In this document: positions 1-64,000 of the stretch, piece by piece | Layout: every line of letters begins with the position of its first letter | Position numbering within the stretch: position 1 is the stretch's first letter | Assembly (NCBI GenBank): GCA_965223905.1 | Contig: CBDCXV010000002.1 | Span: forward strand, 160,001 to 224,000 | Direction of reading: 5' to 3' | Length of the DNA: 64,000 nucleotides | Origin: Candidatus Latescibacterota bacterium | GTDB taxonomy: Bacteria; Latescibacterota; UBA2968; UBA8231 | Notes under the pieces: generated by a model | Seen by the model: only the letters and a program-made list of their open reading frames with translations | The model's database searches: none | What the model was told of the DNA's origin: nothing | Translations under genes and position numbers: made by a program

Positions 1-941
1 CGGTAGGCATCGAATACGATCTGCAGGTCGCGGCGCGCGCGCGCCAGGTTCGAGTACGGTGAACGGCCCCGGTCCTCCAGGCAGGCGAGAAAATCCTCCA
101 TCATCCCCCGGTATCCCATCATGTCGCGGAAGCCTGGGAACTCCAGGGCCCGGCGCCGCTGCGAGCGCACCCAGTGGTATATCCCGTTGCTCTCGAACAG
201 CACCCCGCCCTCGCTGCCGGCGATGCGGGAATGCTGAAACACCCCCCCCGTCGGCGACGGCACGTTCCAGGCGTAGCGGATCTCCGCCTTCGGCCCGCCC
301 GGCGCCTCGAGCGCGACGACGGCGTGGCGCTCCGCCTCGCCGCTCTGCCGGCCGGGGAACTCCGCCCCGAGCAGCCGCGGCCGGCCGCATTCGCTTCCGG
401 TGGCCGCGTCGAGCAGGTCGGCTGCGAGGGCGACGAAATGGATGCCCCCCTCCAGCAGCGACCCGTGGGCCGCCCGCCACCCGGAGGCCTTCTGCTCCTT
501 CAGCTTCTTCACCTCGATGCGCTCGATCTCGCCAAGGTCCCCCGACCTGATGTGCTGCTTCAGCTTCAGCAGCGAGGGTTTGTAGTAGTAGTTCTCGGCG
601 ACCATCAGCACCGTCCCGGGATGCCGGGCCGCGGCCGCCTCGATGCGGAGGAGCTGATCCGGCTCGTGGCAGAGCGGTTTCTCGACGAGAACCGCCGCGG
701 CCCCAGCGGCGAGGGCGGCGACCGTCTCGGTCTCGTGCCGCTCCGGCGGCGTCGCGATGACCACCCCGTCGGCGCTGTCGAGAAGCTCCTCGTAGCTCGC
801 GCACACCTCGCCGCCGAACTCCCGCGCGAACTCCTCGGCCCGGGCCCGGGTGCGGCTGTGGAACAGCAGCCCGGCCCGGCCCCGCAGGTTGCCGGCGTGC
901 TTCCTGCCGATGGCGCCGCAGCCGGCGAGGCCGACCCGCAT
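1..941 (-). CDS. Gfo/Idh/MocA family oxidoreductase (3' end runs off the window)
   Basis: Manual translation MRVGLAGCGAIGRKHA...VVIATPPERH...VLVEKP...AENYYY...EGGIHF shows the Rossmann GxGxxG and EKP motifs. The ATG overlaps the upstream TGA at 941. Missing from the ORF track because no stop falls inside the window. Confidence 0.88.
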   Translation of the reverse strand, partial: MRVGLAGCGAIGRKHAGNLRGRAGLLFHSRTRARAEEFAREFGGEVCASYEELLDSADGVVIATPPERHETETVAALAAGAAAVLVEKPLCHEPDQLLRIEAAAARHPGTVLMVAENYYYKPSLLKLKQHIRSGDLGEIERIEVKKLKEQKASGWRAAHGSLLEGGIHFVALAADLLDAATGSECGRPRLLGAEFPGRQSGEAERHAVVALEAPGGPKAEIRYAWNVPSPTGGVFQHSRIAGSEGGVLFESNGIYHWVRSQRRRALEFPGFRDMMGYRGMMEDFLACLEDRGRSPYSNLARARRDLQIVFDAY

Positions 942-2428
942 CACGCCGCGCGCCCCACATCGGCCACGCGCAGGGCGTTGGCGGCGATGGTGAGACTCGG
1001 GTTGACGCCCCCCGAGGCCGGGAAGCAGCTGCCGTCGACGACGTAGAGATTTTCCAGTCCCCAGACGCGGCAGTCGCGGTCGAGGGCTCCGCGCTCCGGG
1101 GAGTCGGCGCAGCGCACCGTGCCGACGGCATGGGAGAAGGTGTCGATCTCGTACATCCGCGTCTTCCACGCCCCGGCCGCCCTCAGCACCCGGCGGGCCT
1201 GGGCCGCGAGGAAATCCCGGCGCTCGAGGTCCGCCTCGCTGTACTGGTGGTCGACGCGGGGGATCTCGACCCCCCAGCTGTCCCTGCGGTTGTCGAGGTT
1301 CACCGCATTGTCGAAGCGCGGCTCGTCCTCGGCTATGCAGAGCAGGTTCTGCATGAAGGGGCCGAACGCCCCGGCGATCCGCTTTAGCCCGAAAGGAGCG
1401 AAGTGGGAGATCACCTCGCTGGACGGGGTGTAGATATCCTGGATGACCCCGGCGGCGGTGCCGTGCCGGACGCGGAAGCGCTCGTAGAACTCGGTGAAGC
1501 AGAGCTGCTTGTGGAAGAGGTTGCCGGGGTTGGTGCGGAACGGGAAGACCCCGGCGACCACGGCGTTGCAGTGCCTCATCAGGCAGCGGCCGATCCACCG
1601 GGCCCCGGGCGAGTCGAGGCGCGACCGCAGCAGCAGGGCCGGTGTCTGCAGGGCTCCGGCGGCGACGAAGAAGCGCTCCCCTTCCAGGACGAGGGTTTTC
1701 GGCTCGCCTGTGACGGCCACCGCGTGCAGGGCTTCGACACGGCCCCCCGAGACCGCCAGGTGCGTCGCCGCCAGGCCGGCGATGATCTCGAGGCCGGCCT
1801 CCTGCCCCAGGCGCAGCGCCGTCGCCGTCATGTCGTTCTTGGCCTCGATCCGGCACGGGAACCCGTCGCAGGTCGAGCAGCGGACGCAGAGCGGCCGGTC
1901 CGGATCGTCGAAGTTTATCGCCATCGGCAGAGGAAACGGTTTGAGGCCGAGCCGTTCCGCGGCCGACCGGATGCGCCGGGCAGGGGGGGCGAGCTCGACC
2001 GGAGCCCGCGGATAGGGAGTGGACCGCCGCGGCTCGCAGGGGTCGGTCCCGGTCTCGCCGTGAACGGCCAGCAGGTTCTCGGCCTCGGCGTAGTACGGTT
2101 CCAACTCGTCGTAGGCGATCGGCCACTTCTCGAAATCGGTTTCCCGCAGGCGCAGGGAGGCTCCCCCGAAAAAGACGGAGTTGCCGCCGACCACCTCGTT
2201 CGGATAGAGCGGTTCGCATTCCCTGGCCCCGTACTGGCGAACCGACACCGGCGACCCGGATCGATACCGCTTCTCGATCAGGATTTGCCGCTGGTTCCAG
2301 TCCCCCTCGTCCCGGTGCGGCCAGCCGCCGCGCTCGACCAGGAGGGTCTTCAGCCCGGCACGGACCAGGCGGTAGGCGGCGCAGGCCCCGCCGAACCCGG
2401 AACCGACGATGACGGCATCGTATTTCAC
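941..2428 (-). CDS. GMC family FAD oxidoreductase
   Basis: DAVIVGSGFGG FAD motif, VVGGNS, CxxCxxC..C, AAGALQTPALLLRS, HAVGT..., VVDGSCFPASGGVNPSLTIAANALR. Confidence 0.93.
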   Translation of the reverse strand: MKYDAVIVGSGFGGACAAYRLVRAGLKTLLVERGGWPHRDEGDWNQRQILIEKRYRSGSPVSVRQYGARECEPLYPNEVVGGNSVFFGGASLRLRETDFEKWPIAYDELEPYYAEAENLLAVHGETGTDPCEPRRSTPYPRAPVELAPPARRIRSAAERLGLKPFPLPMAINFDDPDRPLCVRCSTCDGFPCRIEAKNDMTATALRLGQEAGLEIIAGLAATHLAVSGGRVEALHAVAVTGEPKTLVLEGERFFVAAGALQTPALLLRSRLDSPGARWIGRCLMRHCNAVVAGVFPFRTNPGNLFHKQLCFTEFYERFRVRHGTAAGVIQDIYTPSSEVISHFAPFGLKRIAGAFGPFMQNLLCIAEDEPRFDNAVNLDNRRDSWGVEIPRVDHQYSEADLERRDFLAAQARRVLRAAGAWKTRMYEIDTFSHAVGTVRCADSPERGALDRDCRVWGLENLYVVDGSCFPASGGVNPSLTIAANALRVADVGRAA

Positions 2429-2469
2429 GAATTGTCTCCGCCGTGGAATCAGGCGGAAACGGTAGGGAA

Positions 2470-3282
2470 TTACAAGGCGCGCACCTCGACGACGTAGAGC
2501 ACCGCGAGGGCGGCGACGATCACCAGGGCGAGGTAGTGGAATTTCTCCCGGGTCTGCACGAACTGCTCGATACGCTCGAGATCCCCCTTGAACTTCCCCG
2601 ACATGTTGCGCTGCACGTAGGTCTTGTAGTACTCAACGGAAAAGCGCTCGAGGCCGCCGTTCATGTAGACGAGGAACCCGGCCGAAACCGGGGAGGCAGG
2701 ATCGTTGACGAAATAGAACAGCGGGCTCAAAAGGGCCAGGACCATACCTGAGCGCTGGAATTTCAGCGGCTTGAACCCCTCGAAAGGCGCGTCCTTGTAG
2801 GCGCCCCCGAGGGACACCACCAGCCCGGTGCCGTAGGCAATGAGGACGAACCAGAAGAAGCGCTCGACCGGAACCTCTATCCGGGTAACGGCGAACACGG
2901 CGGCGACGATCACCGCCCCGGCCGCGTACCGGAGGAGATCGCTCTGGACGTGCCGCCCGAAAAAGGTGATGCGGGAGGGGACGAAGTACTTCTCCTGGTC
3001 TTCGGTGCGGGAAAACCCCTTGTAGATCTCGGCCAGGAACCGCTCGATCCCCATGACCAGGAAGAAGAGCTGGAACATCCCGATCCCGGCCAGGCGCTGG
3101 GTGAACGGGGGAAGGGTATACAGCACCAGGAAAATGGCCAGGCTGAACCAGATGCTGCGGGGGAAGGTGCGCGGCTTGAACCCCTCGAAGGGGGAGTCCT
3201 TGAAGGCTCCCCAGAGAGAGGTGTAAAGGCCGGACAGGAGGGTCACGGCCAGGATGGTGGTTAAGGGCAATTGGGGGTACAA
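2470..3282 (-). CDS. Uncharacterised multi-pass membrane protein with internal duplication
   Basis: Hydrophobic helices. Paired motifs GAFKDSPFEGFKPRTFPRS / GAYKDAPFEGFKPLKFQRS and GIERFLAEIYK / GLERFSVEYYK. Confidence 0.8.
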   Translation of the reverse strand: MYPQLPLTTILAVTLLSGLYTSLWGAFKDSPFEGFKPRTFPRSIWFSLAIFLVLYTLPPFTQRLAGIGMFQLFFLVMGIERFLAEIYKGFSRTEDQEKYFVPSRITFFGRHVQSDLLRYAAGAVIVAAVFAVTRIEVPVERFFWFVLIAYGTGLVVSLGGAYKDAPFEGFKPLKFQRSGMVLALLSPLFYFVNDPASPVSAGFLVYMNGGLERFSVEYYKTYVQRNMSGKFKGDLERIEQFVQTREKFHYLALVIVAALAVLYVVEVRAL

Positions 3283-3410
3283 GGTTGGAGGGGCAGATGG
3301 CGCTGGAGTCTACCACAGGGCTGCCGAGGAGGCAAGCGCAACACCGGGTTCCCGGGCGCCGGGGAGGCTGCTCGGATGGAGCTTCCACGGGCGCTGTAAG
3401 CCGATGAGGG

Positions 3411-4097
3411 TTATGACGGCAGCACGAAGGTGAAACCGGCCCAGAAGGCGAGTGTTACCAGCCAAAACACGCAAACGATGCCGCCGGTGCGCAGCCAGCT
3501 GAATCGACAGACCCTTTGAATACCGAGAGTCAGAAGAAAGTTATACCACACCTTGAACGGATTGACGTCCGCAAGGATCACATTCAGGACAGGGTGGGTC
3601 GTCTCTTTCCAAAAGAGATCGAGCCCCATTCTCATCTGCAGAATCTCAGGGGCAAGTTCGCCGTTTTGGGTTCGGATGAAAAGGATGATCGATCCCGTTA
3701 CAACGTGGAGCAGGGTAGCGACGCTTGCGTGCGCAACCACCGACAAGATCGATTTGATGCTCGCCAATCCCTCGAAGATCTGAATAATCAACCAGAGTAG
3801 AAACGCGGAAACGGACCAGGAAAGCAAAGTTGCGAAAAAGGAAGCCGCCGTAGATGCATACCTTACTGCCTGTTCGATCGATGATACGCCAGCTGCCTGG
3901 GAATCCGGAAGAGTACCAGGAACAAGGAACAAGGTCTGCTGAAAAACCGTGGTAGTATACCAGGCCGAAATGGCAGTTACAAAAGCGATTGTGAAATATG
4001 CGCATATCCAGGTCGGCCGTTCGGAGATTTCATCGAATGCGAGGAAAGGCGAGAAAATCACCAGGGCCAGGCGTCGCAGGGAAGGAAGAAAAGACAT
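3411..4097 (-). CDS. Yip1-family membrane protein
   Basis: N-terminal 'IFSP..AFDEI.ERP.W' pattern, about 5 TM segments, late 'NPFKVW...L.LGI' motif. Confidence 0.75.
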   Translation of the reverse strand: MSFLPSLRRLALVIFSPFLAFDEISERPTWICAYFTIAFVTAISAWYTTTVFQQTLFLVPGTLPDSQAAGVSSIEQAVRYASTAASFFATLLSWSVSAFLLWLIIQIFEGLASIKSILSVVAHASVATLLHVVTGSIILFIRTQNGELAPEILQMRMGLDLFWKETTHPVLNVILADVNPFKVWYNFLLTLGIQRVCRFSWLRTGGIVCVFWLVTLAFWAGFTFVLPS

Positions 4098-4145
4098 GGA
4101 TCCGCAGTTCAGGCAATCGGTTTGCGCAAACCGGAGGGGCGAGTC

Positions 4146-4772
4146 TTACCGGGGAGAACGGGCGACTGAAGGCAACGCCGACAGCCCGGACGGACCGCCG
4201 GTGGAATAGCGAGGGATTGATGAGAGAGGACACCGGGACTTGTGATCCTGAACCATGGAATCAATGATTCCTCGGACTTGCCGAAAGGCCTTATAGCCTA
4301 CGTGCTTATGCAACAGGATGCCTTCTTCGTCGATGAGAAACAGTGCCGGGACAGCTGAGGTTCCGAGTTTTTCTCGTAGTTGAAGCTTGGATTCCATCCA
4401 GAGCGGAAAGGAAAAAGCATCACCGGACTGGAAGTTTCGAGGCACAACGGAGCCGTAGGTAGCAACAGCTACTATGGAGAATTTGCCGTCCTGCCCATGC
4501 TGGTGGTGTATTGCGTCCAGGACTTTGAGCTGTTCTTGGCAATAACCGCAACCCAGATCGAGGAACACGGCGATTATCTTCTTGCCGCGAAAGCTGTCGA
4601 GGTCAACGGTCTCTCCCGCAAGATCCGTGAGCTCAAGGCGCGGAAAGGTGTGCCCTGTGAGGATGATGCTTTCGACGCCGTACCGGTTGTGAAACCACAG
4701 GAGCCCGAAAGCTGCGATTCCCAGGATGCCTGACAAAATTGACGTTGCAATGAGTCTGCGGCGACTTCTCAT
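4146..4772 (-). CDS. Membrane-anchored TlpA/ResA-like thioredoxin-fold redoxin (CGYC)
   Basis: N-terminal TM helix, then 'FPRLELTDLAGETVDLDSFRGK..F.DLGCGYC', 'VPALFLIDEEGIL'. Start placed at ATG 4772; the ORF track extends to 4922. Confidence 0.85.
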   Translation of the reverse strand: MRSRRRLIATSILSGILGIAAFGLLWFHNRYGVESIILTGHTFPRLELTDLAGETVDLDSFRGKKIIAVFLDLGCGYCQEQLKVLDAIHHQHGQDGKFSIVAVATYGSVVPRNFQSGDAFSFPLWMESKLQLREKLGTSAVPALFLIDEEGILLHKHVGYKAFRQVRGIIDSMVQDHKSRCPLSSIPRYSTGGPSGLSALPSVARSPR

Positions 4773-4925
4773 AAGTCTCAGTCTCAGCTTGAATCCACTA
4801 TTGTGGAAAGCGTAAATCACGAAGTGCCTCCCGTAAGGATTCACGGGGAATGGTGACCCGAAAAACCATGGAAATTCTGCGCCGCGGAAACATGGCCCCG
4901 GCAGCCAAGTTGATAGTGGCAAGCC

Positions 4926-5369
4926 CTAAACTCCGGGGCGATCCAGGATACTGGAGAACAAGGCTCTCAGGATGGACACCCCTTGCTCTTGCACGAGCGT
5001 AGCTTCTACCACCTGAAAGGAGTCCGTCCCGGCTGCATCGCCCCCTGTCCCGTCGATTTCGATCCGCACTGCAACCGAGGGCTCCCCGTCCGCCAGGCAT
5101 CCACTTACCTTTCCGACCTTCAGGTACCTGACCTCATTTCCCCGGCTCCGGATTTTGAGGTGCCTGCACCTGTGCAAAAGAGCGACCCGGTCCCCAGGAA
5201 CCTTGGTGGTCATTACCCAACCCGTCTCTGTGAGCATGATCTTCCCCTCGACTTCCATCCCCACATCCATGCGCGTCACCGTAAGGGCAATCAGCAGAAG
5301 GAGGAAAACCGCGGCCGCCCCGAGGAGCATGGCACCCGCGCGCCATTCGATTGTTGCCGGGATTCTCAT
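4926..5369 (-). CDS. Small membrane-anchored protein, possible minimal HlyD/MFP-like accessory protein
   Basis: One N-terminal TM, 'VEGKI', beta-rich body, C-terminal 'SILRALF' amphipathic tail. Its start overlaps the ABC exporter stop. Confidence 0.5.
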   Translation of the reverse strand: MRIPATIEWRAGAMLLGAAAVFLLLLIALTVTRMDVGMEVEGKIMLTETGWVMTTKVPGDRVALLHRCRHLKIRSRGNEVRYLKVGKVSGCLADGEPSVAVRIEIDGTGGDAAGTDSFQVVEATLVQEQGVSILRALFSSILDRPGV

Positions 5370-7180
5370 CCTGCCTTCTTCAAGTCCTGCTCGTATATGG
5401 TGGTGAAATGCCCCCCCATTCGAAGAAGCTCCTGTAACGTACCCTCCTCAACGATCCGGCCCCCCACCAGCACGAGAATTCGATCTGCGAACAACACGGT
5501 GGAAAGACGGTGGGCGACCAGTAGCGTCGTACGGTCCTGCGCGGCGCGGCGCAACGAGTCCCCAACGAGATTTTCCGCCCGTGGATCAAGTGAGGCGGTG
5601 CCCTCGTCCAGCACGAGAAGCCTGGGATCCCGGATCACGGCGCGGGCTAACGCAACCCGCTGCTTCTGCCCGGCGGAAAGTTGAACGCCGTCGCCACCAA
5701 GCCGGGTCTCCAAGCGGGCTGGAAACCCGTTGATGAACTCCATGCAATTGGTGGATTCCGCCGCAGCCAGAACCTCCTCCTTGGTAGCCCCCGGCTTGCC
5801 GTAGGCGATATTCTCCCAAATGGTCCCGGGAAACAACCGGAGGTTCTGTTCGACAAGCGCGACGTTCTTGCGAAGCGCGCGTACGTCATATGATAGAAAA
5901 TCGTTCCCATCAAGCAGCATTCGACCCGAAATCGGCTCGTACAGCCGTAACAGGAGGTGAACCAAGGTGGTTTTCCCGGACCCGCTGGGCCCCACTACGA
6001 CAGATATTTTCCCAGGTTCAAGGACGAGGTTTACTCCCTTCAATACCGGAAGCTGGGGAATGTACCCAAAATGCAAATCCTCAATGACAACTTTCCCAAT
6101 CTTTGCTGGGCTCCGAAAGGTTCCGCCTCGTCCTTTTTCTTCCGGAACATCCAGAACCCCAAAAACCCGTTTCAAGACTCCTACTCCTCGCTTGAAGTTC
6201 AGGTAAATTCCAGTGAGCTGCCCGATCGGTCCGTATATATAGGAAACCAGCATATTGAAGGCCATGAATTCACCGAGGGTCAGCTCGTCGCGCATGATTG
6301 CGTAGGTCCCGTACCACAGCAGGAGAATTCCGCCGAGAGCATAGAGAAAAACCTGCACCAGATGGCCGCAGGTCATGGTGACATTTCTGGATAGATCGGC
6401 GTCGAATTCGGAGTGCAAGGCGGACACCAGCCGACGTGCTTCCAATTTTTCCCGGTCGAACGCCCTGACTACGTGCGCCGATTCCAGGGACTCCAACCGG
6501 ACAGCATTCGTGACGCCCTTTCGCTCCTGCACCTGTTCACTCAGCACCTGGACCTTGCGCCCAAACAAAAAATTGACGGCAACAATCCCCGGTAAAACAA
6601 CAAGGACGGCCAAGCCCAATTCCGGGTTAATGGTGAACATGATGCAGGTCGCGGCGACTAAAACGGTGATGCTGCTGAGTCCTTCGATATAGGCTCCGGC
6701 CATCATGGACCCAAGCTGCCTGACATCGTCGCTGATTCTTGTGGCAATGTACCCGCTGGCGTGGGATTTCAGATAGGAGAGTGGTACCGAATGAATCTTT
6801 TGAAACAATTTCAGTTCTATATCGAAAAACACCCGTCTGGTAAATATCAGCAGCAAATAGTGCTGTAAAAAACTCAAAACAATTCCCAGAAGGATAATGG
6901 ACGCTAGCACAGCGCAGACCAAATGGAGAATATCCTCCTGATGGTTCACGATAATATGGTCGATTATGTAAATGGAGAACAAGGGCATGGGAAGGGCCAA
7001 TACAGTGGAGAAGACCATGCATGCGGCGGCTTCGATTACCCGAATCCAATAGGGCTGAAAAAAGAAAAGCAGCCGCAAAAAAAGGAATCGTCCCACACCC
7101 GGTGACGGGTTGGAGGTAAAAACCTGGCGGAGGGTAAAGCCCCTTTGTCGCGCTAGCTCAAGTTGTCGAAAGAAGCCCAT
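5366..7180 (-). CDS. ABC exporter, fused TMD + NBD, no C39 peptidase domain
   Basis: 6-TM domain, Walker A GPSGSGKT, signature LSAGQKQR, Walker B LLVLDE, VAHRLST. Confidence 0.95.
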   Translation of the reverse strand: MGFFRQLELARQRGFTLRQVFTSNPSPGVGRFLFLRLLFFFQPYWIRVIEAAACMVFSTVLALPMPLFSIYIIDHIIVNHQEDILHLVCAVLASIILLGIVLSFLQHYLLLIFTRRVFFDIELKLFQKIHSVPLSYLKSHASGYIATRISDDVRQLGSMMAGAYIEGLSSITVLVAATCIMFTINPELGLAVLVVLPGIVAVNFLFGRKVQVLSEQVQERKGVTNAVRLESLESAHVVRAFDREKLEARRLVSALHSEFDADLSRNVTMTCGHLVQVFLYALGGILLLWYGTYAIMRDELTLGEFMAFNMLVSYIYGPIGQLTGIYLNFKRGVGVLKRVFGVLDVPEEKGRGGTFRSPAKIGKVVIEDLHFGYIPQLPVLKGVNLVLEPGKISVVVGPSGSGKTTLVHLLLRLYEPISGRMLLDGNDFLSYDVRALRKNVALVEQNLRLFPGTIWENIAYGKPGATKEEVLAAAESTNCMEFINGFPARLETRLGGDGVQLSAGQKQRVALARAVIRDPRLLVLDEGTASLDPRAENLVGDSLRRAAQDRTTLLVAHRLSTVLFADRILVLVGGRIVEEGTLQELLRMGGHFTTIYEQDLKKAG

Positions 7181-7288
7181 CTTGCATCAGCTGCATCCAT
7201 CAGGTGGGGGAAAGCCGCGAAAGCGTGAAGACAGGACGGATTGGCGGAGGAAGCGGAAGCGACGGTTTGGGTATTTGTGGACAGGACA

Positions 7289-8068
7289 CTATACCGGAGA
7301 CGGCCCGGCATTCAGCCAGGAGAGGTTCCCGCCTTGAGCGGGGTGACGCACGAGCTCCAGGAAAACTTTCTCAAGGCCGGAAACTCTCCCTCCGGCGGTA
7401 GGATAACGGTCCCGTTTGGCCGTGTGAATGATCTCTCCCTCATGCATTATGGCAACCTCCGAACAAAGCTTTTCAACCAGTTCCAGATTATGAGAGGTGA
7501 GAAAAATGGTGATTCCCCGATCCTGCATGGAGAGTAGGACCTCCTGTATGACTATTGCGGAGGCCGGATCAATTCCCTCGAAAGGTTCGTCCATAATCAA
7601 AACGCGGGGAGACCGGATGAATAAGGAGGCCAGGTAAAGCTTTTTCTTCATCCCGGCGGAATATCTATAAATGAACCCGTGGCGCGCTTCTGCCAAACAC
7701 ATCAATTCCAATAATTCTTCACACCTGGCGAAGATCACCCGGTCAGGGATGGAGAAAACTTTGCCGATAAATACGAGGTACTCCTCTCCAGTCAATTGTT
7801 CGTAGAGGCCAAGGGTGTCTGTCATCACACCGAGTTGGCGTTTAATTTCGACCCCATGGAGGTGAAAGTTCTTACCAAGGATCTTGACAATACCTGACGT
7901 GGGTTGCAGCAACCCGGAAAGCATCCCAACGGCTGTTGTCTTTCCCGCCCCGTTGGTTCCAAGGAGACCGAAAAAGGCTCCTTCGTTTATGGAAAGGGAA
8001 AGATTCTTCACAGCAGTGACAGGCCCGAATTCCTTGATCAGGTTTTGTGCGGATATGGCTATGTTCAT
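7289..8068 (-). CDS. ABC-2 type transporter ATP-binding subunit
   Basis: GTNGAGKT, YSAGMKKK, LIMDEPFEGIDP, TSHNL. Confidence 0.95.
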   Translation of the reverse strand: MNIAISAQNLIKEFGPVTAVKNLSLSINEGAFFGLLGTNGAGKTTAVGMLSGLLQPTSGIVKILGKNFHLHGVEIKRQLGVMTDTLGLYEQLTGEEYLVFIGKVFSIPDRVIFARCEELLELMCLAEARHGFIYRYSAGMKKKLYLASLFIRSPRVLIMDEPFEGIDPASAIVIQEVLLSMQDRGITIFLTSHNLELVEKLCSEVAIMHEGEIIHTAKRDRYPTAGGRVSGLEKVFLELVRHPAQGGNLSWLNAGPSPV

Positions 8069-8081
8069 TTGTGGGCCTTCC

Positions 8082-9707
8082 CTATTTGAAAAGCACGCCC
8101 AGCAGTTTTTCTTGTCTGGATTTCATAAGAGCTGATGATTTTCTGATGGCAGGAAAGTAGGTACCCAGACTCACTAGAAAAACTAGGAAAAAGCTGATAA
8201 TCGTCAATTGTGGGGAACGTAAGACAATATGGAAAACATAAACGTTGATCCCAATAAAAATTACCGCGGGCAACCAGGCAATTAAAATCAAACAAACACT
8301 TTGGGTCGACCAGGTTCTCTGACTCATCGAACCAAAGGATTTGAGTTTCTTTGGAAAAAGAACGGATGAAAAATTTCCAGTCGCGGCAACGTAAATGGGA
8401 ACGCAAACGGTCAATGGAATCAATGCAAAGGCCAGTGTCAGGTCTGTTTCCTTCCCTTGCCAGGTCCAGAAAAGGATTCCTGGAAGATACATCCAGTTAT
8501 TGAAAATCTGAAGACATACCAGCGCCAAATTTTTACTGATAAGCACATCTCGTAAATGAATCGGTAAAAGAAAGTGGTGAACAACACCTTTAGACTCTTT
8601 ATTGAACAGAGAGTGCATGAAACCACTCATTCCCCCGAAATAGAAGACCAGGAACGCCCAATAGTACTCAAACCGTGCCGAAAGGATTACTACTGACATG
8701 CACCAGGCAATAACTACTTGAAAAACGGCCATTACCCGGAACTGATTCCATCTACACAGATATAATAGCTCGTGGGTGAAAAAAGGGATATACTTCCTGG
8801 GAAGAAAGCGGTCCGCAATGCCGCAAATTTTAAAATAAATATTGCCTGGTAGCCCCTGACTTTCTCTACTAACCGAGGGTTCGTGGAACATCAGACTCAT
8901 GGTGCTTCTGCGTGACACGAGATACCCCAATGAGAGGTATCCCATAAGGCCAAGGAAACAGACTATCGAATCAAAAATTCTTCCCCGACTCAAAAAATAG
9001 AAAATATCAGCGAGCATGCCCGGTGGTGTAAATTTGAGGTAGGAAGATAAACGAAGTTTTCCTAATTGAGTTATCATTTCTTGCATGTACTCATCCTTCA
9101 AAAGAAGCAAAGCCAACATCAGATTAACCATGAGGAAAGCTAAGCTTGTAAGTATGACCAAACCGTATTTGGATATCCACCAACTAAGGGAAATATCTAT
9201 CCACGAACGCAACGCCTGAATCCAGCTTACCATCAGCACAGCAAACGCAATCATCGAAAGACCGCAGATAATTCCGGTTGTGATTGATTTCAACAATCCA
9301 CATGCCATCGCCGAAGAGACCAAAACAGGTGCAAATATAATCAGCCATCGGTCAGAAAGGGTTCTAACCACTCCGGCAGCGTAAACCTGTTTGTAGGTCC
9401 ATGGATACTTGACGGTTTCGCGAAGATCCTTACAAACAGAAGTACTTATGATACTCTTGAGCCCTAGAACCACCCATACCATCGACAAACCGGCAAACAA
9501 TGCGTGAAGCAATTCCCGAACCATCAAGCCCCCGTCACCCATAGCATGAAGCAACGCGTGGTGTATGCCTGCGGAGGCCCAGAGCGAGAGGACCAGGATC
9601 GCTATCTCCCCCGATATTTTAACGGCATAACTTCCAGGGCCCGATTTTGATTCAGTTCGCTCGCCCTTTAAATGGAGCCATGTCATGTACCACCAAACTT
9701 TTAGCAT
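8082..9707 (-). CDS. ABC-2 type permease / immunity-like multi-pass membrane protein
   Basis: About 12 hydrophobic segments, 'TPPG', 'LLPI..RDVLISKN'. AT-rich and directly upstream of the ABC-2 ATPase. Confidence 0.8.
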   Translation of the reverse strand: MLKVWWYMTWLHLKGERTESKSGPGSYAVKISGEIAILVLSLWASAGIHHALLHAMGDGGLMVRELLHALFAGLSMVWVVLGLKSIISTSVCKDLRETVKYPWTYKQVYAAGVVRTLSDRWLIIFAPVLVSSAMACGLLKSITTGIICGLSMIAFAVLMVSWIQALRSWIDISLSWWISKYGLVILTSLAFLMVNLMLALLLLKDEYMQEMITQLGKLRLSSYLKFTPPGMLADIFYFLSRGRIFDSIVCFLGLMGYLSLGYLVSRRSTMSLMFHEPSVSRESQGLPGNIYFKICGIADRFLPRKYIPFFTHELLYLCRWNQFRVMAVFQVVIAWCMSVVILSARFEYYWAFLVFYFGGMSGFMHSLFNKESKGVVHHFLLPIHLRDVLISKNLALVCLQIFNNWMYLPGILFWTWQGKETDLTLAFALIPLTVCVPIYVAATGNFSSVLFPKKLKSFGSMSQRTWSTQSVCLILIAWLPAVIFIGINVYVFHIVLRSPQLTIISFFLVFLVSLGTYFPAIRKSSALMKSRQEKLLGVLFK

Positions 9708-9884
9708 TTTTATCTGAATTTCCGATGCGAGGGGGTACGGACCAAACTCAGACTCTTTTTCTCATTTTTGAGTTACACCCCATGCTTACCCTGGACTCTC
9801 TTCCATTCTCCCAGACAGTTACATGTTTCCTTCATATTCGCTACTAATAAAAGTGAGGGAGGCCATCTCCTTCAGATTAAATCT

Positions 9885-9906
9885 CGAGGCTGAAATTCAA
9901 GCCTCG
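9885..9906 (-). terminator. Hairpin just downstream of the peptide gene (terminator, attenuator or stabiliser)
   Basis: cgaggct-gaaattca-agcctcg, a 7-bp stem followed on the minus strand by agatttaat (weak U-tract). Confidence 0.5.
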
Positions 9907-9916
9907 TTCGTTTTCA

Positions 9917-10141
9917 TCAACCAAACCAGCCGTAGCTGACAGCGGTGATAAAGCCACAGTGCAATGCTGCCGAAATCGCCAGTGCCCCGCCGAGCGGCCC
10001 AGTAAACAGGGAAGAAGCTAATGCGGCAGCGGTTGCTAAACCGCAAACAAAGAACTTCAAACCTGTCAACTCATCGTGATAGGCATCGACTTTGCCCGAT
10101 GCATCGTAGTCCCTATATGAAGGTTTCTTCAAAGGTTTCAT
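9917..10141 (-). CDS. Putative bacteriocin/RiPP precursor peptide (74 aa)
   Basis: Charged leader MKPLKKPSYRDYDASGKVDAY, then a hydrophobic Ala/Gly-rich core with two Cys around a TGPLGG turn, ending YGWFG. SD-like AAAGGG upstream. Heads the export cluster. Confidence 0.75.
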   Translation of the reverse strand: MKPLKKPSYRDYDASGKVDAYHDELTGLKFFVCGLATAAALASSLFTGPLGGALAISAALHCGFITAVSYGWFG

Positions 10142-10297
10142 AGGTCTAGCCCTTTCAAGGTTATGAATTTGGTAAAGGAGTGGCCTCCCTCAACAAGGGC
10201 CTGAAATTCGGGTTCGTTCCGCGAATTTTCATCTTGTCCTCGATCACCCTGCGCCCCCAATCTGACGCCCCTCTCAACTAGTTTCATCTTAATTCAT

Positions 10298-11842
10298 TCA
10301 GCTCATCAGGACCACCCTTCGTGCTTTAAATTTATCAGCCAACTCAACCAAGCCTTTTTGTTCAAAAATCATTCCTATTCTCGTCGACATTTCACTTTCC
10401 AGCACGTGGCAACCGACATTGTTTGCCATTTCCACGGCCCTTTCAAAATAGGACAATCCCTGGAACACCTCGTTTTGCCCGACCAGGATGATACCAATCC
10501 TCTCGTACGCCCTTATCTCCTCGAAAATATTCCGGGTTTTTCGAGCCGCTTCAACGATATTTTTCGTGATATCCATGGCGCGCTCCCCATCCCCTTCCAT
10601 CGAATAAACTTCGGCCAGGGAATTTCCACTCCGAAATTTACCATTGGCATACCCGATCGCAGTCGCCACCGCACGGGCCTTCTCCAACGAAATTTTCCCT
10701 GCCTGGTAATCCCCCATGGCAACTTGTTGCATGCTTAAACGGACGAGAATATCCACTTCTCCTTTCTTGTATCCCAGTTCCCTAATTAAGGCCAATCCCT
10801 TTTCAATCCACAACAGGCCAGATGTTGGATCGTCTGCACCTGATATCTCACCTGATAAAACTAAAATTTTCGCCTTGTGATGGTCATCCCCCAACTTGGT
10901 ATCCGTTTCCAAAACCTTGGCCAACAGCTCCGCTGTCTCGTTCAACCGATTATTCATTAAATGTAATGTTGCATAATTCGTCAGAATGCGGACATGATCC
11001 TGGGACATCTGCCGATTTGCGACCAATCCCATGTTTTCACGGAATATCTTTTCCGCCTCCTGAATTTGTCCCCGGGACAGATAAACTATACCCATGGTAC
11101 AACGCACGCCTACGAGCCCCCTTCCTGCCTGGATCGTATCGAACACCGTAAGGGCCTTCTCGCAGCAGGACATCGCCTTTTCGTATTCTCCGATCCTGAG
11201 TTGGAGAAGTCCTTTTTGATGGATGGCCATTGCAAGCAAAGACCCAACACCATTTTCTTTCGCCGTTTTGATAGCCCGGTCAAATACCTCTTCCGAGTTG
11301 TCTGTCTCGCCCAGATCTGAGTAAACCTGGCCCAGGTTGATCCCAGACGCAATTTCGAACGGAATCTCCTTTTGCTTTTCCGACAGGGCCCTGGCTGTTT
11401 CGAATCCATTGGCGGCTTCTCTCAGATCCGAAACCATCATTAACGCCGCTGCATGCGCTGAAACGGCGCACATACTCTCCATGCTTTTTTGAGAAGCAAT
11501 ATAGTGCCCGGCCGCATCGAGAAATTTCCGTTCCTTGAACGCCTTTTCCCCTTGGTTATAATGATGAATTGCCCGACTCCCTCCCAGCCCGGCCTGGTCT
11601 CCCATTTCCCCTACCAGGATACTTGCTGACGGCTTGAGTAGCCTCTGTCCATCATCAGGCAGATATACCAAATCGAAACCGGCAAATGATCCCGACCAAA
11701 TAGGCCCGGGTTTTTTACCGGTTAGTCTTCTCCTTTCAGACCTGTGATTTTTCATTTCTGTCAAGTCAGGGTACCAACCAACCGATCCGTATTTTGACCA
11801 CCCCATCCACTCCGGCCCCACTCCTGTAGTGTGACTCCGCAC
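10298..11842 (-). CDS. Tetratricopeptide-repeat protein (MalT/RRNPP-like 40-aa repeats); start uncertain
   Basis: Repeated 'NLGQVYSDLGE..', 'GLLQLRIGEYEKA..CEKAL', 'TMGIVYLSRGQ..EA', 'SLAEVYSMEGD..RA'. Confidence 0.85.
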   Translation of the reverse strand: MRSHTTGVGPEWMGWSKYGSVGWYPDLTEMKNHRSERRRLTGKKPGPIWSGSFAGFDLVYLPDDGQRLLKPSASILVGEMGDQAGLGGSRAIHHYNQGEKAFKERKFLDAAGHYIASQKSMESMCAVSAHAAALMMVSDLREAANGFETARALSEKQKEIPFEIASGINLGQVYSDLGETDNSEEVFDRAIKTAKENGVGSLLAMAIHQKGLLQLRIGEYEKAMSCCEKALTVFDTIQAGRGLVGVRCTMGIVYLSRGQIQEAEKIFRENMGLVANRQMSQDHVRILTNYATLHLMNNRLNETAELLAKVLETDTKLGDDHHKAKILVLSGEISGADDPTSGLLWIEKGLALIRELGYKKGEVDILVRLSMQQVAMGDYQAGKISLEKARAVATAIGYANGKFRSGNSLAEVYSMEGDGERAMDITKNIVEAARKTRNIFEEIRAYERIGIILVGQNEVFQGLSYFERAVEMANNVGCHVLESEMSTRIGMIFEQKGLVELADKFKARRVVLMS

Positions 11843-12249
11843 TCCCCGGGGTTTCTTCCCATTGGGTGTACGCTGGATTTATTCTTGATCAGACGCAAAA
11901 TCTGGGCCAGCAACCTCGATGGCCCAACGGACGCCTCTAGCCAGGGTGACGCTGTGCCCCTTCTCACACAAATCCCTGTAACGACCCTCGGTCCACTCCC
12001 TCTGGCAAAATGGTCCGCATTCGCTTCGCCACTGGCCCGACGCGTTACTATTCCTACGGCCGTGCCTGATCCATACCAAGTTTGCAGGAAAAAAATTACC
12101 GCCTTGGTGCATGGGCCTGCCCCCCGGGGATGCTCCCTGGGTGGTCCAGCACACGGTTCTGTGTCCTGGAGCACACACTCCGGTGCCATCGGCGGCAAGG
12201 GGAGCCTACGGATCCCATTCCACTCCCTCTCGAACTGCGGCGGGGCCGC

Positions 12250-12740
12250 GGGTATTTTCATCGTCGACGACGTCTTCGGCCCCGATCTGCTGGAACGCCT
12301 GGAGACCGCCTCCTGGAACGTCTGGAAGAAGGTGCGGTCCGGAGAGGTGGACGAACTTCCGCTGGCAGCCGGCCCTGATCGACGACCCCTGCCTCTGGCT
12401 GATTCCCTGGAGCCAGAGCCGCTACCGCACCGACGAGGAGCAGGACGCCCTCGTCTCCGACAGGAACAGGGACCTCCCCGACATGGAGAACGTTGTCCTC
12501 AAGCGGGGGCAGACCCTGTTCTGGGACGGTAACCCCATCCACCGCGGCAAGCTGCCCCCGGGGGTGAACCAGCGGCTCGTGCTGACAGGCGGGCTGTGCA
12601 GGTACGACCCGGACGAGCCCGAGCTGGAGCCGGACAAGCGCTTCCAGTGGCGGGTCGCTGAGAACATCGGACCGGCCCTGCCGGATCGGGTGCGCCTTCG
12701 GCGGCGGCCAGGGTTCGCACCCTGGGGCCACGGTGAATAG
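12250..12740 (+). pseudogene. Phytanoyl-CoA dioxygenase (PhyH) family remnant with internal deletion/frameshift
   Basis: 'GIFIVDDVFGPDLLERLE' in one frame, 'DDPCLWLIPWS...VLKRGQTLFWDGNPIHRG...RLVL' in another; the HxD segment is missing. Confidence 0.65.
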
Positions 12741-13118
12741 GTCAGACTGTCCCGCGCACTCTGTGCGGCAACGGTGTCCAGGCCCGGCCTTCCCGGCTTC
12801 CGGGAAGCCGAAGCAAGTCCCTCCCCAGGGACCTAAAGGACACCACAATTTTTGAAAAACATCCTCGGGACCGACCGATCCCATGGACGGGCGCACCCCG
12901 GCTTGGCGGGCAGCGCATCCCGAAGGCCAGGGCTATGTACTGACTGTTCCGATCGGTGTTGTGAATGGGTATGGACGGAGCCTTTCCGCCCCGAACCGGC
13001 TCTGCCCAACACGTAGAACCAAAATGGCCGGGTTAGACAGCAGTCTGGCTGTGAAAGTCTTCGGTTTTGTTGTAAGTTGAACACGTTTCCATCAGGGCCA
13101 ACTCACGAGGGAATCACC

Positions 13119-16100
13119 ATGGATAAACATCGAAGGATCATTTCTCAGCTTGGGCAGCTTACGCAAAAAATCGCCCATCCTACGCGGCTGGTGATCGGCG
13201 GTCTCGTGGCACTGGTATCCGGCGCCGGTGCGGAACCGCTGCTCGAAGGGCGGGTGCGGCTGTTCGCCGACCTGGGCAGCTCGCTGGGCGCCGCCACCGA
13301 TGAGAGCGGCTATTTCGCGCTGCCCCTGAACGCGCTGCGCCAGGCCGCCCCCCGGCCGGCGCACATGCAGCTGGGGCAGAACTACCCCAACCCGTTCAAT
13401 CCCTCGACGATCATCCCGTATCAGCTGCCCGCCCCGACTCGGGTGCGGCTGGAGGTGTTCAACATTCTGGGGCAGCGGGTTGCCACCCTGGTCGACGGGA
13501 AACAGGCGGCCGGTTTTCACACCGCGACATGGAACGCCACAGATGCTTCAGGGCGGGGTGTGGCAACGGGGGTGTACCTGTACCGGCTGCTGGCCGACAG
13601 GGAGCGCTTGACGCGGTCGATGGTTCTGCTGGACGGACCGGTGAGCCCGGCGGGAATAGCTCCCTCCGGTGGCGGGATCTCAGCCGGTCCGCAGGGCACC
13701 GACGGTGCAGCGGATCCATCAGGTAGGACTGCGGGAGCGATAGCATCAGGGTCGTGGGTCCCCCCCGGCGGCCAAGGGCAGGTCTACGGGTTGACGGTCA
13801 CTGGCCCGGGACTCATCCCCTATGTCGACCCGGCCTTCCGGGTGGGGGACGGTCCGGTCGAAATCCGGGTGGAAACGCTGGCCAGCTTGCCTCGCGGAAA
13901 GATGGCCGCAGACGGCCTGCTGGGAGACGTCGACGGCAACGGCCAAGTCGACCTCTCCGACGCCCTGCTGGTCGCCTCGTACAGCGAGGACCCCTCCCTT
14001 TCCATTCCCAACGGGGATATCACCCTGGGGGACGTCAACCGGGACGGTCAGGTCGATCTGGCCGACGCCCGCCTCATCGTGGCGTACCATGCGGACCCGT
14101 CCGACCTGTCGCTACCGGAAGGGATCGGCGCCCCGGTGGGGGCAGATGACGAAGGACCGCGGCTCTACTGGACGGACGCGGGCAGCGACAAGATCCAGCG
14201 GTCCCGCCTCGATGGCTCCGGGGTCGAGGACGTCGTCGACAGCGGCCTGGTCTATCCGCGCGGCCTGGCGGTGGACCTGGCGGCCTCCAAGCTGTACTGG
14301 ACCGACTACGGCACCGACAAGATCCAGCGCTCCAACCTCGACGGAACCGAGGTGGAAGACCTGGTGACCGAGGGCCTGAAGGAGCCGTTCGGTATCGCCC
14401 TCGATCTGGGCGGCGGCAAGATCTACTGGAGCGACTGGGGCACCGACAAGATCCAGCGATCCAACCTCGACGGCTCCGAAATCGAAGACCTCGTCGCCAC
14501 CGGTCTGAACGAGCCCTACGGCCTCGCCCTCGACCTGGGGGAGGGCAAGATCTACTGGACCGACTGGGGCAGCGACCGGATTCAGCGCGCCAATCTCGAC
14601 GGCTCACAAGTCGAGGACCTGGTCACCGGGCTCAACCAGCCCCGGGGGATCGCCCTCGATCTGGAAGACGGCCGCATGTACTGGCCCGACTGGGGCACGG
14701 ACAAGATCCAGCGCGCGAATCTCGACGGCTCCGAGGTGGAAGACTTGGTTACCGAGGGCCTGCGGACCTCCCAGGCGATCGCCCTCGATCTGGGCAGCGG
14801 CAAGATGTACTGGACCGACTACGGCACCGACAAGATCCAGCGGGCCAACCTCGACGGCAGCCAGGTCGAGGATCTGATCACCTCCGGTCTGAAGGAGCCG
14901 TACGGCTTGACCCTGGGCGCCGGCCTGCCGGCGCAGATCCTGAAAGTAAAGGGCGCCTCGGCGACCCTGAACCTGGCCGGCCGCTTCCGCGACCCGGAGG
15001 GGGGCGCCCTGACCCTCGCCGCCGCCTCCAGCGACGAGGCGGTCGCCGCCGCGAGTCTGGCCGACTCGGTGCTGACCATCGCGCCGGTGACCCCCGGCCG
15101 GGTGACGGTCGCGGTGACCGCCCGCGACGAGGGGGGCCGGGCTGCCACCCTGCCGGTGGCCGTGACCGTGTACCCGGCCAACCGCCCCCCGGTGGCCAAA
15201 GCCCTGGCCGACCGCAAGATCCGCATCGGCAGCCCGGACCGGGTCGAGCTGACCAGCGCCTTCACCGACCCGGACGAAACAGACGTGCTGACCTACACGG
15301 CCGCGTCGAGCAACGAGGCGGTGGCCACCGCAGCCATCGAGGGGACCGGCCTGCGCATCACCCCCAAGAGCATCGGGCAGACCGGGATCTCAGTGACCGC
15401 CCGCGACCCGAAGGAACTGGAGGCGTCACTGAGCTTCAGGGTCACCGTCGAGCCCAAGCCGCCCCCCAGGCCGCCCCGGACCCCGCCCGGCTCGGGCAGT
15501 GACGATGGTGATGGTAATGGTGATGACGGTGGTGGTCCGGTAACCCCCCCGCCCCCGACGCCTCCACCTCCACCGCCGACGCCTCCGCCTACCCCACCTC
15601 CGCCGGGTCAGAACAACGCCCCCACCTTCGACGAGAGGCCGAGCGCCACCCGCAGCGTCGCCGAAAACACCGAGGCGGGTGAAGACATCGGCAACCCGGT
15701 GACCGCGACGGATAGCGATGACGACAGGCTGACCTACAGCCTGGAGGGGACGGATGCGGGGAGTTTCACCCTCGCCTCCACCAGCGGCCAGTTGCGCACC
15801 CGCTCGGGCGCCACCTACGACTACGAGACAAAGCCCCGCTATTCTGTGTCGGTGAAAGCCGAGGACGGACATGGCGGCATTGCCGCCATTGACGTGACCA
15901 TCCACGTGGCCGACGTGAACGAACCGCCCGGGAGGCCGTCTGCCCCGTGGGTTGAGCCGGCCTCCTCCACCAGCCTGACCGTGAGCTGGACCGAGCCGGC
16001 CAACACCGGCCCCGATGTCCACGACTACGACGTGCAGTACCGCAAGAGCGGCAGCTTCCTCCCCTGGCCGCACGACGGCCCCGGTACCACTACCACGATC

Positions 16101-18344
16101 CCGGACCTGGAGGTCAACACCCGTTACGAGGTGCAGGTGCGGGCGCACAACGACGAAGGGGAGAGCGAATGGTCCGCCTCGGGCTTCGGGGGGAGCTGTT
16201 CAGAAGGCGGCGATGCCCCGACGCCGGTGGAAGTGGAAGTGACGGCGGTGCCCATCGTGGTCGAGTCCAAGACCGACAAGTACTTCGTGCTCTACGTGCG
16301 GCACGACGTGGATGGCGCGACGGTAGAGGTGCCGGTTCTGGTCAAGCGCGGCGAAGCCGGCACGACCACGCTGGCCGAGAACGTGGTGGCCCTGCCCGCA
16401 GAGCGCTACCGGGTAGAGGAGTACCTCATCGCCGACCCGGCCGACGTCGACGGCGACTGCACCGACGACCTCACCGAACTGGCAGACCCGGTGGGCATGA
16501 ACCCGGTGAACCCCGCCGCGGCCATCGAATTCAGTGACGGGGCCGTGACCGTTCCCGATCGGGAAACATTCGAGACGCTCTCCTTTAACGATTTCTTCCT
16601 CAAGTTCGTTCTGCTCGGCATGCACACCGACAGCCCGCGTCTCTACTTCATGAACACCAAAACCACTTTGAATCATAAAGAGTTCCTGGAGGTCATCGGC
16701 ATCGAGCTGGGACAGGAGGGGATGATCGAAGGCAGTCTCATGCGTCGCTGGGATCTCGTTGCCCCCGATGGCAGTCCGGGAGTCTACTGCTATTGGTGGC
16801 GACATCGCCAGCATCCGTACTCCTTCAGCGTCGTGGCGCGCGCCCATACGCTGCTTGCCGCCAGCATGCCGCTGCTCGAAGACGACCTGGCGTTCTACAT
16901 ATCGAACGACGCTCTTCTGCATTCTCAACCCGACTTGCCGTTGTACAGGGAGTCCCGAATCCCACTCGTGTTCGCCGAGGAGTTCTTCGGCGAAACCAAT
17001 TTTCTGGCGTTGAACCCGGGGGAGGGGTACGGCCTGCTGCGGGTCATGGACCCGGACGAACGTCCCCACCCGCGCGACATCGTGATCTACGAGGCGCTGC
17101 CCAACGAGCTGCCCCGCGTGGCCGGCATCATCTCCACCGTGCCCCAGACGGCGCTCTCGCATGTCAACCTGCGCGCCGTGCAGGATGGCATTCCCAACGC
17201 CTTCATCCGCAACGCCCTCGACAAGCCCTACATCGACGATCTCCTCGGCAGCTACGTCCGTTACAGAGTGACCGAGGACGGCTGGGACCTGCGCGCCGCC
17301 ACCCGCGCGGAGGTCGATGCCCACTACGAGTCTTCGCGGCCCGCCCATGACCAGGTCCCGCAACGCGACCTCGGCGTCACGACGATCGCCGCCCTCGGTG
17401 ACATCGGCTTCGATGACTGGGACGCGTTCGGCGTCAAGGCGGCCAACGTGGCGGTGCTGGGGACGCTGGGGTTTCCGGAGGGGACGGTGCCCGACGGCTT
17501 CGCGATCCCGTTCTACTTCTACGACGAGTTCATGAAGCACAACGGGTTCTACACCCGCATTGAAACCATGCTGGCCGACGAAGCTTTCCAGACGGACTTC
17601 GAAGCCCAGGCGGACTCACTCAAGAAGCCGCGCAAGGACATCGAAGACGCGGAGACGCCGGATTGGATCGTCTCGGCAATCGAGGCAATGAATGAGTCTT
17701 TCTCCGAGGGGATCAACCGCCGCTACCGGTCCAGCACCAACAACGAGGACCTGCCCGGGTTCAACGGCGCGGGGCTGTACGACTCCAAGAGCCAGAAGCC
17801 GAGCGAGGACGAGAAGGATCTCGCCAAGTCCCTCAAGGAGGTGTACGCCGGTCTGTGGAACTTCCGCGCCTTCGTCGAACGCGACTTCCATCGCATCGAT
17901 CACCTGGCGGCGGCGATGGGCATCCTGGTGCATCCCAGCTACAGGGACGAGCTGGCCAACGGCGTGGCCGTCAGCTTCGACCCCATCTACGGCAGAGCCC
18001 GACGCTACTACGTCAACACGCAGGTCGGCGAGGATCTGGTCACCAATCCCGAGGCGCACTCGGTGCCGGAGGAAGTCCTGTTGAACCCGCCTTCTGTTTC
18101 TCTCCCTTACACCGTCCTTGGGACCTCCAACCAGGTGCCGCCGGGGCAACTCCTCATGAGCCGTGACCAAATGCGCCAGTTGAGAGAACATCTCGAGGTG
18201 ATCCATAAGGAGTTCGCCGATCTGTACGACCCCGCAGACGATGAACCGTTCGCCATGGAGATCGAGTTCAAGATCACCAGCGACAACATCCTGGCGATCA
18301 AGCAGGCCCGCCCCTGGGTCTTCGGCGCCCAGGTCGATGAGTGA
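13119..18344 (+). CDS. Giant modular secreted protein A: FlgD-type Ig, dockerin-like, YWTD propeller, Ig x2, Pro linker, cadherin, FN3, phospho-His domain + PPDK-type ATP-grasp
   Basis: GQNYPNPFNPST..GVYLYRL; GDVDGNGQVDLSDA x2; 6 YWTD-type repeats; QTALSHVN; GVKAAN, VPDGFAIP, RSSTNNED..FNGAGLYDS, EIEFK..KQARP. RBS gaggga precedes ATG 13119. Confidence 0.92.
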   Translation: MDKHRRIISQLGQLTQKIAHPTRLVIGGLVALVSGAGAEPLLEGRVRLFADLGSSLGAATDESGYFALPLNALRQAAPRPAHMQLGQNYPNPFNPSTIIPYQLPAPTRVRLEVFNILGQRVATLVDGKQAAGFHTATWNATDASGRGVATGVYLYRLLADRERLTRSMVLLDGPVSPAGIAPSGGGISAGPQGTDGAADPSGRTAGAIASGSWVPPGGQGQVYGLTVTGPGLIPYVDPAFRVGDGPVEIRVETLASLPRGKMAADGLLGDVDGNGQVDLSDALLVASYSEDPSLSIPNGDITLGDVNRDGQVDLADARLIVAYHADPSDLSLPEGIGAPVGADDEGPRLYWTDAGSDKIQRSRLDGSGVEDVVDSGLVYPRGLAVDLAASKLYWTDYGTDKIQRSNLDGTEVEDLVTEGLKEPFGIALDLGGGKIYWSDWGTDKIQRSNLDGSEIEDLVATGLNEPYGLALDLGEGKIYWTDWGSDRIQRANLDGSQVEDLVTGLNQPRGIALDLEDGRMYWPDWGTDKIQRANLDGSEVEDLVTEGLRTSQAIALDLGSGKMYWTDYGTDKIQRANLDGSQVEDLITSGLKEPYGLTLGAGLPAQILKVKGASATLNLAGRFRDPEGGALTLAAASSDEAVAAASLADSVLTIAPVTPGRVTVAVTARDEGGRAATLPVAVTVYPANRPPVAKALADRKIRIGSPDRVELTSAFTDPDETDVLTYTAASSNEAVATAAIEGTGLRITPKSIGQTGISVTARDPKELEASLSFRVTVEPKPPPRPPRTPPGSGSDDGDGNGDDGGGPVTPPPPTPPPPPPTPPPTPPPPGQNNAPTFDERPSATRSVAENTEAGEDIGNPVTATDSDDDRLTYSLEGTDAGSFTLASTSGQLRTRSGATYDYETKPRYSVSVKAEDGHGGIAAIDVTIHVADVNEPPGRPSAPWVEPASSTSLTVSWTEPANTGPDVHDYDVQYRKSGSFLPWPHDGPGTTTTIPDLEVNTRYEVQVRAHNDEGESEWSASGFGGSCSEGGDAPTPVEVEVTAVPIVVESKTDKYFVLYVRHDVDGATVEVPVLVKRGEAGTTTLAENVVALPAERYRVEEYLIADPADVDGDCTDDLTELADPVGMNPVNPAAAIEFSDGAVTVPDRETFETLSFNDFFLKFVLLGMHTDSPRLYFMNTKTTLNHKEFLEVIGIELGQEGMIEGSLMRRWDLVAPDGSPGVYCYWWRHRQHPYSFSVVARAHTLLAASMPLLEDDLAFYISNDALLHSQPDLPLYRESRIPLVFAEEFFGETNFLALNPGEGYGLLRVMDPDERPHPRDIVIYEALPNELPRVAGIISTVPQTALSHVNLRAVQDGIPNAFIRNALDKPYIDDLLGSYVRYRVTEDGWDLRAATRAEVDAHYESSRPAHDQVPQRDLGVTTIAALGDIGFDDWDAFGVKAANVAVLGTLGFPEGTVPDGFAIPFYFYDEFMKHNGFYTRIETMLADEAFQTDFEAQADSLKKPRKDIEDAETPDWIVSAIEAMNESFSEGINRRYRSSTNNEDLPGFNGAGLYDSKSQKPSEDEKDLAKSLKEVYAGLWNFRAFVERDFHRIDHLAAAMGILVHPSYRDELANGVAVSFDPIYGRARRYYVNTQVGEDLVTNPEAHSVPEEVLLNPPSVSLPYTVLGTSNQVPPGQLLMSRDQMRQLREHLEVIHKEFADLYDPADDEPFAMEIEFKITSDNILAIKQARPWVFGAQVDE

Positions 18345-18790
18345 TTCCGGCGGTGAGAGAGAGCGGCGCTGCGAAGGGCACGGCGGGCGGGAGCCGGAAG
18401 CAGGAGTGCCCGGGCCGCGTCGTTCACCGATCCCACGGCTTTCGCGTTGACCCCCGCCCACGATAAGTCCCCCGTCCTTCCCGGTGAAGGCTGACGAACG
18501 GGGTGCCGTCCGAACGCATCCCGGCGCCATCCCTGACAAGCCTGCGACCATCGTCCTTTAAGTAAAGAGCACCACCGAGAGCGAGTGAGCCGCCTGACCC
18601 TCAGCCCACTCGTGGCCATCGTCCTGGCTGTCGGTGCCCCGGAAGGTGCTGCGCTCACAGCGATTTGAGCTCTGCGAGGAACTTGGCGAGTCTGCCCGTC
18701 AACCGGCCGACGTTCGAGCAGGACGGACAACTCGTCCGGTGGCCATAAGGGGGGTTTCAGTGGAGCTGTTGCTGTGTTCGGCCATGCCCC

Positions 18791-19139
18791 TCAGAACTCT
18801 TCCCCTCCCACCGTCATCAACGCTTCGGCCACCTGCCCGAAGGGCCGTCCCCCGGCGACCAGGTCGACGGCGAACGGCTGCCGCCGGCAGGGCCGGTCCG
18901 GTTCGATCGACAGCTCGCAGCTGACCTCGCAGCGGGGACCTGCCTGCAGGCTCGCCGACTCTCCCCGCCATCCTTTAGGGCCGACGAGGTCGACCTCCAG
19001 CTCTGCCCTCTGCGGCAGGGGATTGCGCACGGTCACCCTCACCCGAGCCGGTCCGGGCTCGGCAAGGTGCACGCGGTAGGGCCAGATCCAGCCTCCCCAG
19101 CTGTCGAGATCGAAGTGGATCTCCTCCTCGCCGAGGGGC
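18791..19139 (-). pseudogene. Duplicated 3' fragment of the MBL-fold hydrolase gene at 31939-33780
   Basis: Colinear 349-bp near-copy of 31939-32287 (PLGEEEIHFDLDSWGGWIWPYRVHL...EALMTVGGEEF). Confidence 0.92.
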
Positions 19140-19169
19140 GCTGCCTGCCCGCTGATCACGTCGCATTGC

Positions 19170-19470
19170 CCGGACAGCAGGCGCTGAAGCAGCGCCCAGG
19201 AGGCCAAGCCCTCGGCCGCCGTGCTCCAGGCCCTCGACACCGGTCAGCGCGAACATCTCCTTGAGCAGAAGAACGTCCCCAGACCGGTTGCACCGGCCGG
19301 TTGGGACGTCCGTTGTCCTCGCAATACAAAGGCGCGAACTGTTCTTCGTCGATCAACGGCAAGGCGCGCCTGCGAAAGGTCTCGGCCCAGCTCGCCAGCA
19401 GGCGCCGCCGCTTGGCCGGGGCCCCCAGGGTGCGCGTTTCCAACAGGTTCCGTTGCGATTCCTTAACATA
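19170..19470 (-). mobile_element. Transposase N-terminal remnant (IS5/IS1182-like, DUF772-type)
   Basis: 'SWAETFRRRALPLIDEEQFAPLYCEDNGRPNRPV' then, frameshifted, 'LLLKEMFALT..E'. Confidence 0.65.
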
Positions 19471-19684
19471 AATTTAATTTGTCAATTCCAAGGCTCCGAC
19501 AGTCCGCTTTTGGACCCTTTGCAGCACCTGCCGGCAGGGAAATCCGCGGCCCGTCCAACTCCCCGGCAGCGGGTCCTCTAGTAGCGATTAATTTTGCTTT
19601 AGGCATAAAATAATTTCCCTTTCTTTTTTTAAAAAATCAGGGCGACGCATGAACTTCAGACACTTAACTTTATTTGCAGTGAAA

Positions 19685-19960
19685 CAAGCAGTGTCCCGGT
19701 CCATGATATGGAAGGCGTCCGGTTCCGACACCAAATGGTCGAGGAGAATGACATCGTGCGGTTTTCCCCCTGTGATGCGGATACAGCGGGGAATCGCGGT
19801 TTTGCGCTGACGAAAGCGGGCGAATGCCGACACGGTACAGTTTGGGGTGTAGCGCTCGCAGGCCGGTTTCGATGTCTCGCAGGCTCTCGCGGCCGGTCAG
19901 TTGAGAAAAGACCATGCAAAGAAACTGATCCGGACAGAAACCCAGCGGAAAACGGAACCT
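19685..19960 (-). mobile_element. IS4-family (DUF4372-type) transposase remnant, internally deleted
   Basis: 'DQFLCMVFSQLTGRESLRDIETGLRA..KLYRVGIR' followed by 'IP...ITGGK.HDV..LD......FHIMDR'; ends in an IR-like accgggacactgct. Confidence 0.75.
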
Positions 19961-19965
19961 GCCGC

Positions 19966-22900
19966 ATGCGGTGGGTGATCGGCTGTCTCCTGGCCCTGGC
20001 CCCGGCCGCCGGGGCCGAGCCGCTGCTGGAGGGTCGGGTGCTTCTGTCTTCGGGCGCTCCGGCGGCCGGGGCCCGGGTGCGGCTGTTCGCCGACCTGGAG
20101 CGCTCGCTGCGGGCCACCGCCGATGAGAGCGGCTATTTTGCCTTTCCCCTGAACGCCCTGCGCAAGGCCGCCCCTCTGCCGGCGCGCCTGCACCTGGGCC
20201 AGAACTACCCCAACCCGTTCAATCCCTCGACCATCATCCCGTATCAGCTGCCGGCGGCAACGCGGGTGCGGCTGGAGGTGTTCAACATCCTGGGTCAGCG
20301 GGTGGCGACCCTGGTGGACGGAGAGCGGCCGGCCGGTTTTCACACGGCGGCCTGGAATGCGACCGACGCCTCGGGCCGGGGGGTGGGCTCGGGGGTGTAC
20401 CTGTATCGGCTGCTGGGGGGCGGGGAGCGCCTGACGCGGTCGATGGTGCTGCTGGACGGGGCGGTGGGCTTGGGGGGTGGAGGGGGTTCCGCCAGGGCGG
20501 CAGCCCCGCCTCGCGGTAAGGGACCGGTCTACGGGCTGACAGTCTCGGGTCCGGGGCTGGTCCCTTACGTCGACCCGGCCTTCCGAATGGGAGGCGGGCC
20601 TGTCGAGATCCAGGTTCAGCCGCTGTCATCCCTTCCTCGCGGCAAGGTGGCCGCAGGCGGCCTGCTGGGGGACGTCAACCGGGACGGCCGGGTCGACCTC
20701 GCCGACGCCCTGCTGGTCGCCTCCTACAGCGAGGATCCGACCCTGTCCCTTGCCAACGGCGACCTCACCCTGGGGGACGTCAACCGGGACGGGCAGGTCG
20801 ATCTGGCCGACGCCCGGCTCATCGAGGCCTACCACGCCGACCCGTCCGACGCGTCGCTGCCGGAAGGGATCGGCGCCCCGGTAGGGGCCGAGGCGCGGCT
20901 CTACTGGACGGACGCGGACGGCGACCGCATTCAGCGGTCCTTCCTCGACGGCTCCGGAGTGGAGGATGTGGTCGACAGCGGCCTGGTCAACCCGCGCGGC
21001 CTGGCCGTGGATCAGGCGGCCGGCAAGCTCTACTGGACCGACTACGGCAGCGACCGCATCCAGCGGTCCAACCTCGACGGCTCCGAAGTGGAGGACCTGG
21101 TGACCACCGGTCTGCGCATCCCCTTGGGGCTGGCCCTGGACACGGTCGCGGGCAAGCTCTACTGGACGGACAACGGCAGCGACAAGATTCAGCGGTCCAA
21201 CCTCGACGGCTCCGAGGTCGAGGACCTGGTCACCGGCCTGCAGACGCCGTTGAGCCTGGCCCTGGACGCAGCCGCGGGCAAGCTCTACTGGACCGACAGC
21301 GGCACGGACAAGATTCAGCGGGCCAACCTGGACGGCAGCGAGATCGAAGACCTGGTCGCCACCGGCCTGGAGCTTCCCCGGGGCCTGGCCGTGGACGCGG
21401 CCGGCGGCAAGCTCTACTGGACGGACAACGGCAGCGACCAGATCCAACGGGCCAATCTCGACGGGTCACAGGTGGAAGAGCTGGTGAGGGAGGGACTGCA
21501 CACGCCCCGGGGCCTGGCCCTCGATCCGGAGGCGGGCAAGCTCTACTGGACGGACAGCGGCACGGGGAAGATTCAGCGGGCCAACCTCGACGGAACGGAA
21601 ATCGAAGACCTGGTGACCGAAGGCCTGCTGAGTCCGCGGGGCCTGGTCCTGGTCCGGACCGTTGCCCCCGGCAACCAGGCCCCGGTCCTGGCGCCTATAG
21701 CGGACCGGACCGCGGCGGCTGGCGATACCCTGACCCTGGTGGCAGCCGGCAGCGACCCGGACGGCGACACTCTGACCTACACGGCTTCATCAGGCAACGA
21801 GGCGGTCGTCTCTGTGGAGATAGCCGATTCCCTGGTGACGGTCTACGCGCTGTCCGCGGGCGGGGCCACGATCACCGCGACCGTCCGCGACCCGGAGGGC
21901 CTGGAAGCCGTGCAGACCTTCTCAGTGCTCGTCGGAGCCGGAGGTCTCGGGGCCGTCAACCGGCTCTACTGGACCGACGCGGAGGCGGACCGGATCCAGC
22001 GCGCAAACCTCGACGGCTCCGCTGTCGAGGACGTGATCGACAGCGGCCTGGTCAATCCGCGCGGCCTGGCCGTGGACGAGGCCGCCGGCAAGCTCTACTG
22101 GACCGACTACGGCAGCGACCGCATCCAGCGGTCCAACCTCGACGGCACCGAGGTGGAGGACCTGGTCACCGCCGGCCTGCAGATCCCGTTGGCCCTGGCC
22201 CTGGACGCGGCGGCCGGCAAGCTCTACTGGACCGACAACGGCACCAACCGCATTCAGCGATCCAACCTCGACGGTTCCGAAGTAGAGGACTTGGTCACCG
22301 GCCTGCAGACGCCGTTGGGCCTGGCCCTCGATCAGGCCGGAGGCAAGCTCTACTGGACGGACAGCGGCGCCGACAAGATCCAGCGCGCGAATCTCGACGG
22401 CACGGAAATCGAGGACCTGGTCACTGCCGGCCTGCAGATCCCCCGGGGGCTGGCCCTGGATACGGCCGGCGGCAAGCTCTACTGGGCCGACAGCGGCACC
22501 GACCGCATTCAACGGGCCAACCTCGACGGCACGGAAATCGAGGATCTCGTCACCACCGGCCTGGGCACGCCCCGGGGCCTGGCCCTCGACGTTTCTGCGG
22601 GCAAGCTCTACTGGGCCGACAGCAGCACCGACCGCATCCAGCGGTCCAACCTGGACGGCTCGGAAATCGAAGACCTGGTGACCGAGGGCCTGCTGAGCCC
22701 TCGGGGCCTGGCCCTGGCCCGGATTCCGTCCGCCGACAACCAGGCCCCCACCCTGGAGCCGCTGGCGGACCGGATGGCCGCGACCGGGGACTCGCTGACC
22801 CTCGAGCTGGCCGGCAGCGACCCGGACGGAGACGCCCTGACCTACACGGCCTCGTCCAGCCAGGAGGAAATTGCCACGGCGGAGGCGGCCGATTCCCTGG

Positions 22901-25900
22901 TCACCCTGCGTCTGCTGTCCGTAGGCCAGACCGCCATAACCGTGACCGCCGGCGACCCGGGCGGCCTGCAGGCATCCCGGACCTTCACCGTCACCGTGCA
23001 GGCCTCCAACGAGCCCCCGCTCGCCATCCCCTGGCTCTACTGGACCGACGCCCGCACCGACCGCATCCAGCGCGCCGAGCTCGACGGCAGCGGCATCCGC
23101 ACCCTGGTAAGCGGCCTCGGGCAGCCCCGCGACATCGCCCTGGACCGGGACGGCGGCCGCATGTACTGGACCGACAGCGGCAGCGACAAGATCCAGCGCG
23201 CCCACCTCGACGGCTCAAAGGTCGAAGACCTGGTGACCGAAGGGTTGAAGGAGCCGTTCGGCATCGCCCTCGATAAGGCCGGAGGCAAGATCTACTGGAG
23301 CGACTGGGGCACCGACAAGATCCAGCGGTCCAACCTCGACGGCTCCGAAATCGAAGACCTCGTCGCCACCGGTCTGAACGAGCCCTACGGCCTCGCCCTC
23401 GACCTGGGGGAAGGCAAGATCTACTGGACCGACTGGGGCAGCGACCGGATTCAGCGTGCCAATCTCGACGGCTCCCAAATCGAGGACCTGGTCATCGGCC
23501 TCAACCAGCCCCGGGGCCTCGCCCTCGACCTGGAAGGCGGCCGCATGTACTGGCCCGACTGGGGCACGGACAAGATCCAGCGCGCGAATCTCGACGGCTC
23601 CGAGGTGGAAGACTTGGTTACCGAGGGCCTGCGGACCTCCCAGGCGATCGCCCTCGATCTGGACGAGGGCAGGATGTACTGGACCGACTACGGCACCGAC
23701 AAGATCCAGCGCGCCAACCTCGATGGGAGCCAGGTCGAGGACCTGGTCACCTCCGGCCTGAAGGAGCCCTACGGCCTGGCCCTGGGGGCCGGGCTGCCGG
23801 CGCAGGTCTTCAAGGTGGAGGGGGACTCGGCGACTTTGAACCTGGCCGGCCGCTTCCGCGACCCGGAGGGGGGCGTCCTGACCCTGACCGTGTCTTCCAG
23901 CGACGAGGGGGTCGCCGCGGCGACCCTGGCCGACTCGGTGGTCACCATCGCCCCGGTGACCCCCGGCCGGGTGACGGTCTCGGTGACGGCCCGGGACGAG
24001 GGAGGCCGGGCTGCCACCCTGCCGGTGCCGGTGACCGTGTACCCAGCCAACCGCCCCCCCGTGGCCCAGACCCTGGGCGACCGCAAGATCCGCATCGACC
24101 GGCCTGCCCGGGTCGACCTGTCGACCGCCTTCACCGACCCGGACGAAGGAGACGTGCTGACCTACACCGCCATGTCGAGCAACGAGGCGGTGGCCACCGC
24201 GGCCGTCGAGGGGTCCGGGGTGAACATCGCCCCCAAGAGCCTCGGGCAGACGACCATTGCGGTGACCGCCCGCGACCCCGAAGGCCTGGAGGCGAGCCTG
24301 AGCTTCGGCGTAACCGTCGAGCCCAAACCGCCCCCCCGGCCGCCCCGGCCCCCGTCCGGCTCGGGCAGTGATGATAATGGAAATGGAAATAGTAATGACG
24401 GTGGTGGTCCGGCCCCCCCGCCCCAGCCGCCGCCGCCGCCGCCGGGTCAGAACAACGCCCCCACCTTCGACGAGGCCCCGGCGCCAACCCGCACCGTGGC
24501 CGAGAACACCCCGGCGAACCGGAACATTCAGCACCCGGTGCGCGCCACCGACCCGGACGGACACCGCCTCACCTACCGGCTCGCAGGCCCCGACGAGACC
24601 CGCTTCACCGTCGTCTCCAGCAGCGGCCAGCTGCGCACCCGGTCCGGTGTCGCCTACGATTTCGAGGTCAAGGACCGCTACGAGGTGAGGCTGGAATCCG
24701 ACGATACCTACGGCGGCACCGACGCCATCGACGTGACCGTGCACGTGGCCGACGTCGACGAACCCCCGCAGACCCCGGCCCGGCCCCGGGTCGAGCCGGG
24801 CGACTCGAAGAGCCTGACCGTGACCTGGACCGAGCCGGCCAACACCGGGCCCGAGGTCGACGGCTACGACGTCCAATATCGGACGGGCAGCGGCAGCTTC
24901 CTCCCCTGGACGCACGACGGCGACGGCACCACCGCCACGATCACGGGCCTCGACGTCAACACCCGCTACGAGGTGCAGGTGCGGGCCACCAACGACGAAG
25001 GCACGGGTGCCTGGTCGTCCTCGGGTCGCGGCGCCACCAGCACCAACCAGCGGCCGATTTTCGACGAGGGGGGCAGCGCCACGCGCAGCCTGGCCGAGAA
25101 CACGCCCGGCGGACAGGACGTCGGCAACCCCATAAGAGCGGCCGATCCCGAGGGCGGCGCGCTGACCTACCGTCTTACAGGTGGTGACACGGATCAATTC
25201 ACCATCGACTCAAGCAACGGCCAGCTGCGCACACGGACCGGCGTCGATTACGACTACGAGGCGCAGAATCGCTATTCGGTGACGGTCGAGGCACAGGACG
25301 AGCAGGGGGGCCGTGCCACCATCGCGGTGACGATTGACATAAACGACGACGACAACGAACGGCCGGAAAGACCCGACCGGCCCTCGGTGACGGCCTCGAC
25401 GCTGACGAGTCTGACCCTGCGGTGGACAGAGCCAGCCAACCCTGGGCCGCCCATCACCGATTACAACGTGCAATACCGTGAGGGCAGCAGCGGGGCCTTC
25501 ACTGCGGCGGCACACGATGGCACGGGCACGACGACGACGATTGCGAACCTGGAGTCGGACACCTCGTATGAGATTCAGGTGCAGGCCACCAGTGACGAGG
25601 GCACGAGCCAGTGGTCGCCATCGGGTAACGGGCGGACCGTCGCCAACCAGGCGCCGACGTTCAACGAAGGATCGCGCACTACGCGTCGTTTGGCCGAGAA
25701 CACGACGGGCACCCAGGACATCGGCAACCCGGTAACCGCCACCGACGGCGACGGTGGGACACTGCTCTACCACCTCGAAGGCACGGACCGGGCCTCCTTC
25801 ACTCTCGATGTCAACCAGCTTCAGACGATAGCGGGCGTCACCTACGACTACGAAGAGAAGAGCAGCTACGAGGTAACCGTACGCGTAGAAGACGGTCAGG

Positions 25901-28900
25901 GCGGCAGCAACACCATCGAGGTGACCATCAATCTGATAGACCAACAGGAACCGCCGGAGACCCCGTCAGCACCCGGCGTCTCAGCCGCCTCATCGACGAG
26001 CCTGACCGTAACCTGGATCGAGCCGACCAACACCGGTCCCGACGTCGACGACTACGACCTGCAGTACCGCGAAGGAGACAGCGGCGGCTTTACCTCCTGG
26101 ACGCACAACGGCGCGGACCTGACCGCGACCATCACGGGGCTGACCCCGGGCGCGAACTATGAGGCGCAGGTGCGAGCGAGCAACGACGAAGGCACGAGCG
26201 ACTGGTCGCCGTCGGGCACGGGAAACACCAGCGCCAATGAGCCCCCGGTCTTCACCGACGGGTCGAGCGCCACCCGCGCCCTCGACGAGAACACCACCGG
26301 CGTCGTCGACGTCGGCGATCCGGTCGGTGCCACCGACCCGGAGAACACGACCCTGGCCTACAGCCTCCAGGGCGCGGATGCCGACTCCTTCACCGTCCAC
26401 TCGAGCAGCGGTCAGCTGCGCACCCGTTCGGGGAAAACCTGGGACTACGAGACGACGTCCAACTATTCGGTGTCGGTGAAAGCCACCGACGGCCACGGCG
26501 GCGAGCGCACCATCCCGGTGTTCGTCGAGCTGAACGACCTCAACGAGCCCCCTTCGTTCACCAGCGACGCGGCTTTCCAAGCCGCCGAGAACCAGACCTT
26601 TGCCGGTCGGGTGACCGCTCAGGACCTCGACAGCGGAGACAACATCGCGACCTACACCGTCACCGGCGGCGCCGACCAGAACCTGTTCGAGGTCAACAGC
26701 GCAGGCACGCTGACCTTCAAGGACGCTCCCGACTTCGAGAACCCCTCGGACGCGGGAAGGAACAACCAGTACAACGTGGCCGTCACCGCCACCGGCGGCA
26801 CCGGAGGGCGCGCCCTGACATCGGAGCAGGCCATCACCGTCACCGTCACCGACGAGAACGAACCGCCCGTTTTCACCAGCGACGATGCCTTCAAGGTCGA
26901 TGAAAACGAGCAGATCGTCGGCCGCGTGATCGCCACCGACGTCGACAGGGACGACGGCATCACCGGCTACGAGATCACCGGCGGGGCCGACGAGGACGAG
27001 TTCGAGATCGCCGGCACCAACCAGTTGCGCTTCAAGGACGACCCCGACTTCGAGCGGCCGGCGGACTCTGGAGGCGACAACGAATACCTCGTGGAGGTCA
27101 CGGCCACCGGCGGCACGGACACCCGGGTGATGACGGGAACGCAGACTATCACCGTCGCCATCGAAGACGAGGTCGAGCCGCCCGGCAAGCCCGACCCGCC
27201 TGCGGTCAGCGACGAGACCGAGAGCAGCCTGACCGTGACCTGGACCGAGCCGGCCAACACCGGTCCCGTCATCACCAACTACCACGTGCAGTACCGCGAA
27301 GGCACAAGCGGCCCATTCACCGATTGGCCGGACACCGGTCCGACCCTGACCCGCACGATCACCGGCCTGCGCTCGGGTCAGACCTACCAAGTCCAGGTGC
27401 AGGCCAAAAACGACGAGGGGGAAGGAGCCTGGTCCAACGCGGGCAGCGGCAGGACCCTCACCGCGCCGACTGTTTCCAGCGTCGCCTTCACCTCGACACC
27501 ACCTTCGGGGCAGAACAACACCTACAAGAAGGACGACGTCATCGGCGTGACCGTGACCTTCAGCGAGGCGGTGACCGTCACCGGCACCCCCCAGGTCGAC
27601 CTGACCCTCGGCTCCACCGTGCGCCAGGCCGGCTACGAGAGCGGCTCGACCACGACGCAGCTGCTGTTCCAGTACGAGGTGCAGGCCGACGACGAGGACG
27701 ACAACGGCGCGGCCATCAACGAAAACGGGCTCAAGCTCAACAGCGGCCGCATCTTCCTGCTCAAGAACAGCGTCACCGTCAACGCCGACCTGGCCCACTC
27801 GGCCGTCGCCAACCAGTCCCGCCACAAGGTCGACGGCGTCGCCCCAACCCCCACCAAAGCGGAAGTGGATGGAACCAAGCTGACCCTGACGTACGGCGAA
27901 ACGCTCGTCAGCAATCCAAAGCCGGCCAACAGCGATTTCGAAGTGACCGTGGACAGCGAGACGCGAAGCGTTACCGCGGTGGCCGTCAGCAACACCAAGG
28001 TGACGCTCACCCTGGCCTCGGCCGTAAACACGGGGGAGACGGTGGCGCTTGCCTACACGCCGGGGACCAACCCGATCCGCGACCGGGCCCGGAACCCCGC
28101 CGGCGCCCTCAGCAACCTGGCGGTGGACAACCTCAGAAACGTCTGCAACCGCACCGCGCAGGTGCGCGACGAGATCATGGATGAAGCAGGGGTCAGCGCC
28201 TGCGGCGACGTAACCGCGGACCATCTTGCCGCGATCACCCGCCTCTCCCTGATTGACGAAAGCATCTCCACGCTGAAAGCCGGCGACTTCGCCGGGCTGA
28301 CGTCCCTGGAAGAACTCTACCTGTCAGACAACAGTATCAGCAGCCTGCCGGCGGGTATCTTCTCCGGCCTGTCGGCGCTGGAAGACCTCAGCCTCAGGCA
28401 GAACAACCTCTCCAACCTCGGAGCGAACACGTTCTCCGGACTGACCGCGCTGGTATCTCTCGATCTCTCCTTCAGCCATCTTGGCGACTTCGACCCCGGC
28501 CTGTTCTCCGGGCTGGCGTCCCTGACCCATCTCAATCTGCTGAGTGCCCGCATCAACAACCTGCCGGCGAACGGCTTCTCCGCGCTGACGGCGCTGGACA
28601 CCCTCATCCTTCAATACAACCTCCTGGGCGACCTCGACGCCAACGAGTTCTCCGGGCTGTCGACGCTCGAATACCTCGACCTGAGCAACACCCGAATCAC
28701 CAGCCTGCCGGCGGACGTCTTCTCGGGCCTGTCGTCGCTCAAACACCTCGACATGGAGTATGCCCGACTCTCCAGCCTTCCGGCGACCGTATTCTCCGGG
28801 TTGTCGTCACTCGAACACCTCAACGTGAAACGCAACGATCTCCCCAGTCTCGACCCCGGCCAGTTCTCCGGGCTGACGGCGCTGATCCATCTCGACATTT

Positions 28901-31900
28901 CCAGCATCGATCTCACCTCCGTGCACGCCGACCTCTTCTCAGGGCTGACTGAGCTCGAGTTCCTCGACCTGAGCTACAACAACAACCACCTCACCACACT
29001 GTCGGCAACCGTCTTTTCCGAACAGACGAAACTCAGAACGCTGAGCCTGAGAACCAACGACATATCGACATTGGACAGCCTTTTTGTCGGACTGACGGAG
29101 CTGAGATCGCTGGACCTGCGTCAAATGGACCTATCGACACTGGGAGACAGCGTTTTTTCCGGCCTGACCGAGCTGACCAGGCTCCAGCTTCAGTGGAACC
29201 CGGTCGACCCGCTGCCGATTACGGTTTCACTGGAATCGGCAGAGACGGACCAGTTCCGGGCCAAAGCGCACACCGGCGCGCCATTTGACGTGGTCCTGCC
29301 GTTGCGGCTCTCCAACGGCGAGATCGACGGCGGCGAATCGAGCATCACCATCCCCCAGGGCAGTGTCGAGAGCGAGCCTCTCTCGGTCTCCCGTACCGCC
29401 GGGACCAGGGCGGCGGTCACTGTCGATCTCGGGACGCTGCCGGCCCTCCCGTCGGGCGACAACGGCTACGAGTTGGTGAGGTCCGCCGACCTGCCGCTGG
29501 TAGTCATCGCCGCCGAGAAAGGCGTGGAGATCTACCCCACGGAACTGACCCTGCCGGAGGACGACAGCGACACCTACACGGTGGTGCTGACCATGGAGCC
29601 CACCGCTGACGTGACGGTGACCGTGACCGTGCCGTCGGGCGCCGATGTCACGGTGAACCCATCGCCGCTGACTTTCACGACCGACAACTGGGATACGCCG
29701 CAGACCGTGACGGTGAGTACCAGCGCCGACACCGACACCGATGACGACGAGGTCACCCTGACCCACACGGTGAGCGGCGGCGGCTACCAGGGAGTCACCG
29801 CCGATGACGTGGAGGTGACTGTCACGGAGACCGCGGTCAGCACCAACAGCCCGCCGTCCATCTTCCACAATTCCTGGACCGTGGATGAGAACTTCAGCGG
29901 GCACATTTCCATAGTGGGAACGGATCCGGATGACAGGGACTACATCACCGGGTACGAGATCACCGGGGGCCGCGACCGGGCCCTGTTCGAGATCGCCACC
30001 CGGGGCGGACGGGGCGAGCTGACCTTCGTGGATGTACCCGACTTCGAACGTCCGGCAGGCACCAGCAACCGGAATGAGATCGTCGTCACCGTCACCAGCG
30101 GCATGGGCGCCCGAAAGCGGACCGGGCAGCGGCAGATTGCCATCAACGTGAACGACGTGGACGAGCCGCCGGGCCGGCCGCCGGCGCCCGGATTGAGTCT
30201 CCCCGGCGGCTCTCCCACCATCGCGGTGAGCATGGGAGGCCGGATCCCGCCGGTGAATACCGGACCGGACATCAGTGGCTGGGGAATAGGATACCGCGAG
30301 AAGGACAGCGGCGACTTCATCACCTCCACGCACACCTCCTCAACCTTGGACGCGCGGATCGACAATCTGACCAAAGGCGTTACCTACGAGGTGCAGGTAC
30401 AGGCGAAGAACGACGAAGGGGACAGCGAGTGGTCACCCTCGGCGGAGAAAGAGCTCCCCAACAAGCCGCCGGTCGTCGTCGGCTCCTTCGACGATCTCAC
30501 GCTGGCGGTGGGAGGCGCCGTTGAGATCGTGTCCGCAGACGGGGTCTTCAGCAGCCAGGACGGCGACCTGCTGACGTATTCGGCGTCGTCCGGCAATACG
30601 GCTGCCGCTACCGTTCAGCTGATCGGTACCAAGGTCCTCGTGGATCCCGGGTCGGCCGGCAGTGCGACCATCACCGTGACCGCGAGCGATCCATACGGTG
30701 CGTCCGACTCGGAGACGTTCGACGTTACGGTGCAGACGCCGACCCTTTCGGCGCCCACACTGACCATCACCGGCAACCTCTTCACGCTGTCATTCACGGA
30801 TGACTTCGCGGCCGAGGAAACCCGGGCCTACCATGTACGCATCCGCCAGAAGACGAACCATGGACCCTGGGCGACAGGGTGCCATACCGAGACCAATGAC
30901 GAGGATTCCCAGCAGTCCATTTCGGTATCGCTGGAGGACGCGGTCTCCGATTTCTTCGAACCGGGCACCACGTATGAGGCGGACTACGGATACCTGGGGG
31001 CGGACTGCGACGGCAGCCTGACGGGTTCGCGGTCGGCGACCGGCGAGGTGACCACGTCCGGGACGGCATCCTTCGATATCGACCTTGTCTTCGTCGGCAG
31101 CATCTCGTCGACAAACCGGTCCCATATCGAAGACGCCGTCGAGCGCTGGGAGGAGATCATCACCGGTGATCTTCCCAACCATCAGTTAACCAGCAGGAAT
31201 CGCGAGTACCTGAACCGGCGTTATCCAGGTACTACCGCCCCCGAGGTCGTGGACGATATCGTGATCTACGTGAGAACCGGTTACGTGTTGGGGCTCGCAG
31301 CGGCTACGTCCTTGTCGCACCGGACTCCCTCCTCCCTGCCGTTCGCATCCGAAATAGTACTCGGCACCAGCAACGTGATCAATTACCTCGTCGCTCTGCA
31401 CGAGATAGGCCACGCGCTGGGATTCGGAACCTATCCGTGGACAGCTCACAACCTGTTGAAGGACCCCTCCCGAGGACCATTCTCAACCATCATCACTCCC
31501 TCTCCCGACACCTACTTCTCGGGCGCGAAGGCGGTTGCCGCCTTCGACGCGGCGGGCGGGACGAGCTACACCGGCACCAAGGTGCCTGTGGAGAACGGCT
31601 CCAGCACGCGGTACCGACCCAGCCTGGACAGCCACTGGCGGCAATCCGTCATACAAAGCGAACTGATGACGCCAGGGTTTTCCGATCCCGGTCCGCTGAG
31701 CGCGATCACCATCCAGTCGATGGCCGACCTGGGCTACACCGTCGACGTCACCCAGGCCGACGCCTACACCCTGCCGTCTTCCATTACCGCGAAACGGGTG
31801 GCCTGGGCGGGCGGGGACGACAAGGAGGAGGCGGTCCTGCTCAACTGCGTCCTCGATCACCACGAGACCGGGCCCGAGGAGCCCGAGCCGATCACCCTGA

Positions 31901-31929
31901 ATCTGCGCAGGGTCGGCCGGAGGGAATGA
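19966..31929 (+). CDS. Giant modular secreted protein B (~3990 aa): FlgD-type Ig, dockerin-like, 3 YWTD propellers, Ig, cadherin/FN3 arrays, SwmB-like, LRR, C-terminal M8 (leishmanolysin-like) Zn protease
   Basis: Signal peptide MRWVIGCLLALAPAAGA; 18 YWTD-type repeats; repeated cadherin (ENT..DYE) and FN3 (W..P..Y.VQY..Y.VQV.A.N.EG...WS); about 14 24-aa LRRs; HEIGHALG..SHW..ELMT. Confidence 0.93.
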   Translation: MRWVIGCLLALAPAAGAEPLLEGRVLLSSGAPAAGARVRLFADLERSLRATADESGYFAFPLNALRKAAPLPARLHLGQNYPNPFNPSTIIPYQLPAATRVRLEVFNILGQRVATLVDGERPAGFHTAAWNATDASGRGVGSGVYLYRLLGGGERLTRSMVLLDGAVGLGGGGGSARAAAPPRGKGPVYGLTVSGPGLVPYVDPAFRMGGGPVEIQVQPLSSLPRGKVAAGGLLGDVNRDGRVDLADALLVASYSEDPTLSLANGDLTLGDVNRDGQVDLADARLIEAYHADPSDASLPEGIGAPVGAEARLYWTDADGDRIQRSFLDGSGVEDVVDSGLVNPRGLAVDQAAGKLYWTDYGSDRIQRSNLDGSEVEDLVTTGLRIPLGLALDTVAGKLYWTDNGSDKIQRSNLDGSEVEDLVTGLQTPLSLALDAAAGKLYWTDSGTDKIQRANLDGSEIEDLVATGLELPRGLAVDAAGGKLYWTDNGSDQIQRANLDGSQVEELVREGLHTPRGLALDPEAGKLYWTDSGTGKIQRANLDGTEIEDLVTEGLLSPRGLVLVRTVAPGNQAPVLAPIADRTAAAGDTLTLVAAGSDPDGDTLTYTASSGNEAVVSVEIADSLVTVYALSAGGATITATVRDPEGLEAVQTFSVLVGAGGLGAVNRLYWTDAEADRIQRANLDGSAVEDVIDSGLVNPRGLAVDEAAGKLYWTDYGSDRIQRSNLDGTEVEDLVTAGLQIPLALALDAAAGKLYWTDNGTNRIQRSNLDGSEVEDLVTGLQTPLGLALDQAGGKLYWTDSGADKIQRANLDGTEIEDLVTAGLQIPRGLALDTAGGKLYWADSGTDRIQRANLDGTEIEDLVTTGLGTPRGLALDVSAGKLYWADSSTDRIQRSNLDGSEIEDLVTEGLLSPRGLALARIPSADNQAPTLEPLADRMAATGDSLTLELAGSDPDGDALTYTASSSQEEIATAEAADSLVTLRLLSVGQTAITVTAGDPGGLQASRTFTVTVQASNEPPLAIPWLYWTDARTDRIQRAELDGSGIRTLVSGLGQPRDIALDRDGGRMYWTDSGSDKIQRAHLDGSKVEDLVTEGLKEPFGIALDKAGGKIYWSDWGTDKIQRSNLDGSEIEDLVATGLNEPYGLALDLGEGKIYWTDWGSDRIQRANLDGSQIEDLVIGLNQPRGLALDLEGGRMYWPDWGTDKIQRANLDGSEVEDLVTEGLRTSQAIALDLDEGRMYWTDYGTDKIQRANLDGSQVEDLVTSGLKEPYGLALGAGLPAQVFKVEGDSATLNLAGRFRDPEGGVLTLTVSSSDEGVAAATLADSVVTIAPVTPGRVTVSVTARDEGGRAATLPVPVTVYPANRPPVAQTLGDRKIRIDRPARVDLSTAFTDPDEGDVLTYTAMSSNEAVATAAVEGSGVNIAPKSLGQTTIAVTARDPEGLEASLSFGVTVEPKPPPRPPRPPSGSGSDDNGNGNSNDGGGPAPPPQPPPPPPGQNNAPTFDEAPAPTRTVAENTPANRNIQHPVRATDPDGHRLTYRLAGPDETRFTVVSSSGQLRTRSGVAYDFEVKDRYEVRLESDDTYGGTDAIDVTVHVADVDEPPQTPARPRVEPGDSKSLTVTWTEPANTGPEVDGYDVQYRTGSGSFLPWTHDGDGTTATITGLDVNTRYEVQVRATNDEGTGAWSSSGRGATSTNQRPIFDEGGSATRSLAENTPGGQDVGNPIRAADPEGGALTYRLTGGDTDQFTIDSSNGQLRTRTGVDYDYEAQNRYSVTVEAQDEQGGRATIAVTIDINDDDNERPERPDRPSVTASTLTSLTLRWTEPANPGPPITDYNVQYREGSSGAFTAAAHDGTGTTTTIANLESDTSYEIQVQATSDEGTSQWSPSGNGRTVANQAPTFNEGSRTTRRLAENTTGTQDIGNPVTATDGDGGTLLYHLEGTDRASFTLDVNQLQTIAGVTYDYEEKSSYEVTVRVEDGQGGSNTIEVTINLIDQQEPPETPSAPGVSAASSTSLTVTWIEPTNTGPDVDDYDLQYREGDSGGFTSWTHNGADLTATITGLTPGANYEAQVRASNDEGTSDWSPSGTGNTSANEPPVFTDGSSATRALDENTTGVVDVGDPVGATDPENTTLAYSLQGADADSFTVHSSSGQLRTRSGKTWDYETTSNYSVSVKATDGHGGERTIPVFVELNDLNEPPSFTSDAAFQAAENQTFAGRVTAQDLDSGDNIATYTVTGGADQNLFEVNSAGTLTFKDAPDFENPSDAGRNNQYNVAVTATGGTGGRALTSEQAITVTVTDENEPPVFTSDDAFKVDENEQIVGRVIATDVDRDDGITGYEITGGADEDEFEIAGTNQLRFKDDPDFERPADSGGDNEYLVEVTATGGTDTRVMTGTQTITVAIEDEVEPPGKPDPPAVSDETESSLTVTWTEPANTGPVITNYHVQYREGTSGPFTDWPDTGPTLTRTITGLRSGQTYQVQVQAKNDEGEGAWSNAGSGRTLTAPTVSSVAFTSTPPSGQNNTYKKDDVIGVTVTFSEAVTVTGTPQVDLTLGSTVRQAGYESGSTTTQLLFQYEVQADDEDDNGAAINENGLKLNSGRIFLLKNSVTVNADLAHSAVANQSRHKVDGVAPTPTKAEVDGTKLTLTYGETLVSNPKPANSDFEVTVDSETRSVTAVAVSNTKVTLTLASAVNTGETVALAYTPGTNPIRDRARNPAGALSNLAVDNLRNVCNRTAQVRDEIMDEAGVSACGDVTADHLAAITRLSLIDESISTLKAGDFAGLTSLEELYLSDNSISSLPAGIFSGLSALEDLSLRQNNLSNLGANTFSGLTALVSLDLSFSHLGDFDPGLFSGLASLTHLNLLSARINNLPANGFSALTALDTLILQYNLLGDLDANEFSGLSTLEYLDLSNTRITSLPADVFSGLSSLKHLDMEYARLSSLPATVFSGLSSLEHLNVKRNDLPSLDPGQFSGLTALIHLDISSIDLTSVHADLFSGLTELEFLDLSYNNNHLTTLSATVFSEQTKLRTLSLRTNDISTLDSLFVGLTELRSLDLRQMDLSTLGDSVFSGLTELTRLQLQWNPVDPLPITVSLESAETDQFRAKAHTGAPFDVVLPLRLSNGEIDGGESSITIPQGSVESEPLSVSRTAGTRAAVTVDLGTLPALPSGDNGYELVRSADLPLVVIAAEKGVEIYPTELTLPEDDSDTYTVVLTMEPTADVTVTVTVPSGADVTVNPSPLTFTTDNWDTPQTVTVSTSADTDTDDDEVTLTHTVSGGGYQGVTADDVEVTVTETAVSTNSPPSIFHNSWTVDENFSGHISIVGTDPDDRDYITGYEITGGRDRALFEIATRGGRGELTFVDVPDFERPAGTSNRNEIVVTVTSGMGARKRTGQRQIAINVNDVDEPPGRPPAPGLSLPGGSPTIAVSMGGRIPPVNTGPDISGWGIGYREKDSGDFITSTHTSSTLDARIDNLTKGVTYEVQVQAKNDEGDSEWSPSAEKELPNKPPVVVGSFDDLTLAVGGAVEIVSADGVFSSQDGDLLTYSASSGNTAAATVQLIGTKVLVDPGSAGSATITVTASDPYGASDSETFDVTVQTPTLSAPTLTITGNLFTLSFTDDFAAEETRAYHVRIRQKTNHGPWATGCHTETNDEDSQQSISVSLEDAVSDFFEPGTTYEADYGYLGADCDGSLTGSRSATGEVTTSGTASFDIDLVFVGSISSTNRSHIEDAVERWEEIITGDLPNHQLTSRNREYLNRRYPGTTAPEVVDDIVIYVRTGYVLGLAAATSLSHRTPSSLPFASEIVLGTSNVINYLVALHEIGHALGFGTYPWTAHNLLKDPSRGPFSTIITPSPDTYFSGAKAVAAFDAAGGTSYTGTKVPVENGSSTRYRPSLDSHWRQSVIQSELMTPGFSDPGPLSAITIQSMADLGYTVDVTQADAYTLPSSITAKRVAWAGGDDKEEAVLLNCVLDHHETGPEEPEPITLNLRRVGRRE

Positions 31930-31938
31930 GCCTCCGCC

Positions 31939-33780
31939 TCAGAACTCCTGCCCCCCGACCGTCATCAACGCTTCGGCCACCTGCCCGAAGGGCCGTCCCC
32001 CGGCGACCAGGTCGACCGCGAACGGCTGCCGCCTGCAAGGGCCGTCCGGGATGATCGACAGCTCGCAGCTGACCTCGCAGCGGGGACCTGCCTGCAGGCT
32101 CGCCGACTCTCCCCGCCATCCTTTAGGGCCGACGAGGGCGACCTCCAGCTCTGCCCTCTGCGGCAGGGGGTTGCGCACGGTCACCCTGACCAGCGCCGGT
32201 CCGGGCTCGGCAAGGTGCACGCGGTAGGGCCAGATCCAGCCTCCCCAGCTGTCGAGATCGAAGTGGATCTCCTCCTCGCCGAGGGGCATGAGGTTCCTGT
32301 GCAGGGTCTCGTAGTCGTGCCGCCACTTCTCGATGTGGACGAAGAAATCCTCGTCGGTGAAGAAGGCGGGCTGATGCCCCTGGATCACCACCTGCGGCCG
32401 CCACTCGAGCATCCAGCGGCCGCTCTCCTCGTAGCCGTTGAGCAGGGCGCCGTTGCGGTAGACGTGGTTCTGCAGGCGCTGGTTCTCGCTCCAGTTCCTG
32501 AAATCGCCGTCGAAGAAGTACTGGTCGCCGGTGTGGGCGAAGCGCATGCCGTCGGCCTCGAACCCGATCAGCGAGGCGAAGCGGGTGTGGCCGCTCATGG
32601 GGGCGAAGTGGAAGCGGTACTCCTCCCACTCGACTTCCTCGTCGAGCCGGATGCGGCGGTCGACGCGGGCCGGCTGCGGCCAGTTGCAGGGGAAGCAGTG
32701 CGCTTCCGGGTGGGCGATCAGGTCGGCGAAGTTCTCCGCGGCCCAGACCTCGGTGCCGAACAATCGCTGCAGCAGCGGCAGCCCGCAGACGTGGTCGTCG
32801 TGGAAGTGGCTGATGAGGGCGACGTCGATGCGGTCGATCCCGAACTGCCTTTCGAGCGCCTCGAGCCCGTGGAGGAGGGGGCGCCGGTTGGGGGGGCTGG
32901 AGTACCCGGGGAAGGCGCTGCCGAACGGGGAGGAGTAATACCCGTAGTCGATGACCAGCGCCTTGCCGGAGTCGCTGATGACGAACCAGTTGTTGCTGCC
33001 CGAGTCGGTGTCGAGGAAGACGTGGTCGGTCACCTTGTCGAGGCGTCCCGGAGGCCCGGGTTCGCCGTAGCGGTAGGGGGCGAGCAGCGCCGACAGGTTC
33101 TCCTCCAGGCCGCTCAACGCCCCGCCGGTGTCGGCGAGGATCGGCTCTCCCAGGCTCGGCATCAGGGCGGCCGGTTCGCGGCCCCGCAGGGAGCGGGCGG
33201 AGTACACGGCGTTCCCGGCGCCGGACATGTCGTTGTAGTTGTACTGGAAGGGGGCGACGCGCGGCACCCGGCCGGGGGAGTGGATGGCCTCGCCGCAGAA
33301 CACCACCTGCCCGTCCATGCCCGGCAGCGTTACCCCGAGCCCGACCTGGGTGAGGGTGCAGCCGGGCAGGGGGATCACCTCCACCTCCAGGCCGGCCAGC
33401 CGGATGCGGTCGTAGTCGCGCAGCAGGCCGGCGACCGCGACCGGCTCGATCGGGGCGAACAGGTTCCAGAGGTTGTCGTAGATGACGTAGGTCTCCCGCG
33501 CCCTGAAATGCTGCCCCGGATCGGCGAGAACGGCCCTCTCGTGCTCGGGCACGTACACCGGGATTCCCCGCGCCGCGGCCGGCACCGCCCCGGCGGCGTG
33601 ATCGCGGAAGTAATGGGTCAGGGCGAGGGCGGCCGGAGGCGCCGGGAGCTCGGAAACGCAGCCGAGCCAGCGCCCGGTGCCGGCATCGATTACGAGCATG
33701 CCCTCGCTTCCCTGCACGGCGTAGACGTTGCAGCTGTCCTCATAGCAGTACACACCCGGGATCACTTCCCGCCAGTTCAT
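31939..33780 (-). CDS. Tandem metallo-beta-lactamase-fold hydrolase
   Basis: Degenerate THYFRDH in domain 1; SHFHDDH and GHT in domain 2. Start at ATG 33780 with upstream ggaagg. Confidence 0.88.
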   Translation of the reverse strand: MNWREVIPGVYCYEDSCNVYAVQGSEGMLVIDAGTGRWLGCVSELPAPPAALALTHYFRDHAAGAVPAAARGIPVYVPEHERAVLADPGQHFRARETYVIYDNLWNLFAPIEPVAVAGLLRDYDRIRLAGLEVEVIPLPGCTLTQVGLGVTLPGMDGQVVFCGEAIHSPGRVPRVAPFQYNYNDMSGAGNAVYSARSLRGREPAALMPSLGEPILADTGGALSGLEENLSALLAPYRYGEPGPPGRLDKVTDHVFLDTDSGSNNWFVISDSGKALVIDYGYYSSPFGSAFPGYSSPPNRRPLLHGLEALERQFGIDRIDVALISHFHDDHVCGLPLLQRLFGTEVWAAENFADLIAHPEAHCFPCNWPQPARVDRRIRLDEEVEWEEYRFHFAPMSGHTRFASLIGFEADGMRFAHTGDQYFFDGDFRNWSENQRLQNHVYRNGALLNGYEESGRWMLEWRPQVVIQGHQPAFFTDEDFFVHIEKWRHDYETLHRNLMPLGEEEIHFDLDSWGGWIWPYRVHLAEPGPALVRVTVRNPLPQRAELEVALVGPKGWRGESASLQAGPRCEVSCELSIIPDGPCRRQPFAVDLVAGGRPFGQVAEALMTVGGQEF

Positions 33781-33809
33781 GGTTTCCGCCTTCCTGTTGG
33801 TTTGGGGTG

Positions 33810-34931
33810 CTATTTCCAGTCCCGGGAATCCGGGACGTCGACCCAGATGGAGCCCGCGGCGATCGACTGCTGGCTCACCAGGCCCGGCAGGGTCATGTCC
33901 ATCGCCTGATCGATGCCGATGGGGGGCTCGCTCCCCTCGCGAATCGCGGTGACGAAATCCTGGACCTGCCAATAGTCGCCGCCGCCGTGCCCGGCCCGGA
34001 CCGCCTCTTCGGGCGGGTTCTTCCAGAACTCCGGCAGGAACTCCTCCTCGAGGTCCTCGAGGGCTTCCCAGACGGGGGCCTCGCTACGGCTGCGCAGCCA
34101 GATCCTGTCGACTCCCCTGAACCGGTCGGAGGACTCGTAGGCGCCGTCGGTTCCCTGCAGGGCGTAGTGGGTCATGTTGTGCGGCCGGTCGGAGAGCATG
34201 TCGACCCGGATGTGGGCGAGACCGCCGTTCGACAGGCGGCACATCATGGTGACGGAGTCCTCCATCTCGTACTCGTCGCCGCGCGGGTCGCGGTAGTGAT
34301 GGCCGCTGCCGACCGCGCAGACCGACGCCACCCGGTGCGGTTCGAACCACTGCAGCACCGGTCCCAGGCTGTGGGTGGGGTAGGTGCAGCCGTTGACGCC
34401 GGTCTGCCAGCGCCGCCGCCACCGGGTGATCTCGTTGAGCTGCTTGAGCTCGTGGATGTAGGCCCCCTCGGCGTAGTAGAGCTCGCCGAACAGGCCGCGG
34501 CGGGCGATCTCCCGGACGATCACGTTCGGCTTCGTGCAGGTGTAGTTCTCCCCCATCATGTAGGCCGCGCTGCTGCGCCGGACGGCGCGCACGAGCTCCT
34601 CGCACTCCTCGAGGGACACGCCCGCGGTCACCTCGCTGAGGACGTGGATGCCGCGCTCGAGGGCCATGACCGCCTGGGGCGCGTGGAGCGGCATCGGAGT
34701 GCCGATCACCACGGCGTCGACGAGCCCGGAGTCGAGCATGGCCTCGGCGTCGGTGAAGGTCCGCTCGACTCCGAGCCGGGCCGCGGATTGGGCCAGCTCC
34801 TCTTCGGCGACGTCGCAGAGCGCGGCGATGGCCGCGGCCGGGTTGGCCTGGAGGCCGCTCGCGAAGCTGCCGCCGCGGCGCACCGCGCCGATGATGCCGA
34901 AGCGGATCGCGTCGTCATCCATCGCTTGCAA
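33810..34931 (-). CDS. Gfo/Idh/MocA family oxidoreductase
   Basis: IRFGIIGA, DAVVIGTPMPLH, HVLSEV, MMGENY, YPTHSLGP, GHGGGD. Confidence 0.92.
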   Translation of the reverse strand: MQAMDDDAIRFGIIGAVRRGGSFASGLQANPAAAIAALCDVAEEELAQSAARLGVERTFTDAEAMLDSGLVDAVVIGTPMPLHAPQAVMALERGIHVLSEVTAGVSLEECEELVRAVRRSSAAYMMGENYTCTKPNVIVREIARRGLFGELYYAEGAYIHELKQLNEITRWRRRWQTGVNGCTYPTHSLGPVLQWFEPHRVASVCAVGSGHHYRDPRGDEYEMEDSVTMMCRLSNGGLAHIRVDMLSDRPHNMTHYALQGTDGAYESSDRFRGVDRIWLRSRSEAPVWEALEDLEEEFLPEFWKNPPEEAVRAGHGGGDYWQVQDFVTAIREGSEPPIGIDQAMDMTLPGLVSQQSIAAGSIWVDVPDSRDWK

Positions 34932-35219
34932 TTCTCCGGCGGTCGTGTCGGAGCGAACGGCCGATCAGTTGTCGGCCGCAGGTTTCTCCTGGGTAGTATG
35001 CCTCTGCACATGCATGGCGGCTGGGGCGGCGCACCTTGCGCTCACAGGAGGCCGGGCAACCGGTTCGCGCGCGACTGCAGCAACGCCGGGCAGGCTCAGG
35101 GCCTGATGGATACGGGGACGATCCTGCGGCATTTGGCGTGGTCAGGCCCACGGATATTTTCTAGCTTTTACCAGCGACACCAAGGTACAACCGCCTCCCG
35201 AATTTTGTAAGATTCTCTT

Positions 35220-35339
35220 ATGGGCATCGTATACCGACTTCTAGAGATTGAATTTTAGTGGGATGAGAACAAAGCCCAAAGCAACATATCCGCGCGTCGT
35301 GCGACGCGCCGGGAAAGGAAGTCTTATGAAGAAGCTTGA
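35220..35339 (+). pseudogene. brnT: BrnT-family toxin remnant (nonsense codon + internal deletion)
   Basis: MGIVYRLLEIEF*WDENKAQSNI fused directly to SARRATRRERKSYEEA*: the N- and C-terminal BrnT motifs with the middle lost. Confidence 0.8.
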
Positions 35340-35670
35340 AACCAAAAAAAAGGAAGAATTCGGTCTTGCGTTCCGTCCGCGTGCCACGGAAATGGTATCC
35401 ATGGAGATGCCGACGGAGGTGCTCGATTCCCTGAACCAGGTCGCCGCCAACCGGGACATGTCGGTCCAGGCATTACTCAAGTTCTACATTGGGCAGGGGC
35501 TGCGGCAAGATGTAGCCAGCCTTTTCGGCACCCGGGTGCTGGAAACGACGGAGGCCGTTCTGGCAAGGCATATCTCCTCCGAAAAGGAGATCAGCTCGAT
35601 CATCGAGGAGATTCGCGCGGAAACGGGCCCCGGTCGTTCGAAACTCTTTGCGGGTGCTCCAATCCGCTGA
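35326..35670 (+). CDS. Ribbon-helix-helix (CopG/BrnA-like) antitoxin
   Basis: 'VSMEMPTEVLDSLNQVAANRDMSVQALLKFYIGQGL'; its start overlaps the BrnT remnant. Confidence 0.78.
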   Translation: MKKLETKKKEEFGLAFRPRATEMVSMEMPTEVLDSLNQVAANRDMSVQALLKFYIGQGLRQDVASLFGTRVLETTEAVLARHISSEKEISSIIEEIRAETGPGRSKLFAGAPIR

Positions 35671-35672
35671 TC

Positions 35673-36395
35673 TCACGAGCGCCTCTTCAGCCTCGGTCCG
35701 TCCGGCAGGTCCTCGACCTCGAACCCCGCTGCGAGGATTCGGGCCCTGAGGGCGTCGGCAGTCCCGTAATCGCGCTGCCGGCGGGCCTCGGTTCGCCGCC
35801 GTGCCATCTCCATGACCTCGGCCGGAATCTCCTCACGCGGCGGTTCCCAGTTCGCCAGACCGAGGCCGAGCACGCCGTCAAAGGCCAGCAACGTTCCCTT
35901 TTTCACTTCGTCGGGAAGCTCCGACCGCACCAAGCCCCAGACCACGGCCAGGGCCTGTGGCATGTTGAGGTCGCTGTTCAGGCAGCGTTTGAAAGCCTTG
36001 ATGGAGGCAGGGTTCGGATCCCCGGCAGGACCCCATGCGAGCGCAGCCCGGCGCAGCCGTTCCAGGGCAGCCGTGGCCGCGTCAAGGGCTTCCCAGTTGA
36101 AGGTGAGAGGCCGCCGGTAGTGCGCCCCGAGCAGGAACATCCGGTAGGCCAGCGGGTCGTATCCCGCCTCGACCAGGCGGTCGAGCGTCAGGAAGGACCC
36201 GCTCGACTTGGACATGCGCTCGTCATCGAACACCAGAAACCGGCCGTGCATCCAGAAGCGGGCCAGCAGGGTCCCGTAGCAGGCCTCGGCTTGAGCGATC
36301 TCGTTCACATGGTGAATGGTCAGATGGTCTTCGCCGCCGCAGTGGATGTCGAAGTACGGGCCCAGACGGGATTCCGCCATGGCTACGCATTCCGT
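35673..36395 (-). pseudogene. cysS: Cysteinyl-tRNA synthetase, 3' half only
   Basis: TECVAM..LG..FDIHCGGEDH...HHVNEIAQ, WMHG, RMSKS, HYR, DLNMPQA, ADALR; no HIGH-containing N-terminal half. Confidence 0.88.
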
Positions 36396-36412
36396 TGTGG
36401 GAGTGAACGGCC

Positions 36413-36820
36413 CTAAGCGCCCGTCGATCGTCGCTGCACATAGCTGAGGGCAGCGCGTGCGAGCAGCCCGGACCGCGTCTCCCCCTCCCGGGCCGCGGCC
36501 TCGTCCACGATGGCCAGCACCCGGGCCGGCACGGTGATGTTGATCCGCCTTGCCTTGCTCGACAGCTTGGAGATGTCGACTGAAACCAGCGCCCAGATCC
36601 CATCCCCGTCCTCGTTGGCCTGGTGTGTCTCGAGCGGGGCCTGCTCGGGTACCGGCTCGCCGTCCATGAGCAAGCCCTCGATGTGGCAGGCGACGGCCTC
36701 GTGAGCGGATTCGATAGCCTCTTCGAGTGTATCTCCGGCCGAGAAGCAGCCGGGCAGATCCGGCACGGTGACTCCATATCCGGTCTCTTCGTCTTTGTGA
36801 ATCACAACTGGAAAACGCAT
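36413..36820 (-). CDS. hicB: HicB antitoxin
   Basis: YGVTVPDLPGCFSAGDTLEEA; C-terminal RHH 'RINITVP...ETRSGLLARAA'. Confidence 0.95.
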   Translation of the reverse strand: MRFPVVIHKDEETGYGVTVPDLPGCFSAGDTLEEAIESAHEAVACHIEGLLMDGEPVPEQAPLETHQANEDGDGIWALVSVDISKLSSKARRINITVPARVLAIVDEAAAREGETRSGLLARAALSYVQRRSTGA

Positions 36821-37014
36821 CAGCTATCCTCCCATTTCCATTGAGCCTGCCGGTAAATGTTGCGCAGCGTCCCGATCGGAATGTCCTTGCTCGGATGCTT
36901 TACCGTAACCCGTCCGGGCTTCTCGGGGTGGGTGAAATGATGGTGGCTTCCCCGCGTGTTCCTGAGCACCCAGCCGTCCCGCTTCAACTTCCGGATTATG
37001 TCCGTGCTCTTCAT
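36820..37014 (-). CDS. hicA: HicA mRNase toxin
   Basis: DGW...RGSHHHFTHP...VTVKHP.KDIPIGTL.NI..QA. Confidence 0.95.
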   Translation of the reverse strand: MKSTDIIRKLKRDGWVLRNTRGSHHHFTHPEKPGRVTVKHPSKDIPIGTLRNIYRQAQWKWEDS

Positions 37015-37016
37015 AA

Positions 37017-37050
37017 GTGTGTAATATACACACCACTTTCCCGGTATCAA
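37017..37050 (-). promoter_or_regulatory. hicAB sigma70 promoter with overlapping palindromic operator
   Basis: TTGATA-N16-TATATT on the minus strand; perfect palindrome GTGTGTA-ata-TACACAC at 37017-37033, 2 nt from the ATG. Confidence 0.75.
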
Positions 37051-37175
37051 CGATGGGAATTATCCAGTCGTCTCGATGCCGACTTTGCGGCGTACTACCG
37101 CAACAGCGGTCCCGGTTCGCAAACAGTGAGCGAGAAGGGCTGACGGTGCGCCGACATTGACAAGGAGATGCCGCC

Positions 37176-37968
37176 GTGAACGATACCGAATACCTGATGC
37201 AAAAAATGGCCAGGGCCTTCGAGATGAGGGAGGGACGAAAGTTTACCGCGCTCGAGAAGCAGTTCCTGACCGCCGCGGCGCACGGCGCCACCGGCCTGTG
37301 CCACGCCAGCTGCGACGTCCCGCGAATGGAAGCCCTGCTGCGGGAGCGGCCGGCCCTGCTCGAATCGGTCGGTTCGGTCGCCCTGTCGATGGCGGTCTCC
37401 TACTTCGGAACCTGCGAGGCGGTCCGCTTTCTGCTCGATCGCGGCGTCCGCGAGTTCTACGACTGCGAGACCGGGCTCTACCGGAAGCACCAGCACGAGC
37501 CGGCGACCAAGGCGTTCTACCACGGGAACTTCGAAACCCTGCGCGCGGTATTCGAGGCCGGCGTCAGCAATGCCTCCGTCATCAGCACGTCGCACGTGGG
37601 ATGGCCGGCGAACACCTCGCTGCTGTTCTGGGCGGTCGGCAGGCCGGTCGAGTACACGGAATTCGCGCTCGCGTACGGCGCCGACCCGGAAGCGCCGTTC
37701 TCGGGCAACGGCGAGCGCGGCAACACCCCGCTGCAGGAGGCCGCGGCGCGTTTCGGCACCGAGCGCTGGAATTCCGACGTCGCCGATACGGTCCGCGCTC
37801 TCCTCGAGCACGGGGCGCACGCCGCTCCACCGGGCCGCGTACGAGGGCAGGCTCGAGGCGGCCGAGGTGCTCATCGTCCTGGGGGCGGACCGAAGGCTGA
37901 AGACGAAGTCGGGGAAGCGGCCGCTGCAGGTGGCGCGGCTGGATTGCAGGCACCTGAAAGAGCAGTGA
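37176..37968 (+). pseudogene. Ankyrin-repeat protein, frameshift/deletion near 37815
   Basis: 'GNTPLQEAA..VRALLEHGA' then, in another frame, 'GRTPLHRAAYEGRLEAAEVLIVLGAD'. Confidence 0.8.
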
Positions 37969-38061
37969 AGCCGGCCCTTGTCGCGCTGACATCCCTGTCG
38001 ACAGGGTGGATGGGATCGGCCGCAGCCCCCCGGGCAGCCCACAAGGGAGGCGAGAGAGCCG

Positions 38062-39131
38062 TTACTGAGGTGGGGCGCAGTCGAGACCGAGGGCGGCGAG
38101 GATCTCCACCAGGTCGAATGCGGCGACGTTGCCGTCGTCGTGCACCGCGTAGAATGCGCCCCGGCTGAAGGGGCCGAAGCTGCGGCCGGTGAGGGCCACG
38201 CCGTCGGTGTTGGCGGTGACGGCTCCGGAGAAGGCGCCCCGGCCGCCGAGGTTCTCGCGGTCCAACACCAGGAAGCGGTTGTCCACCTCGTCCTGGTCGG
38301 TGGCGAGCCAGTAATTCCAGCAGCGCCACACCCTCCGGTTCGTAGCGGAAGAGCCCGGCGCCGGCGAGTTCGCCGGTGAAGCGCCCCTCGAGGTCGTAGA
38401 CCTTGAGCACCCGTTCCGACTCCTCGGCGACCAGCATCCTGCCGTGAAGGGGCGTCCACCGCGACCGTCTCGACCTTCCTCAGGCAGCCGGCCTCCGTGG
38501 TATCGCCGTAGGCGCCGGCGTACTGCCCGGTCAGCTGGTTCTCCGACACCTGCAGGCGGAATCGCCGCAGACGCTCTCCCATCTCCGCGGCGGGGGCCGA
38601 GGCCGAGGTCGGTTCGTAGTTGTCGGTGACCCAGACGTCCCAGCCGCCGTCGCCGGGGAGTGCGGCGATTCCGTACGGCCGGCGCAGCACCTCCGCTCCA
38701 ATAATGGCGACCGGCTCGAACTCCGGCAGCGACAGGGCTTGCAGGCGATGGTTGTCGCGCTCGACGACGACGGCGAAGTCCCCGATCACGGCGATGCCGT
38801 TGGGGCGCAGGAACTGCCCCGCCTCGGTTCCCGGACCGCCGACCCGGCGGATCAGCTTTCCGTCGGCGGCGTCGTGAACGAGAAGCTGGTGCGCCGACTT
38901 GGCGGTCGAGAGGAGCCAGTGGCGGTCGCCGGGGCCGTGCCAGACCGCCGGAGAGTCGATGTTGTCCGCTTCCCGGCGCTCGGTGAGGAAGCTCTCGGCG
39001 ACGGTGACCGCCCCTTCCCGGGGCGGCGCCTGCATCGACCGCGGACCATCCTGGCACTGGCCGAGAATCAGGGCGGCCCCCAGCCAGGGAGCGGCCCGCA
39101 ACAGCCGCCGCCCGGAATTACAACAGGTCAA
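38062..39131 (-). pseudogene. Beta-propeller phytase-like protein, frameshifted
   Basis: DNIDSPAVW..STAK..RPNGI..VERDNHR, EPEGVAL, ANTDGVAL..F..G.FYAVHDD spread over three frames (shifts near 38450 and 38320). Confidence 0.75.
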
Positions 39132-40740
39132 ACTTGAGCCCGGCAGAGAAGCGGCGGTCGTAGTACTCCGCCTGCATGGTGCGCTCCCTCACACCCTGGT
39201 AGAAGCGCAGCGGCTGATCGGTCAGGTTGCTCGCCTCGAAGAAGGCGCGCAGCTGCGGGGTGATCCTGTAGGAGCCGTTGAGGTCGACGTGGGTGGAGGT
39301 GTCGTAGTAGCGGTCGTAGAAAGCCGACTCGCCGATCTGCCCCTCGCCGGCGTCGAGGTGGGACGCGGCGTAGTTGACGGAGAGCCGCAGCGAGAGGGCG
39401 GACATGTCGTACGACAGGGAGCCGCCCCGCCGAGACCAGGCCGACCGTCGAGAAGTAACGCTCCGCCATGAGGTCGAAGTTCGTCGAAGTGGTCGGATCG
39501 AGAGCGGGGTTCCCCTCGAACAGCTCCTCGTCCTCGATCAGCACCTCGCGGCAGGGCACCAGGTCGTAGTAGTTCGGCCGGGCCAGGGTGTTGGTCCAGG
39601 CGAAACGGAGCGCCGTGGCGTCGTCGAGGCGGTAGCGGGCGTGCAGCCCGGGAAGCAGGTGCAGGTAGCCGTCGTCCCCGGTCACCGGGCGCGTGGTGAT
39701 CTTCTGGTCGGCCTCCGGGTCGATGAACAGCTCGTTGCCGGTGTAGTCGATGCGGGTGTCCTCTACACGCAGGCCGAGCAGCAGGTCGAGCCTGGGACCG
39801 AGCGCCTGCTCGACCATCAGGAAGGCGCCGGCCCACCGTCTCCCGGGCCTCGATAGTTCCCCCCCGGCACGTCACTGCTCGCGGCAGGTCGCTGCGTCCT
39901 CGAATTTTTCCGGGTCGTCGCGGATGTCGCTGCTGCCCCCCTTGGTCTGGCGCCGGATCTGCCCCTCCGGGGTGACGAACCCCGCCTTCCGGCGAGCTCG
40001 AGGTCACCTGACAGTCAGGAAACCGGTAGCGGTTCTCGTAGTCGTCCCGCTGGTTGCAACATCGTCCCGTAAGGTAGAGCTCGTTGCCGTCCTCGTCGAG
40101 GCGGCTAGTACTCGAAGAAATCGTTGTCCCGCAGCTTCTCCTTGCCGCGGTAGCGGAAACCGAGCTGCACCCGGTTGCCGCTTTCTCCCTGCAGCCAGGG
40201 GAAGGAGAAGTCGACGCGGGCGTTGAGGTCCTCCTCCTCGGTGAACTGGTTTTCCTCGGTATCTCGTGCGAATCTCGAACTCCGACAGGGCGATCCCCGC
40301 TTCGTCGGCGGCTCGACCAGGCAGGTTTCTCCGGGTCGCCGATGTCGGAGCCGCACGCCTATGTCCCTGACGCGGTACTGGATGTAGCGCTGGCGATCCG
40401 GCCGTTCCTCGGAGGCCCTGCCGCCGAGGAAGCAGGTCGCCGGCCACCACCGAGGAGAGTCGACCTCGAAGGCTTTCCGGCCCAGGAGATGCTCCCCCCC
40501 GCTTCCCAAGGTCATGCTTGCGGAAATGCGCCTGGCTTCCTCGAGGCGGGCGTCGCGGATGTCGACGAGATTGACTGACCCCCCGATTGCGTCTGGCGTC
40601 CGGATCTGCCCCTCCGGGGTAACCCCGCCTTCGGGGAGCTCGATGGTCCCTGGATCATGTCCGCAGGCGCACGTAGGTCGAGTTCTCGTAGTCCTCCCGC
40701 ACTTCTCCTGGTTGAACATCGCCGTAAGGTAGAGCTCGTT
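39118..40740 (-). pseudogene. TonB-dependent receptor, fragmented
   Basis: GLRVEDT, LARPNYYDL, GNPALDPT.S.NFD, NLTDQP..., C-terminal 'RFSAGLKFDL'; many frame breaks. Confidence 0.8.
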
Positions 40741-41028
40741 CGCGGTCGTTCGAGGCGGTAGATCGAGTTGCGCCGCTGAGGCTGCTGCGGATGCGGTCGA
40801 CGGATCGTACTTGCGAAGCTGGAACTTCCGACATGTAGACGTTGCGCCGTCCTCCCCGATCCCGGGGACTCCGCCTCGATGTTGTCGGAGCCGAGCGTTG
40901 TGCGTTGTGGTAGCGTCACCGGCCTGGTCGGCGACGCATCGACGTTACGTGAACTGCCGCGGACTCTGTTTCTGCTGATTGAGGGCGCGGGCCTGTCCCT
41001 GTTGCGAAACTGTGACGCCGCTGCGTAG

Positions 41029-41817
41029 CTACAGATTGAGCAGGGCGTCGTCGGGGACCGCCCGCAGCGGGGTGAAGTCGCGGTTGTTGTGGTACCAGTC
41101 GCGTGCACTGCCGGTGCAGGCATTGCTGACGGCGTTGTAGATCAGGTACACGATCGCCCGCCGCCAGGGCGAGACGTTGTCCGCGGAGCCGTGGATGACG
41201 TTGCAGTGGACGAAGCAGACCGAGCCGGCCGGGCCGATCAGCGGCTCGATGCCGTGCTCGTCTGCAAGGCGCTCGAACTCCTCGCGGCCGATGTGATGGA
41301 GCTCGTACTCCTTGCCTTCGGAGTCCTCGTGCGGGTTCGAGTCGAGCAGGCCGCGGCGGTGCGAGCCGGGAAGGATCAGCAGCGGGGATTTCGCCACCGT
41401 GCAGTCGTCGACGAAGACAGAGGCCATGATGCAGCGCGGCTCCGGCATGCCGTCGATGCTGTGCCAGGGCGGGAAATCCTGGTGCCAGGTCCAGGAGGCC
41501 CCGGAGCCGAACCCCTGCTTGGGGTTGAGGCGGCTCTGGTGCAGGTACACCTCGTCCTGCAGCAGCCGGCGCACCGGGTTCAGCAGCCGCGGGAGCAGGG
41601 CCAGGCGCCGGAACGGCTCGGAGTAGATGTGGGCGCCGAAGGCGAGGCGGGCGGCGGTGGGGTCCTCCTTCTCGCGCACGATCTCGGGGCCCTGGCGCGC
41701 CAGTATTTCGGGAAGGGCCGCCTGCAGGGGAGCCGCCTCCTCGGCGGACAGGAGGCCGGGGAAGAAGAGGTACCCCCGGTCGGCGAACGCCGCTGCCTGC
41801 GAGTCGCTCAGCTCCAC
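41029..41817 (-). CDS. PhyH-family Fe(II)/2-oxoglutarate dioxygenase (ectoine/proline hydroxylase-like)
   Basis: YLHQSRLNPK, WHQD, LPGSH, GSVCFVHCNVIHGS..N.S..RR. Confidence 0.92.
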   Translation of the reverse strand: MELSDSQAAAFADRGYLFFPGLLSAEEAAPLQAALPEILARQGPEIVREKEDPTAARLAFGAHIYSEPFRRLALLPRLLNPVRRLLQDEVYLHQSRLNPKQGFGSGASWTWHQDFPPWHSIDGMPEPRCIMASVFVDDCTVAKSPLLILPGSHRRGLLDSNPHEDSEGKEYELHHIGREEFERLADEHGIEPLIGPAGSVCFVHCNVIHGSADNVSPWRRAIVYLIYNAVSNACTGSARDWYHNNRDFTPLRAVPDDALLNL

Positions 41818-41827
41818 GGATCCCCCC

Positions 41828-42858
41828 TCAGCCTATGCGCAGGGCCGCCTCGAGGGCCGGGCCGCCGTCGCCGGAACAGCCGCGCTCGCCGCTGCCGGCC
41901 ACCGTGGAGATCAGGCCGCTCTCCGCGTCGACGCGGCGGATTCTCCCGTTGCCGCTGTCCTTGACGTAGAGGTTCCCCGCCGGATCGATCGCCATGCTGT
42001 AGCAGTGGTCGAGCTGCGCCTCGGCCGCCGGGCCGCCGTCGCCGGAGAAGCCGCTGCTTCCGGTCCCGGCGACGCGGTGCAGCAGCCCGCTGCCGAGGTC
42101 GAGGCGGAAGATGCTCGAGTTGTTGCCGTCCACGAGGTAGACCCGGTCGCCGCGCACGAGGATGTCCCGGGGCCGTCCGAACTTCGCCTCGATCGCCGGG
42201 ATGCCGGTGTCCGTCGGTCCCATCTCGCCGCAGCCGGCGATGGTGCGCAGGATGCCGGTGTCCGCCTCGAGGCGACGGAAGCGCAGGTTGTCGGTGTCGG
42301 CGATGTAGAGGTCGCCGTTGGCGGCGACGTCGACGGCGAGGGGGGCGTACAGCTTCGACTCCAGGGCCGGCAAGCCCTCCTGCGAGTACCCCTTCTCCCC
42401 GGTGCCGGCGCAGGTGGTGATGACGCCGGTCGCGGCATCGACCCGGCGGATGCGGTGGTTGTGCGTGTCGGCGATGTAGAAGTTGCCGCTGCGGTCGAAG
42501 CGGCAACCGTGCGGCACCGCGAGGCTCGCCCGGCGGCAGGCCCTCCGTCCCCGGCGAAGCCCTCCTCGCCGTTGCCGGCGACCGTGGTGATGATGCCGCC
42601 TGCGGCGTCGATACGGCGCACCCGGTTCTGGTGGGCGTCGGTGACGTAGATATGGCCGGCGCCGTCGAGGCCGACGCGCATCGGGTGGGTGGAGAAGGCC
42701 GCTTCCGTCGCCGGCCCTCCGTCCCCGGCGGCGCTGGCCCCCATCTCCGGAGGGCGGCCGCCGGCCACCGTGGCGATGATCCCGGTGGCGAGATCGACGG
42801 CGCGCAGGCAGTGGTTGCTTACGTCGGTGAAGTAGAGTGTTTCAGCGGATGCGTCCAT
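41828..42858 (-). pseudogene. NHL-repeat (teneurin-like) protein, frameshift near 42520
   Basis: Repeats of 'YIADTHNHRIRRVD..TG.ITTVAG.G..GFSGDGGPA' in two frames. Confidence 0.82.
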
Positions 42859-42904
42859 CGGTCGGGGGTTCCTCAAAGTGAACGGGAGGTGCGGCTGTGG
42901 TCGT

Positions 42905-43210
42905 TCAGGCAGCAACAGGATCGCTGACTTCGACTGCAAGGCGCAAACCCAACTCCTGAAGGACGGCGGTCAAACTGAAGAGCTGGGGATTGCCCTGATC
43001 GGACAGCATGCGATACAGCGATTCCCGGTTGAGCCGGGCCCCCTCTGCCAGCCGCTTCATGCCGTGGGCTTCGGCTACGTCACGCAGTGCGAGGAGAAAC
43101 ACCGCGGGGGAGCCATCCTCGAGAGCAGCAGTCAGATACCCGGCGGCTTCGCCGGGGTCCCGGAGATCCTCCAGCAGCTCTTCTTTGTACGGACGAGATG
43201 CTTTGCTCAT
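42905..43210 (-). CDS. Addiction-module antidote HTH protein (HI1420-like), no toxin seen
   Basis: 'L.DP.EAAGYL.AALEDG....LALRDVAEAHGM..LAE...LNRESLYRMLS..GNP'. Confidence 0.9.
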   Translation of the reverse strand: MSKASRPYKEELLEDLRDPGEAAGYLTAALEDGSPAVFLLALRDVAEAHGMKRLAEGARLNRESLYRMLSDQGNPQLFSLTAVLQELGLRLAVEVSDPVAA

Positions 43211-43357
43211 GACGACCCGCCTCCATCATCGGCAAAAATGTAGGCCGGGAAGCTACAATGACGCGAGGATGGATGGTGCGATACCGCTGCGGTCCCGGAT
43301 GACTTTCCCGGGTGCCGAAAGCCTGTGATGCCGGAGGGCGCCGATACCGCGGGAAAG

Positions 43358-44458
43358 CTATCGGCCCTCGGCTCTCTCTGGTTGGGCGGCGGCCCCCGCG
43401 GCTGCGGGATCACCGGAGAGAAGCTCCCGTTTCACCAAACCCCAGCTCCGGTCCACCACCGCGGTCGGGTCCAGCCTTTCCAGGGCCCAGACCTCGTTGA
43501 AGAGGCCGACCTCCGCGGCGCCCCCGATGAACAGGGCGCGGCTCTCTCCCTCGATGTAGACCGCGGCCGCCCCGCTGCGCGCCTCCGGCGCGGCGCCTCC
43601 CGGTTGCAGCAAGGTCCAGGTGCCGGCGGCGAGATCGAAGGCCCAGGTATCGCCGCTTCTGGCTCCGAGGCCCCCTTTCCCGGCGCCGCCGTAAATGACG
43701 AACCGGTGGGTCGCGGGGTCGTACACGCTGGCGGCGAAGGTGCGCTCTCCGGGACCGCTTTCCGGGGTGATGTCGCTCCAGGCCCCGGTGTCGAGGTCGA
43801 GAGACCACAGATCGTTCAGGGCGTTGCCGCCCCCCTGGCCCCCGAAGATGAGCATGCGGTAGCCGACCGGATCGTATGCGGCGGTGTGCAGGCAGCGGGC
43901 CAGGGGCCTGGGGTCGGTGCTGATGTCGGTCCAGACCGATGCCGCCGGTTCGAAGGCCCAGGTGTCGTCGAAGCGGCCGAGGTCGGTGAAGCCGGCGAAA
44001 CTGACGAGGCGGCCGGCGCGAAGATCGAAAATCGACGCGGTTCCGTAGCGAAAGGCGGGCCGGGTTTCGGGGGTGAACTGCCGCCAGGTGTGCTCGTCGA
44101 GGTCGAAGGCCCAGACGTCGTTGAAGAAGTCGCCGAGATGGCGGCCCGACCAGACGAGCATCTGGTGGCCGGCCGGGTCGTACACGGCGTTGTGTGACCA
44201 GCGGGTGTCGGGGGCCGGCCCGGAGTCGGGGGTGATCTTCCTCCAGGCCAGGGGCGCGAGGCCGAGCTCCCAGACGTCGTTGAGGTCGCCGCCGGCTCTC
44301 AGCCCTCCGAAGAGGACGACGCGGTGGCCGGCCGGGTCGTAGATCGCCGCGGCGTTGGAGCGGGGAACAGGAGCTTCCCCCTCCGGATGCAGCTGGACCC
44401 ATTCCAGGGCGGCGGCCCCCTGGGCCAGCAGGAGCAGAACGAGTGCGGTGCGTTTCAT
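43358..44458 (-). CDS. Secreted Kelch-repeat beta-propeller protein
   Basis: Signal peptide MKRTALVLLLLAQGAAA; six 'P..R..H.A.YDP....FGG....ND.W..D....W' repeats; C-terminal PTAVVDRSWGLVK. Confidence 0.9.
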   Translation of the reverse strand: MKRTALVLLLLAQGAAALEWVQLHPEGEAPVPRSNAAAIYDPAGHRVVLFGGLRAGGDLNDVWELGLAPLAWRKITPDSGPAPDTRWSHNAVYDPAGHQMLVWSGRHLGDFFNDVWAFDLDEHTWRQFTPETRPAFRYGTASIFDLRAGRLVSFAGFTDLGRFDDTWAFEPAASVWTDISTDPRPLARCLHTAAYDPVGYRMLIFGGQGGGNALNDLWSLDLDTGAWSDITPESGPGERTFAASVYDPATHRFVIYGGAGKGGLGARSGDTWAFDLAAGTWTLLQPGGAAPEARSGAAAVYIEGESRALFIGGAAEVGLFNEVWALERLDPTAVVDRSWGLVKRELLSGDPAAAGAAAQPERAEGR

Positions 44459-44676
44459 GGCGGTCCCTTTCTCAACAGAGGCGTGGCGCTTCCCGTTGGC
44501 CCGCGACCCGGCGGAAGATGCCGGTTGTTCGCGGCGCTTCCCGGTACGACGCGCGATGCCGGAAGAAGATGCCGGGTTTTTCGAGGCGAGGCGCGTTGCT
44601 GCCGCTTTGGTCCCTGCGCGCGTAAGTAAGCGTACGAACGAGGGCGCCGTGAGCGGGAATGCAGCCGCGGTCGTTT

Positions 44677-45538
44677 TCACGCGGAATTGCGCGTGTCCGG
44701 CTGGAGGATGTGGGCGGCCTCCCTGTCGATGAAGTCCTGGAAGTCCGCGGCGAGGGCGAGGCTCTCGCCGGTGGCGATGCGGACCGGGGAGCGCCGCGTC
44801 AGCTCGGCGAACCCGTCGACGTCCCGGGGCCGCAGGGCTTCCTCGAGGAAATGGACTCCGTACCTGGCGGCGACCTCGGCGGCGCGCACCGCGTCATCGA
44901 CGGAGTGACCGGGATCGAGGTACGCCGGGCAGCCGAAATCGAGCATCAGCAGCATCTCCGGGCCGATCCCCTCGCGAATGGCGGCGAGGGTCTCCTCGTC
45001 TTCCGCGGAGAAGTGGTTGCCCCAGCCCAGCTTCACCGCCTTGAAACCGCGCTCCCGGTAAGTGACGCACTCGGCGATCATCTCTCCGGGCCGTCCGCCG
45101 CCGGGGGGCCTCCGGGTCGTAGTCGTGCGGGAAGGCGCTGGTGCTCGCGTAAACCATGATTTGGTTCTGGACGACGTCGCCGACGAGCCGGTGAACCGGC
45201 AGCCCGGCCGCCTTGCCGGCGATGTCCCAGAGGGCGATGTCGACCGCGGCAAGGGCGTTGACGGCGATCCCTCCCTCGTCGCCGCGGCCGAACCAGCCGC
45301 CGTCGAACAGTCGTTGCCAGAGCTCGGCCGGCCGCGTCGGGTCGGCGCCGAGGAGGAGGCCGCGGAACGGAGGCTCGGGTCCGGGCAGCTCCGGGGAGGA
45401 GTCGAGCAGCGCCGACACCGGGCGGGTCCAGGAGGCGGTGGCGCCGATACCGGTGATGCCGGCGTCGGTGTCGACCTCGACGAGGGGGAAGTCCCGGGGG
45501 AAGCCGCGGCTGACGACGCGGATGTCGGTGATCTTCAT
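44677..45538 (-). pseudogene. Mandelate racemase/muconate lactonising enzyme family, frameshifted (~45100) and C-terminally truncated
   Basis: MKITDI..VEVDTDAGITGIG, AAVDIALWDIAGK..GLPV..L.G, GFKAVKL, LMLD, FLEE, IATGE, ILQPD then stop. Confidence 0.85.
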
Positions 45539-45596
45539 GGGGGAGGGTGGGGGGTCGGGCTGGGAGGTGGTTCTGCCGCCGTACCGCAGGGGGCGG

Positions 45597-46553
45597 CTAC
45601 GGCATGGAAAGCTTTCTTGTTCCTATCACTTCTACAGAAGTTCCTTCCTGCTCGAAGGCCGGGGGTGGATCTTCGGAATGTGGATCTCCGGAATAATATT
45701 GAGACCAGCGAAGTTCGTACTGGTCCCGATCCATCAGCGTAATGTCGTCCGTTTCACCCTCGTTGCCTTCATCGAGTCCGTATCCAAAGGAGACGCCGCC
45801 CAAATCAGATAGGATATAGCGGTTGTGGAGCTGCTCGCCTCCTTGTTTCTGGCGCAACCTGCGCACCCGGACTTGCCTTTCCTCGGGGACACATCGGGGA
45901 AGCCTCCTCTCGCACTCTTCCCGAAAAAACTCCTCCGTTCCCGTATGATCCGCCGCAGTATGTACCTCAATGCACTTCGGCATCCCGCCGGGACGCTGGC
46001 GAATCATTGCTTCAAGGAAGGCTTCAAAGGGACGCCGGTAACGAGGCTTCTCGGGCCCAAAATAAGGGTCGACGAAAATCACAATCGAGCTGCAGCGGAG
46101 TAAAGAAGCCACAGCCTCGGCCATGTCTGAAGCTTTCCTCGGCACGGTGAGCCCACGCTGCACCGCCCAATGTTCTGTAGCGCTGTCATCCAGGTCGCTC
46201 TCCGTCAGCACCTGAGCGTGGCTGTTCGGGTTGGTTCGGGCAAGGATAGCGTGGAAAGGCCGCTCGTCGTGCTCGCGCTCGGCGTTCTCTCGCCAACTTG
46301 TGGAATCATCCCACTGAACATTGCTCCGCCGAACCATTCGTTCTGATAGCCGGGCGAGGAGTTCCACGAGTCGGGTTTGAGCTAAATCATCGGTAGTTTC
46401 AATGGCGTCCCACACGAGTCTTTTCCATCGCTTTGGGTACCGGGAGACAACTCTTCCCTGGCCAAACTCGAAACTTTGCATGTAATGGCGGCAATCACGC
46501 CGATCCGTCCAGCCCGCTACCAATTGGGGTTCCAGTGCATACTCGTAAATCAC
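45597..46553 (-). CDS. Uncharacterised protein with C-terminal PLD-like (MIT_C-type) putative nuclease domain
   Basis: 'IFVDPYF' and 'LHNRYILSDLGGVSFGYGLD' motifs; starts 3 nt after the ATPase stop. Confidence 0.6.
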   Translation of the reverse strand: MIYEYALEPQLVAGWTDRRDCRHYMQSFEFGQGRVVSRYPKRWKRLVWDAIETTDDLAQTRLVELLARLSERMVRRSNVQWDDSTSWRENAEREHDERPFHAILARTNPNSHAQVLTESDLDDSATEHWAVQRGLTVPRKASDMAEAVASLLRCSSIVIFVDPYFGPEKPRYRRPFEAFLEAMIRQRPGGMPKCIEVHTAADHTGTEEFFREECERRLPRCVPEERQVRVRRLRQKQGGEQLHNRYILSDLGGVSFGYGLDEGNEGETDDITLMDRDQYELRWSQYYSGDPHSEDPPPAFEQEGTSVEVIGTRKLSMP

Positions 46554-46556
46554 GCT

Positions 46557-48389
46557 TCAGAACAGTTCCTTCGAGCGCTCGGGGAAGAAGCCTTCGGGCC
46601 ATGGTCGCTCGAACTCGCCGTCGGCCGTCACCGGGATGTGGAGAATCTCGGTATCCCCTCGCCCGGGCTGGACGTAAAGGACGGAGACCTGCTCCGGGTG
46701 GACTTCGGGGAGGCCCTTTGGAAGCTCGCCATCGGTAGTTTCCCGGATCCGCCGCAGGATGCGCAACAACAGGTGTTCGCTGTGAGTCTCGATGAGGAGG
46801 GTGTTGCCGCTCCCGCCAAGGGCCGATTCGATAAAGACATCACCCAGCTCGGCCTGAAGCGCCGGGTGCAGGTGAATCTCGGGCTGCTCGATCGCCAGGA
46901 GCTTCTTTTGCCAAGCATAGGCGGAGACCAGCACCGGGAGCACTTGGCTGACTCCGATGCCGACATCGCGGTGGCTCACGGGAGTGCCGGTGCGTTTGTC
47001 GATGAGAACGAGATCCTGAAGTACTTCGGGCCGTGCCTCGACCAGTTCTTCGGCCCAGCGTTCAGACAGGGCCTCCTCGTCGCTCGCCGCAGCCACGAGC
47101 TCCTCGATCTCGGGGATGATGTCGTCCGGGTTTTCCGCGTTGTACCCGGCGACTTGCTCGGAAACTTCATCCGCCAGCCTCGCCAGTTCAGGTTCCCCGT
47201 CCCCCTGCCGTCTTCGGAGAAGGGAAGCAGCGAGATCGTAAAGCGCCTTGTGAAGTTTGGACGGAAGCTCCCTTGAGACTACTGAAGCGGGCAGCAGGTC
47301 GCGCACTTCGAGCTGGTAGGGTGTCTTCAGGCGGTCCGGGTTGCCAAGCCACCTGTTCACCCGCTGTCGGACATCCTCGTTGGTGCGCACCACGTCCCAG
47401 GCATAGCCGCCCCCTGCGAACCAATTGGGGTCATGATGTTGTGAGAAAGCCAGATGGCGAGGCGGGTACGACCTCAGCGGACCGAGGTACTGGAGTTGGC
47501 GTATCTCGTTCTCAAGCACCGTGACGATTACCTCGACGAGCTCAGTGAACGCCAGGGCCAGAAACCGCTGGGCAGGGGATGAAAGATCCTCCTGTCCCCG
47601 TCCGCGAGAAGTGATGTCACCCCAGCCTTCCGCATCCTCCCCGATCCGGGGGAACAGGCCGCTGCTCCTGGCGGCAATGTCGGGGACCAGGGCGTCGATC
47701 TCCTTGCGGAGGTCGTCGACCAATTCCCCCTCACGCATTTCCTGGGTGGGTGTCACCCGCTTCAGAACCTCTGGAAGGAGCTCGCGGAATACTGGATGGC
47801 CGGAGTCGAACCGATCCAGGCGCAGGAGCCCGCCCGGCCGTGTGCTCATGGAGAGCAGCGGTGTGCCGTCCACCTCCAGCGCGAAGCGCTCGAGAAGTGG
47901 ACCGCTCTCCCGGCCGAACCCGCGAGCCCGGTCCCCTGACCGGGTCCGGTGATCGCTCGTGATCCCTTCCCCGATCCCCAGTTCCACCGCTATCTCGCGA
48001 GCCCGCTGCAGAAGCTCGGCCGCGCGTTCGGGACTCCGACTCGGGTATCCGTAGGTTTTTGAAAAAGCACCCACCCGCAAAAGCTCCGCCACGCGTTCGG
48101 TGAGGCGCCCCGGATCGAGTTCGAAACCCAGCTCGACCCGGCGGTCTCGGTCGCGCCGGTGCACGTATTGGAGAAAACCTCCGAGGTCTATGGTCTCTCC
48201 ACCGATCCGGGGCCGGTGGGTGTCGAGGTCTCCGGTCTCGATGGCGTGGTGGGCGAGTGCCAGGGCGTGCAGCACGCTCGACTTACCGGCGCTGTTGGCC
48301 CCATAGATCAGTGTGATCGGCCGCAGCGGTATCCTCTGGCTTGCGCCGAATGCCTTGAAGTTGGCGATGCGGAAAGCGGTGAGGTTCAA
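46557..48389 (-). CDS. ABC/AAA_21-type ATPase with DUF3696-like C-terminus
   Basis: NFKAF..ITLIYGANSAGKSS, YLGPLR, DVGIGVSQVLPV, IEQPEIHLHP, ETHSEH, WPEGFF. TTG start with gggaga RBS. Confidence 0.9.
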   Translation of the reverse strand: MNLTAFRIANFKAFGASQRIPLRPITLIYGANSAGKSSVLHALALAHHAIETGDLDTHRPRIGGETIDLGGFLQYVHRRDRDRRVELGFELDPGRLTERVAELLRVGAFSKTYGYPSRSPERAAELLQRAREIAVELGIGEGITSDHRTRSGDRARGFGRESGPLLERFALEVDGTPLLSMSTRPGGLLRLDRFDSGHPVFRELLPEVLKRVTPTQEMREGELVDDLRKEIDALVPDIAARSSGLFPRIGEDAEGWGDITSRGRGQEDLSSPAQRFLALAFTELVEVIVTVLENEIRQLQYLGPLRSYPPRHLAFSQHHDPNWFAGGGYAWDVVRTNEDVRQRVNRWLGNPDRLKTPYQLEVRDLLPASVVSRELPSKLHKALYDLAASLLRRRQGDGEPELARLADEVSEQVAGYNAENPDDIIPEIEELVAAASDEEALSERWAEELVEARPEVLQDLVLIDKRTGTPVSHRDVGIGVSQVLPVLVSAYAWQKKLLAIEQPEIHLHPALQAELGDVFIESALGGSGNTLLIETHSEHLLLRILRRIRETTDGELPKGLPEVHPEQVSVLYVQPGRGDTEILHIPVTADGEFERPWPEGFFPERSKELF

Positions 48390-48479
48390 TTCCGGTCTCC
48401 CGCAGGAGTCGCCATATCCGCGGTCATCATAGTGTTCCTTTTTTCTACCGCTCGAACTGCTCGAATTCGCTTGCCGCGT

Positions 48480-48670
48480 GGGAAATCCCTTCAAGGCAAA
48501 GGCGATCGATCAGGTCAAGGGAAGTCGAAGTCCATTCGTCGTCCTGGTGCTGCTGGTAGGTCCGGAAGGTCAGCTTTGCCGGCGCAGCAGATCGCCGTTA
48601 GTATCTCGATTGATGTGGGGAAGTACGCACCGAGTGGTCTCGGCATGGACTCGTCAAACAACAGCTTCAT
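48480..48670 (-). pseudogene. DUF5615/VapC45-like PIN toxin remnant
   Basis: MKLLFDESMPRPL.. overlaps the DUF433 stop; a frameshifted 'NGDLLRR' follows, then the reading decays. Confidence 0.65.
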
Positions 48671-48887
48671 CCGGGTCCCCGGTCAGCGCCACCTTCGCCG
48701 CTTTGAGCACCGCAATCGCCTGGTCGCGTGACACCGTCGGATAGCTGTCTAGGAAGTCATCGAGGCGATCCCCTGCTTCCAGGTGTTCGATCAGGATACG
48801 TATGGGGATCCTGGTTCCGGGAAACACCGGGGTTCCGCCGAGAATGCCCGGATATCTACCGATAACTTTGTCGTTCATTTGATTCAC
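48654..48887 (-). CDS. DUF433 antitoxin
   Basis: PGILGGTPVFPGTRIPI..L...LEAG..LDDFL..YPTV. Confidence 0.92.
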   Translation of the reverse strand: MNQMNDKVIGRYPGILGGTPVFPGTRIPIRILIEHLEAGDRLDDFLDSYPTVSRDQAIAVLKAAKVALTGDPDEAVV

Positions 48888-48917
48888 CTTAGTTGTTCAA
48901 TTGGCACTTCGGGGCTG

Positions 48918-50126
48918 TTACCGATTTTTTGTGGAATATTTGGCAGGAGCGGTGAGTGTGCCCGAGAAGGCACGGTGCAAGATGCCGATGAACAGTGAAC
49001 TAATTCTGTCATGATTTGATCCCGTCAGATTCAGAATCTCCTTTGTCGCCTGTACCTGCATGGAGAATTCCTGCTGAAGTTCGAATGGCGGCACTGGAAT
49101 TTGGAGGGCCTTTAATCTGACGCCAGTCAAATGCGAGAAAGTCATTTTGGAGGCAGTGTCCCTTAATGCTCCGATATTTGCCAGTCGCCAGAGCAGAAAT
49201 ACGATATACTCAGGAGTCGCGGCATTTTGATAAGGACGCACCCTATGAAGAGCTTTCTGGAAGTAGCACTCCGGCAACTCATCGTTCCAGATCGCGCTGC
49301 GGCCCACTTCCCCGCCCTCACAAATTAGAATATCTCCCCTCCGAAGCCTGAACTCTTCACGGTCTGAGTCATTGAAGTCCATCTGGAGAACTTCCTGTAA
49401 ATCGATCCGATCCCAATAGACGTTTGCGTTTCGGAGGTAAGGGCGGGGATCCTTCCCAGTCTGCTGTTTCTGATCGAGCATTTTGCCGAGTCGAGATTCA
49501 CAAATCATGTCAAAACGTTTAATTGGCCAGCCCATCGGATTCGTTGCCGGGTCGCCGAACATCTTGATGAAAAGTGCAGGGAGGATGTGCCCGGCTTTGG
49601 CGTCGGCCTCCGCGCGGAGGCGACGGAGGCGGTAGGCTTGGTCGAGGATTTCAACGATGCGTCGTTGTTCGGAAAGCGGTGGAAGAGGGATTTCCATTTC
49701 CTTGATGTCGTTGTCGGAAACCGCCGGGTAATTCGCGCCTCTGACGCGTTCTGACAACACAGCGACAAAATCACGTGTGATCGTGAGATAAAACAAGAAG
49801 CGAGGTTCTACAACGGCATTATTTGCTCGTAGAACGCAAAAACCAGTTGAAGCAATTTGGCCATCGAGCTGGGCCGGAACCATAGCGACGGCGTTGAGGT
49901 TCGGACGTACCGTCGACACCAGGATGTCATCTTTTCGAATGTTTTTTCGTGCACGGCTCGGAGCATCAGCCCCTAACATGGTTTGATGTTCTGCAATTGT
50001 CTTATGGATACGGTCGATTCCGGCGATGTCAACGTAATTGAACTCGCCGGAAATCTCGCGTCGAGGATCGCATTGCTCAGTGGGTTCGCAGACGTCACTG
50101 ATAGTTGCGATGTCCCACCCCATCAC
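48918..50126 (-). CDS. hsdS: Type I R-M specificity subunit
   Basis: Two TRDs, IPLPPLSEQRRIVEILD, MFGDP, IPVPPFELQQEF; lower GC. Confidence 0.95.
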   Translation of the reverse strand: MMGWDIATISDVCEPTEQCDPRREISGEFNYVDIAGIDRIHKTIAEHQTMLGADAPSRARKNIRKDDILVSTVRPNLNAVAMVPAQLDGQIASTGFCVLRANNAVVEPRFLFYLTITRDFVAVLSERVRGANYPAVSDNDIKEMEIPLPPLSEQRRIVEILDQAYRLRRLRAEADAKAGHILPALFIKMFGDPATNPMGWPIKRFDMICESRLGKMLDQKQQTGKDPRPYLRNANVYWDRIDLQEVLQMDFNDSDREEFRLRRGDILICEGGEVGRSAIWNDELPECYFQKALHRVRPYQNAATPEYIVFLLWRLANIGALRDTASKMTFSHLTGVRLKALQIPVPPFELQQEFSMQVQATKEILNLTGSNHDRISSLFIGILHRAFSGTLTAPAKYSTKNR

Positions 50127-50521
50127 GCCCCCTCCATCTCTTCCAACTTCCCCCGTAACTGTTCAAGCAACGCCTCGACAAGCCCGAGCGCCGCTTTGCG
50201 ATAGATCGGCTCGGTACTCGCATCCACACCCCCATACCGGAACTCGACGGCATACGGCGTGTACACGGCCAGCTCTCGAAAAGCCGTCATGTCGACAGCC
50301 CGCGCGGCGAGCAGATCCACCAACCCCTCGATGTTGTGGGTAAGCGGGTAGGTCTCTCCGAGCAGTGCGAGCCAGGCCTTGAAGGATTTCTCGGCGGCCT
50401 GCTGCACGTGAAATCCGAAAACTTCGTCGGAGATTTCGTCCGAGCGGCACATGAATCGAAGTGCTTCGACATCGCGCTCGGCCGCATCGAGCAACATCCT
50501 GGCGCACTTAGGGTCGCTCAT
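50123..50521 (-). CDS. HEPN domain protein
   Basis: FHVQQAAEKSFKAWL..THNI..L, YAVEFRY. Confidence 0.88.
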   Translation of the reverse strand: MSDPKCARMLLDAAERDVEALRFMCRSDEISDEVFGFHVQQAAEKSFKAWLALLGETYPLTHNIEGLVDLLAARAVDMTAFRELAVYTPYAVEFRYGGVDASTEPIYRKAALGLVEALLEQLRGKLEEMEGA

Positions 50522-50843
50522 AAAGCACCCGCCCTTCCCGCAGTGCCCGCGCCAACACATGGTTGAGGGAGTCGCGCCAGTAGTCCACGTCATCTCGAGA
50601 GTAGACAAGGACGTCGGCTGCGACGGGAAAACCCGCCAGCGCGTGGTAGAGTCTGACCATCTCTTTGTGGCGGCTTCGTTCCGGACCGAACGGCTCGGCT
50701 TCCAAGACCACCAGATCGACGTCCGATTCCTCTCGCTCGTCGCCCCGGCCACGGGAGCCAAAGAGGATCACCTGCTCGGGATCGACCTCGTCGACGATGG
50801 CCTGAACCATCCGGTCGATGAGGGTGTCGGTGATCCGGGTCAT
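50508..50843 (-). CDS. Minimal nucleotidyltransferase (MNT)
   Basis: PEQVILFGSRGRGD....SDVDLVV...EGRVLYE. Confidence 0.92.
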   Translation of the reverse strand: MTRITDTLIDRMVQAIVDEVDPEQVILFGSRGRGDEREESDVDLVVLEAEPFGPERSRHKEMVRLYHALAGFPVAADVLVYSRDDVDYWRDSLNHVLARALREGRVLYERP

Positions 50844-52486
50844 TGCTCCACCTCTTCGAGCAGTTTCTCCAGCCCGGCGGTAATCTCCCGCTCGATCGCC
50901 AGCACCTCGCGGATCAGCTCCGCGGGATCCTCGTCCGGAACCGGCTCGGCAACGCGGGGCTTGTAGCGGGAGGCGGCGAGGTTGAAGTCGTTCTCGACGA
51001 GGGTCTCGAACGAGGCCCACCAGCAGCGGGGTTCGTCGCTGCCCGCGTCGAGCACGGCGCCGGCCTCCTCGCCGGGTGGTTTCTCGAAGCGCGATTCCTT
51101 GTAATCGTTCCAGGCCGACAGTAGCCCGGGGATGTCGTTCTCCCCCGGTGTCTCGGGACGGCCGCCTCCCTGGATCTTGTCGGGGTCGTAGCCGTCGTTG
51201 CGGATCTCGTAGAACCACACCTGCTTCGTCGCCGGACGGCCTTCTTCCGGCTCCGTTGCCGGGCGCCGCAGGACGAGCACGGAGGTCTTGACGCCGGCGT
51301 ACGGTTTGAACACGCCGGCCGGCAGCGATACCACCGCCTGCAGCTCGTACTCCCGCAGGAGCTTCTCGCGCAGCTCCTTGTGAGCTCTCGTCGAGCCGAA
51401 GAGCGCGCCCTCGGGCACGACCACGGCGCAACGTCCCCCCGGCGCCAGGGAGCGCAGCATCAGTGCGATGAACAACAGCTCGCTCTTTCTCGATTTTGTT
51501 GGCAGATCCTGGCGAATTGAGTCCCTGGGGATCTGGCCGGCAAAAGGCGGGTTCGAGAGGATCACCGCGTAGCGCCGGTTCAGGTCGTCCTCGGTGAGTC
51601 CGCTCATCTCGGAGAGTACGTTGGCGCGCTTGAGGCGGGCATGGCGGATCCCGTGGAGCACGAGATTCATGACGGAGATCCGCATCATCTGGCGCGATAC
51701 GTCGGTGCCGTACATCGATGCCTCGAGCCGGCTCCAGTCGGGAATCCTTTCCCCCGGTCCCTTCCGGTAGGTCTGGAGATTGGGGATCTCCTTCTTCGCC
51801 TCCTCGAGCGTCTGCCCCCGCTTCTCGAGCCAGTCCTCGCCGTAGACCGGCACTTCCTGAATCTCCTCGCTGTAGCGGGCGAGGATGTGATCGACGACGT
51901 CGATCAGGAAACCGGCCGTGCCGCAGGCCGGGTCGTACACGGTGTCGCCCAGGTCGGGACCGGTCATCTCGACCATGAAGGCGCGGATCTGGCGCGGGGT
52001 GCGGAACTGGCCGTTCAGCGCCGACTGTCCGAGATGGGTGAGCAGGTATTCGAAGATGTCGCCCTTGATGTCGGGCCCGAGCTTGCGGAAGTCGATGGAG
52101 TCGAACATGTCGATCACCTGCTTGAGCACGTTCGGATCGACGATCTCGAGCACGGCGTCGCGAAAGTACTCTGCCACCTGCGGATCGTCCTTGACCAGCG
52201 ACGCCATGTACGGGAAGACCTCGTCGCGGACGAAGTTGCGCAGATCCTCTCCGCTCTTGAAGCGCCACTTGGACCAGCGGAAGCGCTCGGCCTGCGCGGG
52301 GAAGAGGAGGGCGCGGTTCCCGGCGCCGAGCCGGCCTTGGAGCTCGCGGGTGGTTTCCTCCTCGTCGAGGAGTTTCAGGTAGATGAGGTAGGAGATCTGC
52401 TCGATGTAGGTGACGGGATTGGTCACGCCACCGGCCCACAGGATGTCGGTGATCTGGTCGAGTTGGCGCCGCAGTGTCTGGTCCAT
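50840..52486 (-). CDS. hsdM: Type I R-M N6-adenine methyltransferase
   Basis: IEQISYL, GQFRTPR, DPACGTAGFL, NPPF, LP.GVFKPYAGVKT. Confidence 0.96.
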   Translation of the reverse strand: MDQTLRRQLDQITDILWAGGVTNPVTYIEQISYLIYLKLLDEEETTRELQGRLGAGNRALLFPAQAERFRWSKWRFKSGEDLRNFVRDEVFPYMASLVKDDPQVAEYFRDAVLEIVDPNVLKQVIDMFDSIDFRKLGPDIKGDIFEYLLTHLGQSALNGQFRTPRQIRAFMVEMTGPDLGDTVYDPACGTAGFLIDVVDHILARYSEEIQEVPVYGEDWLEKRGQTLEEAKKEIPNLQTYRKGPGERIPDWSRLEASMYGTDVSRQMMRISVMNLVLHGIRHARLKRANVLSEMSGLTEDDLNRRYAVILSNPPFAGQIPRDSIRQDLPTKSRKSELLFIALMLRSLAPGGRCAVVVPEGALFGSTRAHKELREKLLREYELQAVVSLPAGVFKPYAGVKTSVLVLRRPATEPEEGRPATKQVWFYEIRNDGYDPDKIQGGGRPETPGENDIPGLLSAWNDYKESRFEKPPGEEAGAVLDAGSDEPRCWWASFETLVENDFNLAASRYKPRVAEPVPDEDPAELIREVLAIEREITAGLEKLLEEVEQ

Positions 52487-52496
52487 CCCGTTCCTT

Positions 52497-55218
52497 TCAG
52501 CTCGCAGTCCTGAAAACGTCCTCGTCCAGCTGTCTCAACAACCTGCCTGAGCCCCTCCTCACCGAACAGCTCTACCCCCCTGCCGGCGGCGTCGAGAATC
52601 GACAGCGGCGGCTCGAACAGGTCGTTCAGGCGCACCCGGCCGGTGGCGATTCCCCGGTTTTTGAGCAGGCAGAGGTACTCCGCTTGCTGCGGGGTGAGGG
52701 CGCGCACTACGAGCCAGGCCCGGAAGGCCTCTTCCAGCTTCTCCTCGCGGCTCTTGATGCGCAGCCGCCCGAGCGCGGCGCGGATGAAGTCGACGAAGTT
52801 GCCTCCCGGGTCGCGGTAGGCGCGGCGCAGGTTCTCCTGGTTGAAGTAGTGCTCGGGCTGGTTGAGGCGGCGGGCAAGCTCCTCCTCTTCGGTCCGGCTC
52901 GAGATGCTCTTCGTCGCGCACCTTGCGGAGGAGCGGATCGTCGGCCGCCCGGGAGCGAATCGTCTCCACCCAGCGGGTTACGTACTCCTCCTTGTCGACG
53001 CGTTCTCCCTCGGGGCCGACCTCGACGTAGGTGACCGCCTCCAACCACTCGTCCTCCAGCCCGAGCTCGACGAGATCCCGCGTCTCCGGCCCTGTCCTGG
53101 GGCCGCTCGGGGCATGTCCTCCCGAAGTGCCGGTGAACACGTCGGTATCGCTGTCATTGAAGTACTGGTGGTTCCTGAAGAAGTCGTAGATGACAAATTT
53201 CCGCTTGTCGATATGCGGCGCAGTGCGCGTGCCCCGGCCTCGCATCTGCTGGTAGAGAATGGGGCTTCGCACCCGCCGGCAGAGCACGAGGTGGAGGATC
53301 TCGCGGCAGTCGAAGCCGGTGTCGAGCATTCCAACGCTCACCGCGACCATGGGCAAGGTTTCGGTCTTGAACCGGCGAATCAGGGTGTCCGGGTCGGCCA
53401 CGTCGGAGGTGATGACCTCGGCGTAGCGGCCCTTGTATTCGGGTGCAGCTCGTTCAAATACTGTGCCAGTCTCGCCGCGTGGTGCTTGGTGATGGCGAAG
53501 ACGATCGCCTTGCCCGGGCCCGGGTCCTGCCCGGGTGCCAGTTCCGCATAGCTCTCCCAGGCAAGCCGGTCGAACTCCTCCATCATCAGGCGGTTGGTCT
53601 CTTCGTTGGTCCAGCGCCGTTCGAACTCGACTGGGTCGTAGTGCTCGTCGTCGAGATCGGCCCCCTCGGCGAGGATCTCGGTGATGCCCGTGGCGAAGCG
53701 GTAGGGCACGAGGTATTCCTCGTTGAAGGCATCCTTTATTGAATAGGAGACGTCCGGTTTGCCCGGCTCGCACTGGTAGAAGTCGTAGGTGTTGCGCTCG
53801 ATGAAGCTTGCCGGCGTGGCCGTGAGTCCGATATGGAGGGCGTCGAATCGCGTGAGCGCTCCCTGCCAGGCGCCGTAGATGGAGCGGTGGCATTCGTCGG
53901 CGATGACGATGTCGAAGTAGCCGGCGGTATACTCGTCGACGCGGCCGATCATGGTCTGCAGCAGGGTAACGGTGATCTGCTGCTCCTGGCGCGCCATGCC
54001 GGGCCGCAGCCAGTAGCTCGAATACGCTCCCAAGACGTCCTGGATGGCTTCCAGGGCCTGCTTGGCGAGCTGGTCGCGGTCCGCCAGGAAGAGAATTCGC
54101 TCGGCCCAGCCTGCCTGCAGGAGTCGCTTCAGGTAGAGGCAGATGAGGTCGGTCTTGCCGGTACCGGTCGGCAGCTCGATCAGGAAGCGCCGCCTGCCGA
54201 GCTCCAGCGCGTGGTCGAGCGCCTGCATCGCGTCGGCCTGGTAGGGCCGCACCGTGCGCGTCTCCCCCTGGCGGATGTAGTGCTCCGGGATTTCGACGGT
54301 GGCGAGCGGCCTGCGCGTCTCCCGCGCCTCCACCATGCGCTCGAGGTCCCGCTGCGAGAAGAAGCCGGCGATGGGGCGGGCGTCGTCGTTCTGGTAGTCC
54401 CAGAAGTAGGTCAGCTCACCGTTGGTGAGGAAGATGAAGGGCGCTTCGAGCGCCTTGGCGTAGGGCAGGGCCTGTTGCTTCGCCACGTAGGGGTTGATGG
54501 CGTTCCTCTTGGCCTCGATGACGGCGAGCGGGCGGCCGCGCTGGTCGTAGAGGACGTAGTCGGCGCGGCCGGTTGAAGACTCGTCATCCGCGGCTTCGAG
54601 CTGGCAGACGAACTCGCCGATGACGCGGAGGTCCCCTTCTGCGCCTGGGTCGAAGACGAGGTCCTCGTAAGCCGGATCCGGATTGAGCGGCTGCAGCCGG
54701 ATTTCGCGATGGCTCCAGCTGTCCCCATCCGGTTCAGCTTCTTTCGTACTGCTGTATTTCTTGACGGAGAACTCGCCTCCGAGCGCCGGATCGGTGCAGC
54801 CGCGGTGCCAGACGAGGACGAGCTTTCCCTCCCTGGTCCCGCCGCGGTCCGTCCGAAACAGACAGTAGGAACCGTCGGGGATGGCCGGCTCCATAGAGTG
54901 CCCTTCGATGCGGGCAACGAAGTGGTCGCGGGTGAGCCGGACGCGGCCCGGCACCGCCATCCAGCCGATTTCGTCATGCTCGGTTCCGACGGTCTGGTCC
55001 GGGCTGAATTTTCCTGCCGCGGCAACGAGACCGTAGACCGGGGCGTGCGTTTCGAATGGCCTCGCTCCCACGCGGTCGACGATTCCGGCGCGACCGGGTG
55101 CGGAAGCCGCCTGGACCTCGGTACCGACCATCGACTGGTCGTCCGCGTCCCAGCCGGACTGCGCCAACAGTTCGTCGATAACTATGCGGGCGTCCGCCTC
55201 GTTTTCGCGCCGGTTCAT
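52497..55218 (-). CDS. hsdR: Type I restriction subunit (EcoEI-like) with inserted S24 peptidase; three apparent single-base frameshifts (~53445, ~52895, ~52533)
   Basis: GRADYVL..AVIEAKR, RPYQ, PTGTGKT, DECHRS, LTATP, MLDTGFD, QMRGRGTR. Confidence 0.9.
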
Positions 55219-55252
55219 CTTGTTCTTCCTCGTCCATGGGAAATTAGATGAA

Positions 55253-55268
55253 TGCAAAGCGCGTGCCA
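55253..55268 (-). promoter_or_regulatory. Sigma54 -24/-12 promoter upstream of hsdR
   Basis: Minus strand TGGCACG-CGCT-TTGCA, an exact match to TGGCACG-N4-TTGCW. Begins immediately after the activator stop and ends 34 nt before the hsdR ATG. Confidence 0.88.
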
Positions 55269-56777
55269 TCATTCGCCCACCCCGTAGCGTTTCATCCAGT
55301 TGGTGAGGGTCTGGTAGCTGGGCAGGCCGACGAGGTCGGCCGCCCTGGTCTTGTTGCCCTGCGCCTCGTCCAGGGCCCTCTCCAGGTAGTGGCGGGCCAC
55401 GGATGCCAGAATTCCGGGCAGGTCGAGACCGTCGCCGAGGGGCTTGCCAAGCACCGATCCCTTTTCGGTTTCGCCCGCGGGCAGGAGGGCGTCGCGAAGG
55501 TCCTCCGTCCTCAGCGTGGCTTCCGGGGTCCAGATCGCCGCGCGTCCCAGGGTGTTCTGCAGTTCGCGGACATTTCCGGGCCACGGGTGCGCGAGAAGAA
55601 GGTTTCTCGCTCCGGAAGAAAGTTCCTTCTCCACGAATCCCGGCTGCCCCCGCCCCTCCCGGTTCACGAGGGCGAGAATGTGATCGATCAGGATCGGGAG
55701 ATCGTCGCGCCGGTCCCGTAACGGGGGCAGTGGCAGCACCGCCACCGCCAGGCGGTGGAAGAGGTCTTCGCGAAAGGCGCCTGTCGACACTTCGGACAGG
55801 AGAGAGCGGTTGGTGGCGGCGATCATTCGCACGTCCACCTTGCGGCTGCGCGAGGTGCCGACCGGAAGCACCTCCCCCTCCTGGAGCGCGCGCAGCAGCT
55901 TCACCTGCGCGGGCTTGGGAAGCTCTCCCACCTCGTCGAGGAAGAGGGAGCCCCCGGATGCTTCCTCGAAATGGCCTTTGCGGTCCTTCACAGCCCCGGT
56001 GAAAGCCCCCTTTACGTGACCGAACAGCTCGGATTCGACGATCTCCGGAGGAATGGCGCCGCAGTTGACGGCCACGAAAGGCTTGTCGCGCCGCGGACTG
56101 GTGCGATGGATGGCGCGGGCGAGAAGCTCCTTGCCGGTACCTGTCTCCCCTTCGATCAGCACCGGCACGGAGCGCGGGGCGACCCGGCGCGCCCGCAGGA
56201 TCACGCGCTGCATGGCCTGGCTCCGGTGCAGGATCTCCTCGAATTCCGGCGCCTCCGGGGAGAGACCGGCGCTGAGGCGCTCGAGCTCCTCGTCCGGGCG
56301 GCGCAGCAGATCCGGAAGGAAGTCTGCTGAAATATCGAAGGGGACGGACACCGTGCTGACGCCGTGCTGCTTCGAGGACTCGATCAGCTCCGCGGGAAAG
56401 CGCGTCTTCGCGAGGATGATCCATACCGCGGCCATGGCCGGCGTGCCCGGGCTCAGGTGGAAAGTGAGCTCAGTGTCTCTGGGGCCGCCGGCCAAGGCCG
56501 TCTCGCAGGCGCGGACCGCGGCGACGTAGATCTCGCCGAATTGGGTAGGACCGGTGAGCTCTTCGTGGACCAGGTGAAGGGTGGGGCCTTCACATCGCTT
56601 TTCGAGCCACTGCCGGTAGGGGCGAACGGCGCCGGCCTCGTGGTCGAACAGCAGATAGGCGTCATCGAACTCGCGCTCCATCAGGGCCTGGGCAACCGGC
56701 CCGGCTCCGGTTGTCGGCTCCTCTTCGGGAGCGTCCAGGTCCGTATTTCCAATCCAGGTGATGAGGATTCTGCGCAT
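55269..56777 (-). CDS. RtcR-like sigma54 enhancer-binding protein (CARF-like N-domain, AAA+, Fis HTH)
   Basis: N-terminal '[10 protein letters not shown]...[12 protein letters not shown]'; [50 protein letters not shown]. Confidence 0.93.
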
Positions 56778-56784
56778 GGGAACA

Positions 56785-56814
56785 ATGCTAACAAGAAAAA
56801 TTGTGATTCCGCAA
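56785..56814 (-). promoter_or_regulatory. Possible sigma70 promoter giving a leaderless activator mRNA
   Basis: TTGCGG-N18-TAGCAT with extended TG, 7 nt before ATG 56777; no SD. Confidence 0.4.
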
Positions 56815-57195
56815 GTTTGTTTATTCTTGATGTGGGGCGTGTGGCAGTAGGTAAGGTCTCTGACAGGGTTAGGCTACCAATTTGGCGAAATACACCGATT
56901 CTGGGCGGAGCACAGTCAGGTTCTACCCTGTAAGGGGAAAGAAGCCACTCACCACCTCGAAATGTCCGGATTGTCTTCCAATGGTGCTCGAGAAAGGGGG
57001 TGCGGAGGTTACAAGGACACGGAAATAGCCGTTATTTTGGCTCGAAATGGGCAATACATGGCTTTATAGCCGAAATATAAAATAATAATAGAAGAATTTA
57101 TCGCGATATAACTATTTATTTTTTGTTGAATCAAGGTATCTTTGATGGCAGGTCCCCAAACCTGGTGCCACAACCTGGAAAGGAGCCACCTCCTC

Positions 57196-58227
57196 ATGAA
57201 AATCGACCCCGAGAGCCTTCGATGCCTTCGCCAGAAAAAAAAGCTGTCACGCGCCCGGCTTGCCGAACGGTCTGGAATCGCGGTACGAACCATTCAGCGT
57301 CTGGAAAACGAACCGCAGCGATGTCAGAAATCGCGAGAGGACACGCTGAACCGGCTAGCCAAGGCACTCGATGTCGAAACGGATGTGCTTACCGGCCAGT
57401 CACCACTTCCCGAGTTTGATAAGCCCCCTGCCTCTGCCCCCAAGGGGGTCCAGATCGGCGCGCAGGTCGCTCCTTTGACCCGGCTCTTCTACGACCTCGT
57501 TAAGCGCCGATACGGCGTCAGCGTCACTGAGATCATCAACATGGCGCCGCTTTTCTTCGCGCTTCTGGCCGAGGGAAGTCTTGCTTGGAGGCGCATAAAA
57601 ATAGAGGAGGCAGAAGAAGCGAAAGGTCATTTGGAGGGGATCGAAGGGTTCTGGATTGGGAGCCTTGTATCTGCCTCAATAGTCATGGAAGAAGGGATTG
57701 GGGCGGAAATTGATTCCATCGAAAAAGCCGACCTTTTCGGAGAGCATCTCTTCAGGGTCGAATCTAGTTGGATGGATGATTTGTTCGACCCCTCCGCCAC
57801 CAACCCGTTCGCAAGCCATTTGCGTGGGTTGAAAGATGAACTCGCCAAACCCGGCGTCGTCGACGTGGGGGAGGGCGCTCTCGATTTCAGATCGTCGCTA
57901 AAATTCCCCGACTACGACATTTGCCGTGACGAACTCGACGACATGGCCAACGGTTCTTTCAACGCAAAGAAGGCTCTTGAAACTGGCTACGCGCGGCTCT
58001 CCGAAATTCCCGAGGAACTGATGGGAGAAGACGCCGGCGAGGAGCGCGCGAAATGGCTCGAAGACAGACTGCCGGATCAGTTTCAGAAAATCCTGAAGGA
58101 TGAGAAGGTTGGAGACGAGATCGTAGAAATCGTGGCAAAAGACCCAGAAGGCACTTGGAAAAGGGTCTTGGAAAAAGCGGGTGCCAATGAGGCGGATACC
58201 AGTAGTAAGGTGGGAGACAACCAATGA
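57196..58227 (+). CDS. XRE-family HTH protein with large unknown C-terminal domain
   Basis: LRCLRQKKKLSRARLAERSGIAVRTIQRLE..TLNRLAKALDV; aaggag upstream. Confidence 0.85.
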   Translation: MKIDPESLRCLRQKKKLSRARLAERSGIAVRTIQRLENEPQRCQKSREDTLNRLAKALDVETDVLTGQSPLPEFDKPPASAPKGVQIGAQVAPLTRLFYDLVKRRYGVSVTEIINMAPLFFALLAEGSLAWRRIKIEEAEEAKGHLEGIEGFWIGSLVSASIVMEEGIGAEIDSIEKADLFGEHLFRVESSWMDDLFDPSATNPFASHLRGLKDELAKPGVVDVGEGALDFRSSLKFPDYDICRDELDDMANGSFNAKKALETGYARLSEIPEELMGEDAGEERAKWLEDRLPDQFQKILKDEKVGDEIVEIVAKDPEGTWKRVLEKAGANEADTSSKVGDNQ

Positions 58228-58523
58228 GCATCGTCTATACACAACATGCCGAGACGCGCATGCAGCAGCGGAGCATTCGCGAAAAGGATATTCCACTCAT
58301 CCTCGCCTTGGGAACGCAAGTTGAGGACGAGACCTGGATTTTGCTCAGAAGAGATGTTGCGCGGGAAATCGAGATTCGCAAACGGGAGATCCAAAAGCTG
58401 AAACGGCTTGAAAACTGCAAGGTCGTCATGCTCGGCCGACACGTCATCACTGTCTATCCCTCACGGCCTGCGGATCAGAAACGAACACTACGCCGCGCCA
58501 GGCAGAACGGAATGGTGAAATGA
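58224..58523 (+). CDS. DUF4258-like small basic protein (putative RelE-fold toxin)
   Basis: YTQHAETRMQQRSI...VITVY; ATGA overlap with the XRE gene. Confidence 0.7.
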   Translation: MSIVYTQHAETRMQQRSIREKDIPLILALGTQVEDETWILLRRDVAREIEIRKREIQKLKRLENCKVVMLGRHVITVYPSRPADQKRTLRRARQNGMVK

Positions 58524-58593
58524 CAAAGCAAGTGGGCGTTGAAGTCGTTTCCGGAAGGCCGCCTCGAAGAATACCTGTGGCAAGCAGGGCATT

Positions 58594-60207
58594 TCACCCC
58601 CTTCCCAGCATGCGCACATCCCGCACCGTCTCGACGAGGCGGATGAACTCGCCCCGGTAGCCCCTCGGGTCATATCCCTGACCCCTCTCGGCAAGTCCGA
58701 TGACGCCCTTCAGCGTGTAGCCGCCGATATGGGGTGAGTCGCGGAGCAGCATGCCGAAGCCCGCCACCGCCGCGGCGAAGCGGAAATCGGTGGAGGGACC
58801 GGCAGGCGCGTCCACCACCGGCTGTGTAAGGAGGCGGCTCGCCGAACCGTCCGGGTCCTTGTAGCGGACCTTCACGTACATCAGCTCCTCCTCGAAGCCG
58901 CTGTCGACGGCGGTGTCGTCCTCGTCTTCCGGTTGGTAGCGGAGGTCGTCCACCGTGCCTCCGGGGACCGGGACGCCCGCGGGCACGACCTCGTACAGGG
59001 CGGTCACCGTGTGTCCGGCCCCCAGCTCGCCGGCGTCCTCGCTGTCGTCGTTGAAGTCCTCCGGGTCGAGCAGGCGGTTTTCGTAGCCGATCAGCCGGTA
59101 TCCGGCCGCCCGGGCAGGATTGAACTCGACCTGCACCTTCACATCCTTGGCAAGGGTGAGGAGGGTTCCGCCCATCTCCTCCACCAGGACCTTCCTGGCC
59201 TCCAGCAGGCTGTCGACGTAGTGGAAGTTGCCGTTCCCGTGGTCGGCGATCTGCTCCATCTTCGAGTCCTTCAGGTTCCCGGTGCCGAAGCCGAGAACCG
59301 TCAGGAAGATTCCGCTCTCCCGCTCCTTCTCGATGAGCCGGATCATCTCCTCGTCGCTGGATGCGCCGACGTTGAAGTCGCCGTCCGTCGCCAGGATGAC
59401 GCGGTTGTTGCCGCCGTCGATGTGGTGCTCGCGCGCGACCTGGTAGGCGAGCCTGATTCCCTCTCCGCCCGCGGTGCTGCCGCCGGCCCGGAGCTCTTCC
59501 AGGGCGGCGAGGATCTCCTCCCGGGCGTCTCCCGGCGTCGAGGGCAGAACCAGCCCGGCGGCGCCGGCATAGACCACGATCGCCACCCGGTCCTCGGCCC
59601 TGAGCTGCTCGACGAGGAGCGCGAAAGCCTTCTTGAGCAGGGGCAGCTTGTCGGGTGACTCCATCGACCCGGACACGTCGATCAGGAAGACCAGGTTCCC
59701 CGGCGGCAGGTCATCGGTGTCCATCGACCGCGCCCTGAGGCCGATGCGCACCAGCCGGTGTTGCGGTTTCCAGGGCGCCTCCCACACCTCGGTGGCGACG
59801 GCGAAGGGGTGCTCTCCCACAACCTCGTCCCACTCGTAGGGGAAGTAGTTGATCATCTCCTCGATCCGTACCGCGTCGATCGGCGGCCGCTGTCCATTCT
59901 CGATGAAGCGGCGCACGTTGGCGTACGAGGCCCGGTCGACGTCGATGGAGAAGGTCGACAGCGGCGACTCGCTCACGAGCTGGAAACCGTTCTCGCCGAT
60001 GGGGGCGTACGACTCGGTGTTGGAGTAGGAGGGGGGAGATATGTGCCTGTAGTCCGCGGCGGCCTCAGGGGCGGAGGACATCGACTCGGACGCCGGCGTC
60101 ATCGGGGAATTGCGGGTGCATGAGGCAAGGGCGAGGAAGCAGAGAAGGGACGAGGCCAACCCGGTGGTGGTGGCGGACCTGTTGGGTCGGGTGGGGTTCG
60201 AGTTCAT
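58594..60207 (-). CDS. VWA-domain lipoprotein (YfbK-like)
   Basis: LASC lipobox, PLSTFSIDVDRASY, DVSGSM MIDAS, LATDGDFNVG, LIGYENR. Confidence 0.93.
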   Translation of the reverse strand: MNSNPTRPNRSATTTGLASSLLCFLALASCTRNSPMTPASESMSSAPEAAADYRHISPPSYSNTESYAPIGENGFQLVSESPLSTFSIDVDRASYANVRRFIENGQRPPIDAVRIEEMINYFPYEWDEVVGEHPFAVATEVWEAPWKPQHRLVRIGLRARSMDTDDLPPGNLVFLIDVSGSMESPDKLPLLKKAFALLVEQLRAEDRVAIVVYAGAAGLVLPSTPGDAREEILAALEELRAGGSTAGGEGIRLAYQVAREHHIDGGNNRVILATDGDFNVGASSDEEMIRLIEKERESGIFLTVLGFGTGNLKDSKMEQIADHGNGNFHYVDSLLEARKVLVEEMGGTLLTLAKDVKVQVEFNPARAAGYRLIGYENRLLDPEDFNDDSEDAGELGAGHTVTALYEVVPAGVPVPGGTVDDLRYQPEDEDDTAVDSGFEEELMYVKVRYKDPDGSASRLLTQPVVDAPAGPSTDFRFAAAVAGFGMLLRDSPHIGGYTLKGVIGLAERGQGYDPRGYRGEFIRLVETVRDVRMLGRG

Positions 60208-60299
60208 GAGATCGCCTCTGGAGGAAGGGGTTGTTGAGAGGGAGCTGCCGCAACGGAGTCAGGATTCCCGGTGCGCGGGGCGCTGGCGGTCAGTCATCG

Positions 60300-61290
60300 T
60301 AAACGCAGGTCGCGCGGCCCGGAGGGCGCGGGCGGAAGGGCGCCAACCGGGAACATTGCTGGCTGTCGATTTTCTCACCCTGGTCGAAGACGAGACGCGG
60401 CTCGGCGCGCTGCGGTTCAAGGAGGCCGGCGGCGGCCCGTTTCTCACCTCGACCGGCAGGCAGGTGCCGCCGGTTGTCGACCTGCCGCGGCTGCTGTCCG
60501 CCACCACCCGCGTCATCGATGCCAACGAGACCGACGACGACCTGCGGTTGATCCTGGCCCCCGGCGCCTCGCTGGGGGGGGCTCGTCCCAAAGCCACGGT
60601 CCGCGACCGGGACGGGCACCTGCTGATCGCCAAGTTCCCGCGCCGGGACGACGACTGGCCGGTGACGCGATGGGAAGCGGCCACCATGGCCCTGGCCGAG
60701 GCGGCGGGGGTCCGGGTCGCGCCGTTCCAGCTCCTGCAGGTAGCGAACAGCCCCGTACTCATGGCCCGCGCTTCGACCGCAGGCAGGGCCGGCGTATCCC
60801 TTTCATGTCGGCGCTCACCGCAATCGAGGGGTCCGACAACGAGATGCGAAGCTATCTGGAGGTCGCCGAGTTCCTGCGGCGGGAGGGACTGAAGGTGAAC
60901 GAGGACCTGGGTCAGCTCTGGCGCCGGATCGTGTTCAACATGCTGGTGTCCAACACCGACGACCATCTGCGCAACCACGGCTTTCTCCGGGAGCAGAACG
61001 GCTGGCGGCTTTCACCGGCGTATGACCTCAACCCGGTGCCGGCCGACGTGAAGCCGCGCGTCCATGCGCTCGCGATCGACGAGACGGACGGCACGGCGTC
61101 CCTCGATACCGCATTGGAGGTCGCGCCGATGTTCGGCATTACGGGGCAGGCGGCGCGCGCGACAGCAGCCGAGGTGGGCAGGGCGGTCCGTGGCTGGCGG
61201 GATGCGGCGGCCGGCATCGGCATTTCGGCGAATGAAATCGAGCGGATGTCCAGCGCCTTCGATCACGACGACCTCGAGGCGGCGATCTGA
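60300..61290 (+). pseudogene. hipA: HipA-family kinase toxin, 5'-truncated and frameshifted (~60765)
   Basis: R.GALRF, SLGGARPKA, IAKFP, RFDR, NTDDHLRNHGF, LSPAYDLNP. Confidence 0.88.
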
Positions 61291-61476
61291 AGAAAGCGAT
61301 GATGGCACCCGTCGGAAGTGGTGTTTGCCGGGGAGCGCCATCGGCTTCGGGCGCGCGAGGCCAGGGAGCCGCAGTGCAGCCCGCTGCACCGGGTAGGAGT
61401 TGGGGGGAAACCGTCCGTAACTTGGGGCAGCGGCCGCCCGAGCAGGAGCGAACCCGAAAAACGAGAGGAGATTGAG

Positions 61477-62451
61477 ATGAAGGTCTGTCTGGTGGGAGAA
61501 GGCGCTCAGGGCATCACCCACATGAGGGCGCTGCGCGGGATGGAGGGCGTCGAGGTGGTCAGCCTGGCCGGCGGCATCGAGGCGGACGCAGAGGCCTTTG
61601 GCCGCGAGCACGGCATCGGCCACGTCTCCACCGATCTCGAGGAGTGTCTCGACCGGCCCGGGGTCGAGGCCGCGGTGATCACCAGCCCGAATCAGCTGCA
61701 CTGCGGGCAGGCGGTTACCGCCCTGGAACGGGGCAGGCACGTCCTCCTCGAGCTGCCGATGGGGCTGTCGCTGGCCGAATCCCGGCGCGTGGTGGAGGCC
61801 GAGGAGAGGTCGGGGAAGGTGGCGATGATGTGCCACACCCAGCGCTTCAGCCCGGCCTTCCGCAGGTTGCACCAGATGATCGCGGACGGCGGCCTCTACG
61901 TGCACCACATCGTGCAGCAGACCTACTTCTTCCGCCGCGTCAACGAGAACCGCTTCGGCAGGCCGCGCATCTGGACCGATGACCTGCTGTGGCACCAGGC
62001 CTGCCACATGATCGACATGGTCTACTGGCTTCTCGGCGACCCCGGCATGGAGGCGTGGGGGCGCTGCGGGCCGGTGCACGAGCGCCTGGGGGTGCCGATG
62101 GATATCTGCATCTCGCTGCGCTCGGCCGACGGCTGCCTGGTGAGCGCGGCCCAGTCGTTCAACAACCACGGCCCGATCCGGGGGGAATGGCGGTTCATCG
62201 GCGAGGAGGAGACGTACGTGACCGACGGGTCCGGGCTGCGCGATCACCAGGGGAATGAACTGCCCCTGCCGGAGGGCCCCTCCGGGGTCGAGGCCCAGGA
62301 CGGCGAGTTCTTCGCGGCCATCCGCGAGGGGCGCAAAGCGCTGACCAGCTGCTCGGAGGTGCTGCCGGTGATGGGGATCATCGACCGCGTGCAGAGGGCG
62401 ATGGACGGGCGGGAGGGGGCCCCGAGCGCCGGCATGGTGCAGTCCTCCTGA
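61477..62451 (+). CDS. Gfo/Idh/MocA family oxidoreductase (LigC-like)
   Basis: MKVCLVGEGAQG, SPNQLH, ELPM, CHTQRF, WTDDLLWHQACH. Confidence 0.92.
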   Translation: MKVCLVGEGAQGITHMRALRGMEGVEVVSLAGGIEADAEAFGREHGIGHVSTDLEECLDRPGVEAAVITSPNQLHCGQAVTALERGRHVLLELPMGLSLAESRRVVEAEERSGKVAMMCHTQRFSPAFRRLHQMIADGGLYVHHIVQQTYFFRRVNENRFGRPRIWTDDLLWHQACHMIDMVYWLLGDPGMEAWGRCGPVHERLGVPMDICISLRSADGCLVSAAQSFNNHGPIRGEWRFIGEEETYVTDGSGLRDHQGNELPLPEGPSGVEAQDGEFFAAIREGRKALTSCSEVLPVMGIIDRVQRAMDGREGAPSAGMVQSS

Positions 62452-62455
62452 CCCG

Positions 62456-64000
62456 ATGGACGGACCGGCAGCGGTTTCATCCTCTAATTCCACTGCCGTC
62501 AGGCTCAGGGGCCTGCTCCGCGGCTGGCAGCAGCGCTTCGGCCTCGACCTGCGGGCCCTGGCGCTCTTCCGCATCCTGCTCGGTCTGCTTCTGCTCGCCG
62601 ACCTGGCAGCGCGGCTGACCGATCTGCGCGTCTTCTACTCCGACGCCGGGGTGCTGCCGCGAGTCGACCTCCTCGGCAGGGTCGCCACCGGCGCGACGCC
62701 CTGGAAAGTGTCCCTGCACATGGTGAGCGGGCTCTGGGGGGTGCAGCTCCTCCTCTTCGCGAGCGCGGCGTTCTGCGCCTTCTGCCTGCTGATCGGCCAC
62801 CGGACCCGGCTCTTCACCTTCCTCAGCTGGGTGCTGCTGGTGTCGCTGCACAACCGCAATCTCACCATCCTCAACGCCGGCGACCTGCTGTTCCGGGTGC
62901 TCCTCTTCTGGTCGCTGTTCCTCCCCCTCGGGGCGCGCTGTTCCGTCGACGCGGCGATGAGGGATCCGTCAGGCGCCGGCCCGGCGCAGCGCAACGACCG
63001 CACCTGGTCGGTGCCTGCCTTCTGCTTCATGGCGCAGGTCACCATCCTCTACTGGGCGACGGCGCTTCTGAAGAACCACCCGGTCTGGACCGGGGACCGG
63101 ACCGCGGTCTGGTACGCCCTCAAGCTCGACTACATGGCGCTGCCCCTCGCGGTCCTGATGCGCGAGCTGCCTGCCGCATGGCTCGAGCTCACCACCCGGA
63201 CGACGCTCCTCGTCGAGCTCCTGGTGCCGGTGCTGATCTGGATTCCGTTCCTCGTCGGCCCGCTGCGGCTGGCCGCCTGCGTCGTCATGATCGGCATGCA
63301 CCTGGGGTTTGCCGCGACCCTGCAGATCGGGCTCTTCTCGTACATATGCAGCGCCATGTGGCTGGCTCTCCTGCCGCCATGGGTATGGGACCGGCTCTTC
63401 GCGCGCTTCCGGCGCGACTCCAGGCGGCTCGGGCTCACGATCCACTACGACGCGGACTGCGGCTTCTGCCGCCGCATGGTTCTCCTGCTGAGAAGCTTCT
63501 TCCTGCTTCCCGAGACGCGTATCGCCGAGGCCCAGGAAGACGCGGAGATCGAGCGCGACATGCGGGAACTGAACTCGTGGGTGGTCACCGACTGCGAGGG
63601 GAAGCGCCGCTACAAGTTCGAGGCTCTCAGCTACGTGCTCTCATGCTCGCCGTGGGCGTGGCCTGCCGGGAAGATCCTGGGGATGGCGCTGTTCCGGAAA
63701 ACGGGCACCTGGCTGTACGAACAGACCGCGAACCGCCGCGAGCTCATGGGACGCCTGACCGGCTGGATCCGTGCGCGACCGGATAGACCGGTGCGCAGGC
63801 CCCTCGTCTGGTTGCGGAACGGCTTTCTGCTGGCCACCCTGGCGTACGTCGTCCTCTGGAACGCCCGCATCTTCCACAACAAGGAGGTCTTCGCGGCCGA
63901 CTCGGTCGTCGGCCGGTTCTCGGCGGCGTCCGCAAGCTGGATCTACAGCCGCGACGACGAGGAGGGGAATCGAGTCGACCGCCGCTGGTACGGCCGTCTC
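62456..64000 (+). CDS. HTTM-domain membrane protein fused to DCC1-like (DUF393) thiol-disulfide domain; runs off the window
   Basis: Manual translation: FGLDLRALALFRI..FYSDAGVLPR..SLHNRN..NAGD..FLPLGARCSVD, with in-frame YDADCGFC at ~63446. Confidence 0.88.
   Translation, partial: MDGPAAVSSSNSTAVRLRGLLRGWQQRFGLDLRALALFRILLGLLLLADLAARLTDLRVFYSDAGVLPRVDLLGRVATGATPWKVSLHMVSGLWGVQLLLFASAAFCAFCLLIGHRTRLFTFLSWVLLVSLHNRNLTILNAGDLLFRVLLFWSLFLPLGARCSVDAAMRDPSGAGPAQRNDRTWSVPAFCFMAQVTILYWATALLKNHPVWTGDRTAVWYALKLDYMALPLAVLMRELPAAWLELTTRTTLLVELLVPVLIWIPFLVGPLRLAACVVMIGMHLGFAATLQIGLFSYICSAMWLALLPPWVWDRLFARFRRDSRRLGLTIHYDADCGFCRRMVLLLRSFFLLPETRIAEAQEDAEIERDMRELNSWVVTDCEGKRRYKFEALSYVLSCSPWAWPAGKILGMALFRKTGTWLYEQTANRRELMGRLTGWIRARPDRPVRRPLVWLRNGFLLATLAYVVLWNARIFHNKEVFAADSVVGRFSAASASWIYSRDDEEGNRVDRRWYGRL

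Follow-up and report, generated by a model that had tools for sequence, protein, structure and literature searches.

In a 64,000 nt stretch of a Candidatus Latescibacterota genome (the window) we found an island of eight genes. We consider it rather likely that this is a mobile cassette which makes and exports a new family of ribosomal bacteriocin-like peptides of Latescibacterota and protects the producer. If right, this uncultured bacterium most likely carries an antimicrobial peptide system of a new kind. We infer the antimicrobial function from gene context. The first-pass annotation had proposed a disulfide-stapled or head-to-tail cyclised hairpin; the precursor, the new family and the disulfide staple found support, head-to-tail cyclisation did not, and the maturation route had to be revised.

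The island and its genes

All eight genes are on the minus strand (ORF list), and the stretch is indeed of lower GC as previously observed; 500-nt windows between 3501 and 12000 give a GC of 0.43-0.61, and those of the flanks 0.62-0.72. The same-genus genome G104 shares both flanks (1-3237 and 12244-12697) and has a different HlyD-ABC-CPBP cassette of ~5 kb between them. In L004 this island recurs between these flanks at 95.8% identity, and the island is kept in four further metagenome assemblies from 4 studies (97-99.7% identity). Each of the eight genes is intact, and dN/dS values of 0.17-0.68 versus L004 indicate purifying selection. Homologues of the 541-aa membrane protein have a patchy distribution in the phylum (6/49 genera), and this, the lower GC and the different G104 cassette at the same site suggest that the island is probably mobile. 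Searches against Pfam and NCBIfam gave no radical SAM, lanthionine synthetase, YcaO, glycosyltransferase, C39 or SpoIIM domain in the eight proteins, as had been claimed.

Table 1. Features of the island and of the associated locus on contig C10
Feature	Position	Strand	Remarks
Variable island	3238..12243	.	Comparison with G104 and GC profile; bounds approximate
228-aa Yip1-domain membrane protein, YknW-like	3411..4097	-	PF04893 at 44.3 bits
Membrane-anchored thioredoxin-fold protein, ResA/TlpA-like, CGYC	4146..4772	-	AhpC-TSA and Redoxin (Pfam); probable start, listed ORF 4146-4922
147-aa predicted minimal membrane-fusion protein	4926..5369	-	N-terminal TM helix and beta-barrel domain only; start overlaps exporter stop by 4 nt
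604-aa ABCB-type half-transporter without C39	5366..7180	-	TMD and nucleotide-binding domain; ABC_membrane 50-318, ABC_tran 380-529
259-aa ABC ATPase, DrrA/lantibiotic-protection type	7289..8068	-	PF00005
541-aa orphan polytopic membrane protein	8082..9707	-	~10-12 hydrophobic stretches; precedes ABC ATPase gene
Palindromic hairpin	9885..9906	-	11 nt past peptide stop codon; terminator-like site listed on + strand
74-aa precursor peptide	9917..10141	-	ORF, homologues, family alignment, dN/dS
Cytoplasmic TPR protein, ORF 514 aa	10298..11842	-	Pfam TPR_12, TPR_8, TPR_MalT
Subtilase-DUF1611, sole copy in window genome (G000)	C10:911302-913245		Other contig, not island

A new family of leader-core peptides

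The 74-aa ORF represents a genuine gene under purifying selection. Compared with L004 it has 7 synonymous and 6 non-synonymous changes (dN/dS 0.26), and it is free of indels in 4 assemblies, with neighbouring indels at 9826, 10168 and 10216/10218; 92%-identical homologues are P0001 and that of L004. The first 25 residues of the peptide are polar (GRAVY -1.30) and the last 49 hydrophobic (GRAVY +1.24), the latter with hydrophobic stretches at 28-46 and 50-68, TGPLGG in between, and Cys33 and Cys62. This confirms the suggested polar leader and helix-TGPLGG-helix core with one Cys per helix, and along with the family alignment it marks the ORF as a genuine precursor-like gene. The hairpin behind the gene folds at -15.3 kcal/mol with a z of only -1.1 against shuffles, a weak signal which may reflect a partial terminator or stabiliser.

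The family comprises 70 unique sequences and has no match in Pfam or NCBIfam, hence no described family there accounts for the peptide. The leader of ~21-25 residues is hydrophilic and conserved, with M1, L4, K6, Y12 and Y21 invariant in an alignment of 18 sequences, whereas the hydrophobic helix-turn-helix core of ~45-50 residues is hypervariable; over the 70 peptides the leaders have a mean pairwise identity of 0.68 and the cores one of 0.32. The genes often form tandem arrays of 3-4, as in G159, G166 and G167, and in the four tandem paralogues of L018 the corresponding identities are 0.84 and 0.27. A profile search with the family detected 57 further clusters of 66-98 aa, none carrying a Pfam domain. 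Two of these clusters have listed names, both 'hypothetical protein'.

The number of Cys is even in 64/70 sequences. Within the large subfamily (n=62) both outer Cys are found in 45 peptides, neither in 15, only the first in 2 and only the last in 0, while P0076 is the one sequence without both inner Cys. Four-Cys peptides show the spacing C-x6/8-C ... C-x6/10-C around a central Pro/Gly turn, and Cys are mostly lost as nested pairs. Exceptions are L018_8626, which retains only the two N-terminal core Cys, P0038 with one Cys and P0077 with three; two basal sequences have one Cys or none. The coupled losses may represent only two or three independent events. The pattern across the family supports the disulfide-stapled helical hairpin proposed in the first-pass annotation, with the disulfides themselves predicted from the alignment.

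Linkage of the peptide to two pumps

Among 168 Latescibacterota genomes the 541-aa protein has a homologue in 14, the peptide in 14, and both are found in 13. The peptide gene is directly upstream of the membrane protein gene in 8/8 loci where both are readable, thus the homologous clusters do have a comparable small ORF. The peptide is tied to one gene set of the orphan 12-TM protein, the DrrA-like ATPase and the C39-less ABCB exporter. This set usually also includes genes for a TPR protein, a membrane-fusion protein with only the beta-barrel, and a Yip1/YknW protein. G164 has kept the pumps with neither peptide nor TPR gene.

The former 'ABC-2 permease' label of the 541-aa protein has no backing in Pfam (0 families at E<=0.01); it matches no NCBIfam family, and just 2/10 homologues touch ABC2_membrane_5, at E 0.011. 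A search of 5.8 billion clusters returned only the protein itself. Homologues of 22-27% identity exist in 13 other genomes of the phylum, and their alignment with it holds no invariant H, D, E, S or C. Atlas leads were 12TM_1, ABC_tran_2 and ABC_export clusters at 0.96-0.98. We presume that the 541-aa protein is the membrane part of one ABC pump with the ATPase of the next gene; that this is an immunity pump is our guess. The ABC_tran domain of the 259-aa ATPase was confirmed by Pfam. Its matches to TIGR01188 (198.8 bits) and TIGR03740 (143.7 bits) are each below the family cut-off, with DrrA as the closest subfamily, and homologues of 38-52% identity follow the membrane protein gene in 9/9 related loci.

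The 604-aa protein was rightly called a fused ABC exporter, having both ABC_membrane and ABC_tran (Pfam), and its transmembrane domain begins at ~residue 50, too early to accommodate a C39 domain. Its best NCBIfam matches, MsbA-related and HlyB, are all below cut-off; PDB relatives are ABCB1, Sav1866, MsbA and BmrA. Homologues (38-56% identity) are present in 8/9 related loci, and we presume it to be the exporter of the peptide.

Accessory proteins

The structure model of the 147-aa protein (pLDDT 66) was compared by VIA-align with 48,161 chains, giving BesA (Z 9.0), MacA (8.1) and AcrA (7.6), and periplasmic adaptors make up 11 of the top 20 rows. Foldseek gave no match of the model at E<=0.001, and the Atlas lead was to short HlyD/LcnD_C clusters at 0.92. 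At fold level the 'mini-HlyD' call is thereby supported, and by its model the protein is a membrane-fusion protein that retains just the beta-barrel domain. It is too small and cannot span the periplasm; the island encodes no outer-membrane factor.

Pfam also bore out the TPR repeats. Met30 (11755) is the most likely start of the TPR protein, which would then have 485 aa. It has a conserved N-terminal LPDD motif (L32, P33, D34, D35 and P42 invariant in the alignment), no hydrophobic or TM stretch and no HTH domain (Pfam, hydrophobicity), and a weak RNPP_C match of 25.0 bits (cut-off 26.5). Homologues are found upstream of the peptide genes in 5/9 related loci; the gene is absent from 3/8 loci with a readable upstream side, and the ninth, L016, stops at the contig end.

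The CxxC redoxin is AhpC-TSA/Redoxin and ResA-like as expected (NF002854 at 55 bits, cut-off 170), with its start moved to Met51 as most likely, because homologues are 181-183 aa and one assembly has a +1/-1 indel pair at 4810/4861. Counted from Met51 a TM stretch covers residues 7-25 and CGYC is at 75; the dipeptide is not conserved (CHHC and CSFC in homologues). The redoxin is not a constant partner of the cluster, being present in 2/9 related loci and absent from 7/9, including the genus with four-Cys peptides. The Yip1 call holds as well; the protein scores 60.3 bits to the YknW family (NF052650 YknW_fam, cut-off 110), and homologues are found in 6/9 related loci.

A possible maturation module outside the island

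The island ends at the Yip1 gene and contains no protease or modifying enzyme (Pfam, NCBIfam), in agreement with the observation from which a non-standard maturation route had been deduced. That deduction needs revision, as 8/9 related loci outside the window genus (L015, L016, L018, L019 (truncated), L020, L021, L022 and L023) have a Peptidase_S8 and DUF1611 (TIGR04066-like) fusion just downstream on the same strand, and one copy is found on C10. Acyl-carrier protein (PP-binding) genes follow the fusion in 3/8 (L015, L016 and L023). The fusion scores 157 bits to QhpE (cut-off 165) and 139 bits to TIGR04066 (cut-off 200). Of four copies checked, 4/4 have the Asp and His motifs and 3/4 the Ser motif; a signal sequence is absent from 4/4, pointing to a cytoplasmic protein. 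The C10 gene is intact with its catalytic motifs, and its locus also encodes an ACP and an ECF sigma factor and contains a Yip1-HlyD-MacBx2-ATPase operon. The homologue of the sister genome G103 is split over two matches (residues 6-242 and 265-645). As the subtilase-DUF1611/ACP pair is found in 89/168 phylum genomes, often in several copies, most copies serve something else; we link the C10 pair to the window peptide, and to cleavage of its leader, by analogy.

Proposed mechanism and alternative explanations

In the mechanism we propose, the leader would act as a recognition handle, possibly for the TPR protein, the exporter or both. It would be cut in the cytoplasm by the QhpE-like subtilase fused to the TIGR04066-like domain, working with the acyl-carrier protein; other genera have the genes for these after the cluster, and here they would be those on C10 beside the Yip1-HlyD-MacB pump. 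The ABCB exporter, mini-adaptor and Yip1 protein would carry the peptide out of the cytoplasm, where the anchored CGYC protein or general Dsb machinery would close the Cys33-Cys62 staple across the hairpin, or two nested staples in four-Cys relatives. The 12-TM/ATPase pump would confer immunity by removing the peptide from the membrane of the producer, and the product would kill or inhibit competitors by acting on membranes.

The small proteins might instead stay in the membrane as partners or regulators of the neighbouring ABC pump, or give rise to a signal that the TPR protein senses, making the cassette a transport or signalling module and not a source of exported toxins. Two hydrophobic stretches of TM length, a peptide gene always directly before the 12-TM/ATPase pair, the RNPP_C match and the lack of a protease or modifying enzyme in the island all agree with this, but we regard it as unlikely: leaders of 0.76-0.84 and cores of 0.27-0.35 identity in tandem arrays are typical of diversifying secreted products and not of a stoichiometric subunit, and Cys that are even in number and lost in pairs argue for disulfides, hence for an extracytoplasmic site. 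Further, a second, exporter-type ABC with adaptor accompanies the peptide, and the TPR protein, without HTH, is missing from several loci. It is quite unlikely that the island in this genome is an incomplete, unproductive remnant or a 'cheater' cassette, whose peptide is made and not matured because the subtilase-DUF1611/ACP genes are not adjacent, and whose pumps mainly resist the peptides of relatives. The island does stop where related loci continue with the subtilase fusion, and G164 illustrates that pump-only versions exist; against this stand the eight intact genes under purifying selection, their conservation in four further assemblies and the one intact subtilase-DUF1611 gene in trans.

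Head-to-tail cyclisation, the other option of the first-pass annotation, would fit a helical, hydrophobic core of ~49 residues that ends in an aromatic-rich C-terminus, the presence of both a large multi-TM protein and an ATPase, and the Yip1 and accessory ABC genes that the available text of PMC8659200 reports as common in circular bacteriocin clusters. We find it very improbable, as the class-defining SpoIIM/DUF95, part of the typical cluster and a selection criterion in that text, is absent from the island, and a search for PF01944 that was positive in 6/14 control genomes did not detect it in this genome (93.6% complete). Moreover the leader is strongly conserved and the junction is not, and the outer Cys pair of four-Cys relatives already joins both core ends.

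Relation to known systems

As we read it, the cassette falls outside the circular bacteriocins, glycocins, lanthipeptides and sactipeptides. NisT-type lantibiotic export combines a ~600-aa ABC exporter without peptidase domain, a leader-bearing precursor and a separate subtilase leader protease, all of which have likenesses here; there is however no lanthionine synthetase, and the subtilase has an extra domain and no signal sequence. Glycocins (sublancin 168, glycocin F, thermoglycocin) are helix-loop-helix peptides held by two nested disulfides, as we predict for the four-Cys relatives, and the 66-aa peptide subtype has the glycocin spacing C-x6-C ... C-x6-C. The island differs in having no glycosyltransferase, C39 peptidase-ABC transporter or double-glycine type leader, and its core is a hydrophobic TM-like hairpin, with one Cys pair only in the window peptide. 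Glycocin clusters encode thioredoxin-like thiol-disulfide proteins according to the available part of PMC12457901.

For the Cys-rich bacteriocin SacP23 of Paenibacillus polymyxa the accessible text of PMC10731318 reports ECF sigma, ABC, TIGR04066, ACP-related and subtilase genes. Judged from that text, the CLI_3235/SacP23-type systems (NCBIfam TIGR04065-TIGR04069) share with ours a Cys-bearing leader-core precursor and an ABC transporter, and their subtilisin-like leader protease, TIGR04066-type protein, acyl-carrier-related protein and ECF sigma have counterparts here or at C10. Unlike these, no radical SAM maturase is found among the scanned ORFs of the island, related loci and C10, the protease and TIGR04066-like domain are fused and score below the family cut-offs, the precursor is unrelated and strongly hydrophobic, and the module lies outside the island in the window genome.

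Circular (AS-48 type) and leaderless (aureocin A53 type) bacteriocins are also hydrophobic helical peptides of 50-70 residues, and in the available excerpts of PMC8659200 and PMC11580447 Yip1 proteins recur in their clusters, with multi-gene accessory ABC transporters. The island differs by the lack of SpoIIM/DUF95 and by paired Cys, and its peptide is not leaderless because it has a long conserved leader. YknWXYZ of Bacillus, which protects against the SDP peptide toxin as described in the accessible part of PMC4887032, similarly has a Yip1-family membrane protein and a membrane-fusion protein encoded together with an ABC pump, next to a peptide toxin system. The island pump is an ABCB half-transporter and not of MacB/FtsX type, with the adaptor cut down to its beta-barrel domain; a full operon of Yip1-HlyD-MacBx2-ATPase composition is found at the C10 locus.

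A family of leader-bearing small peptides

We assign the 74-aa peptide of the island to a precursor family that carries no name, and its gene family, architecture and genomic linkage are well supported. Its build is the one described in the first-pass annotation; the first 25 residues are polar, the last 49 are hydrophobic with two stretches of transmembrane length and TGPLGG between them, and the cysteines are Cys33 and Cys62. Against L004, a close relative carrying the same island and flanks at 95.8% identity across 12.6 kb, the ORF shows seven synonymous and six non-synonymous changes (dN/dS 0.26; neighbouring genes 0.17-0.68). Four metagenome assemblies, each from a different study, also contain the island at about 97-99.7% identity; all are DNA-type contigs, and the 22 runs listed include no RNA dataset. 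None of the four assemblies has an indel within the ORF; indels do occur outside it, at 91 nt on the downstream side and 27-77 nt on the upstream side.

A word-seeded search gave a single 92% homologue, and an exhaustive phmmer search of 1.8 billion representatives added P0017 (77 aa, 51% identity) along with FG-GAP repeat proteins matching the leader. Kinship with the latter, for which whole-protein E-values reach down to 9e-14 over residues 5-52, was rejected in favour of chance or convergence, as 4-16 repeats contribute to each score and the other subfamilies resemble these proteins less closely. Further members were recovered from the DNA upstream of permease homologues in other Latescibacterota, where every readable locus has between one and four small ORFs built in the same way, such as the first-pass annotation proposed to look for beside permease or Yip1 homologues.

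In an alignment of 18 sequences M1, L4, K6, Y12 and Y21 are invariant, and the leader holds no conserved GG. The profile of this alignment retrieved 57 further clusters of 66-98 aa, which have no Pfam domain and for which 'hypothetical protein' is the sole source name given. NCBIfam gave no meaningful match for any of the 18 members, and none of them matches the TIGR04065 precursor family at E<=1. Among 70 unique sequences the mean pairwise identity is 0.68 through the invariant Tyr21 and 0.32 beyond it; for tandem paralogues within single loci the corresponding values are 0.76-0.84 for the leader and 0.27-0.35 for the core. Such a combination, in which the leader is conserved, the core diversifies and copies stand in tandem, is characteristic of bacteriocin and RiPP precursor peptides.

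The cysteines tend to come in pairs, their number being even in 64 of the 70 unique precursors. The large subfamily comprises 62 sequences, and its four core cysteines are arranged as C-x6/8-C ... C-x6/10-C about a central Pro/Gly turn. Both outer cysteines are present in 45 of these sequences and neither in 15, while two keep only the first and none only the last; both inner cysteines are missing in one sequence. Four sequences are exceptions to the pairing rule, and the coupled losses may represent two or three events. As read from the alignment, the pattern fits, without proving, a helical hairpin crossed by two nested disulfides, and the window peptide would then hold one staple, Cys33-Cys62.

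The island and its site

All eight ORFs of the first-pass annotation were recovered on the minus strand with unchanged coordinates, and the lower GC content was likewise seen (0.43-0.61 within 3501-12000 against 0.62-0.72 on both sides). Pfam and NCBIfam bear out the TPR, ATPase, fused ABC exporter, redoxin and Yip1 assignments, the ATPase being DrrA-like and the redoxin a ResA/TlpA-like thioredoxin-fold protein; the 74-aa, 541-aa and 147-aa proteins have no match in either collection. The exporter is of ABCB type and holds only ABC_membrane (50-318) and ABC_tran (380-529), with no peptidase domain by Pfam. For the Yip1 protein the top NCBIfam model is YknW (NF052650) at 60.3 bits, below the cut-off of 110. 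The TPR protein scores 25.0 bits against RNPP_C in Pfam, below the cut-off of 26.5, and Pfam matched no HTH domain in it; the TPR receptors of RRNPP peptide-sensing regulators have an RNPP C-terminal domain and mostly also an HTH. The start of the TPR protein is most likely Met30. For the redoxin Met51 is the most likely start, since homologues are 181-183 aa long and one assembly has a compensating +1/-1 indel pair upstream of this codon.

A genome of the same genus, G104, has flanks in common with window positions 1-3237 and 12244-12697, and between them a different lower-GC stretch of about 5 kb, whose ABCB exporter is 32% identical to that of the island. As different export cassettes lie between the same flanks, we regard the locus as a variable site holding exchangeable export cassettes, and what G104 carries resembles a further type of cassette for a secreted peptide in the same hot spot. 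The 125-aa protein of this cassette was considered as a leader-bearing member of the family on account of a leader-like start seen by eye, and rejected at -2.4 bits against the leader profile, for which the best chance score in the genome of the window, G000, is 9.2 bits. No direct or inverted repeat pair was found at the island borders, no tRNA in 1-20000 and no Rfam family in 2500-13500. The hairpin that follows the peptide gene is no more stable than shuffled sequences (z -1.1).

Features of the window and of the compared loci; coordinates are those of the record in the second column
Feature	Record	Position (strand)	Description
Leader residues 5-25	Window	10066-10129	Like one FG-GAP repeat with Asp-rich loop
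Repeat right of the island	Window	12870-12966	96-nt stretch; matches 8 or more sites of the G104 genome at 82% identity; dispersed short repeat
1755-aa protein	Window	13077-18344 (+)	FlgD-Ig, dockerin, six LDL-receptor class B repeats, cadherin/Big_9, fn3, C-terminal PPDK_N (ATP-grasp-like); YWTD-repeat part repeated many times in the G104 genome
G104 cassette	L028 (G104:C3:3831500-3838500)	994-5332	HlyD 401 aa, ABCB 579 aa, Gly-rich 125-aa protein, CPBP/Rce1-like 288 aa
PP-binding domain protein	L016	1084-2436 (-)	PP-binding domain fused to transglutaminase-like cysteine protease core
CPBP/Rce1-like protein	L019	3019-3765 (-)	Follows Yip1
Locus with pumps	L022 (G164:C1:3454000-3473000)		Pumps, mini-adaptor, Yip1 and subtilase fusion; no peptide gene, no TPR gene
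Sole G000 fusion homologue	L032 (G000:C10:902000-921900)		59% identical to the L015 copy; DNA of native GC
Export operon and neighbours	L032	3395-12450	Yip1-HlyD-MacBx2-ABC ATPase operon convergent with ACP, fusion and ECF sigma genes; DDE transposase fragment beside them

The start of the 147-aa gene overlaps the exporter stop codon. A model of this protein, built from a seven-sequence alignment (pLDDT 66), consists of a TM helix and then a beta domain. In an all-against-all structural scan the model met BesA (Z 9.0), MacA (8.1) and AcrA (7.6), then ZneB, EmrA, MexA and CusB; adaptors make up 11 of the top 20 rows, all aligned over residues 34-129. Foldseek against the PDB gave nothing at E<=0.001, and a language-model search led to short HlyD/LcnD_C clusters (0.92). 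The scan favours periplasmic adaptors, in agreement with the earlier label of 'mini-HlyD', and the protein is an adaptor cut down to its beta-barrel domain. An enzymatic role of the 541-aa protein is unlikely, as no His, Asp, Glu, Ser or Cys is invariant in an alignment of ten sequences, and its Atlas leads are 12TM_1, ABC_tran_2 and ABC_export clusters.

Distribution of the gene set

Of 168 genomes from the phylum, 14 have a homologue of the 541-aa permease, and these fall into 6 of 49 genera. The peptide is likewise found in 14 of the 168 genomes, in 13 of them together with the permease; G089 has a weak peptide-like match and no permease. By tblastn, the nine related loci outside the genus all hold the 12-TM protein and the DrrA-like ATPase, and eight hold the ABCB exporter, the ninth locus stopping at a contig end. 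The 147-aa protein and Yip1 were each found at six of the nine, the TPR protein at five and the redoxin at two. At L022, the region upstream of the permease holds other genes, including a 315-aa ORF. Four loci of genus g18 (L018, L020, L021 and L029, in three genomes) have a GT4 glycosyltransferase gene and a BtrH_N/DUF4872 gene (a papain-like fold family) before the TPR gene. This upstream GT4 gene is confined to a single genus, and in G159 it is reduced to fragments.

A subtilase fusion encoded in trans

Beyond the exporter, the related loci encode a protein of 648-675 aa with an N-terminal Peptidase_S8 and a C-terminal DUF1611 part, which lies downstream on the same strand at eight of nine loci and is truncated in L019. 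In NCBIfam the S8 half falls near QhpE (157 bits, below the cut-off of 165) and the C-terminal half matches TIGR04066, 'peptide maturation system protein' (99-139 bits, below the cut-off of 200). QhpE is a leader-cleaving subtilase. Of four copies of the fusion that were checked, every one has the S8 Asp and His motifs and three also have that of Ser; none has a signal sequence, so that the enzyme is cytoplasmic. A PP-binding (acyl-carrier) gene follows the fusion in L015, L016 and L023, with a GT28-like gene after it in L015; TIGR04069 is not among the matches of the PP-binding protein at E<=0.001. In g18 the fusion is followed by HlyD and two MacB-type permeases.

In G000 the TIGR04066-like domain lies outside the island, on contig C10 (locus L032), and the 533-nt gap that precedes the subtilase gene there showed no small ORF resembling a precursor. 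The parts of the C10 locus and those of the island sum to the set that g18 holds in a single place. The earlier statement that maturation enzymes are lacking thus stands for the island itself, where Pfam and NCBIfam give no LanB/C/M, radical SAM or YcaO enzyme, but has to be modified in view of the fusion at the related loci and on C10. It should be noted that 89 of 168 genomes have the fusion, frequently more than once, and that it is therefore not specific to the peptide family; that it serves the window peptide is what we infer.

Comparison with known classes and possible function

The first-pass annotation had left room for a head-to-tail cyclised product. SpoIIM/DUF95 is required in circular bacteriocin clusters (PMC8659200), and PF01944 is found in none of the eight island proteins and nowhere else in the assembly (7.9 Mb, 11 contigs, estimated completeness 93.6%), of which the window is C2:160001-224000, while 6 of 14 control genomes are positive; we therefore regard this reading, which calls for a peptide bond joining both ends of the core, as very unlikely. 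The glycocins come closer. They have a thioredoxin-like gene as well, and their nested-disulfide hairpin may have a counterpart in the family, where Cys spacing and coupled losses fit it with exceptions; the window peptide has one Cys pair only. A glycocin cluster requires a glycosyltransferase (SunS/GccA type) and an ABC transporter whose C39 peptidase removes the leader (PMC12457901); Pfam and NCBIfam show neither a glycosyltransferase nor a C39 domain in the island. With no C39 domain and no conserved GG in the leader, double-glycine-leader bacteriocins and microcins are not represented either, and the enzymes that define lanthipeptides, sactipeptides and azol(in)e peptides are likewise missing from the island.

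With respect to machinery, the cluster of SacP23, a Cys-rich bacteriocin of Paenibacillus, comprises an ECF sigma factor, an ABC transporter, a TIGR04066 protein, an ACP-related protein, a subtilase and a radical SAM maturase, as reported in PMC10731318. Parts of this kind are found at the family's loci and at C10 except for the maturase, as no radical SAM protein was seen among the scanned proteins of the island, L015, L016, L019, L021, L023 and L032. Systems of the CLI_3235/CcpM type (TIGR04065-04069) differ in the same way; their TIGR04068 radical SAM was not seen among the proteins scanned, nor their TIGR04065 precursor among the 18 family members, and the TIGR04066-like domain is fused to the subtilase. 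For their acyl-carrier-related protein (TIGR04069) and subtilisin-like protease, the PP-binding protein and the S8 domain are candidate counterparts. Yip1 proteins and accessory ABC genes are a familiar but unexplained presence in clusters for circular and leaderless bacteriocins (PMC8659200, PMC11580447), and the YknWXYZ pump against SDP also features a Yip1 protein (PMC4887032). That pump has a MacB/FtsX permease and a full-length membrane-fusion protein, whereas the island pairs its ABCB exporter with the 147-aa, beta-barrel-only adaptor; the full type is found at C10.

Since the defining genes of the known classes are absent, we place the system among leader-bearing ribosomal peptides that have ABC export and immunity of their own, its machinery being closest to the CLI_3235/SacP23 type and its predicted product topology closest to the glycocins. 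No such system is named in the literature searched, and no characterised peptide natural product from the uncultured Latescibacterota was found there. The peptide would be exported, lose its leader to the subtilase encoded in trans and be stapled by disulfides, the 12-TM pump would provide immunity, and the product would act as an antimicrobial.

For specialists in peptide natural products and in transport, the result is a defined precursor family (70 unique sequences with a recognisable leader and no Pfam or NCBIfam name) together with a conserved set of genes and a disulfide topology that lends itself to testing. It further gives a second, radical-SAM-free context for TIGR04066 and ACP-related proteins, and an ABCB exporter that presumably works with a Yip1 protein and a single-domain adaptor. 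Chemical synthesis is feasible for peptides of this length, so that tests of activity and structure need no culture of the organism.

Further, we speculate, at rather long odds, that the fusion and the ACP form a new leader-dependent maturation machine, in which removal of the leader would be coupled, in a single step, to transfer of an ACP-borne group to the newly exposed peptide. Disulfide-stapled membrane hairpins with a lipid or other cap would result, and islands like the present one would be exchangeable cargo-plus-pump modules for a resident machine whose genes lie elsewhere in the genome.

Among the matches listed for the fusion query, at least 14, mostly from a 30-42%-identical subgroup, have exactly one in-frame TGA, and from their sequences these may be selenocysteine-containing variants. 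A gene neighbouring the fusion in L016 matches the model 'UshA-like (seleno)protein'.

Follow-up and report, generated by a model that had tools for sequence, protein, structure and literature searches.

The 64-kb stretch of DNA analysed here (the window) contains two neighbouring genes on the forward strand, A and B, which encode large multi-domain proteins. Gene A (13119..18344) codes for 1741 aa from its likely start, the ATG at 13119; the open reading frame (13077-18344) opens at the TTG at 13077 and codes for 1755 aa. From N- to C-terminus, the protein comprises a leader, one YWTD propeller, a pair of Ig domains, a Pro-rich linker, a cadherin domain, an FN3 domain and, as its tip, a dikinase-like module of 706 aa (16224..18341). 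The leader contains a domain similar to T9SS type-A sorting domains and FlgD Ig-like domains (13383..13613), which is located in the vicinity of the N-terminus and not at the C-terminus; it was matched by TIGR04183 with 31.4 bits (cutoff 23; residues 89-165 of the 1741-aa protein read from 13119) and by FlgD_ig of Pfam with 33.5 bits (aa 120-171). A type I dockerin (13920..14081; Dockerin_1, 33.9 bits, cutoff 22.9, aa 282-335) and a six-bladed propeller of LDL-receptor class B type with six Ldl_recept_b matches (14160..14921) follow. Pfam further assigned a Big_9/Cadherin stretch (aa 846-942), the cadherin domain (aa 860-933) and the single FN3 (fn3, aa 958-1034), the latter two at 15654..16178, as well as PPDK_N (aa 1451-1746). 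All these features lie on the forward strand; the boundaries of the parts in A and B are Pfam envelopes, and the signal peptides were assessed by eye.

Gene B is likely to extend from 19966 to 31929, encoding about 3987 aa on the forward strand, within an open reading frame of 4073 aa (19708-31929). The ATG at 19966 is the probable start since homology to A begins at 13184/19968 and the B-like gene of a close relative aligns from its own start codon. The leader is followed by three YWTD propellers with Ig domains, a Pro-rich linker, an array of cadherin and FN3 domains, an SWM repeat, leucine-rich repeats (LRRs), Ig/FN3 domains and an M8-like protease; the corresponding Pfam matches were FlgD_ig, Dockerin_1 (type I dockerin, 34.2 bits, cutoff 22.9), 18 Ldl_recept_b, five cadherin, five fn3, SWM_repeat, 11 LRR_8 and Peptidase_M8. 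The LRR block lies at approximately 28237..29277 (forward strand), with the 11 stretches of LRR_8 and LRR_14 at aa 2945-3164. The core of the M8 (leishmanolysin)-like metalloprotease (31372..31764, forward strand) reached 28.1 bits with Peptidase_M8 (cutoff 21), a match that covers only profile positions 212-334 of 529, and an HExxH motif followed downstream by SHW...ELMT was read in the translation; a sequence search of the PDB gave no match for this tip. In 396 longer homologues, of which many bear the annotation PF01457, the M8 tip is again combined with LRR, cadherin and FN3; it occurs with the leader in 2 of the 120 listed leader homologues.

Between the two genes, an A-specific 3' spacer of about 446 bp (18345..18788), which matches no other part of the window and none of the retrieved loci, is followed by a cut-down copy of the 3' end of an MBL-fold gene (18789..19139, reverse strand) and by a spacer upstream of B (19140..19965) that is unique and unlike the sequence preceding A. 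The full MBL-fold gene (31939..33972, reverse strand) is located 10 bp beyond B, convergent with it, and is the source of the duplicated 350 bp: the copy after A is 95.5% identical to 31937-32287 and begins exactly at the stop codon of the full gene. An ORF at 19261-19581, after the MBL-fold fragment, had no family match and a GC3 of 0.64. Neither T9SS genes nor a cohesin were found among the ORFs scanned in the window.

As proposed in the initial annotation, front end and stalk are common to A and B, whereas the tips differ. Both proteins contain the leader parts (signal peptide, T9SS-type/FlgD Ig domain and dockerin), a YWTD propeller, the Ig pair, the Pro linker, a cadherin domain and an FN3 domain, and the similarity is far above chance (E = 0), whereas the tip was assigned by Pfam to a PPDK_N-type dikinase-like module in A and to LRRs plus an M8-like protease in B. 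BLASTP aligned A 37-698 with B 88-742 at 65% identity and A 340-1047 with B 1083-1791 at 74%, indicating that A corresponds to the chassis of B without two propeller-plus-Ig units. The proteins indeed part where the first FN3 ends (about nt 16160-16220 in A and 25000-25080 in B): the last DNA HSP stops at 16159/25001 and protein homology at aa 1047 of A and aa 1791 of B (nt about 16217/25080). The description of the shared part as long near-identical DNA holds for 14386-14860 (90-100%) but was overstated overall, since 14161-15575 and 23033-24444 are 87.1% identical. In 90-nt windows, identity was 90-99% only at 14353-14890, 83-91% up to about 15340 and 57-72% at 15520-15970, and the longest exact match, 125 bp starting at 14669/23538, lies inside the YWTD propeller tract of A. 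The tract 14386-14860 is 90-100% identical to B versus about 78-93% to the positional homologue in the close relative L001. This mosaic identity points to gene conversion between A and B, and we propose that the two chassis have been kept alike through shared descent and recent gene conversion.

The locus differs between closely related genomes. L001 has a flank that is 96.8% identical over 9.3 kb, a frameshifted, broken remnant at the position of A and a B-like gene about 55 kb from that position. Between B and this B-like gene dS was 0.42, compared to 0.04-0.10 for four flank genes, and dN/dS was 0.37, indicating purifying selection; a control at 4146-4922 that an indel had put out of register was left out. 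That the B locus was simply duplicated in tandem was rejected, because no counterpart of the 826 bp preceding B was found upstream of A; such a duplication is also opposed by the 5' part of A, which is nearer to the positional homologue of the relative than to B.

The junction between FN3 and the dikinase-like module was found in independent proteins. P0395, which is encoded on an independent 30.7-kb contig and belongs to a cluster of 6 sequences, is colinear with A across 914 aa at 82% identity, from the end of the Ig part over Pro linker, cadherin and one FN3 to the module. P0125 carries five FN3 domains ahead of the same junction peptide as in A, and the FN3 variants ahead of the module differ among A, P0395 and P0125. 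The FN3 junctions are ordinary repeat boundaries, and no dedicated pre-toxin motif was seen. The recurrent position of FN3 immediately ahead of the module, where the junction peptide is also the same, and the mosaic identity of A and B support the earlier suggestion that repeats serve as exchange points. That the FN3 of A arose by a deletion which fused the first and last FN3 of a long form was only weakly indicated (identical residues: body 63/74 versus 59/74, tail 17/18) and further weakened by P0395, whose short form has a different FN3 body.

These data also bear on whether A is an assembly artefact, in which a mis-join in the propeller tract or a collapse of FN3 domains had united the 5' end of one gene with the 3' end of another. 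The exact match of 125 bp and about 475 bp at 90-100% identity could confuse some assemblers, synteny with the relative breaks off inside gene A, and a long form with five FN3 domains exists (P0125). However, P0395 has the identical short order on its independent contig, and its junction, like that of P0125, argues against a chimera at this site; the reading frame of A is intact over 1755 codons with a GC3 of 0.84, and the part from Ig to FN3 is only 57-91% identical to B and, thus, not a collapsed copy of it. We regard an artefact as improbable. Somewhat less improbable, though still unlikely, is that A and B are static old paralogues, each architecture having been fixed once by an ancient fusion, with constraint and not continuing exchange accounting for the likeness of their DNA. 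A protein identity of merely 65-74%, the retention of B-type (LRR plus M8) and of module-bearing architectures in many genomes and the dN/dS of B would fit such a history, but the abrupt shifts of identity from 57% to 100%, a propeller in A that is nearer to its neighbour B than to the positional homologue, the duplication of non-coding flank at 95.5%, the different FN3 variants ahead of one module and a locus that differs between genomes 97% identical in the flank all speak against it.

A homology search with the leader yielded 4574 proteins at E ≤ 1e-3 among 8000 scored. In all 120 listed homologues the leader is N-terminal, with 84-100% coverage and 51-88% identity. A hand count of their Pfam domains gave PF00058 in 41/120, PF07995 (GSDH) in 37/120, PF13855 (LRR) in 15/120 and WD40-type domains in 6/120, with PF00082 and PF10462 as single cases; passengers include PQQ sugar dehydrogenase, LRR, WD40, CARDB and YWTD. 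Further Latescibacterota loci combine the leader with LRR, CARDB, FN3, PPC or WD40, some of them in tandem. The two architectures of A and B are, therefore, not the only ones, since the listed homologues bear many other C-terminal parts; numerous close homologues give the impression of fragments or of frameshifted calls, so that part of this architectural diversity may be an assembly artefact. Across the family, the leader runs from a Sec-type signal through a CarboxypepD_reg-like piece, in most cases a T9SS-type sorting/FlgD Ig domain, and a Gly-rich linker, with a dockerin frequently following; it may sort or anchor the protein that carries it. Domains at the end of ORFs in Poribacteria and Latescibacterota loci share 41-52% identity with the sorting-type domain of A and B, and in two relatives (L003 gene 1 and L008) the sorting domain is C-terminal and the leader is devoid of it. 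A search of the literature on dockerins of Latescibacterota and sponge symbionts and on T9SS in Latescibacterota and Gemmatimonadota returned no description of the leader.

The dikinase-like module of A is laid out as a beta-sandwich, an acidic DxDxD loop, an alpha/beta domain, a conserved His motif and a C-terminal PPDK_N ATP-grasp (nt 17427-18314). Homologues fell into 3986 clusters at E ≤ 1e-3 and 1206 at E ≤ 1e-30, with 45-88% identity across about 700 aa, and the module sits at the N-terminus, in the middle or at the C-terminus of proteins of 426-3769 aa. More than 100 alignment columns are invariant, including H313 (nt 17160-17162 in A), K405, R500/R502-S504 and E681/Q694/R696. PPDK_N was present in 24/24 scanned module proteins, fn3 in 13/24, cadherin-type domains in 8/24 and a C-terminal T9SS/FlgD domain in 3/24; in a second set (alignment A2), Por_Secre_tail was found in 5/28, CWB2 in 4/28 and SLH in 2/28, which indicates an extracellular setting. 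PF01326 (PPDK_N) matched the module with 76.9-79.8 bits, and PEP synthase was the PDB profile match (E 2e-15). A single-sequence fold was of no use (pLDDT 34), whereas AF2 with the alignment gave a model with a pLDDT of 88.8, whose best Foldseek matches (E 9e-14) were PEP synthase 2ols, rifampin phosphotransferase 5hv1, HpeI 9goj and PPDK; a plant glucan water dikinase (GWD) cluster in the Atlas (score 0.81) is taken as a lead only. The His-bearing domain had no Pfam match to PF00391 (PEP-utilizers), its stretch matched nothing in the PDB below E = 1 by sequence, and GWD1_pHisD was matched weakly in 2/28 members (E 0.037). Pfam did not detect a PEP/pyruvate TIM barrel, and the protein of A stops with the ATP-grasp. 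None of the 120 listed homologues is a named protein, and a search of the literature on secreted PPDK_N proteins and bacterial secreted glucan water dikinases returned no description of the module. The leader was N-terminal in 0/266 retrieved module-bearing proteins, many of the closest being N-terminally truncated fragments, and A was the only full leader-plus-module protein among those retrieved. The module may act as a His-relay phosphotransferase outside the cell. No ATP supply for an extracellular ATP-dependent enzyme is obvious, which counts against this proposal.

In sum, we consider A and B to be, with good probability, paralogues within a very large family of multi-domain, eukaryote-like Latescibacterota proteins that are secreted and probably displayed on the surface; this estimate covers family, stalk, tips, conversion and recombination jointly. 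The YWTD propellers, Ig domains, Pro-rich linker and cadherin/FN3 units would form a binding stalk, and the distal end would carry the active portion: A has an ATP-grasp of the PEP synthase/rifampin phosphotransferase type with an invariant-His domain ahead of it, B has LRRs and an M8-like zinc protease. Tips may have been swapped by recombination at repeat boundaries, such as the FN3 directly ahead of the module. The closest records are Latescibacterota and Poribacteria MAGs, and isolate names and phyla of related records, together with the literature, make it likely that the organism is sponge-associated; matrix or cells of the sponge host are candidate targets. A bolder proposal, to which we give little credence, is that the leader (signal, CarboxypepD_reg-like piece, sorting domain shifted towards the N-terminus, dockerin) represents an undescribed Latescibacterota display route and the module a true extracellular His-relay dikinase phosphorylating a host or environmental polymer, much as plant glucan water dikinase phosphorylates starch. 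A and B provide a sequence-resolved case of how symbiont surface proteins are rebuilt: neighbouring genes undergo conversion, junctions fall on FN3 boundaries and the locus is turned over between strains. They also expose two widespread uncharacterised units: an N-terminal leader with a sorting-type domain at an unexpected position and a nameless, conserved dikinase-like module of ~700 aa in more than 1000 protein clusters, in proteins with surface or secretion domains. Should the module indeed act outside the cell, it would represent a novel type of extracellular phosphotransfer enzyme.

The initial annotation had likened A and B to polymorphic toxins, in which exchangeable C-terminal toxins for interbacterial competition are attached to a common N-terminus for delivery, each toxin normally with an immunity gene. 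Like CDI, Rhs and MafB systems, in which diversity arises from recombination, the adjacent genes have a common N-terminal region and different C-terminal enzyme domains, one leader bears many tips, and the locus varies between strains. The absence of an evident immunity gene, noted at the outset, was corroborated: A is followed by the spacer of about 446 bp and the MBL-fold fragment, B by the convergent MBL-fold gene, and no small ORF with family support follows either. Furthermore, no known toxin fold occurs among the tips (dikinase-like, LRR plus M8; elsewhere PQQ sugar dehydrogenase, WD40, CARDB), Pfam revealed no RHS/YD, haemagglutinin or pre-toxin domains in A or B, tblastn outside the genes detected no orphan tip cassettes in the window, and the junctions have no dedicated motif. 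With neither immunity gene nor toxin domain, this is not a polymorphic-toxin system, a reading we regard as very improbable. What stands of the earlier proposal is a probable display family with exchanged enzymes, given the many C-terminal parts on one leader and two tips that are portable across chassis; the A/B locus is probably one of modular surface display with recombination in repeats.

As in T9SS type-A cargo, the TIGR04183 cutoff is reached and one sorting-type module is found on hundreds of different passengers. In described T9SS cargo the sorting domain must be C-terminal, but in A and B it lies about 90-170 residues from the N-terminus with more than 1500 residues beyond. With cellulosomal enzymes A and B share a type I dockerin on many catalytic or binding passengers, but the dockerin lies near the N-terminus, the window yielded no cohesin and the passengers are not glycoside hydrolases. 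The module resembles the superfamily of PEP synthase, PPDK, rifampin phosphotransferase and alpha-glucan water dikinase in its C-terminal ~300 aa, a PPDK_N ATP-grasp, with an invariant-His domain upstream, an order which we take to resemble that of plant glucan water dikinase; it differs in the lack of the PEP/pyruvate TIM barrel and of a PF00391 match in the His domain, in the extracellular setting and in the extra N-terminal beta-sandwich and acidic loop. Giant, predicted-extracellular proteins of Omnitrophota, in which PPDK_N is among the frequent domains, combine enzyme domains with dockerin or adhesion repeats (bioRxiv 10.1101/2023.11.21.568195), but they belong to another phylum, are far larger and have a SecA-like/HEAT architecture, and the available text does not describe the 700-aa module as a unit. 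In sponge symbionts (Poribacteria, Latescibacterota, Acidobacteriota), cadherin, FN3, LRR, WD40 and other eukaryote-type domains are enriched and reportedly laterally transferred (Robbins et al. 2021, PMC8163846); A and B share cadherin and FN3 with these repeat/adhesion proteins and B also LRR, whereas a common N-terminal leader and enzyme tips are not mentioned in the available text of that account, in which "dockerin" and "cohesin" do not occur. Overall, A and B look more like cargo with a common sorting or anchoring module, such as T9SS cargo and dockerin-bearing enzymes, and like the eukaryote-like repeat proteins reported for sponge symbionts.

Two adjoining open reading frames on the plus strand encode the predicted giant surface proteins A (13077-18344, 1755 aa) and B (19708-31929, 4073 aa), with a GC3 of 0.84-0.86 as in the convincing genes of the window (~65-70% GC). 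Translation most likely starts at ATG 13119 in A and at ATG 19966 in B, the latter because the similarity of both genes opens at 13184/19968 and because a relative has a B-like gene whose alignment begins at its own first codon. Pfam searches revealed FlgD_ig, Dockerin_1, six YWTD repeats, Big_9/cadherin, fn3 and PPDK_N in A and FlgD_ig, Dockerin_1, 18 YWTD repeats, five cadherin, five fn3, an SWM repeat, 11 LRR_8 and Peptidase_M8 in B, which bears out the domain list of the initial annotation. Peptidase_M8 is matched only over positions 212-334 of the 529 in the profile (28.1 bits vs. a cutoff of 21); the translation of B shows HExxH and, further downstream, SHW...ELMT. In BLASTP, A 37-698 and B 88-742 share 65% identity; a second alignment (74%) pairs A 340-1047 with B 1083-1791. 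A thus has the chassis of B less two propeller+Ig units. Homology ends with the first FN3, at 16159/25001 in the DNA and at aa 1047/1791 in the protein, and both alignments thus place the divergence where it had been placed initially.

The shared DNA had been described as near-identical, which holds for ~14386-14860 (90-100% identity, including a 125-bp exact match) but not elsewhere: the longest HSP has 87.1% identity, and 3' of the high tract identity amounts to 83-91% up to ~15340, falls to 57-72% over 15520-15970 and recovers to 83-86% ahead of the junction. In its high-identity tract A resembles B more closely than it does the same-position gene of a close relative (78-93%). This mosaic bears the signature of gene conversion between both paralogues.

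The B-containing segment is flanked by a 350-bp direct repeat (18789-19139, 3' of A, vs. 31937-32287; 95.5% identity), whose source is the last 350 bp of an MBL-fold gene convergent with B, beginning exactly at the stop codon. Along the locus, a unique spacer of 446 bp separates A from the MBL-fold fragment and another of 826 bp separates this fragment from B, which is followed by the full MBL-fold gene. The spacer upstream of B had no match in the region upstream of A, which rules out a plain tandem duplication. Judged from this arrangement, the 350 bp were apparently duplicated in the rearrangement by which A and B became neighbours.

A genome scan gave matches in Candidatus Latescibacterota chromosomes, many Poribacteria and one Gemmatimonadetes MAG; PMC8163846 reports these lineages from sponges. 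In the close relative OZ242214.1 (L001), window 3362-12694 is matched with 96.8% identity, and the position of A (L001 9863-12567) is occupied by a truncated remnant, frameshifted near L001 11100 and with its stop codon at 12054. The remnant is homologous only to aa 1-666 of A, the synteny with the window breaks off within it, and beyond L001 12510 no match to the window was found. A B-like gene of >3723 aa sits ~55 kb off on the same chromosome with an unrelated upstream flank. Synonymous divergence between B (19966-31926) and the B-like gene at L010 9992-21160 was 0.42, compared to 0.04-0.10 for four flank genes of the same two genomes (a fifth, mis-registered gene was left out); dN/dS was 0.37 overall and highest, 0.65, in the LRR stretch. 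The remnant and the diverged B-like gene elsewhere show that the A/B locus is highly variable between closely related genomes. Window 4000-12000, which carries ABC transporter, peroxiredoxin-like, Yip1 and TPR genes, has a GC content of 45-58% vs. 65-70%, but is nonetheless kept at 96.8% in the relative.

That A arose by a mis-join within the propeller tract is quite improbable. The junction between FN3 and the dikinase-like tip, the module, was found again in independent assemblies, which speaks against a chimera at that point. The module-bearing homologue P0395 (1019 aa, independent 30.7-kb contig) opens in the Ig/Pro-linker region and aligns colinearly with A along 914 aa (82%), spanning cadherin, the single FN3 and the whole module. 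In P0125 (1726 aa), whose module is 88% identical, five FN3/cadherin units like the array of B come before the junction peptide of A, and the FN3 variants 5' of the module differ among A, P0395 and P0125. Therefore, the junction recurs and FN3 units are reshuffled around it. The leader, i.e. the N-terminal part of A and B up to the dockerin, was found at the N-terminus of none of 266 retrieved module proteins, the closest of which are N-terminally truncated; this counts against a tight leader-module link.

Searched against representatives of 50%-identity clusters, the module (706 aa, 16224-18341) matched 3986 clusters at E<=1e-3, of which 1206 reach E<=1e-30. Listed matches have 45-88% identity over essentially the full length, and the module occurs N-terminally, internally or C-terminally in proteins of 426-3769 aa. 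PPDK_N was present in all 24 module proteins scanned, together with fn3 (13/24), cadherin-type domains (8/24), LRR (2/24) and a C-terminal T9SS/FlgD domain (3/24); in an alignment of 28 module proteins (A2), Por_Secre_tail (5/28), CWB2 (4/28) and SLH (2/28) were found. Because these partners are secretion or wall-anchoring domains, the module is probably extracellular in several phyla. More than 100 alignment columns are invariant, including a His within a conserved motif (H313) and residues of the ATP-grasp that align with PEP synthase. AlphaFold gave a pLDDT of 88.8 with the alignment and of 34 from the single sequence. Foldseek matched the ATP-grasp half of the model (~340 columns) to PEP synthase, rifampin phosphotransferase, HpeI and PPDK, and a PDB profile search agreed. 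PF00391 did not recognise the His-bearing domain, GWD1_pHisD matched 2 of 28 members weakly (E 0.037), the His-bearing stretch had no sequence match in the PDB and a PEP/pyruvate barrel is absent; therefore, the module is named only "dikinase-like". The best-supported mechanism is that of a predicted His-relay phosphotransferase. The 120 near-length homologues listed are all unnamed proteins; PPDK_N is mentioned among the frequent domains of giant Omnitrophota proteins in the preprint 10.1101/2023.11.21.568195.

The leader (query: A aa 37-345) matched 4574 of 8000 scored proteins (542-2000 aa) at E<=1e-3. The 120 listed homologues cover 84-100% of it with 51-88% identity; in all 120 it is N-terminal and followed by 126-1645 residues. 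Counted by hand from precomputed Pfam annotations, domains comprise PF07995 (PQQ-type sugar dehydrogenase) in 37, YWTD repeats in 41, LRR_8 in 15 and WD40-type propellers in 6 of the 120, CARDB in many, and PF00082 and PF10462 in one case each. Several of them form pairs from contigs of equal length, which suggests multiple leader paralogues per genome, and in other Latescibacterota loci leader genes, some in tandem, carry LRR, CARDB, FN3, PPC, YWTD or WD40. The N-terminal leader is a hallmark of the family. At 31.4 bits, its Ig-like domain exceeds the threshold (23 bits) for T9SS type-A sorting domains, yet lies only ~90-170 residues from the N-terminus. L003 gene 1 and L008, from related genomes, have a leader that lacks the domain and end in a copy of it with 48-49% identity, and it is C-terminal also in Poribacteria and one Ignavibacteria locus. 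Hence, a normally terminal sorting-type domain is set inside the leader in most listed relatives as well as in A and B; literature searches for such an N-proximal domain found no description. Leader-bearing WD40 proteins that lack the FlgD/T9SS-type domain in the leader and end in one are encoded at L003 7169-10282, L008 9962-11614 and L002 6-677; in L002 and L003 the following gene, 30-45 bp further downstream, opens with a full leader.

The last 374 aa of B matched 396 longer homologues (656-2000 aa), most with LRR, cadherin, FN3 and PF01457, indicating that the LRR + M8 arrangement is a conserved unit too; the leader was found in 2 of 120 listed homologues. The common chassis with exchanged enzyme tips proposed initially was right, and the family extends far beyond these two genes.

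More genes for eukaryote-like repeat proteins, these lacking the leader, lie at 41911-44680 and 58594-60207. They encode a Kelch propeller (43358-44680), a protein that matches NHL weakly (41911-42939) and a vWF_A/VWA/YfbK_C protein. A defence-type cluster (46557-56424) comprises an AAA_21/AAA_15/DUF3696 ATPase, a type I restriction S subunit, a nucleotidyltransferase-domain protein and a long HSDR_N + ResIII open reading frame preceded by a Peptidase_S24-like stretch. The open reading frame at 35673-36820, next to a HicB-like antitoxin gene, has a match to the catalytic domain of class I Cys-tRNA synthetase that is confined to the C-terminal part (profile positions 199-300 of 301), and may be a truncated or split cysS.

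The analogy to polymorphic toxins fails the tests that define such systems: A and B contain no recognised toxin domain, no orphan cassettes were found in the window and, as already noted initially, no immunity gene is evident, with no small family-supported open reading frame fit for this role downstream of A or B. A better parallel is cargo with a common sorting or anchoring module, together with eukaryote-like adhesion repeats. Such repeats are already known from sponge symbionts. New here are the leader that combines an N-proximal sorting-type domain with a dockerin, and the unnamed ~700-aa module alongside surface/secretion domains.

Follow-up and report, generated by a model that had tools for sequence, protein, structure and literature searches.

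A predicted sigma-54 promoter at the stop codon of a CARF-type activator that heads a type I restriction-modification operon

The locus among described systems

CARF-AAA-HTH proteins resembling RtcR have been described as "often associated with R-M systems" and as predicted sigma-54 activators (Makarova et al. 2014, PMC4012209), and defence superoperons headed by RtcR homologs can include type I restriction-modification (R-M) genes, with cyclic-phosphate RNA suggested as the signal (Bell et al. 2024, PMC11090510). The locus analysed here, on the minus strand of a 64-kb stretch of DNA (the window) from a Latescibacterota genome, shares with the regulators of the former paper the architecture (full-length match to PADLOC RtcR_PspF2--CARF_AAA_HTH, PDLC01995, E=2e-196), a type I R-M neighbour and the predicted sigma-54 dependence; the passages of that paper on such regulators give the association only, without promoter, binding site or cargo detail. 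With the CoCoNuT superoperons of the latter it shares an RtcR homolog placed first in a train of co-oriented defence genes that can include type I R-M, but no McrBC-like CnuB/CnuC or CnuH gene was found in our locus, whose train ends after a PLD-family protein, and neither S24 nor DUF3696 is mentioned in the main text of that paper (PMC11090510). Because this wiring is already predicted in print in both papers, the locus serves as a clear instance of it, with no new principle involved, and the earlier statement that no such circuit has been characterised stands, the literature searched on such regulator/R-M wiring yielding predictions only. New are the position and conservation of the promoter, the candidate binding sites, an HsdR with an S24 insertion, an NsnB/NsnC-like gene pair and an activator N-domain model that matches CARF proteins best.

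RtcR of E. coli and Salmonella, which activates rtcBA, has the same CARF-AAA+(GAFTGA)-HTH layout and is the best NCBIfam match of our activator (336.8 bits), and its inhibitory CARF domain with ligand-induced oligomerisation serves as our working model. The score nevertheless falls short of the equivalog cut-off (650), and when the N-domain is taken by itself it finds no match to the NCBIfam RtcR model. The targets also differ, being R-M and nuclease genes instead of rtcBA; the one RtcB gene of the genome lies on another contig. Moreover, rtcR is divergent from rtcBA, whereas here activator and target share one orientation and the promoter sits at the activator's stop codon.

The operon runs in the order activator, hsdR, hsdM, MNT, HEPN, hsdS, DUF433, a small ORF, an ABC ATPase and a 318-aa protein. 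The first-pass annotation had described a co-oriented, tightly packed train, and Pfam, NCBIfam and PADLOC agree on the order and the shared minus strand, with junctions that are overlaps or gaps of 0-58 nt. The GC content of the island is 51-66%, against 68-70% in the flanks. We consider it likely that the locus is a horizontally spread cassette, in which a CARF activator acts through a sigma-54 promoter at its own stop codon on type I R-M genes and a Menshen-like ATPase/PLD-nuclease pair.

The activator, its junction with hsdR and the palindrome pairs

The activator (502 aa, RtcR_PspF2 type; 55269-56777) contains the Sigma54_activat domain (Pfam, 1.2e-68), AAA_lid_14 and HTH_8, with Walker A at residue 210 and GAFTGA at residue 257, as expected of the GAFTGA-type sigma-54 activator it had been taken for. 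The CARF fold proposed for its N-domain is supported by sequence profiles and by a structure model: a CARF4 model matches residues 49-136 (4.5e-12), and although the model of the N-domain is of moderate confidence only (pLDDT 63.3), all eight Foldseek matches at E<=1e-3 and the top 14 VIA-align rows (Z 13.3 to 8.9) are CARF proteins. An rpoN gene was found in the host genome and in four of five other host genomes.

The predicted promoter, TGGCACGCGCTTTGCA, is a 16-mer with a perfect -24 GG/-12 GC consensus at 55268-55253. As first annotated, it directly follows the activator stop: it begins at the base after the TGA (55271-55269), with zero bases between, and its last base lies 35 nt 5' of the hsdR ATG (55218). 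The 16-mer occurs once in the window and in none of 100 shuffles, and is one of 24 perfect -24/-12 sites genome-wide. Conservation at homologous activator-hsdR junctions, which the annotation had suggested checking, was high: a site with at most one mismatch within -25..+60 was kept at 53 of 75 junctions from many phyla, compared with 10 of 3410 control windows, and abuts the activator stop (offset 0) in 36. The remaining 22 of the 75 junctions have no such site in this range, and four more loci carry one farther downstream (+102, +343, +493 and +1916). In an independent metagenome set searched from the HsdR side, the activator gene immediately precedes 22 of 25 S24-HsdR genes, and 18 of 25 have a site with at most one mismatch ~50 nt 5' of hsdR. 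Among the sequencing runs examined for this stretch, none made from RNA contains it.

Two tandem palindrome pairs of the CAAG-N4-CTTG family, one before and one inside the activator gene, are candidate binding sites of the activator. The upstream pair (56792..56823) lies 15-46 nt 5' of the activator ATG, its members 20 nt apart at 56823-56812 (two mismatches) and 56803-56792 (one mismatch), and is a candidate for an autoregulatory site, a distal activator binding site or both. At least one upstream site with at most one mismatch was present within 75 nt of the activator start in 52 of 75 loci, and two sites in 26; of 29 successive pairs, 22 are spaced 20 nt apart and five 21 nt. The in-gene pair (AGAAA-N-TTTCT type, 20 nt apart; 55597..55627, codons 384-394) comprises the only two sites of at most one mismatch in the window, and no second such pair with a spacing of 19-21 nt occurs in the 7.9-Mb genome. 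When 76 activator genes were compared, a conserved A/T third base was found only at codons 386, 387, 390, 391 and 393 (5 of 502), and a CAAG-N4-CTTG site occupies the in-gene position in 31 of 76 loci. This DNA-level conservation lends support to the earlier guess that an enhancer lies inside the activator gene, and we regard the in-gene pair as the candidate enhancer. The pair is ~330-360 nt upstream of the -24 element, and an element-to-promoter distance of ~350 nt exceeds that of most textbook enhancers. The window's own palindrome sites are imperfect, with one or two mismatches; the association of palindromes with the promoter is weak (2x2 table 30/24 vs 9/13 at strict thresholds), and upstream sites also occur in 17 of the 22 promoter-less loci.

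Genes downstream of the promoter

The hsdR gene (52497..55218) encodes an EcoAI/EcoEI-type (type IB-like) type I R subunit, with the Pfam domains ResIII, HSDR_N, Peptidase_S24 and EcoEI_R_C, the last falling on the final piece of the gene. It matches the NCBIfam model restrict_EcoAI (6.4e-56), but at 190 bits it is below the cut-off of 550, and the S24 insertion and the predicted sigma-54 control set it apart from EcoAI/EcoEI. The Peptidase_S24 module (9e-8, above the cut-off) occupies approximately residues 40-212 (54583-55101) in the N-terminal nuclease domain. Like LexA, UmuD and lambda cI it covers the full Pfam profile (1-116 of 116), and all 14 sequences share, without variation, an Ala-Gly site (A68/G69), the Ser of a G-x-S-M-E-P motif (S108) and a Lys (K153), residues whose roles we assume to be those of LexA. 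Judged by these residues the module is LexA-like and could be capable of self-cleavage. It differs from these proteins in lacking a linked DNA-binding head and in lying between the first helix and the catalytic core of the nuclease domain, and a search of the module against PDB sequences gave no match. The earlier reading of the window does not mention this insertion.

Behind hsdR lies hsdM (548 aa; 50840-52486), with HsdM_N and N6_Mtase domains (Pfam) and a PADLOC MTase_I match (8.5e-134). The start of an MNT-type nucleotidyltransferase (111 aa; 50508-50843; Polbeta 1.2e-10, NTP_transf_2), present in 8 of 80 loci, overlaps the hsdM stop, and a HEPN gene (132 aa; 50123-50521, start from the ORF listing; Pfam HEPN 6e-13) overlaps the MNT stop. 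The following hsdS (402 aa; 48918-50126) has two target-recognition domains, seen as two Methylase_S stretches (PADLOC Specificity_I 4.8e-65). After a DUF433 protein (74 aa; 48654-48878; Pfam, 2.2e-15) comes a 51-aa ORF (48515-48670) that overlaps the DUF433 stop and is probably a decayed partner gene. It had been called a PIN remnant: the fragments in three frames do look like a remnant, but the PIN identity found no Pfam match at E<=0.01, and we presume that the pieces in the other two frames resemble the usual PIN-like partner of DUF433.

The last two genes encode an ABC-type ATPase with a DUF3696 tail (46557-48494; AAA_21, AAA_15 and DUF3696 in Pfam; PADLOC NsnB 4.4e-43) and the 318-aa protein (45597-46553), the ATPase gene being directly upstream of a homolog of the latter in 18 of 18 loci. 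The family of the 318-aa protein (3171 cluster representatives) has no Pfam model, and sequence families give no support to the label "nuclease" applied in the first-pass annotation; the label gains from a confident structure model (pLDDT 96.6) with a PIN-like N-domain (Z 5-7 over residues 1-130) and a PLD-family C-domain (Z 8-10 over residues ~130-310), in which H243 and R245 of an H-x-R motif are invariant in 58 sequences. Together the two genes resemble the NsnB-NsnC part of a Menshen system, NsnA being absent. The DUF3696-tailed ABC ATPase is followed by a protein whose PIN-like N-domain and nuclease-type C-domain correspond to the NsnC plan (PMC12065111), but an NsnA (ParB/DUF262) gene was not found in the operon, and only 3 of 19 relatives of the 318-aa protein touch the NsnC model, at E ~0.01. 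From these profiles and the model we consider the pair NsnB/NsnC-like and the 318-aa protein a candidate effector.

The reading of hsdR as one open frame does not hold in this assembly. The frame changes near 53443, 52892 and 52533, and a comparison with a homologous locus reduces these breaks to three single-base indels; all 14 orthologs are intact (910-927 aa). Because hsdR is frame-broken in the assembly, the restriction arm may be dead in this genome. We judge it nearly an even prospect that the island is decaying, with hsdR a pseudogene, at most the methyltransferase and the ATPase/PLD pair still working, and the promoter a conserved relic. Three breaks within the 2.7 kb of hsdR, beside ~7 kb of open frame in the other long genes of the operon, fit such decay, as do the remnant-like 51-aa ORF and the adjoining enolase-family gene, which is frameshifted and C-terminally truncated. 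Moreover, the 16 other activator genes of the genome have full-length domain matches without stops, so indel errors are not frequent everywhere; relatives 93-99% identical end at 453, 488, 589 and 638 aa, with an intact form (906 aa) among them; and in run X1, which covers the stretch best, the contig depth agreeing with the window at the three sites was 8.42/8.42, 55.6/76.4 and 9.2/13.6, although X1 may be the genome's own source sample and hence not independent. Against decay, in runs from three other studies the indel is absent from every contig covering a site (though other strains may be involved), differing break points in near-identical sequences also fit random long-read indel errors (the platform being a guess), and activator, promoter, hsdM, hsdS, ATPase and 318-aa protein are all intact.

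Proposed working of the switch

In the cassette reading that we prefer, the activator would be made from its own promoter, and the same transcript, unterminated before hsdR, would probably sustain weak basal expression of the operon, sufficient for methylation. By analogy with RtcR, the CARF domain without ligand would keep the AAA+ domain inactive. A nucleic-acid-derived signal would then lead to activator oligomers on the tandem palindromes, which lie within and ahead of the activator gene. Bound there, the oligomer would open the sigma-54 closed complex at 55268-55253, boosting hsdR and the downstream genes. The LexA-like module in HsdR could add a second, protein-level control by self-cleavage.

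The basal level assumed here bears on how tightly the operon is gated; the first-pass inference that restriction is switched on presupposes an operon kept silent when the activator is missing. Since the activator-hsdR junction has neither a terminator-like hairpin nor a spacer before the promoter, transcripts from the activator's promoter may extend into the operon and provide basal expression. The gap from the hsdR stop to hsdM is 6-22 nt in 14 orthologs, in which no conserved DNA element inside hsdR and no separate hsdM promoter were detectable; from type I R-M biology, an uninduced source of methylase would thus be needed, and without basal read-through the arrangement would put the cell at risk. 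The same observations suit an operon that is mainly constitutive, through activator read-through or undetected internal promoters, with the sigma-54 promoter only topping it up and restriction not truly signal-gated. We hold this to be a real but somewhat doubtful prospect, because the strict conservation of a strong -24/-12 site, together with the activator in 22 of 25 S24-HsdR loci, argues that activation matters; a scan for the sigma-70 consensus is uninformative in these phyla.

As for the signal, RNA ends carrying a 2',3'-cyclic phosphate are our first guess, made by analogy. A HEPN RNase would produce such ends and one is encoded in the operon, but HEPN is limited to 5 of 80 loci. On its own, the N-domain has no match to the RtcR model or to PDB sequences, so an RtcR-like ligand is an analogy only. 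We tentatively entertain the same switch with another ligand, either a cyclic oligonucleotide or a protein partner: the best structural matches of the N-domain are the cyclic-oligoadenylate-binding CARF proteins Csm6, Can2, Cam1 and Csa3, the CARF domain of RtcR is bound directly by RtcA and RtcB (PMC9650030), and RtcR-type CARFs, most of which lack the basic residue that follows strand 4, "might bind distinct ligands" (PMC4012209). No cyclase gene was found in the operon, however, and the best NCBIfam score of the full-length activator is to RtcR, though below the model cut-off.

It is very improbable that the 16-mer is conserved for some other role, for example as an RNA or termination signal, even though it always lies at the 3' end of the activator gene: the conserved positions are exactly the -24 GG and -12 GC blocks of sigma-54 at fixed spacing while the five bases between vary freely, the site stays before the cargo when an insertion parts it from the activator (at the +1916 locus it comes after a transposase ORF), and Latescibacterota loci carry the element again in front of further operons. 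The cargo 3' of the promoter differs between loci and can be plain HsdR, DUF4145-HsdR, an MTase-ATPase fusion or an ABC ATPase, the variety that a portable switch would show. On a Rhodoferax plasmid a more distant activator (N-domain 45% identical) heads a CoCoNuT-like VWA-phosphatase-kinase-AAA train.

The CARF-type sigma-54 activator

The activator gene (55269-56777, minus strand) encodes a 502-aa protein in which Pfam recognizes a Sigma54_activat domain, an AAA lid and a Fis-type HTH. The match to PF00158 (Sigma54_activat) reached 1.2e-68, the motifs GETGTGKE (Walker A, at 210), GAFTGA (at 257) and DEVGEL (at 281) are present, and HTH_8 was found at the C-terminus (residues 461-498, 5.7e-6). 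The same genome, which consists of 11 contigs totaling 7.9 Mb and is rated 93.6% complete, contains rpoN as an open frame of 509 aa (C1:1104795); rpoN was also found in four of the five other host genomes tested, the fifth being a 3.1-Mb MAG. Judged from sequence, the protein is predicted to be a bacterial enhancer-binding protein, with an AAA+ domain that has GAFTGA and Walker A/B motifs, a Fis-type HTH, an rpoN gene in the genome and a -24/-12 site. Sixteen strong sigma-54 activator genes were found in the genome, and the N-domain type of this activator occurs in one gene only.

The PADLOC family RtcR_PspF2--CARF_AAA_HTH (PDLC01995) matched the whole activator with E=2.1e-196, covering residues 3-500 and profile positions 2-480 of 481. 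This full-length match, together with the adjoining hsdR, hsdM and hsdS, assigns the predicted protein to the R-M-associated RtcR_PspF2 CARF-AAA-HTH family. Against the NCBIfam RtcR equivalog NF038308, the activator scored 336.8 bits, under the cut-off of 650. Whereas RtcR regulates the adjoining rtcBA, the activator here adjoins R-M genes, and the only RtcB gene of the genome lies on contig C10.

Pfam gave no match in residues 1-180 of the activator, and the N-domain alone had no NCBIfam match at E<=1, RtcR included, and no PDB match at the sequence level, also when the N-domain profile was used. An unrelated PADLOC profile, CARF4, matched residues 49-136 (4.5e-12). The AlphaFold model of the N-domain, made from a nine-sequence alignment, has a moderate pLDDT of 63.3 with poor regions at residues 124-154 and 171-180. 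With this model, all eight Foldseek matches at E<=1e-3 were Csm6 or Can2 chains. Alignment to structure representatives (VIA-align) gave CARF proteins in the top 14 rows, with Z from 13.3 to 8.9 and an rmsd of 2.3-3.6 Å over 108-136 residues; the best were Csm6' (Z 13.3, 2.3 Å, 123 residues) and Csm6 (13.2), followed by Can2, Cam1, VC1899, Csa3, Can1 and others down to Z 8.9. Four of the six rows from 15 to 20 were also CARF, and generic Rossmann folds stayed at Z <=8.8. The modeled sensor domain is thereby predicted to have a Rossmann-like CARF fold. The first-pass annotation had named the absence of a CARF fold as a refutation of its reading, and we found no sign of such an absence, because the PADLOC, Foldseek and representative-structure matches are CARF.

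The predicted stop-codon promoter and candidate binding sites

The predicted sigma-54 promoter, TGGCACGCGCTTTGCA (55268-55253, minus strand), is a perfect -24/-12 element starting at the next base after the activator TGA (55271-55269), and the hsdR ATG follows at 55218, preceded by a GAGGA box. This 16-mer occurs once in the window and was absent from all 100 shuffles. Genome-wide (7.9 Mb, both strands), there are only 24 perfect TGGCAC-N5-TTGCW sites, the stop-codon site among them.

The N-domain family is large: out of 5724 candidates, 3466 clusters reached E<=1e-5. For the comparison of related loci, we used the best 80 of 381 relatives with one genome scanned per species; these loci span Latescibacterota, Acidobacteriota, Binatia, Myxococcota, Gammaproteobacteria, Planctomycetota, Spirochaetia, Gemmatimonadota and others. 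Two loci that run off the contig end (L037, L068) and three with an activator frame below 480 codons (L016, L054, L062) were left out of the promoter count, and 75 junctions remained. In 53 of the 75 junctions, the interval from -25 to +60 around the stop codon holds a TGGCAC-N5-TTGCW site with no more than one mismatch, which is perfect in 21; this match was reached in only 10 of 3410 random control windows of equal length. The conservation of the -24/-12 element at homologous activator junctions, which the first-pass annotation had proposed as a check, was thus borne out. The element starts at the first base after the stop codon in 36 loci (31 TGA, 5 TAA), and in four others it lies at -19, overlapping the last codons. 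Four of the 22 promoter-negative loci show such a site, again with one mismatch at most, farther downstream (+102, +343, +493 and +1916). The last of these is the perfect sigma-54 site of L009, where a DDE transposase ORF lies between the activator stop and the site (L009:11643-13358); here, an insertion has parted the switch from its promoter.

A second, independent test started from the HsdR side, with 25 loci on metagenome contigs that encode the full N-terminus of the HsdR type described below, which has an inserted Peptidase_S24 module (S24-HsdR). The activator is located directly upstream in 22 of the 25, and a sigma-54 site ~50 nt before hsdR was found in 18 at <=1 mismatch and in 22 at <=2. 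Two hsdR-internal sigma-54 sites were considered and rejected. The one 458 nt past the activator stop recurs in relatives, but it encodes an invariant W-H-R-G-C peptide and was therefore read as a coding coincidence; the one at 1800 nt is not conserved in relatives. Four Latescibacterota loci (L069, L071, L075, L076) have a second, near-identical sigma-54 promoter 3.5-5.2 kb past the activator stop, with A/T-rich repeats at -165 to -130 that are spaced 19-20 nt and share only a loose motif likeness. These second promoters and repeats suggest, from sequence, a small regulon of one activator.

Codons were aligned across 76 activator genes (median GC3 0.78), and only five of 502 have A or T as the consensus third base at >=60% (386, 387, 390, 391 and 393), all inside eight codons. 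The sequence here reads as two AGAAA-N-TTTCT-like palindromes 20 nt apart, located in the window at 55617-55627 and 55597-55607 (minus strand). No other sites in the 64 kb come within one mismatch, and of the 58 single sites in the whole genome no other two are spaced 19-21 nt. A related palindrome with the consensus ACAAGAATTCTTGTA is found just upstream of the activator start codons, and the window has a pair of these at 56792-56823 (minus strand); the window's own palindrome sites have one to two mismatches each. Scanning the 76 genes from -400 to +1900 for CAAG-N4-CTTG with at most one mismatch gave 146 matches. Of these, 78 lie within 75 nt upstream of the start (at least one in 52 of 75 loci, two in 26) and 31 in one 25-nt bin, the one containing codon 390, with 37 in the other 88 bins together. 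Successive upstream sites are 20 nt apart in 22 of 29 cases and 21 nt in five.

One motif family at two fixed places with equal spacing looks like the tandem dimer sites of an HTH regulator. We read the upstream pair as a candidate autoregulatory and/or distal site and the in-gene pair as a candidate enhancer, and infer binding at both. The idea that the enhancer lies inside the activator gene, raised on first inspection, has gained a conserved palindrome pair at codons 384-394 as its candidate, but the association with the promoter is weak and not significant (2x2 table at strict thresholds, 30/24 vs 9/13). The upstream sites are kept in 17 of the 22 promoter-less loci. The in-gene element is wholly lost in five to six loci (L046, L059, L067, L078, L081 and partly L070), all without the promoter, and these may form a single clade.

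An S24-inserted HsdR and the rest of the cargo

The promoter is followed on the minus strand by hsdR and then by hsdM, an MNT nucleotidyltransferase, a HEPN protein, hsdS, DUF433, a 51-aa ORF, an ABC ATPase with a DUF3696 tail (46557-48494) and a 318-aa protein (p318; 45597-46553), all co-oriented and overlapping or at most 58 nt apart. Going by these annotations, the type I R-M gene set of hsdR, hsdM and hsdS is complete. The GC content of the island is 51-66%, compared to 68-70% in the flanks. A GC-rich hairpin at the stop codon of the last gene was rejected as a terminator, with a fold that did not surpass those of shuffled sequences (z = -0.94). The island is followed directly by an enolase-superfamily (mandelate racemase-like) gene at 44677-45538 (minus strand), which is frameshifted and C-terminally cut, and is a gene relic. 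Divergent from the activator, 57142-58523 (plus strand) encodes an XRE-type HTH protein of 361 aa, overlapped by a small DUF4258-like ORF (23.7 bits, under the Pfam cut-off of 25), in a region of lower GC.

HsdR contains a whole Peptidase_S24 profile (PF00717; ~170 residues, E=9e-8, 32.3 bits against a cut-off of 23.3), inserted into the HSDR_N nuclease domain after its first helix and ahead of the catalytic core (54583-55101, minus strand). The Ala-Gly pair A68/G69, S108 in G-x-S-M-E-P and K153 are invariant in all 14 aligned HsdR sequences. By the roles known from LexA, we take A68/G69 to be the cleavage site and S108 and K153 to be the catalytic dyad, so that the module is predicted to have a LexA-like Ser-Lys dyad and an Ala-Gly site. 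Self-cleavage in LexA-like S24 peptidases is stimulated by RecA filaments or high pH. At the sequence level, the S24 region had no useful PDB match. The S24-HsdR subfamily has 201 clusters at E<=1e-5, mostly of ~906-915 aa with PF00717, and was seen among loci L002-L065 and L085-L109.

Relatives of the cargo genes were sought by tblastn (E<=1e-5) in the 80 loci and found for hsdR in 45, the S24 insertion in 21, hsdM in 46, hsdS in 37, the ATPase in 36, p318 in 24, MNT in eight and HEPN in five. The order activator-hsdR(S24)-hsdM-hsdS-ATPase-p318 recurs across phyla with an HsdR identity of 72-96%, which points to horizontal spread of the cassette. Other first genes after the promoter, as annotated by Pfam in 26 sampled loci, encode plain HsdR, HsdR with an N-terminal DUF4145 (Myxococcota), HsdM, ABC ATPases, N6-methyltransferase/ATPase fusions of 1260-1340 aa, an SNF2/NOV_C helicase, DUF4007 and a TPR protein. 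Because the first genes vary, the activator and its promoter appear to act as a portable switch. The DUF4145 form (L024, L026, L034, L040, L044, L079 and others, from Myxococcota and relatives) has no S24 insertion and has TTGAA as the -12 element, and the 1260-1340-aa fusions (L010, L019, L023, L031, L033) join an N6 DNA methyltransferase to an AAA_16/AAA_14-type ATPase. Among cultured bacteria, the DUF4145-HsdR form is found in Corallococcus sp. CA053C, Myxococcus qinghaiensis and Peristeroidobacter agariperforans.

The ATPase matched PADLOC NsnB at 4.4e-43 and Pfam DUF3696 at 2e-4, just at the cut-off, and its gene adjoins the p318 gene in all 18 loci compared. For p318 there was no family match in Pfam, NCBIfam or PADLOC, its profile had no useful PDB match at the sequence level, and the NsnC model was touched only weakly by three of 19 relatives (E ~0.01). 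At E<=1e-3, 3171 cluster representatives belong to the p318 family, for which Pfam has no model; most members are stand-alone proteins of ~300-330 aa. Kinship with CARF domains was considered and dropped, as profile comparison found nothing. The p318 model (58-sequence alignment, pLDDT 96.6) has two domains. Residues ~130-310 resemble the PLD superfamily, with Z of 10.1 for FAM83A, 9.9 for MITD1, 9.6-9.7 for bacterial PLDs, 9.4 for the SauUSI nuclease, 9.3 for Nuc and 9.1 for NucT, and lower rows for NgoAVII, Zucchini and BfiI (Z 8.5-7.4). Residues 1-130 resemble PIN domains (Z 5-7). Across the 58 sequences, H243 and R245 are invariant, with H-x-R replacing H-x-K, and the PIN-like part has no invariant acidic residue. 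The Menshen NsnB/NsnC plan is described as a DUF3696 ATPase followed by a protein with a PIN-like domain and an effector domain (PMC12065111). Here, the ATPase fits the NsnB description (ABC ATPase with DUF3696), and the modeled p318 fold agrees with the NsnC plan, although the sequence match to the NsnC model is weak; in contrast to Menshen, no NsnA (ParB/DUF262) gene lies within 45597-56777.

The hsdR frame in the window is interrupted by shifts near 53443, 52892 and 52533. L002 is the closest relative, with 7.1 kb aligned at 94% nucleotide identity; compared with it, the window hsdR has one base missing and two extra, and hsdR is open in L002 and 13 other orthologs (910-927 aa). These shifts reflect either a real inactivation of hsdR or a local assembly error, and contigs from four studies (sequencing runs X1, X3, X4 and X8) bear on the choice; the values below give, for each site, how much of the total contig depth has the open-frame form. 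At 52532-52534, the form with one base fewer took 4.36 of 13.6 in X1, 3.04 of 3.04 in X3, 5.44 + 4.87 of 10.3 in X4 and 26.2 of 26.2 in X8. At 52891 / 52894, again with one base fewer, it took 20.8 of 76.4 and 14.9 of 35.6 in X1, 4.32 of 4.32 in X3 and 26.2 of 26.2 in X8, with no depth in X4. At 53440, the form with one base more took 0 of 8.42 in X1, 8.33 of 8.33 in X4 and 26.4 of 26.4 in X8, with no depth in X3. No contig covering a site in X3, X4 or X8 has the indel. Most depth in X1, the best holder, agrees with the window, and X1 may be the source sample and is therefore not independent. Close HsdR relatives (93-99% identical; P0121, P0122, P0123, P0125) are cut short at 453, 488, 589 and 638 aa, with an intact 906-aa form alongside, and the differing break points reflect either recurrent inactivation or long-read indel errors. 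The 51-aa ORF after DUF433 looks like a remnant and the adjoining enolase-family gene is broken, as described above; 16 other activator genes in the genome have complete domain matches. Overall, we put genuine inactivation, rather than a local assembly error, at slightly below an even chance. One broken, near-identical HsdR gene is joined to an unrelated HTH-containing sequence.

Proposed regulation and relation to known systems

Type I restriction is usually treated as a constitutive barrier. If the proposed wiring is true, a ligand-sensing sigma-54 switch would mean that restriction in some bacteria is raised only when an alarm signal appears. The CARF domain of RtcR is described as inhibitory, binding 5' tRNA halves with 2',3'-cyclic phosphate and then allowing oligomerization (PMC7790460). 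By analogy, the unliganded CARF domain here would stop the AAA+ domain from oligomerizing. Once a signal lifted this block, the protein would oligomerize on the palindrome pairs and open the sigma-54 complex of the stop-codon promoter. Since nothing separates the activator gene from this promoter, transcripts from the activator promoter probably run into hsdR-hsdM-hsdS. The hsdM gene starts 6-22 nt after hsdR in 14 orthologs, and no cluster of conserved A/T-ending codons that would mark an hsdM promoter was found in the 14 hsdR orthologs; this result and a sigma-70 scan for an internal hsdM promoter (one site, 1.8 expected) were both uninformative. Because hsdM follows hsdR with no sign of its own promoter, uninduced expression would be needed for chromosome methylation. 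The original picture of restriction being switched on by a signal is qualified by this probable read-through and the presumed need for uninduced methylation. Bell et al. raised, for CoCoNuT, a HEPN RNase that feeds cyclic-phosphate RNA ends to the sensor (PMC11090510); the HEPN RNase of the operon could likewise return such ends, and HEPN is present in five of 80 loci only.

The S24 module raises a further, rather doubtful possibility that restriction passes two gates, with CARF/sigma-54 acting on transcription in response to an RNA-damage-type signal and the LexA-like module acting on the HsdR protein. The module would cut the enzyme at the conserved Ala-Gly site in response to RecA filaments or another cue and so turn DNA cleavage off or on; the variant with cleavage turned off would be a built-in restriction alleviation. 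The position of S24-HsdR behind the activator in 22 of 25 loci fits two controls that evolved as one unit.

RtcR homologs that head co-oriented defense superoperons, including type I R-M, were described by Bell et al. 2024 (PMC11090510). The switch idea dates from 2014, when Makarova et al. (PMC4012209) reported that RtcR-like CARF-AAA-HTH proteins frequently accompany R-M systems and predicted them to act as sigma-54 activators. The window is a clean further example of wiring already predicted in print. Our full-text literature searches found no experimental test of CARF/sigma-54 control of R-M, a text search did not find the term RtcR_PspF in the papers covered, and the words restriction, hsdR and RtcR are absent from a 2025 sigma-54 regulon survey (PMC12316311). 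The detail added here consists of the statistics on the stop-codon promoter, both pairs of sites, the HsdR with its S24 insertion and the PIN-PLD partner, some of which the supplements of PMC4012209 and PMC11090510 may list. The window provides a testable parts list, in which the promoter has a fixed place at the stop codon, two site pairs are candidates for binding and the compact cassette occurs in many phyla, and the HsdR S24 insertion and the unannotated PIN-PLD family are separate leads for defense biology. Unlike type II/III CoCoNuT systems, the operon lacks CnuB (McrB-like GTPase), CnuC (McrC-like) and the CnuH helicase. A more distant activator, with an N-domain 45% identical to that in the window, is encoded on a mobilizable plasmid of the cultured Rhodoferax antarcticus (L117; NZ_CP019242, 37966-49637), where it heads a train of VWA, PP2C phosphatase, kinase and large AAA genes of the CoCoNuT kind.
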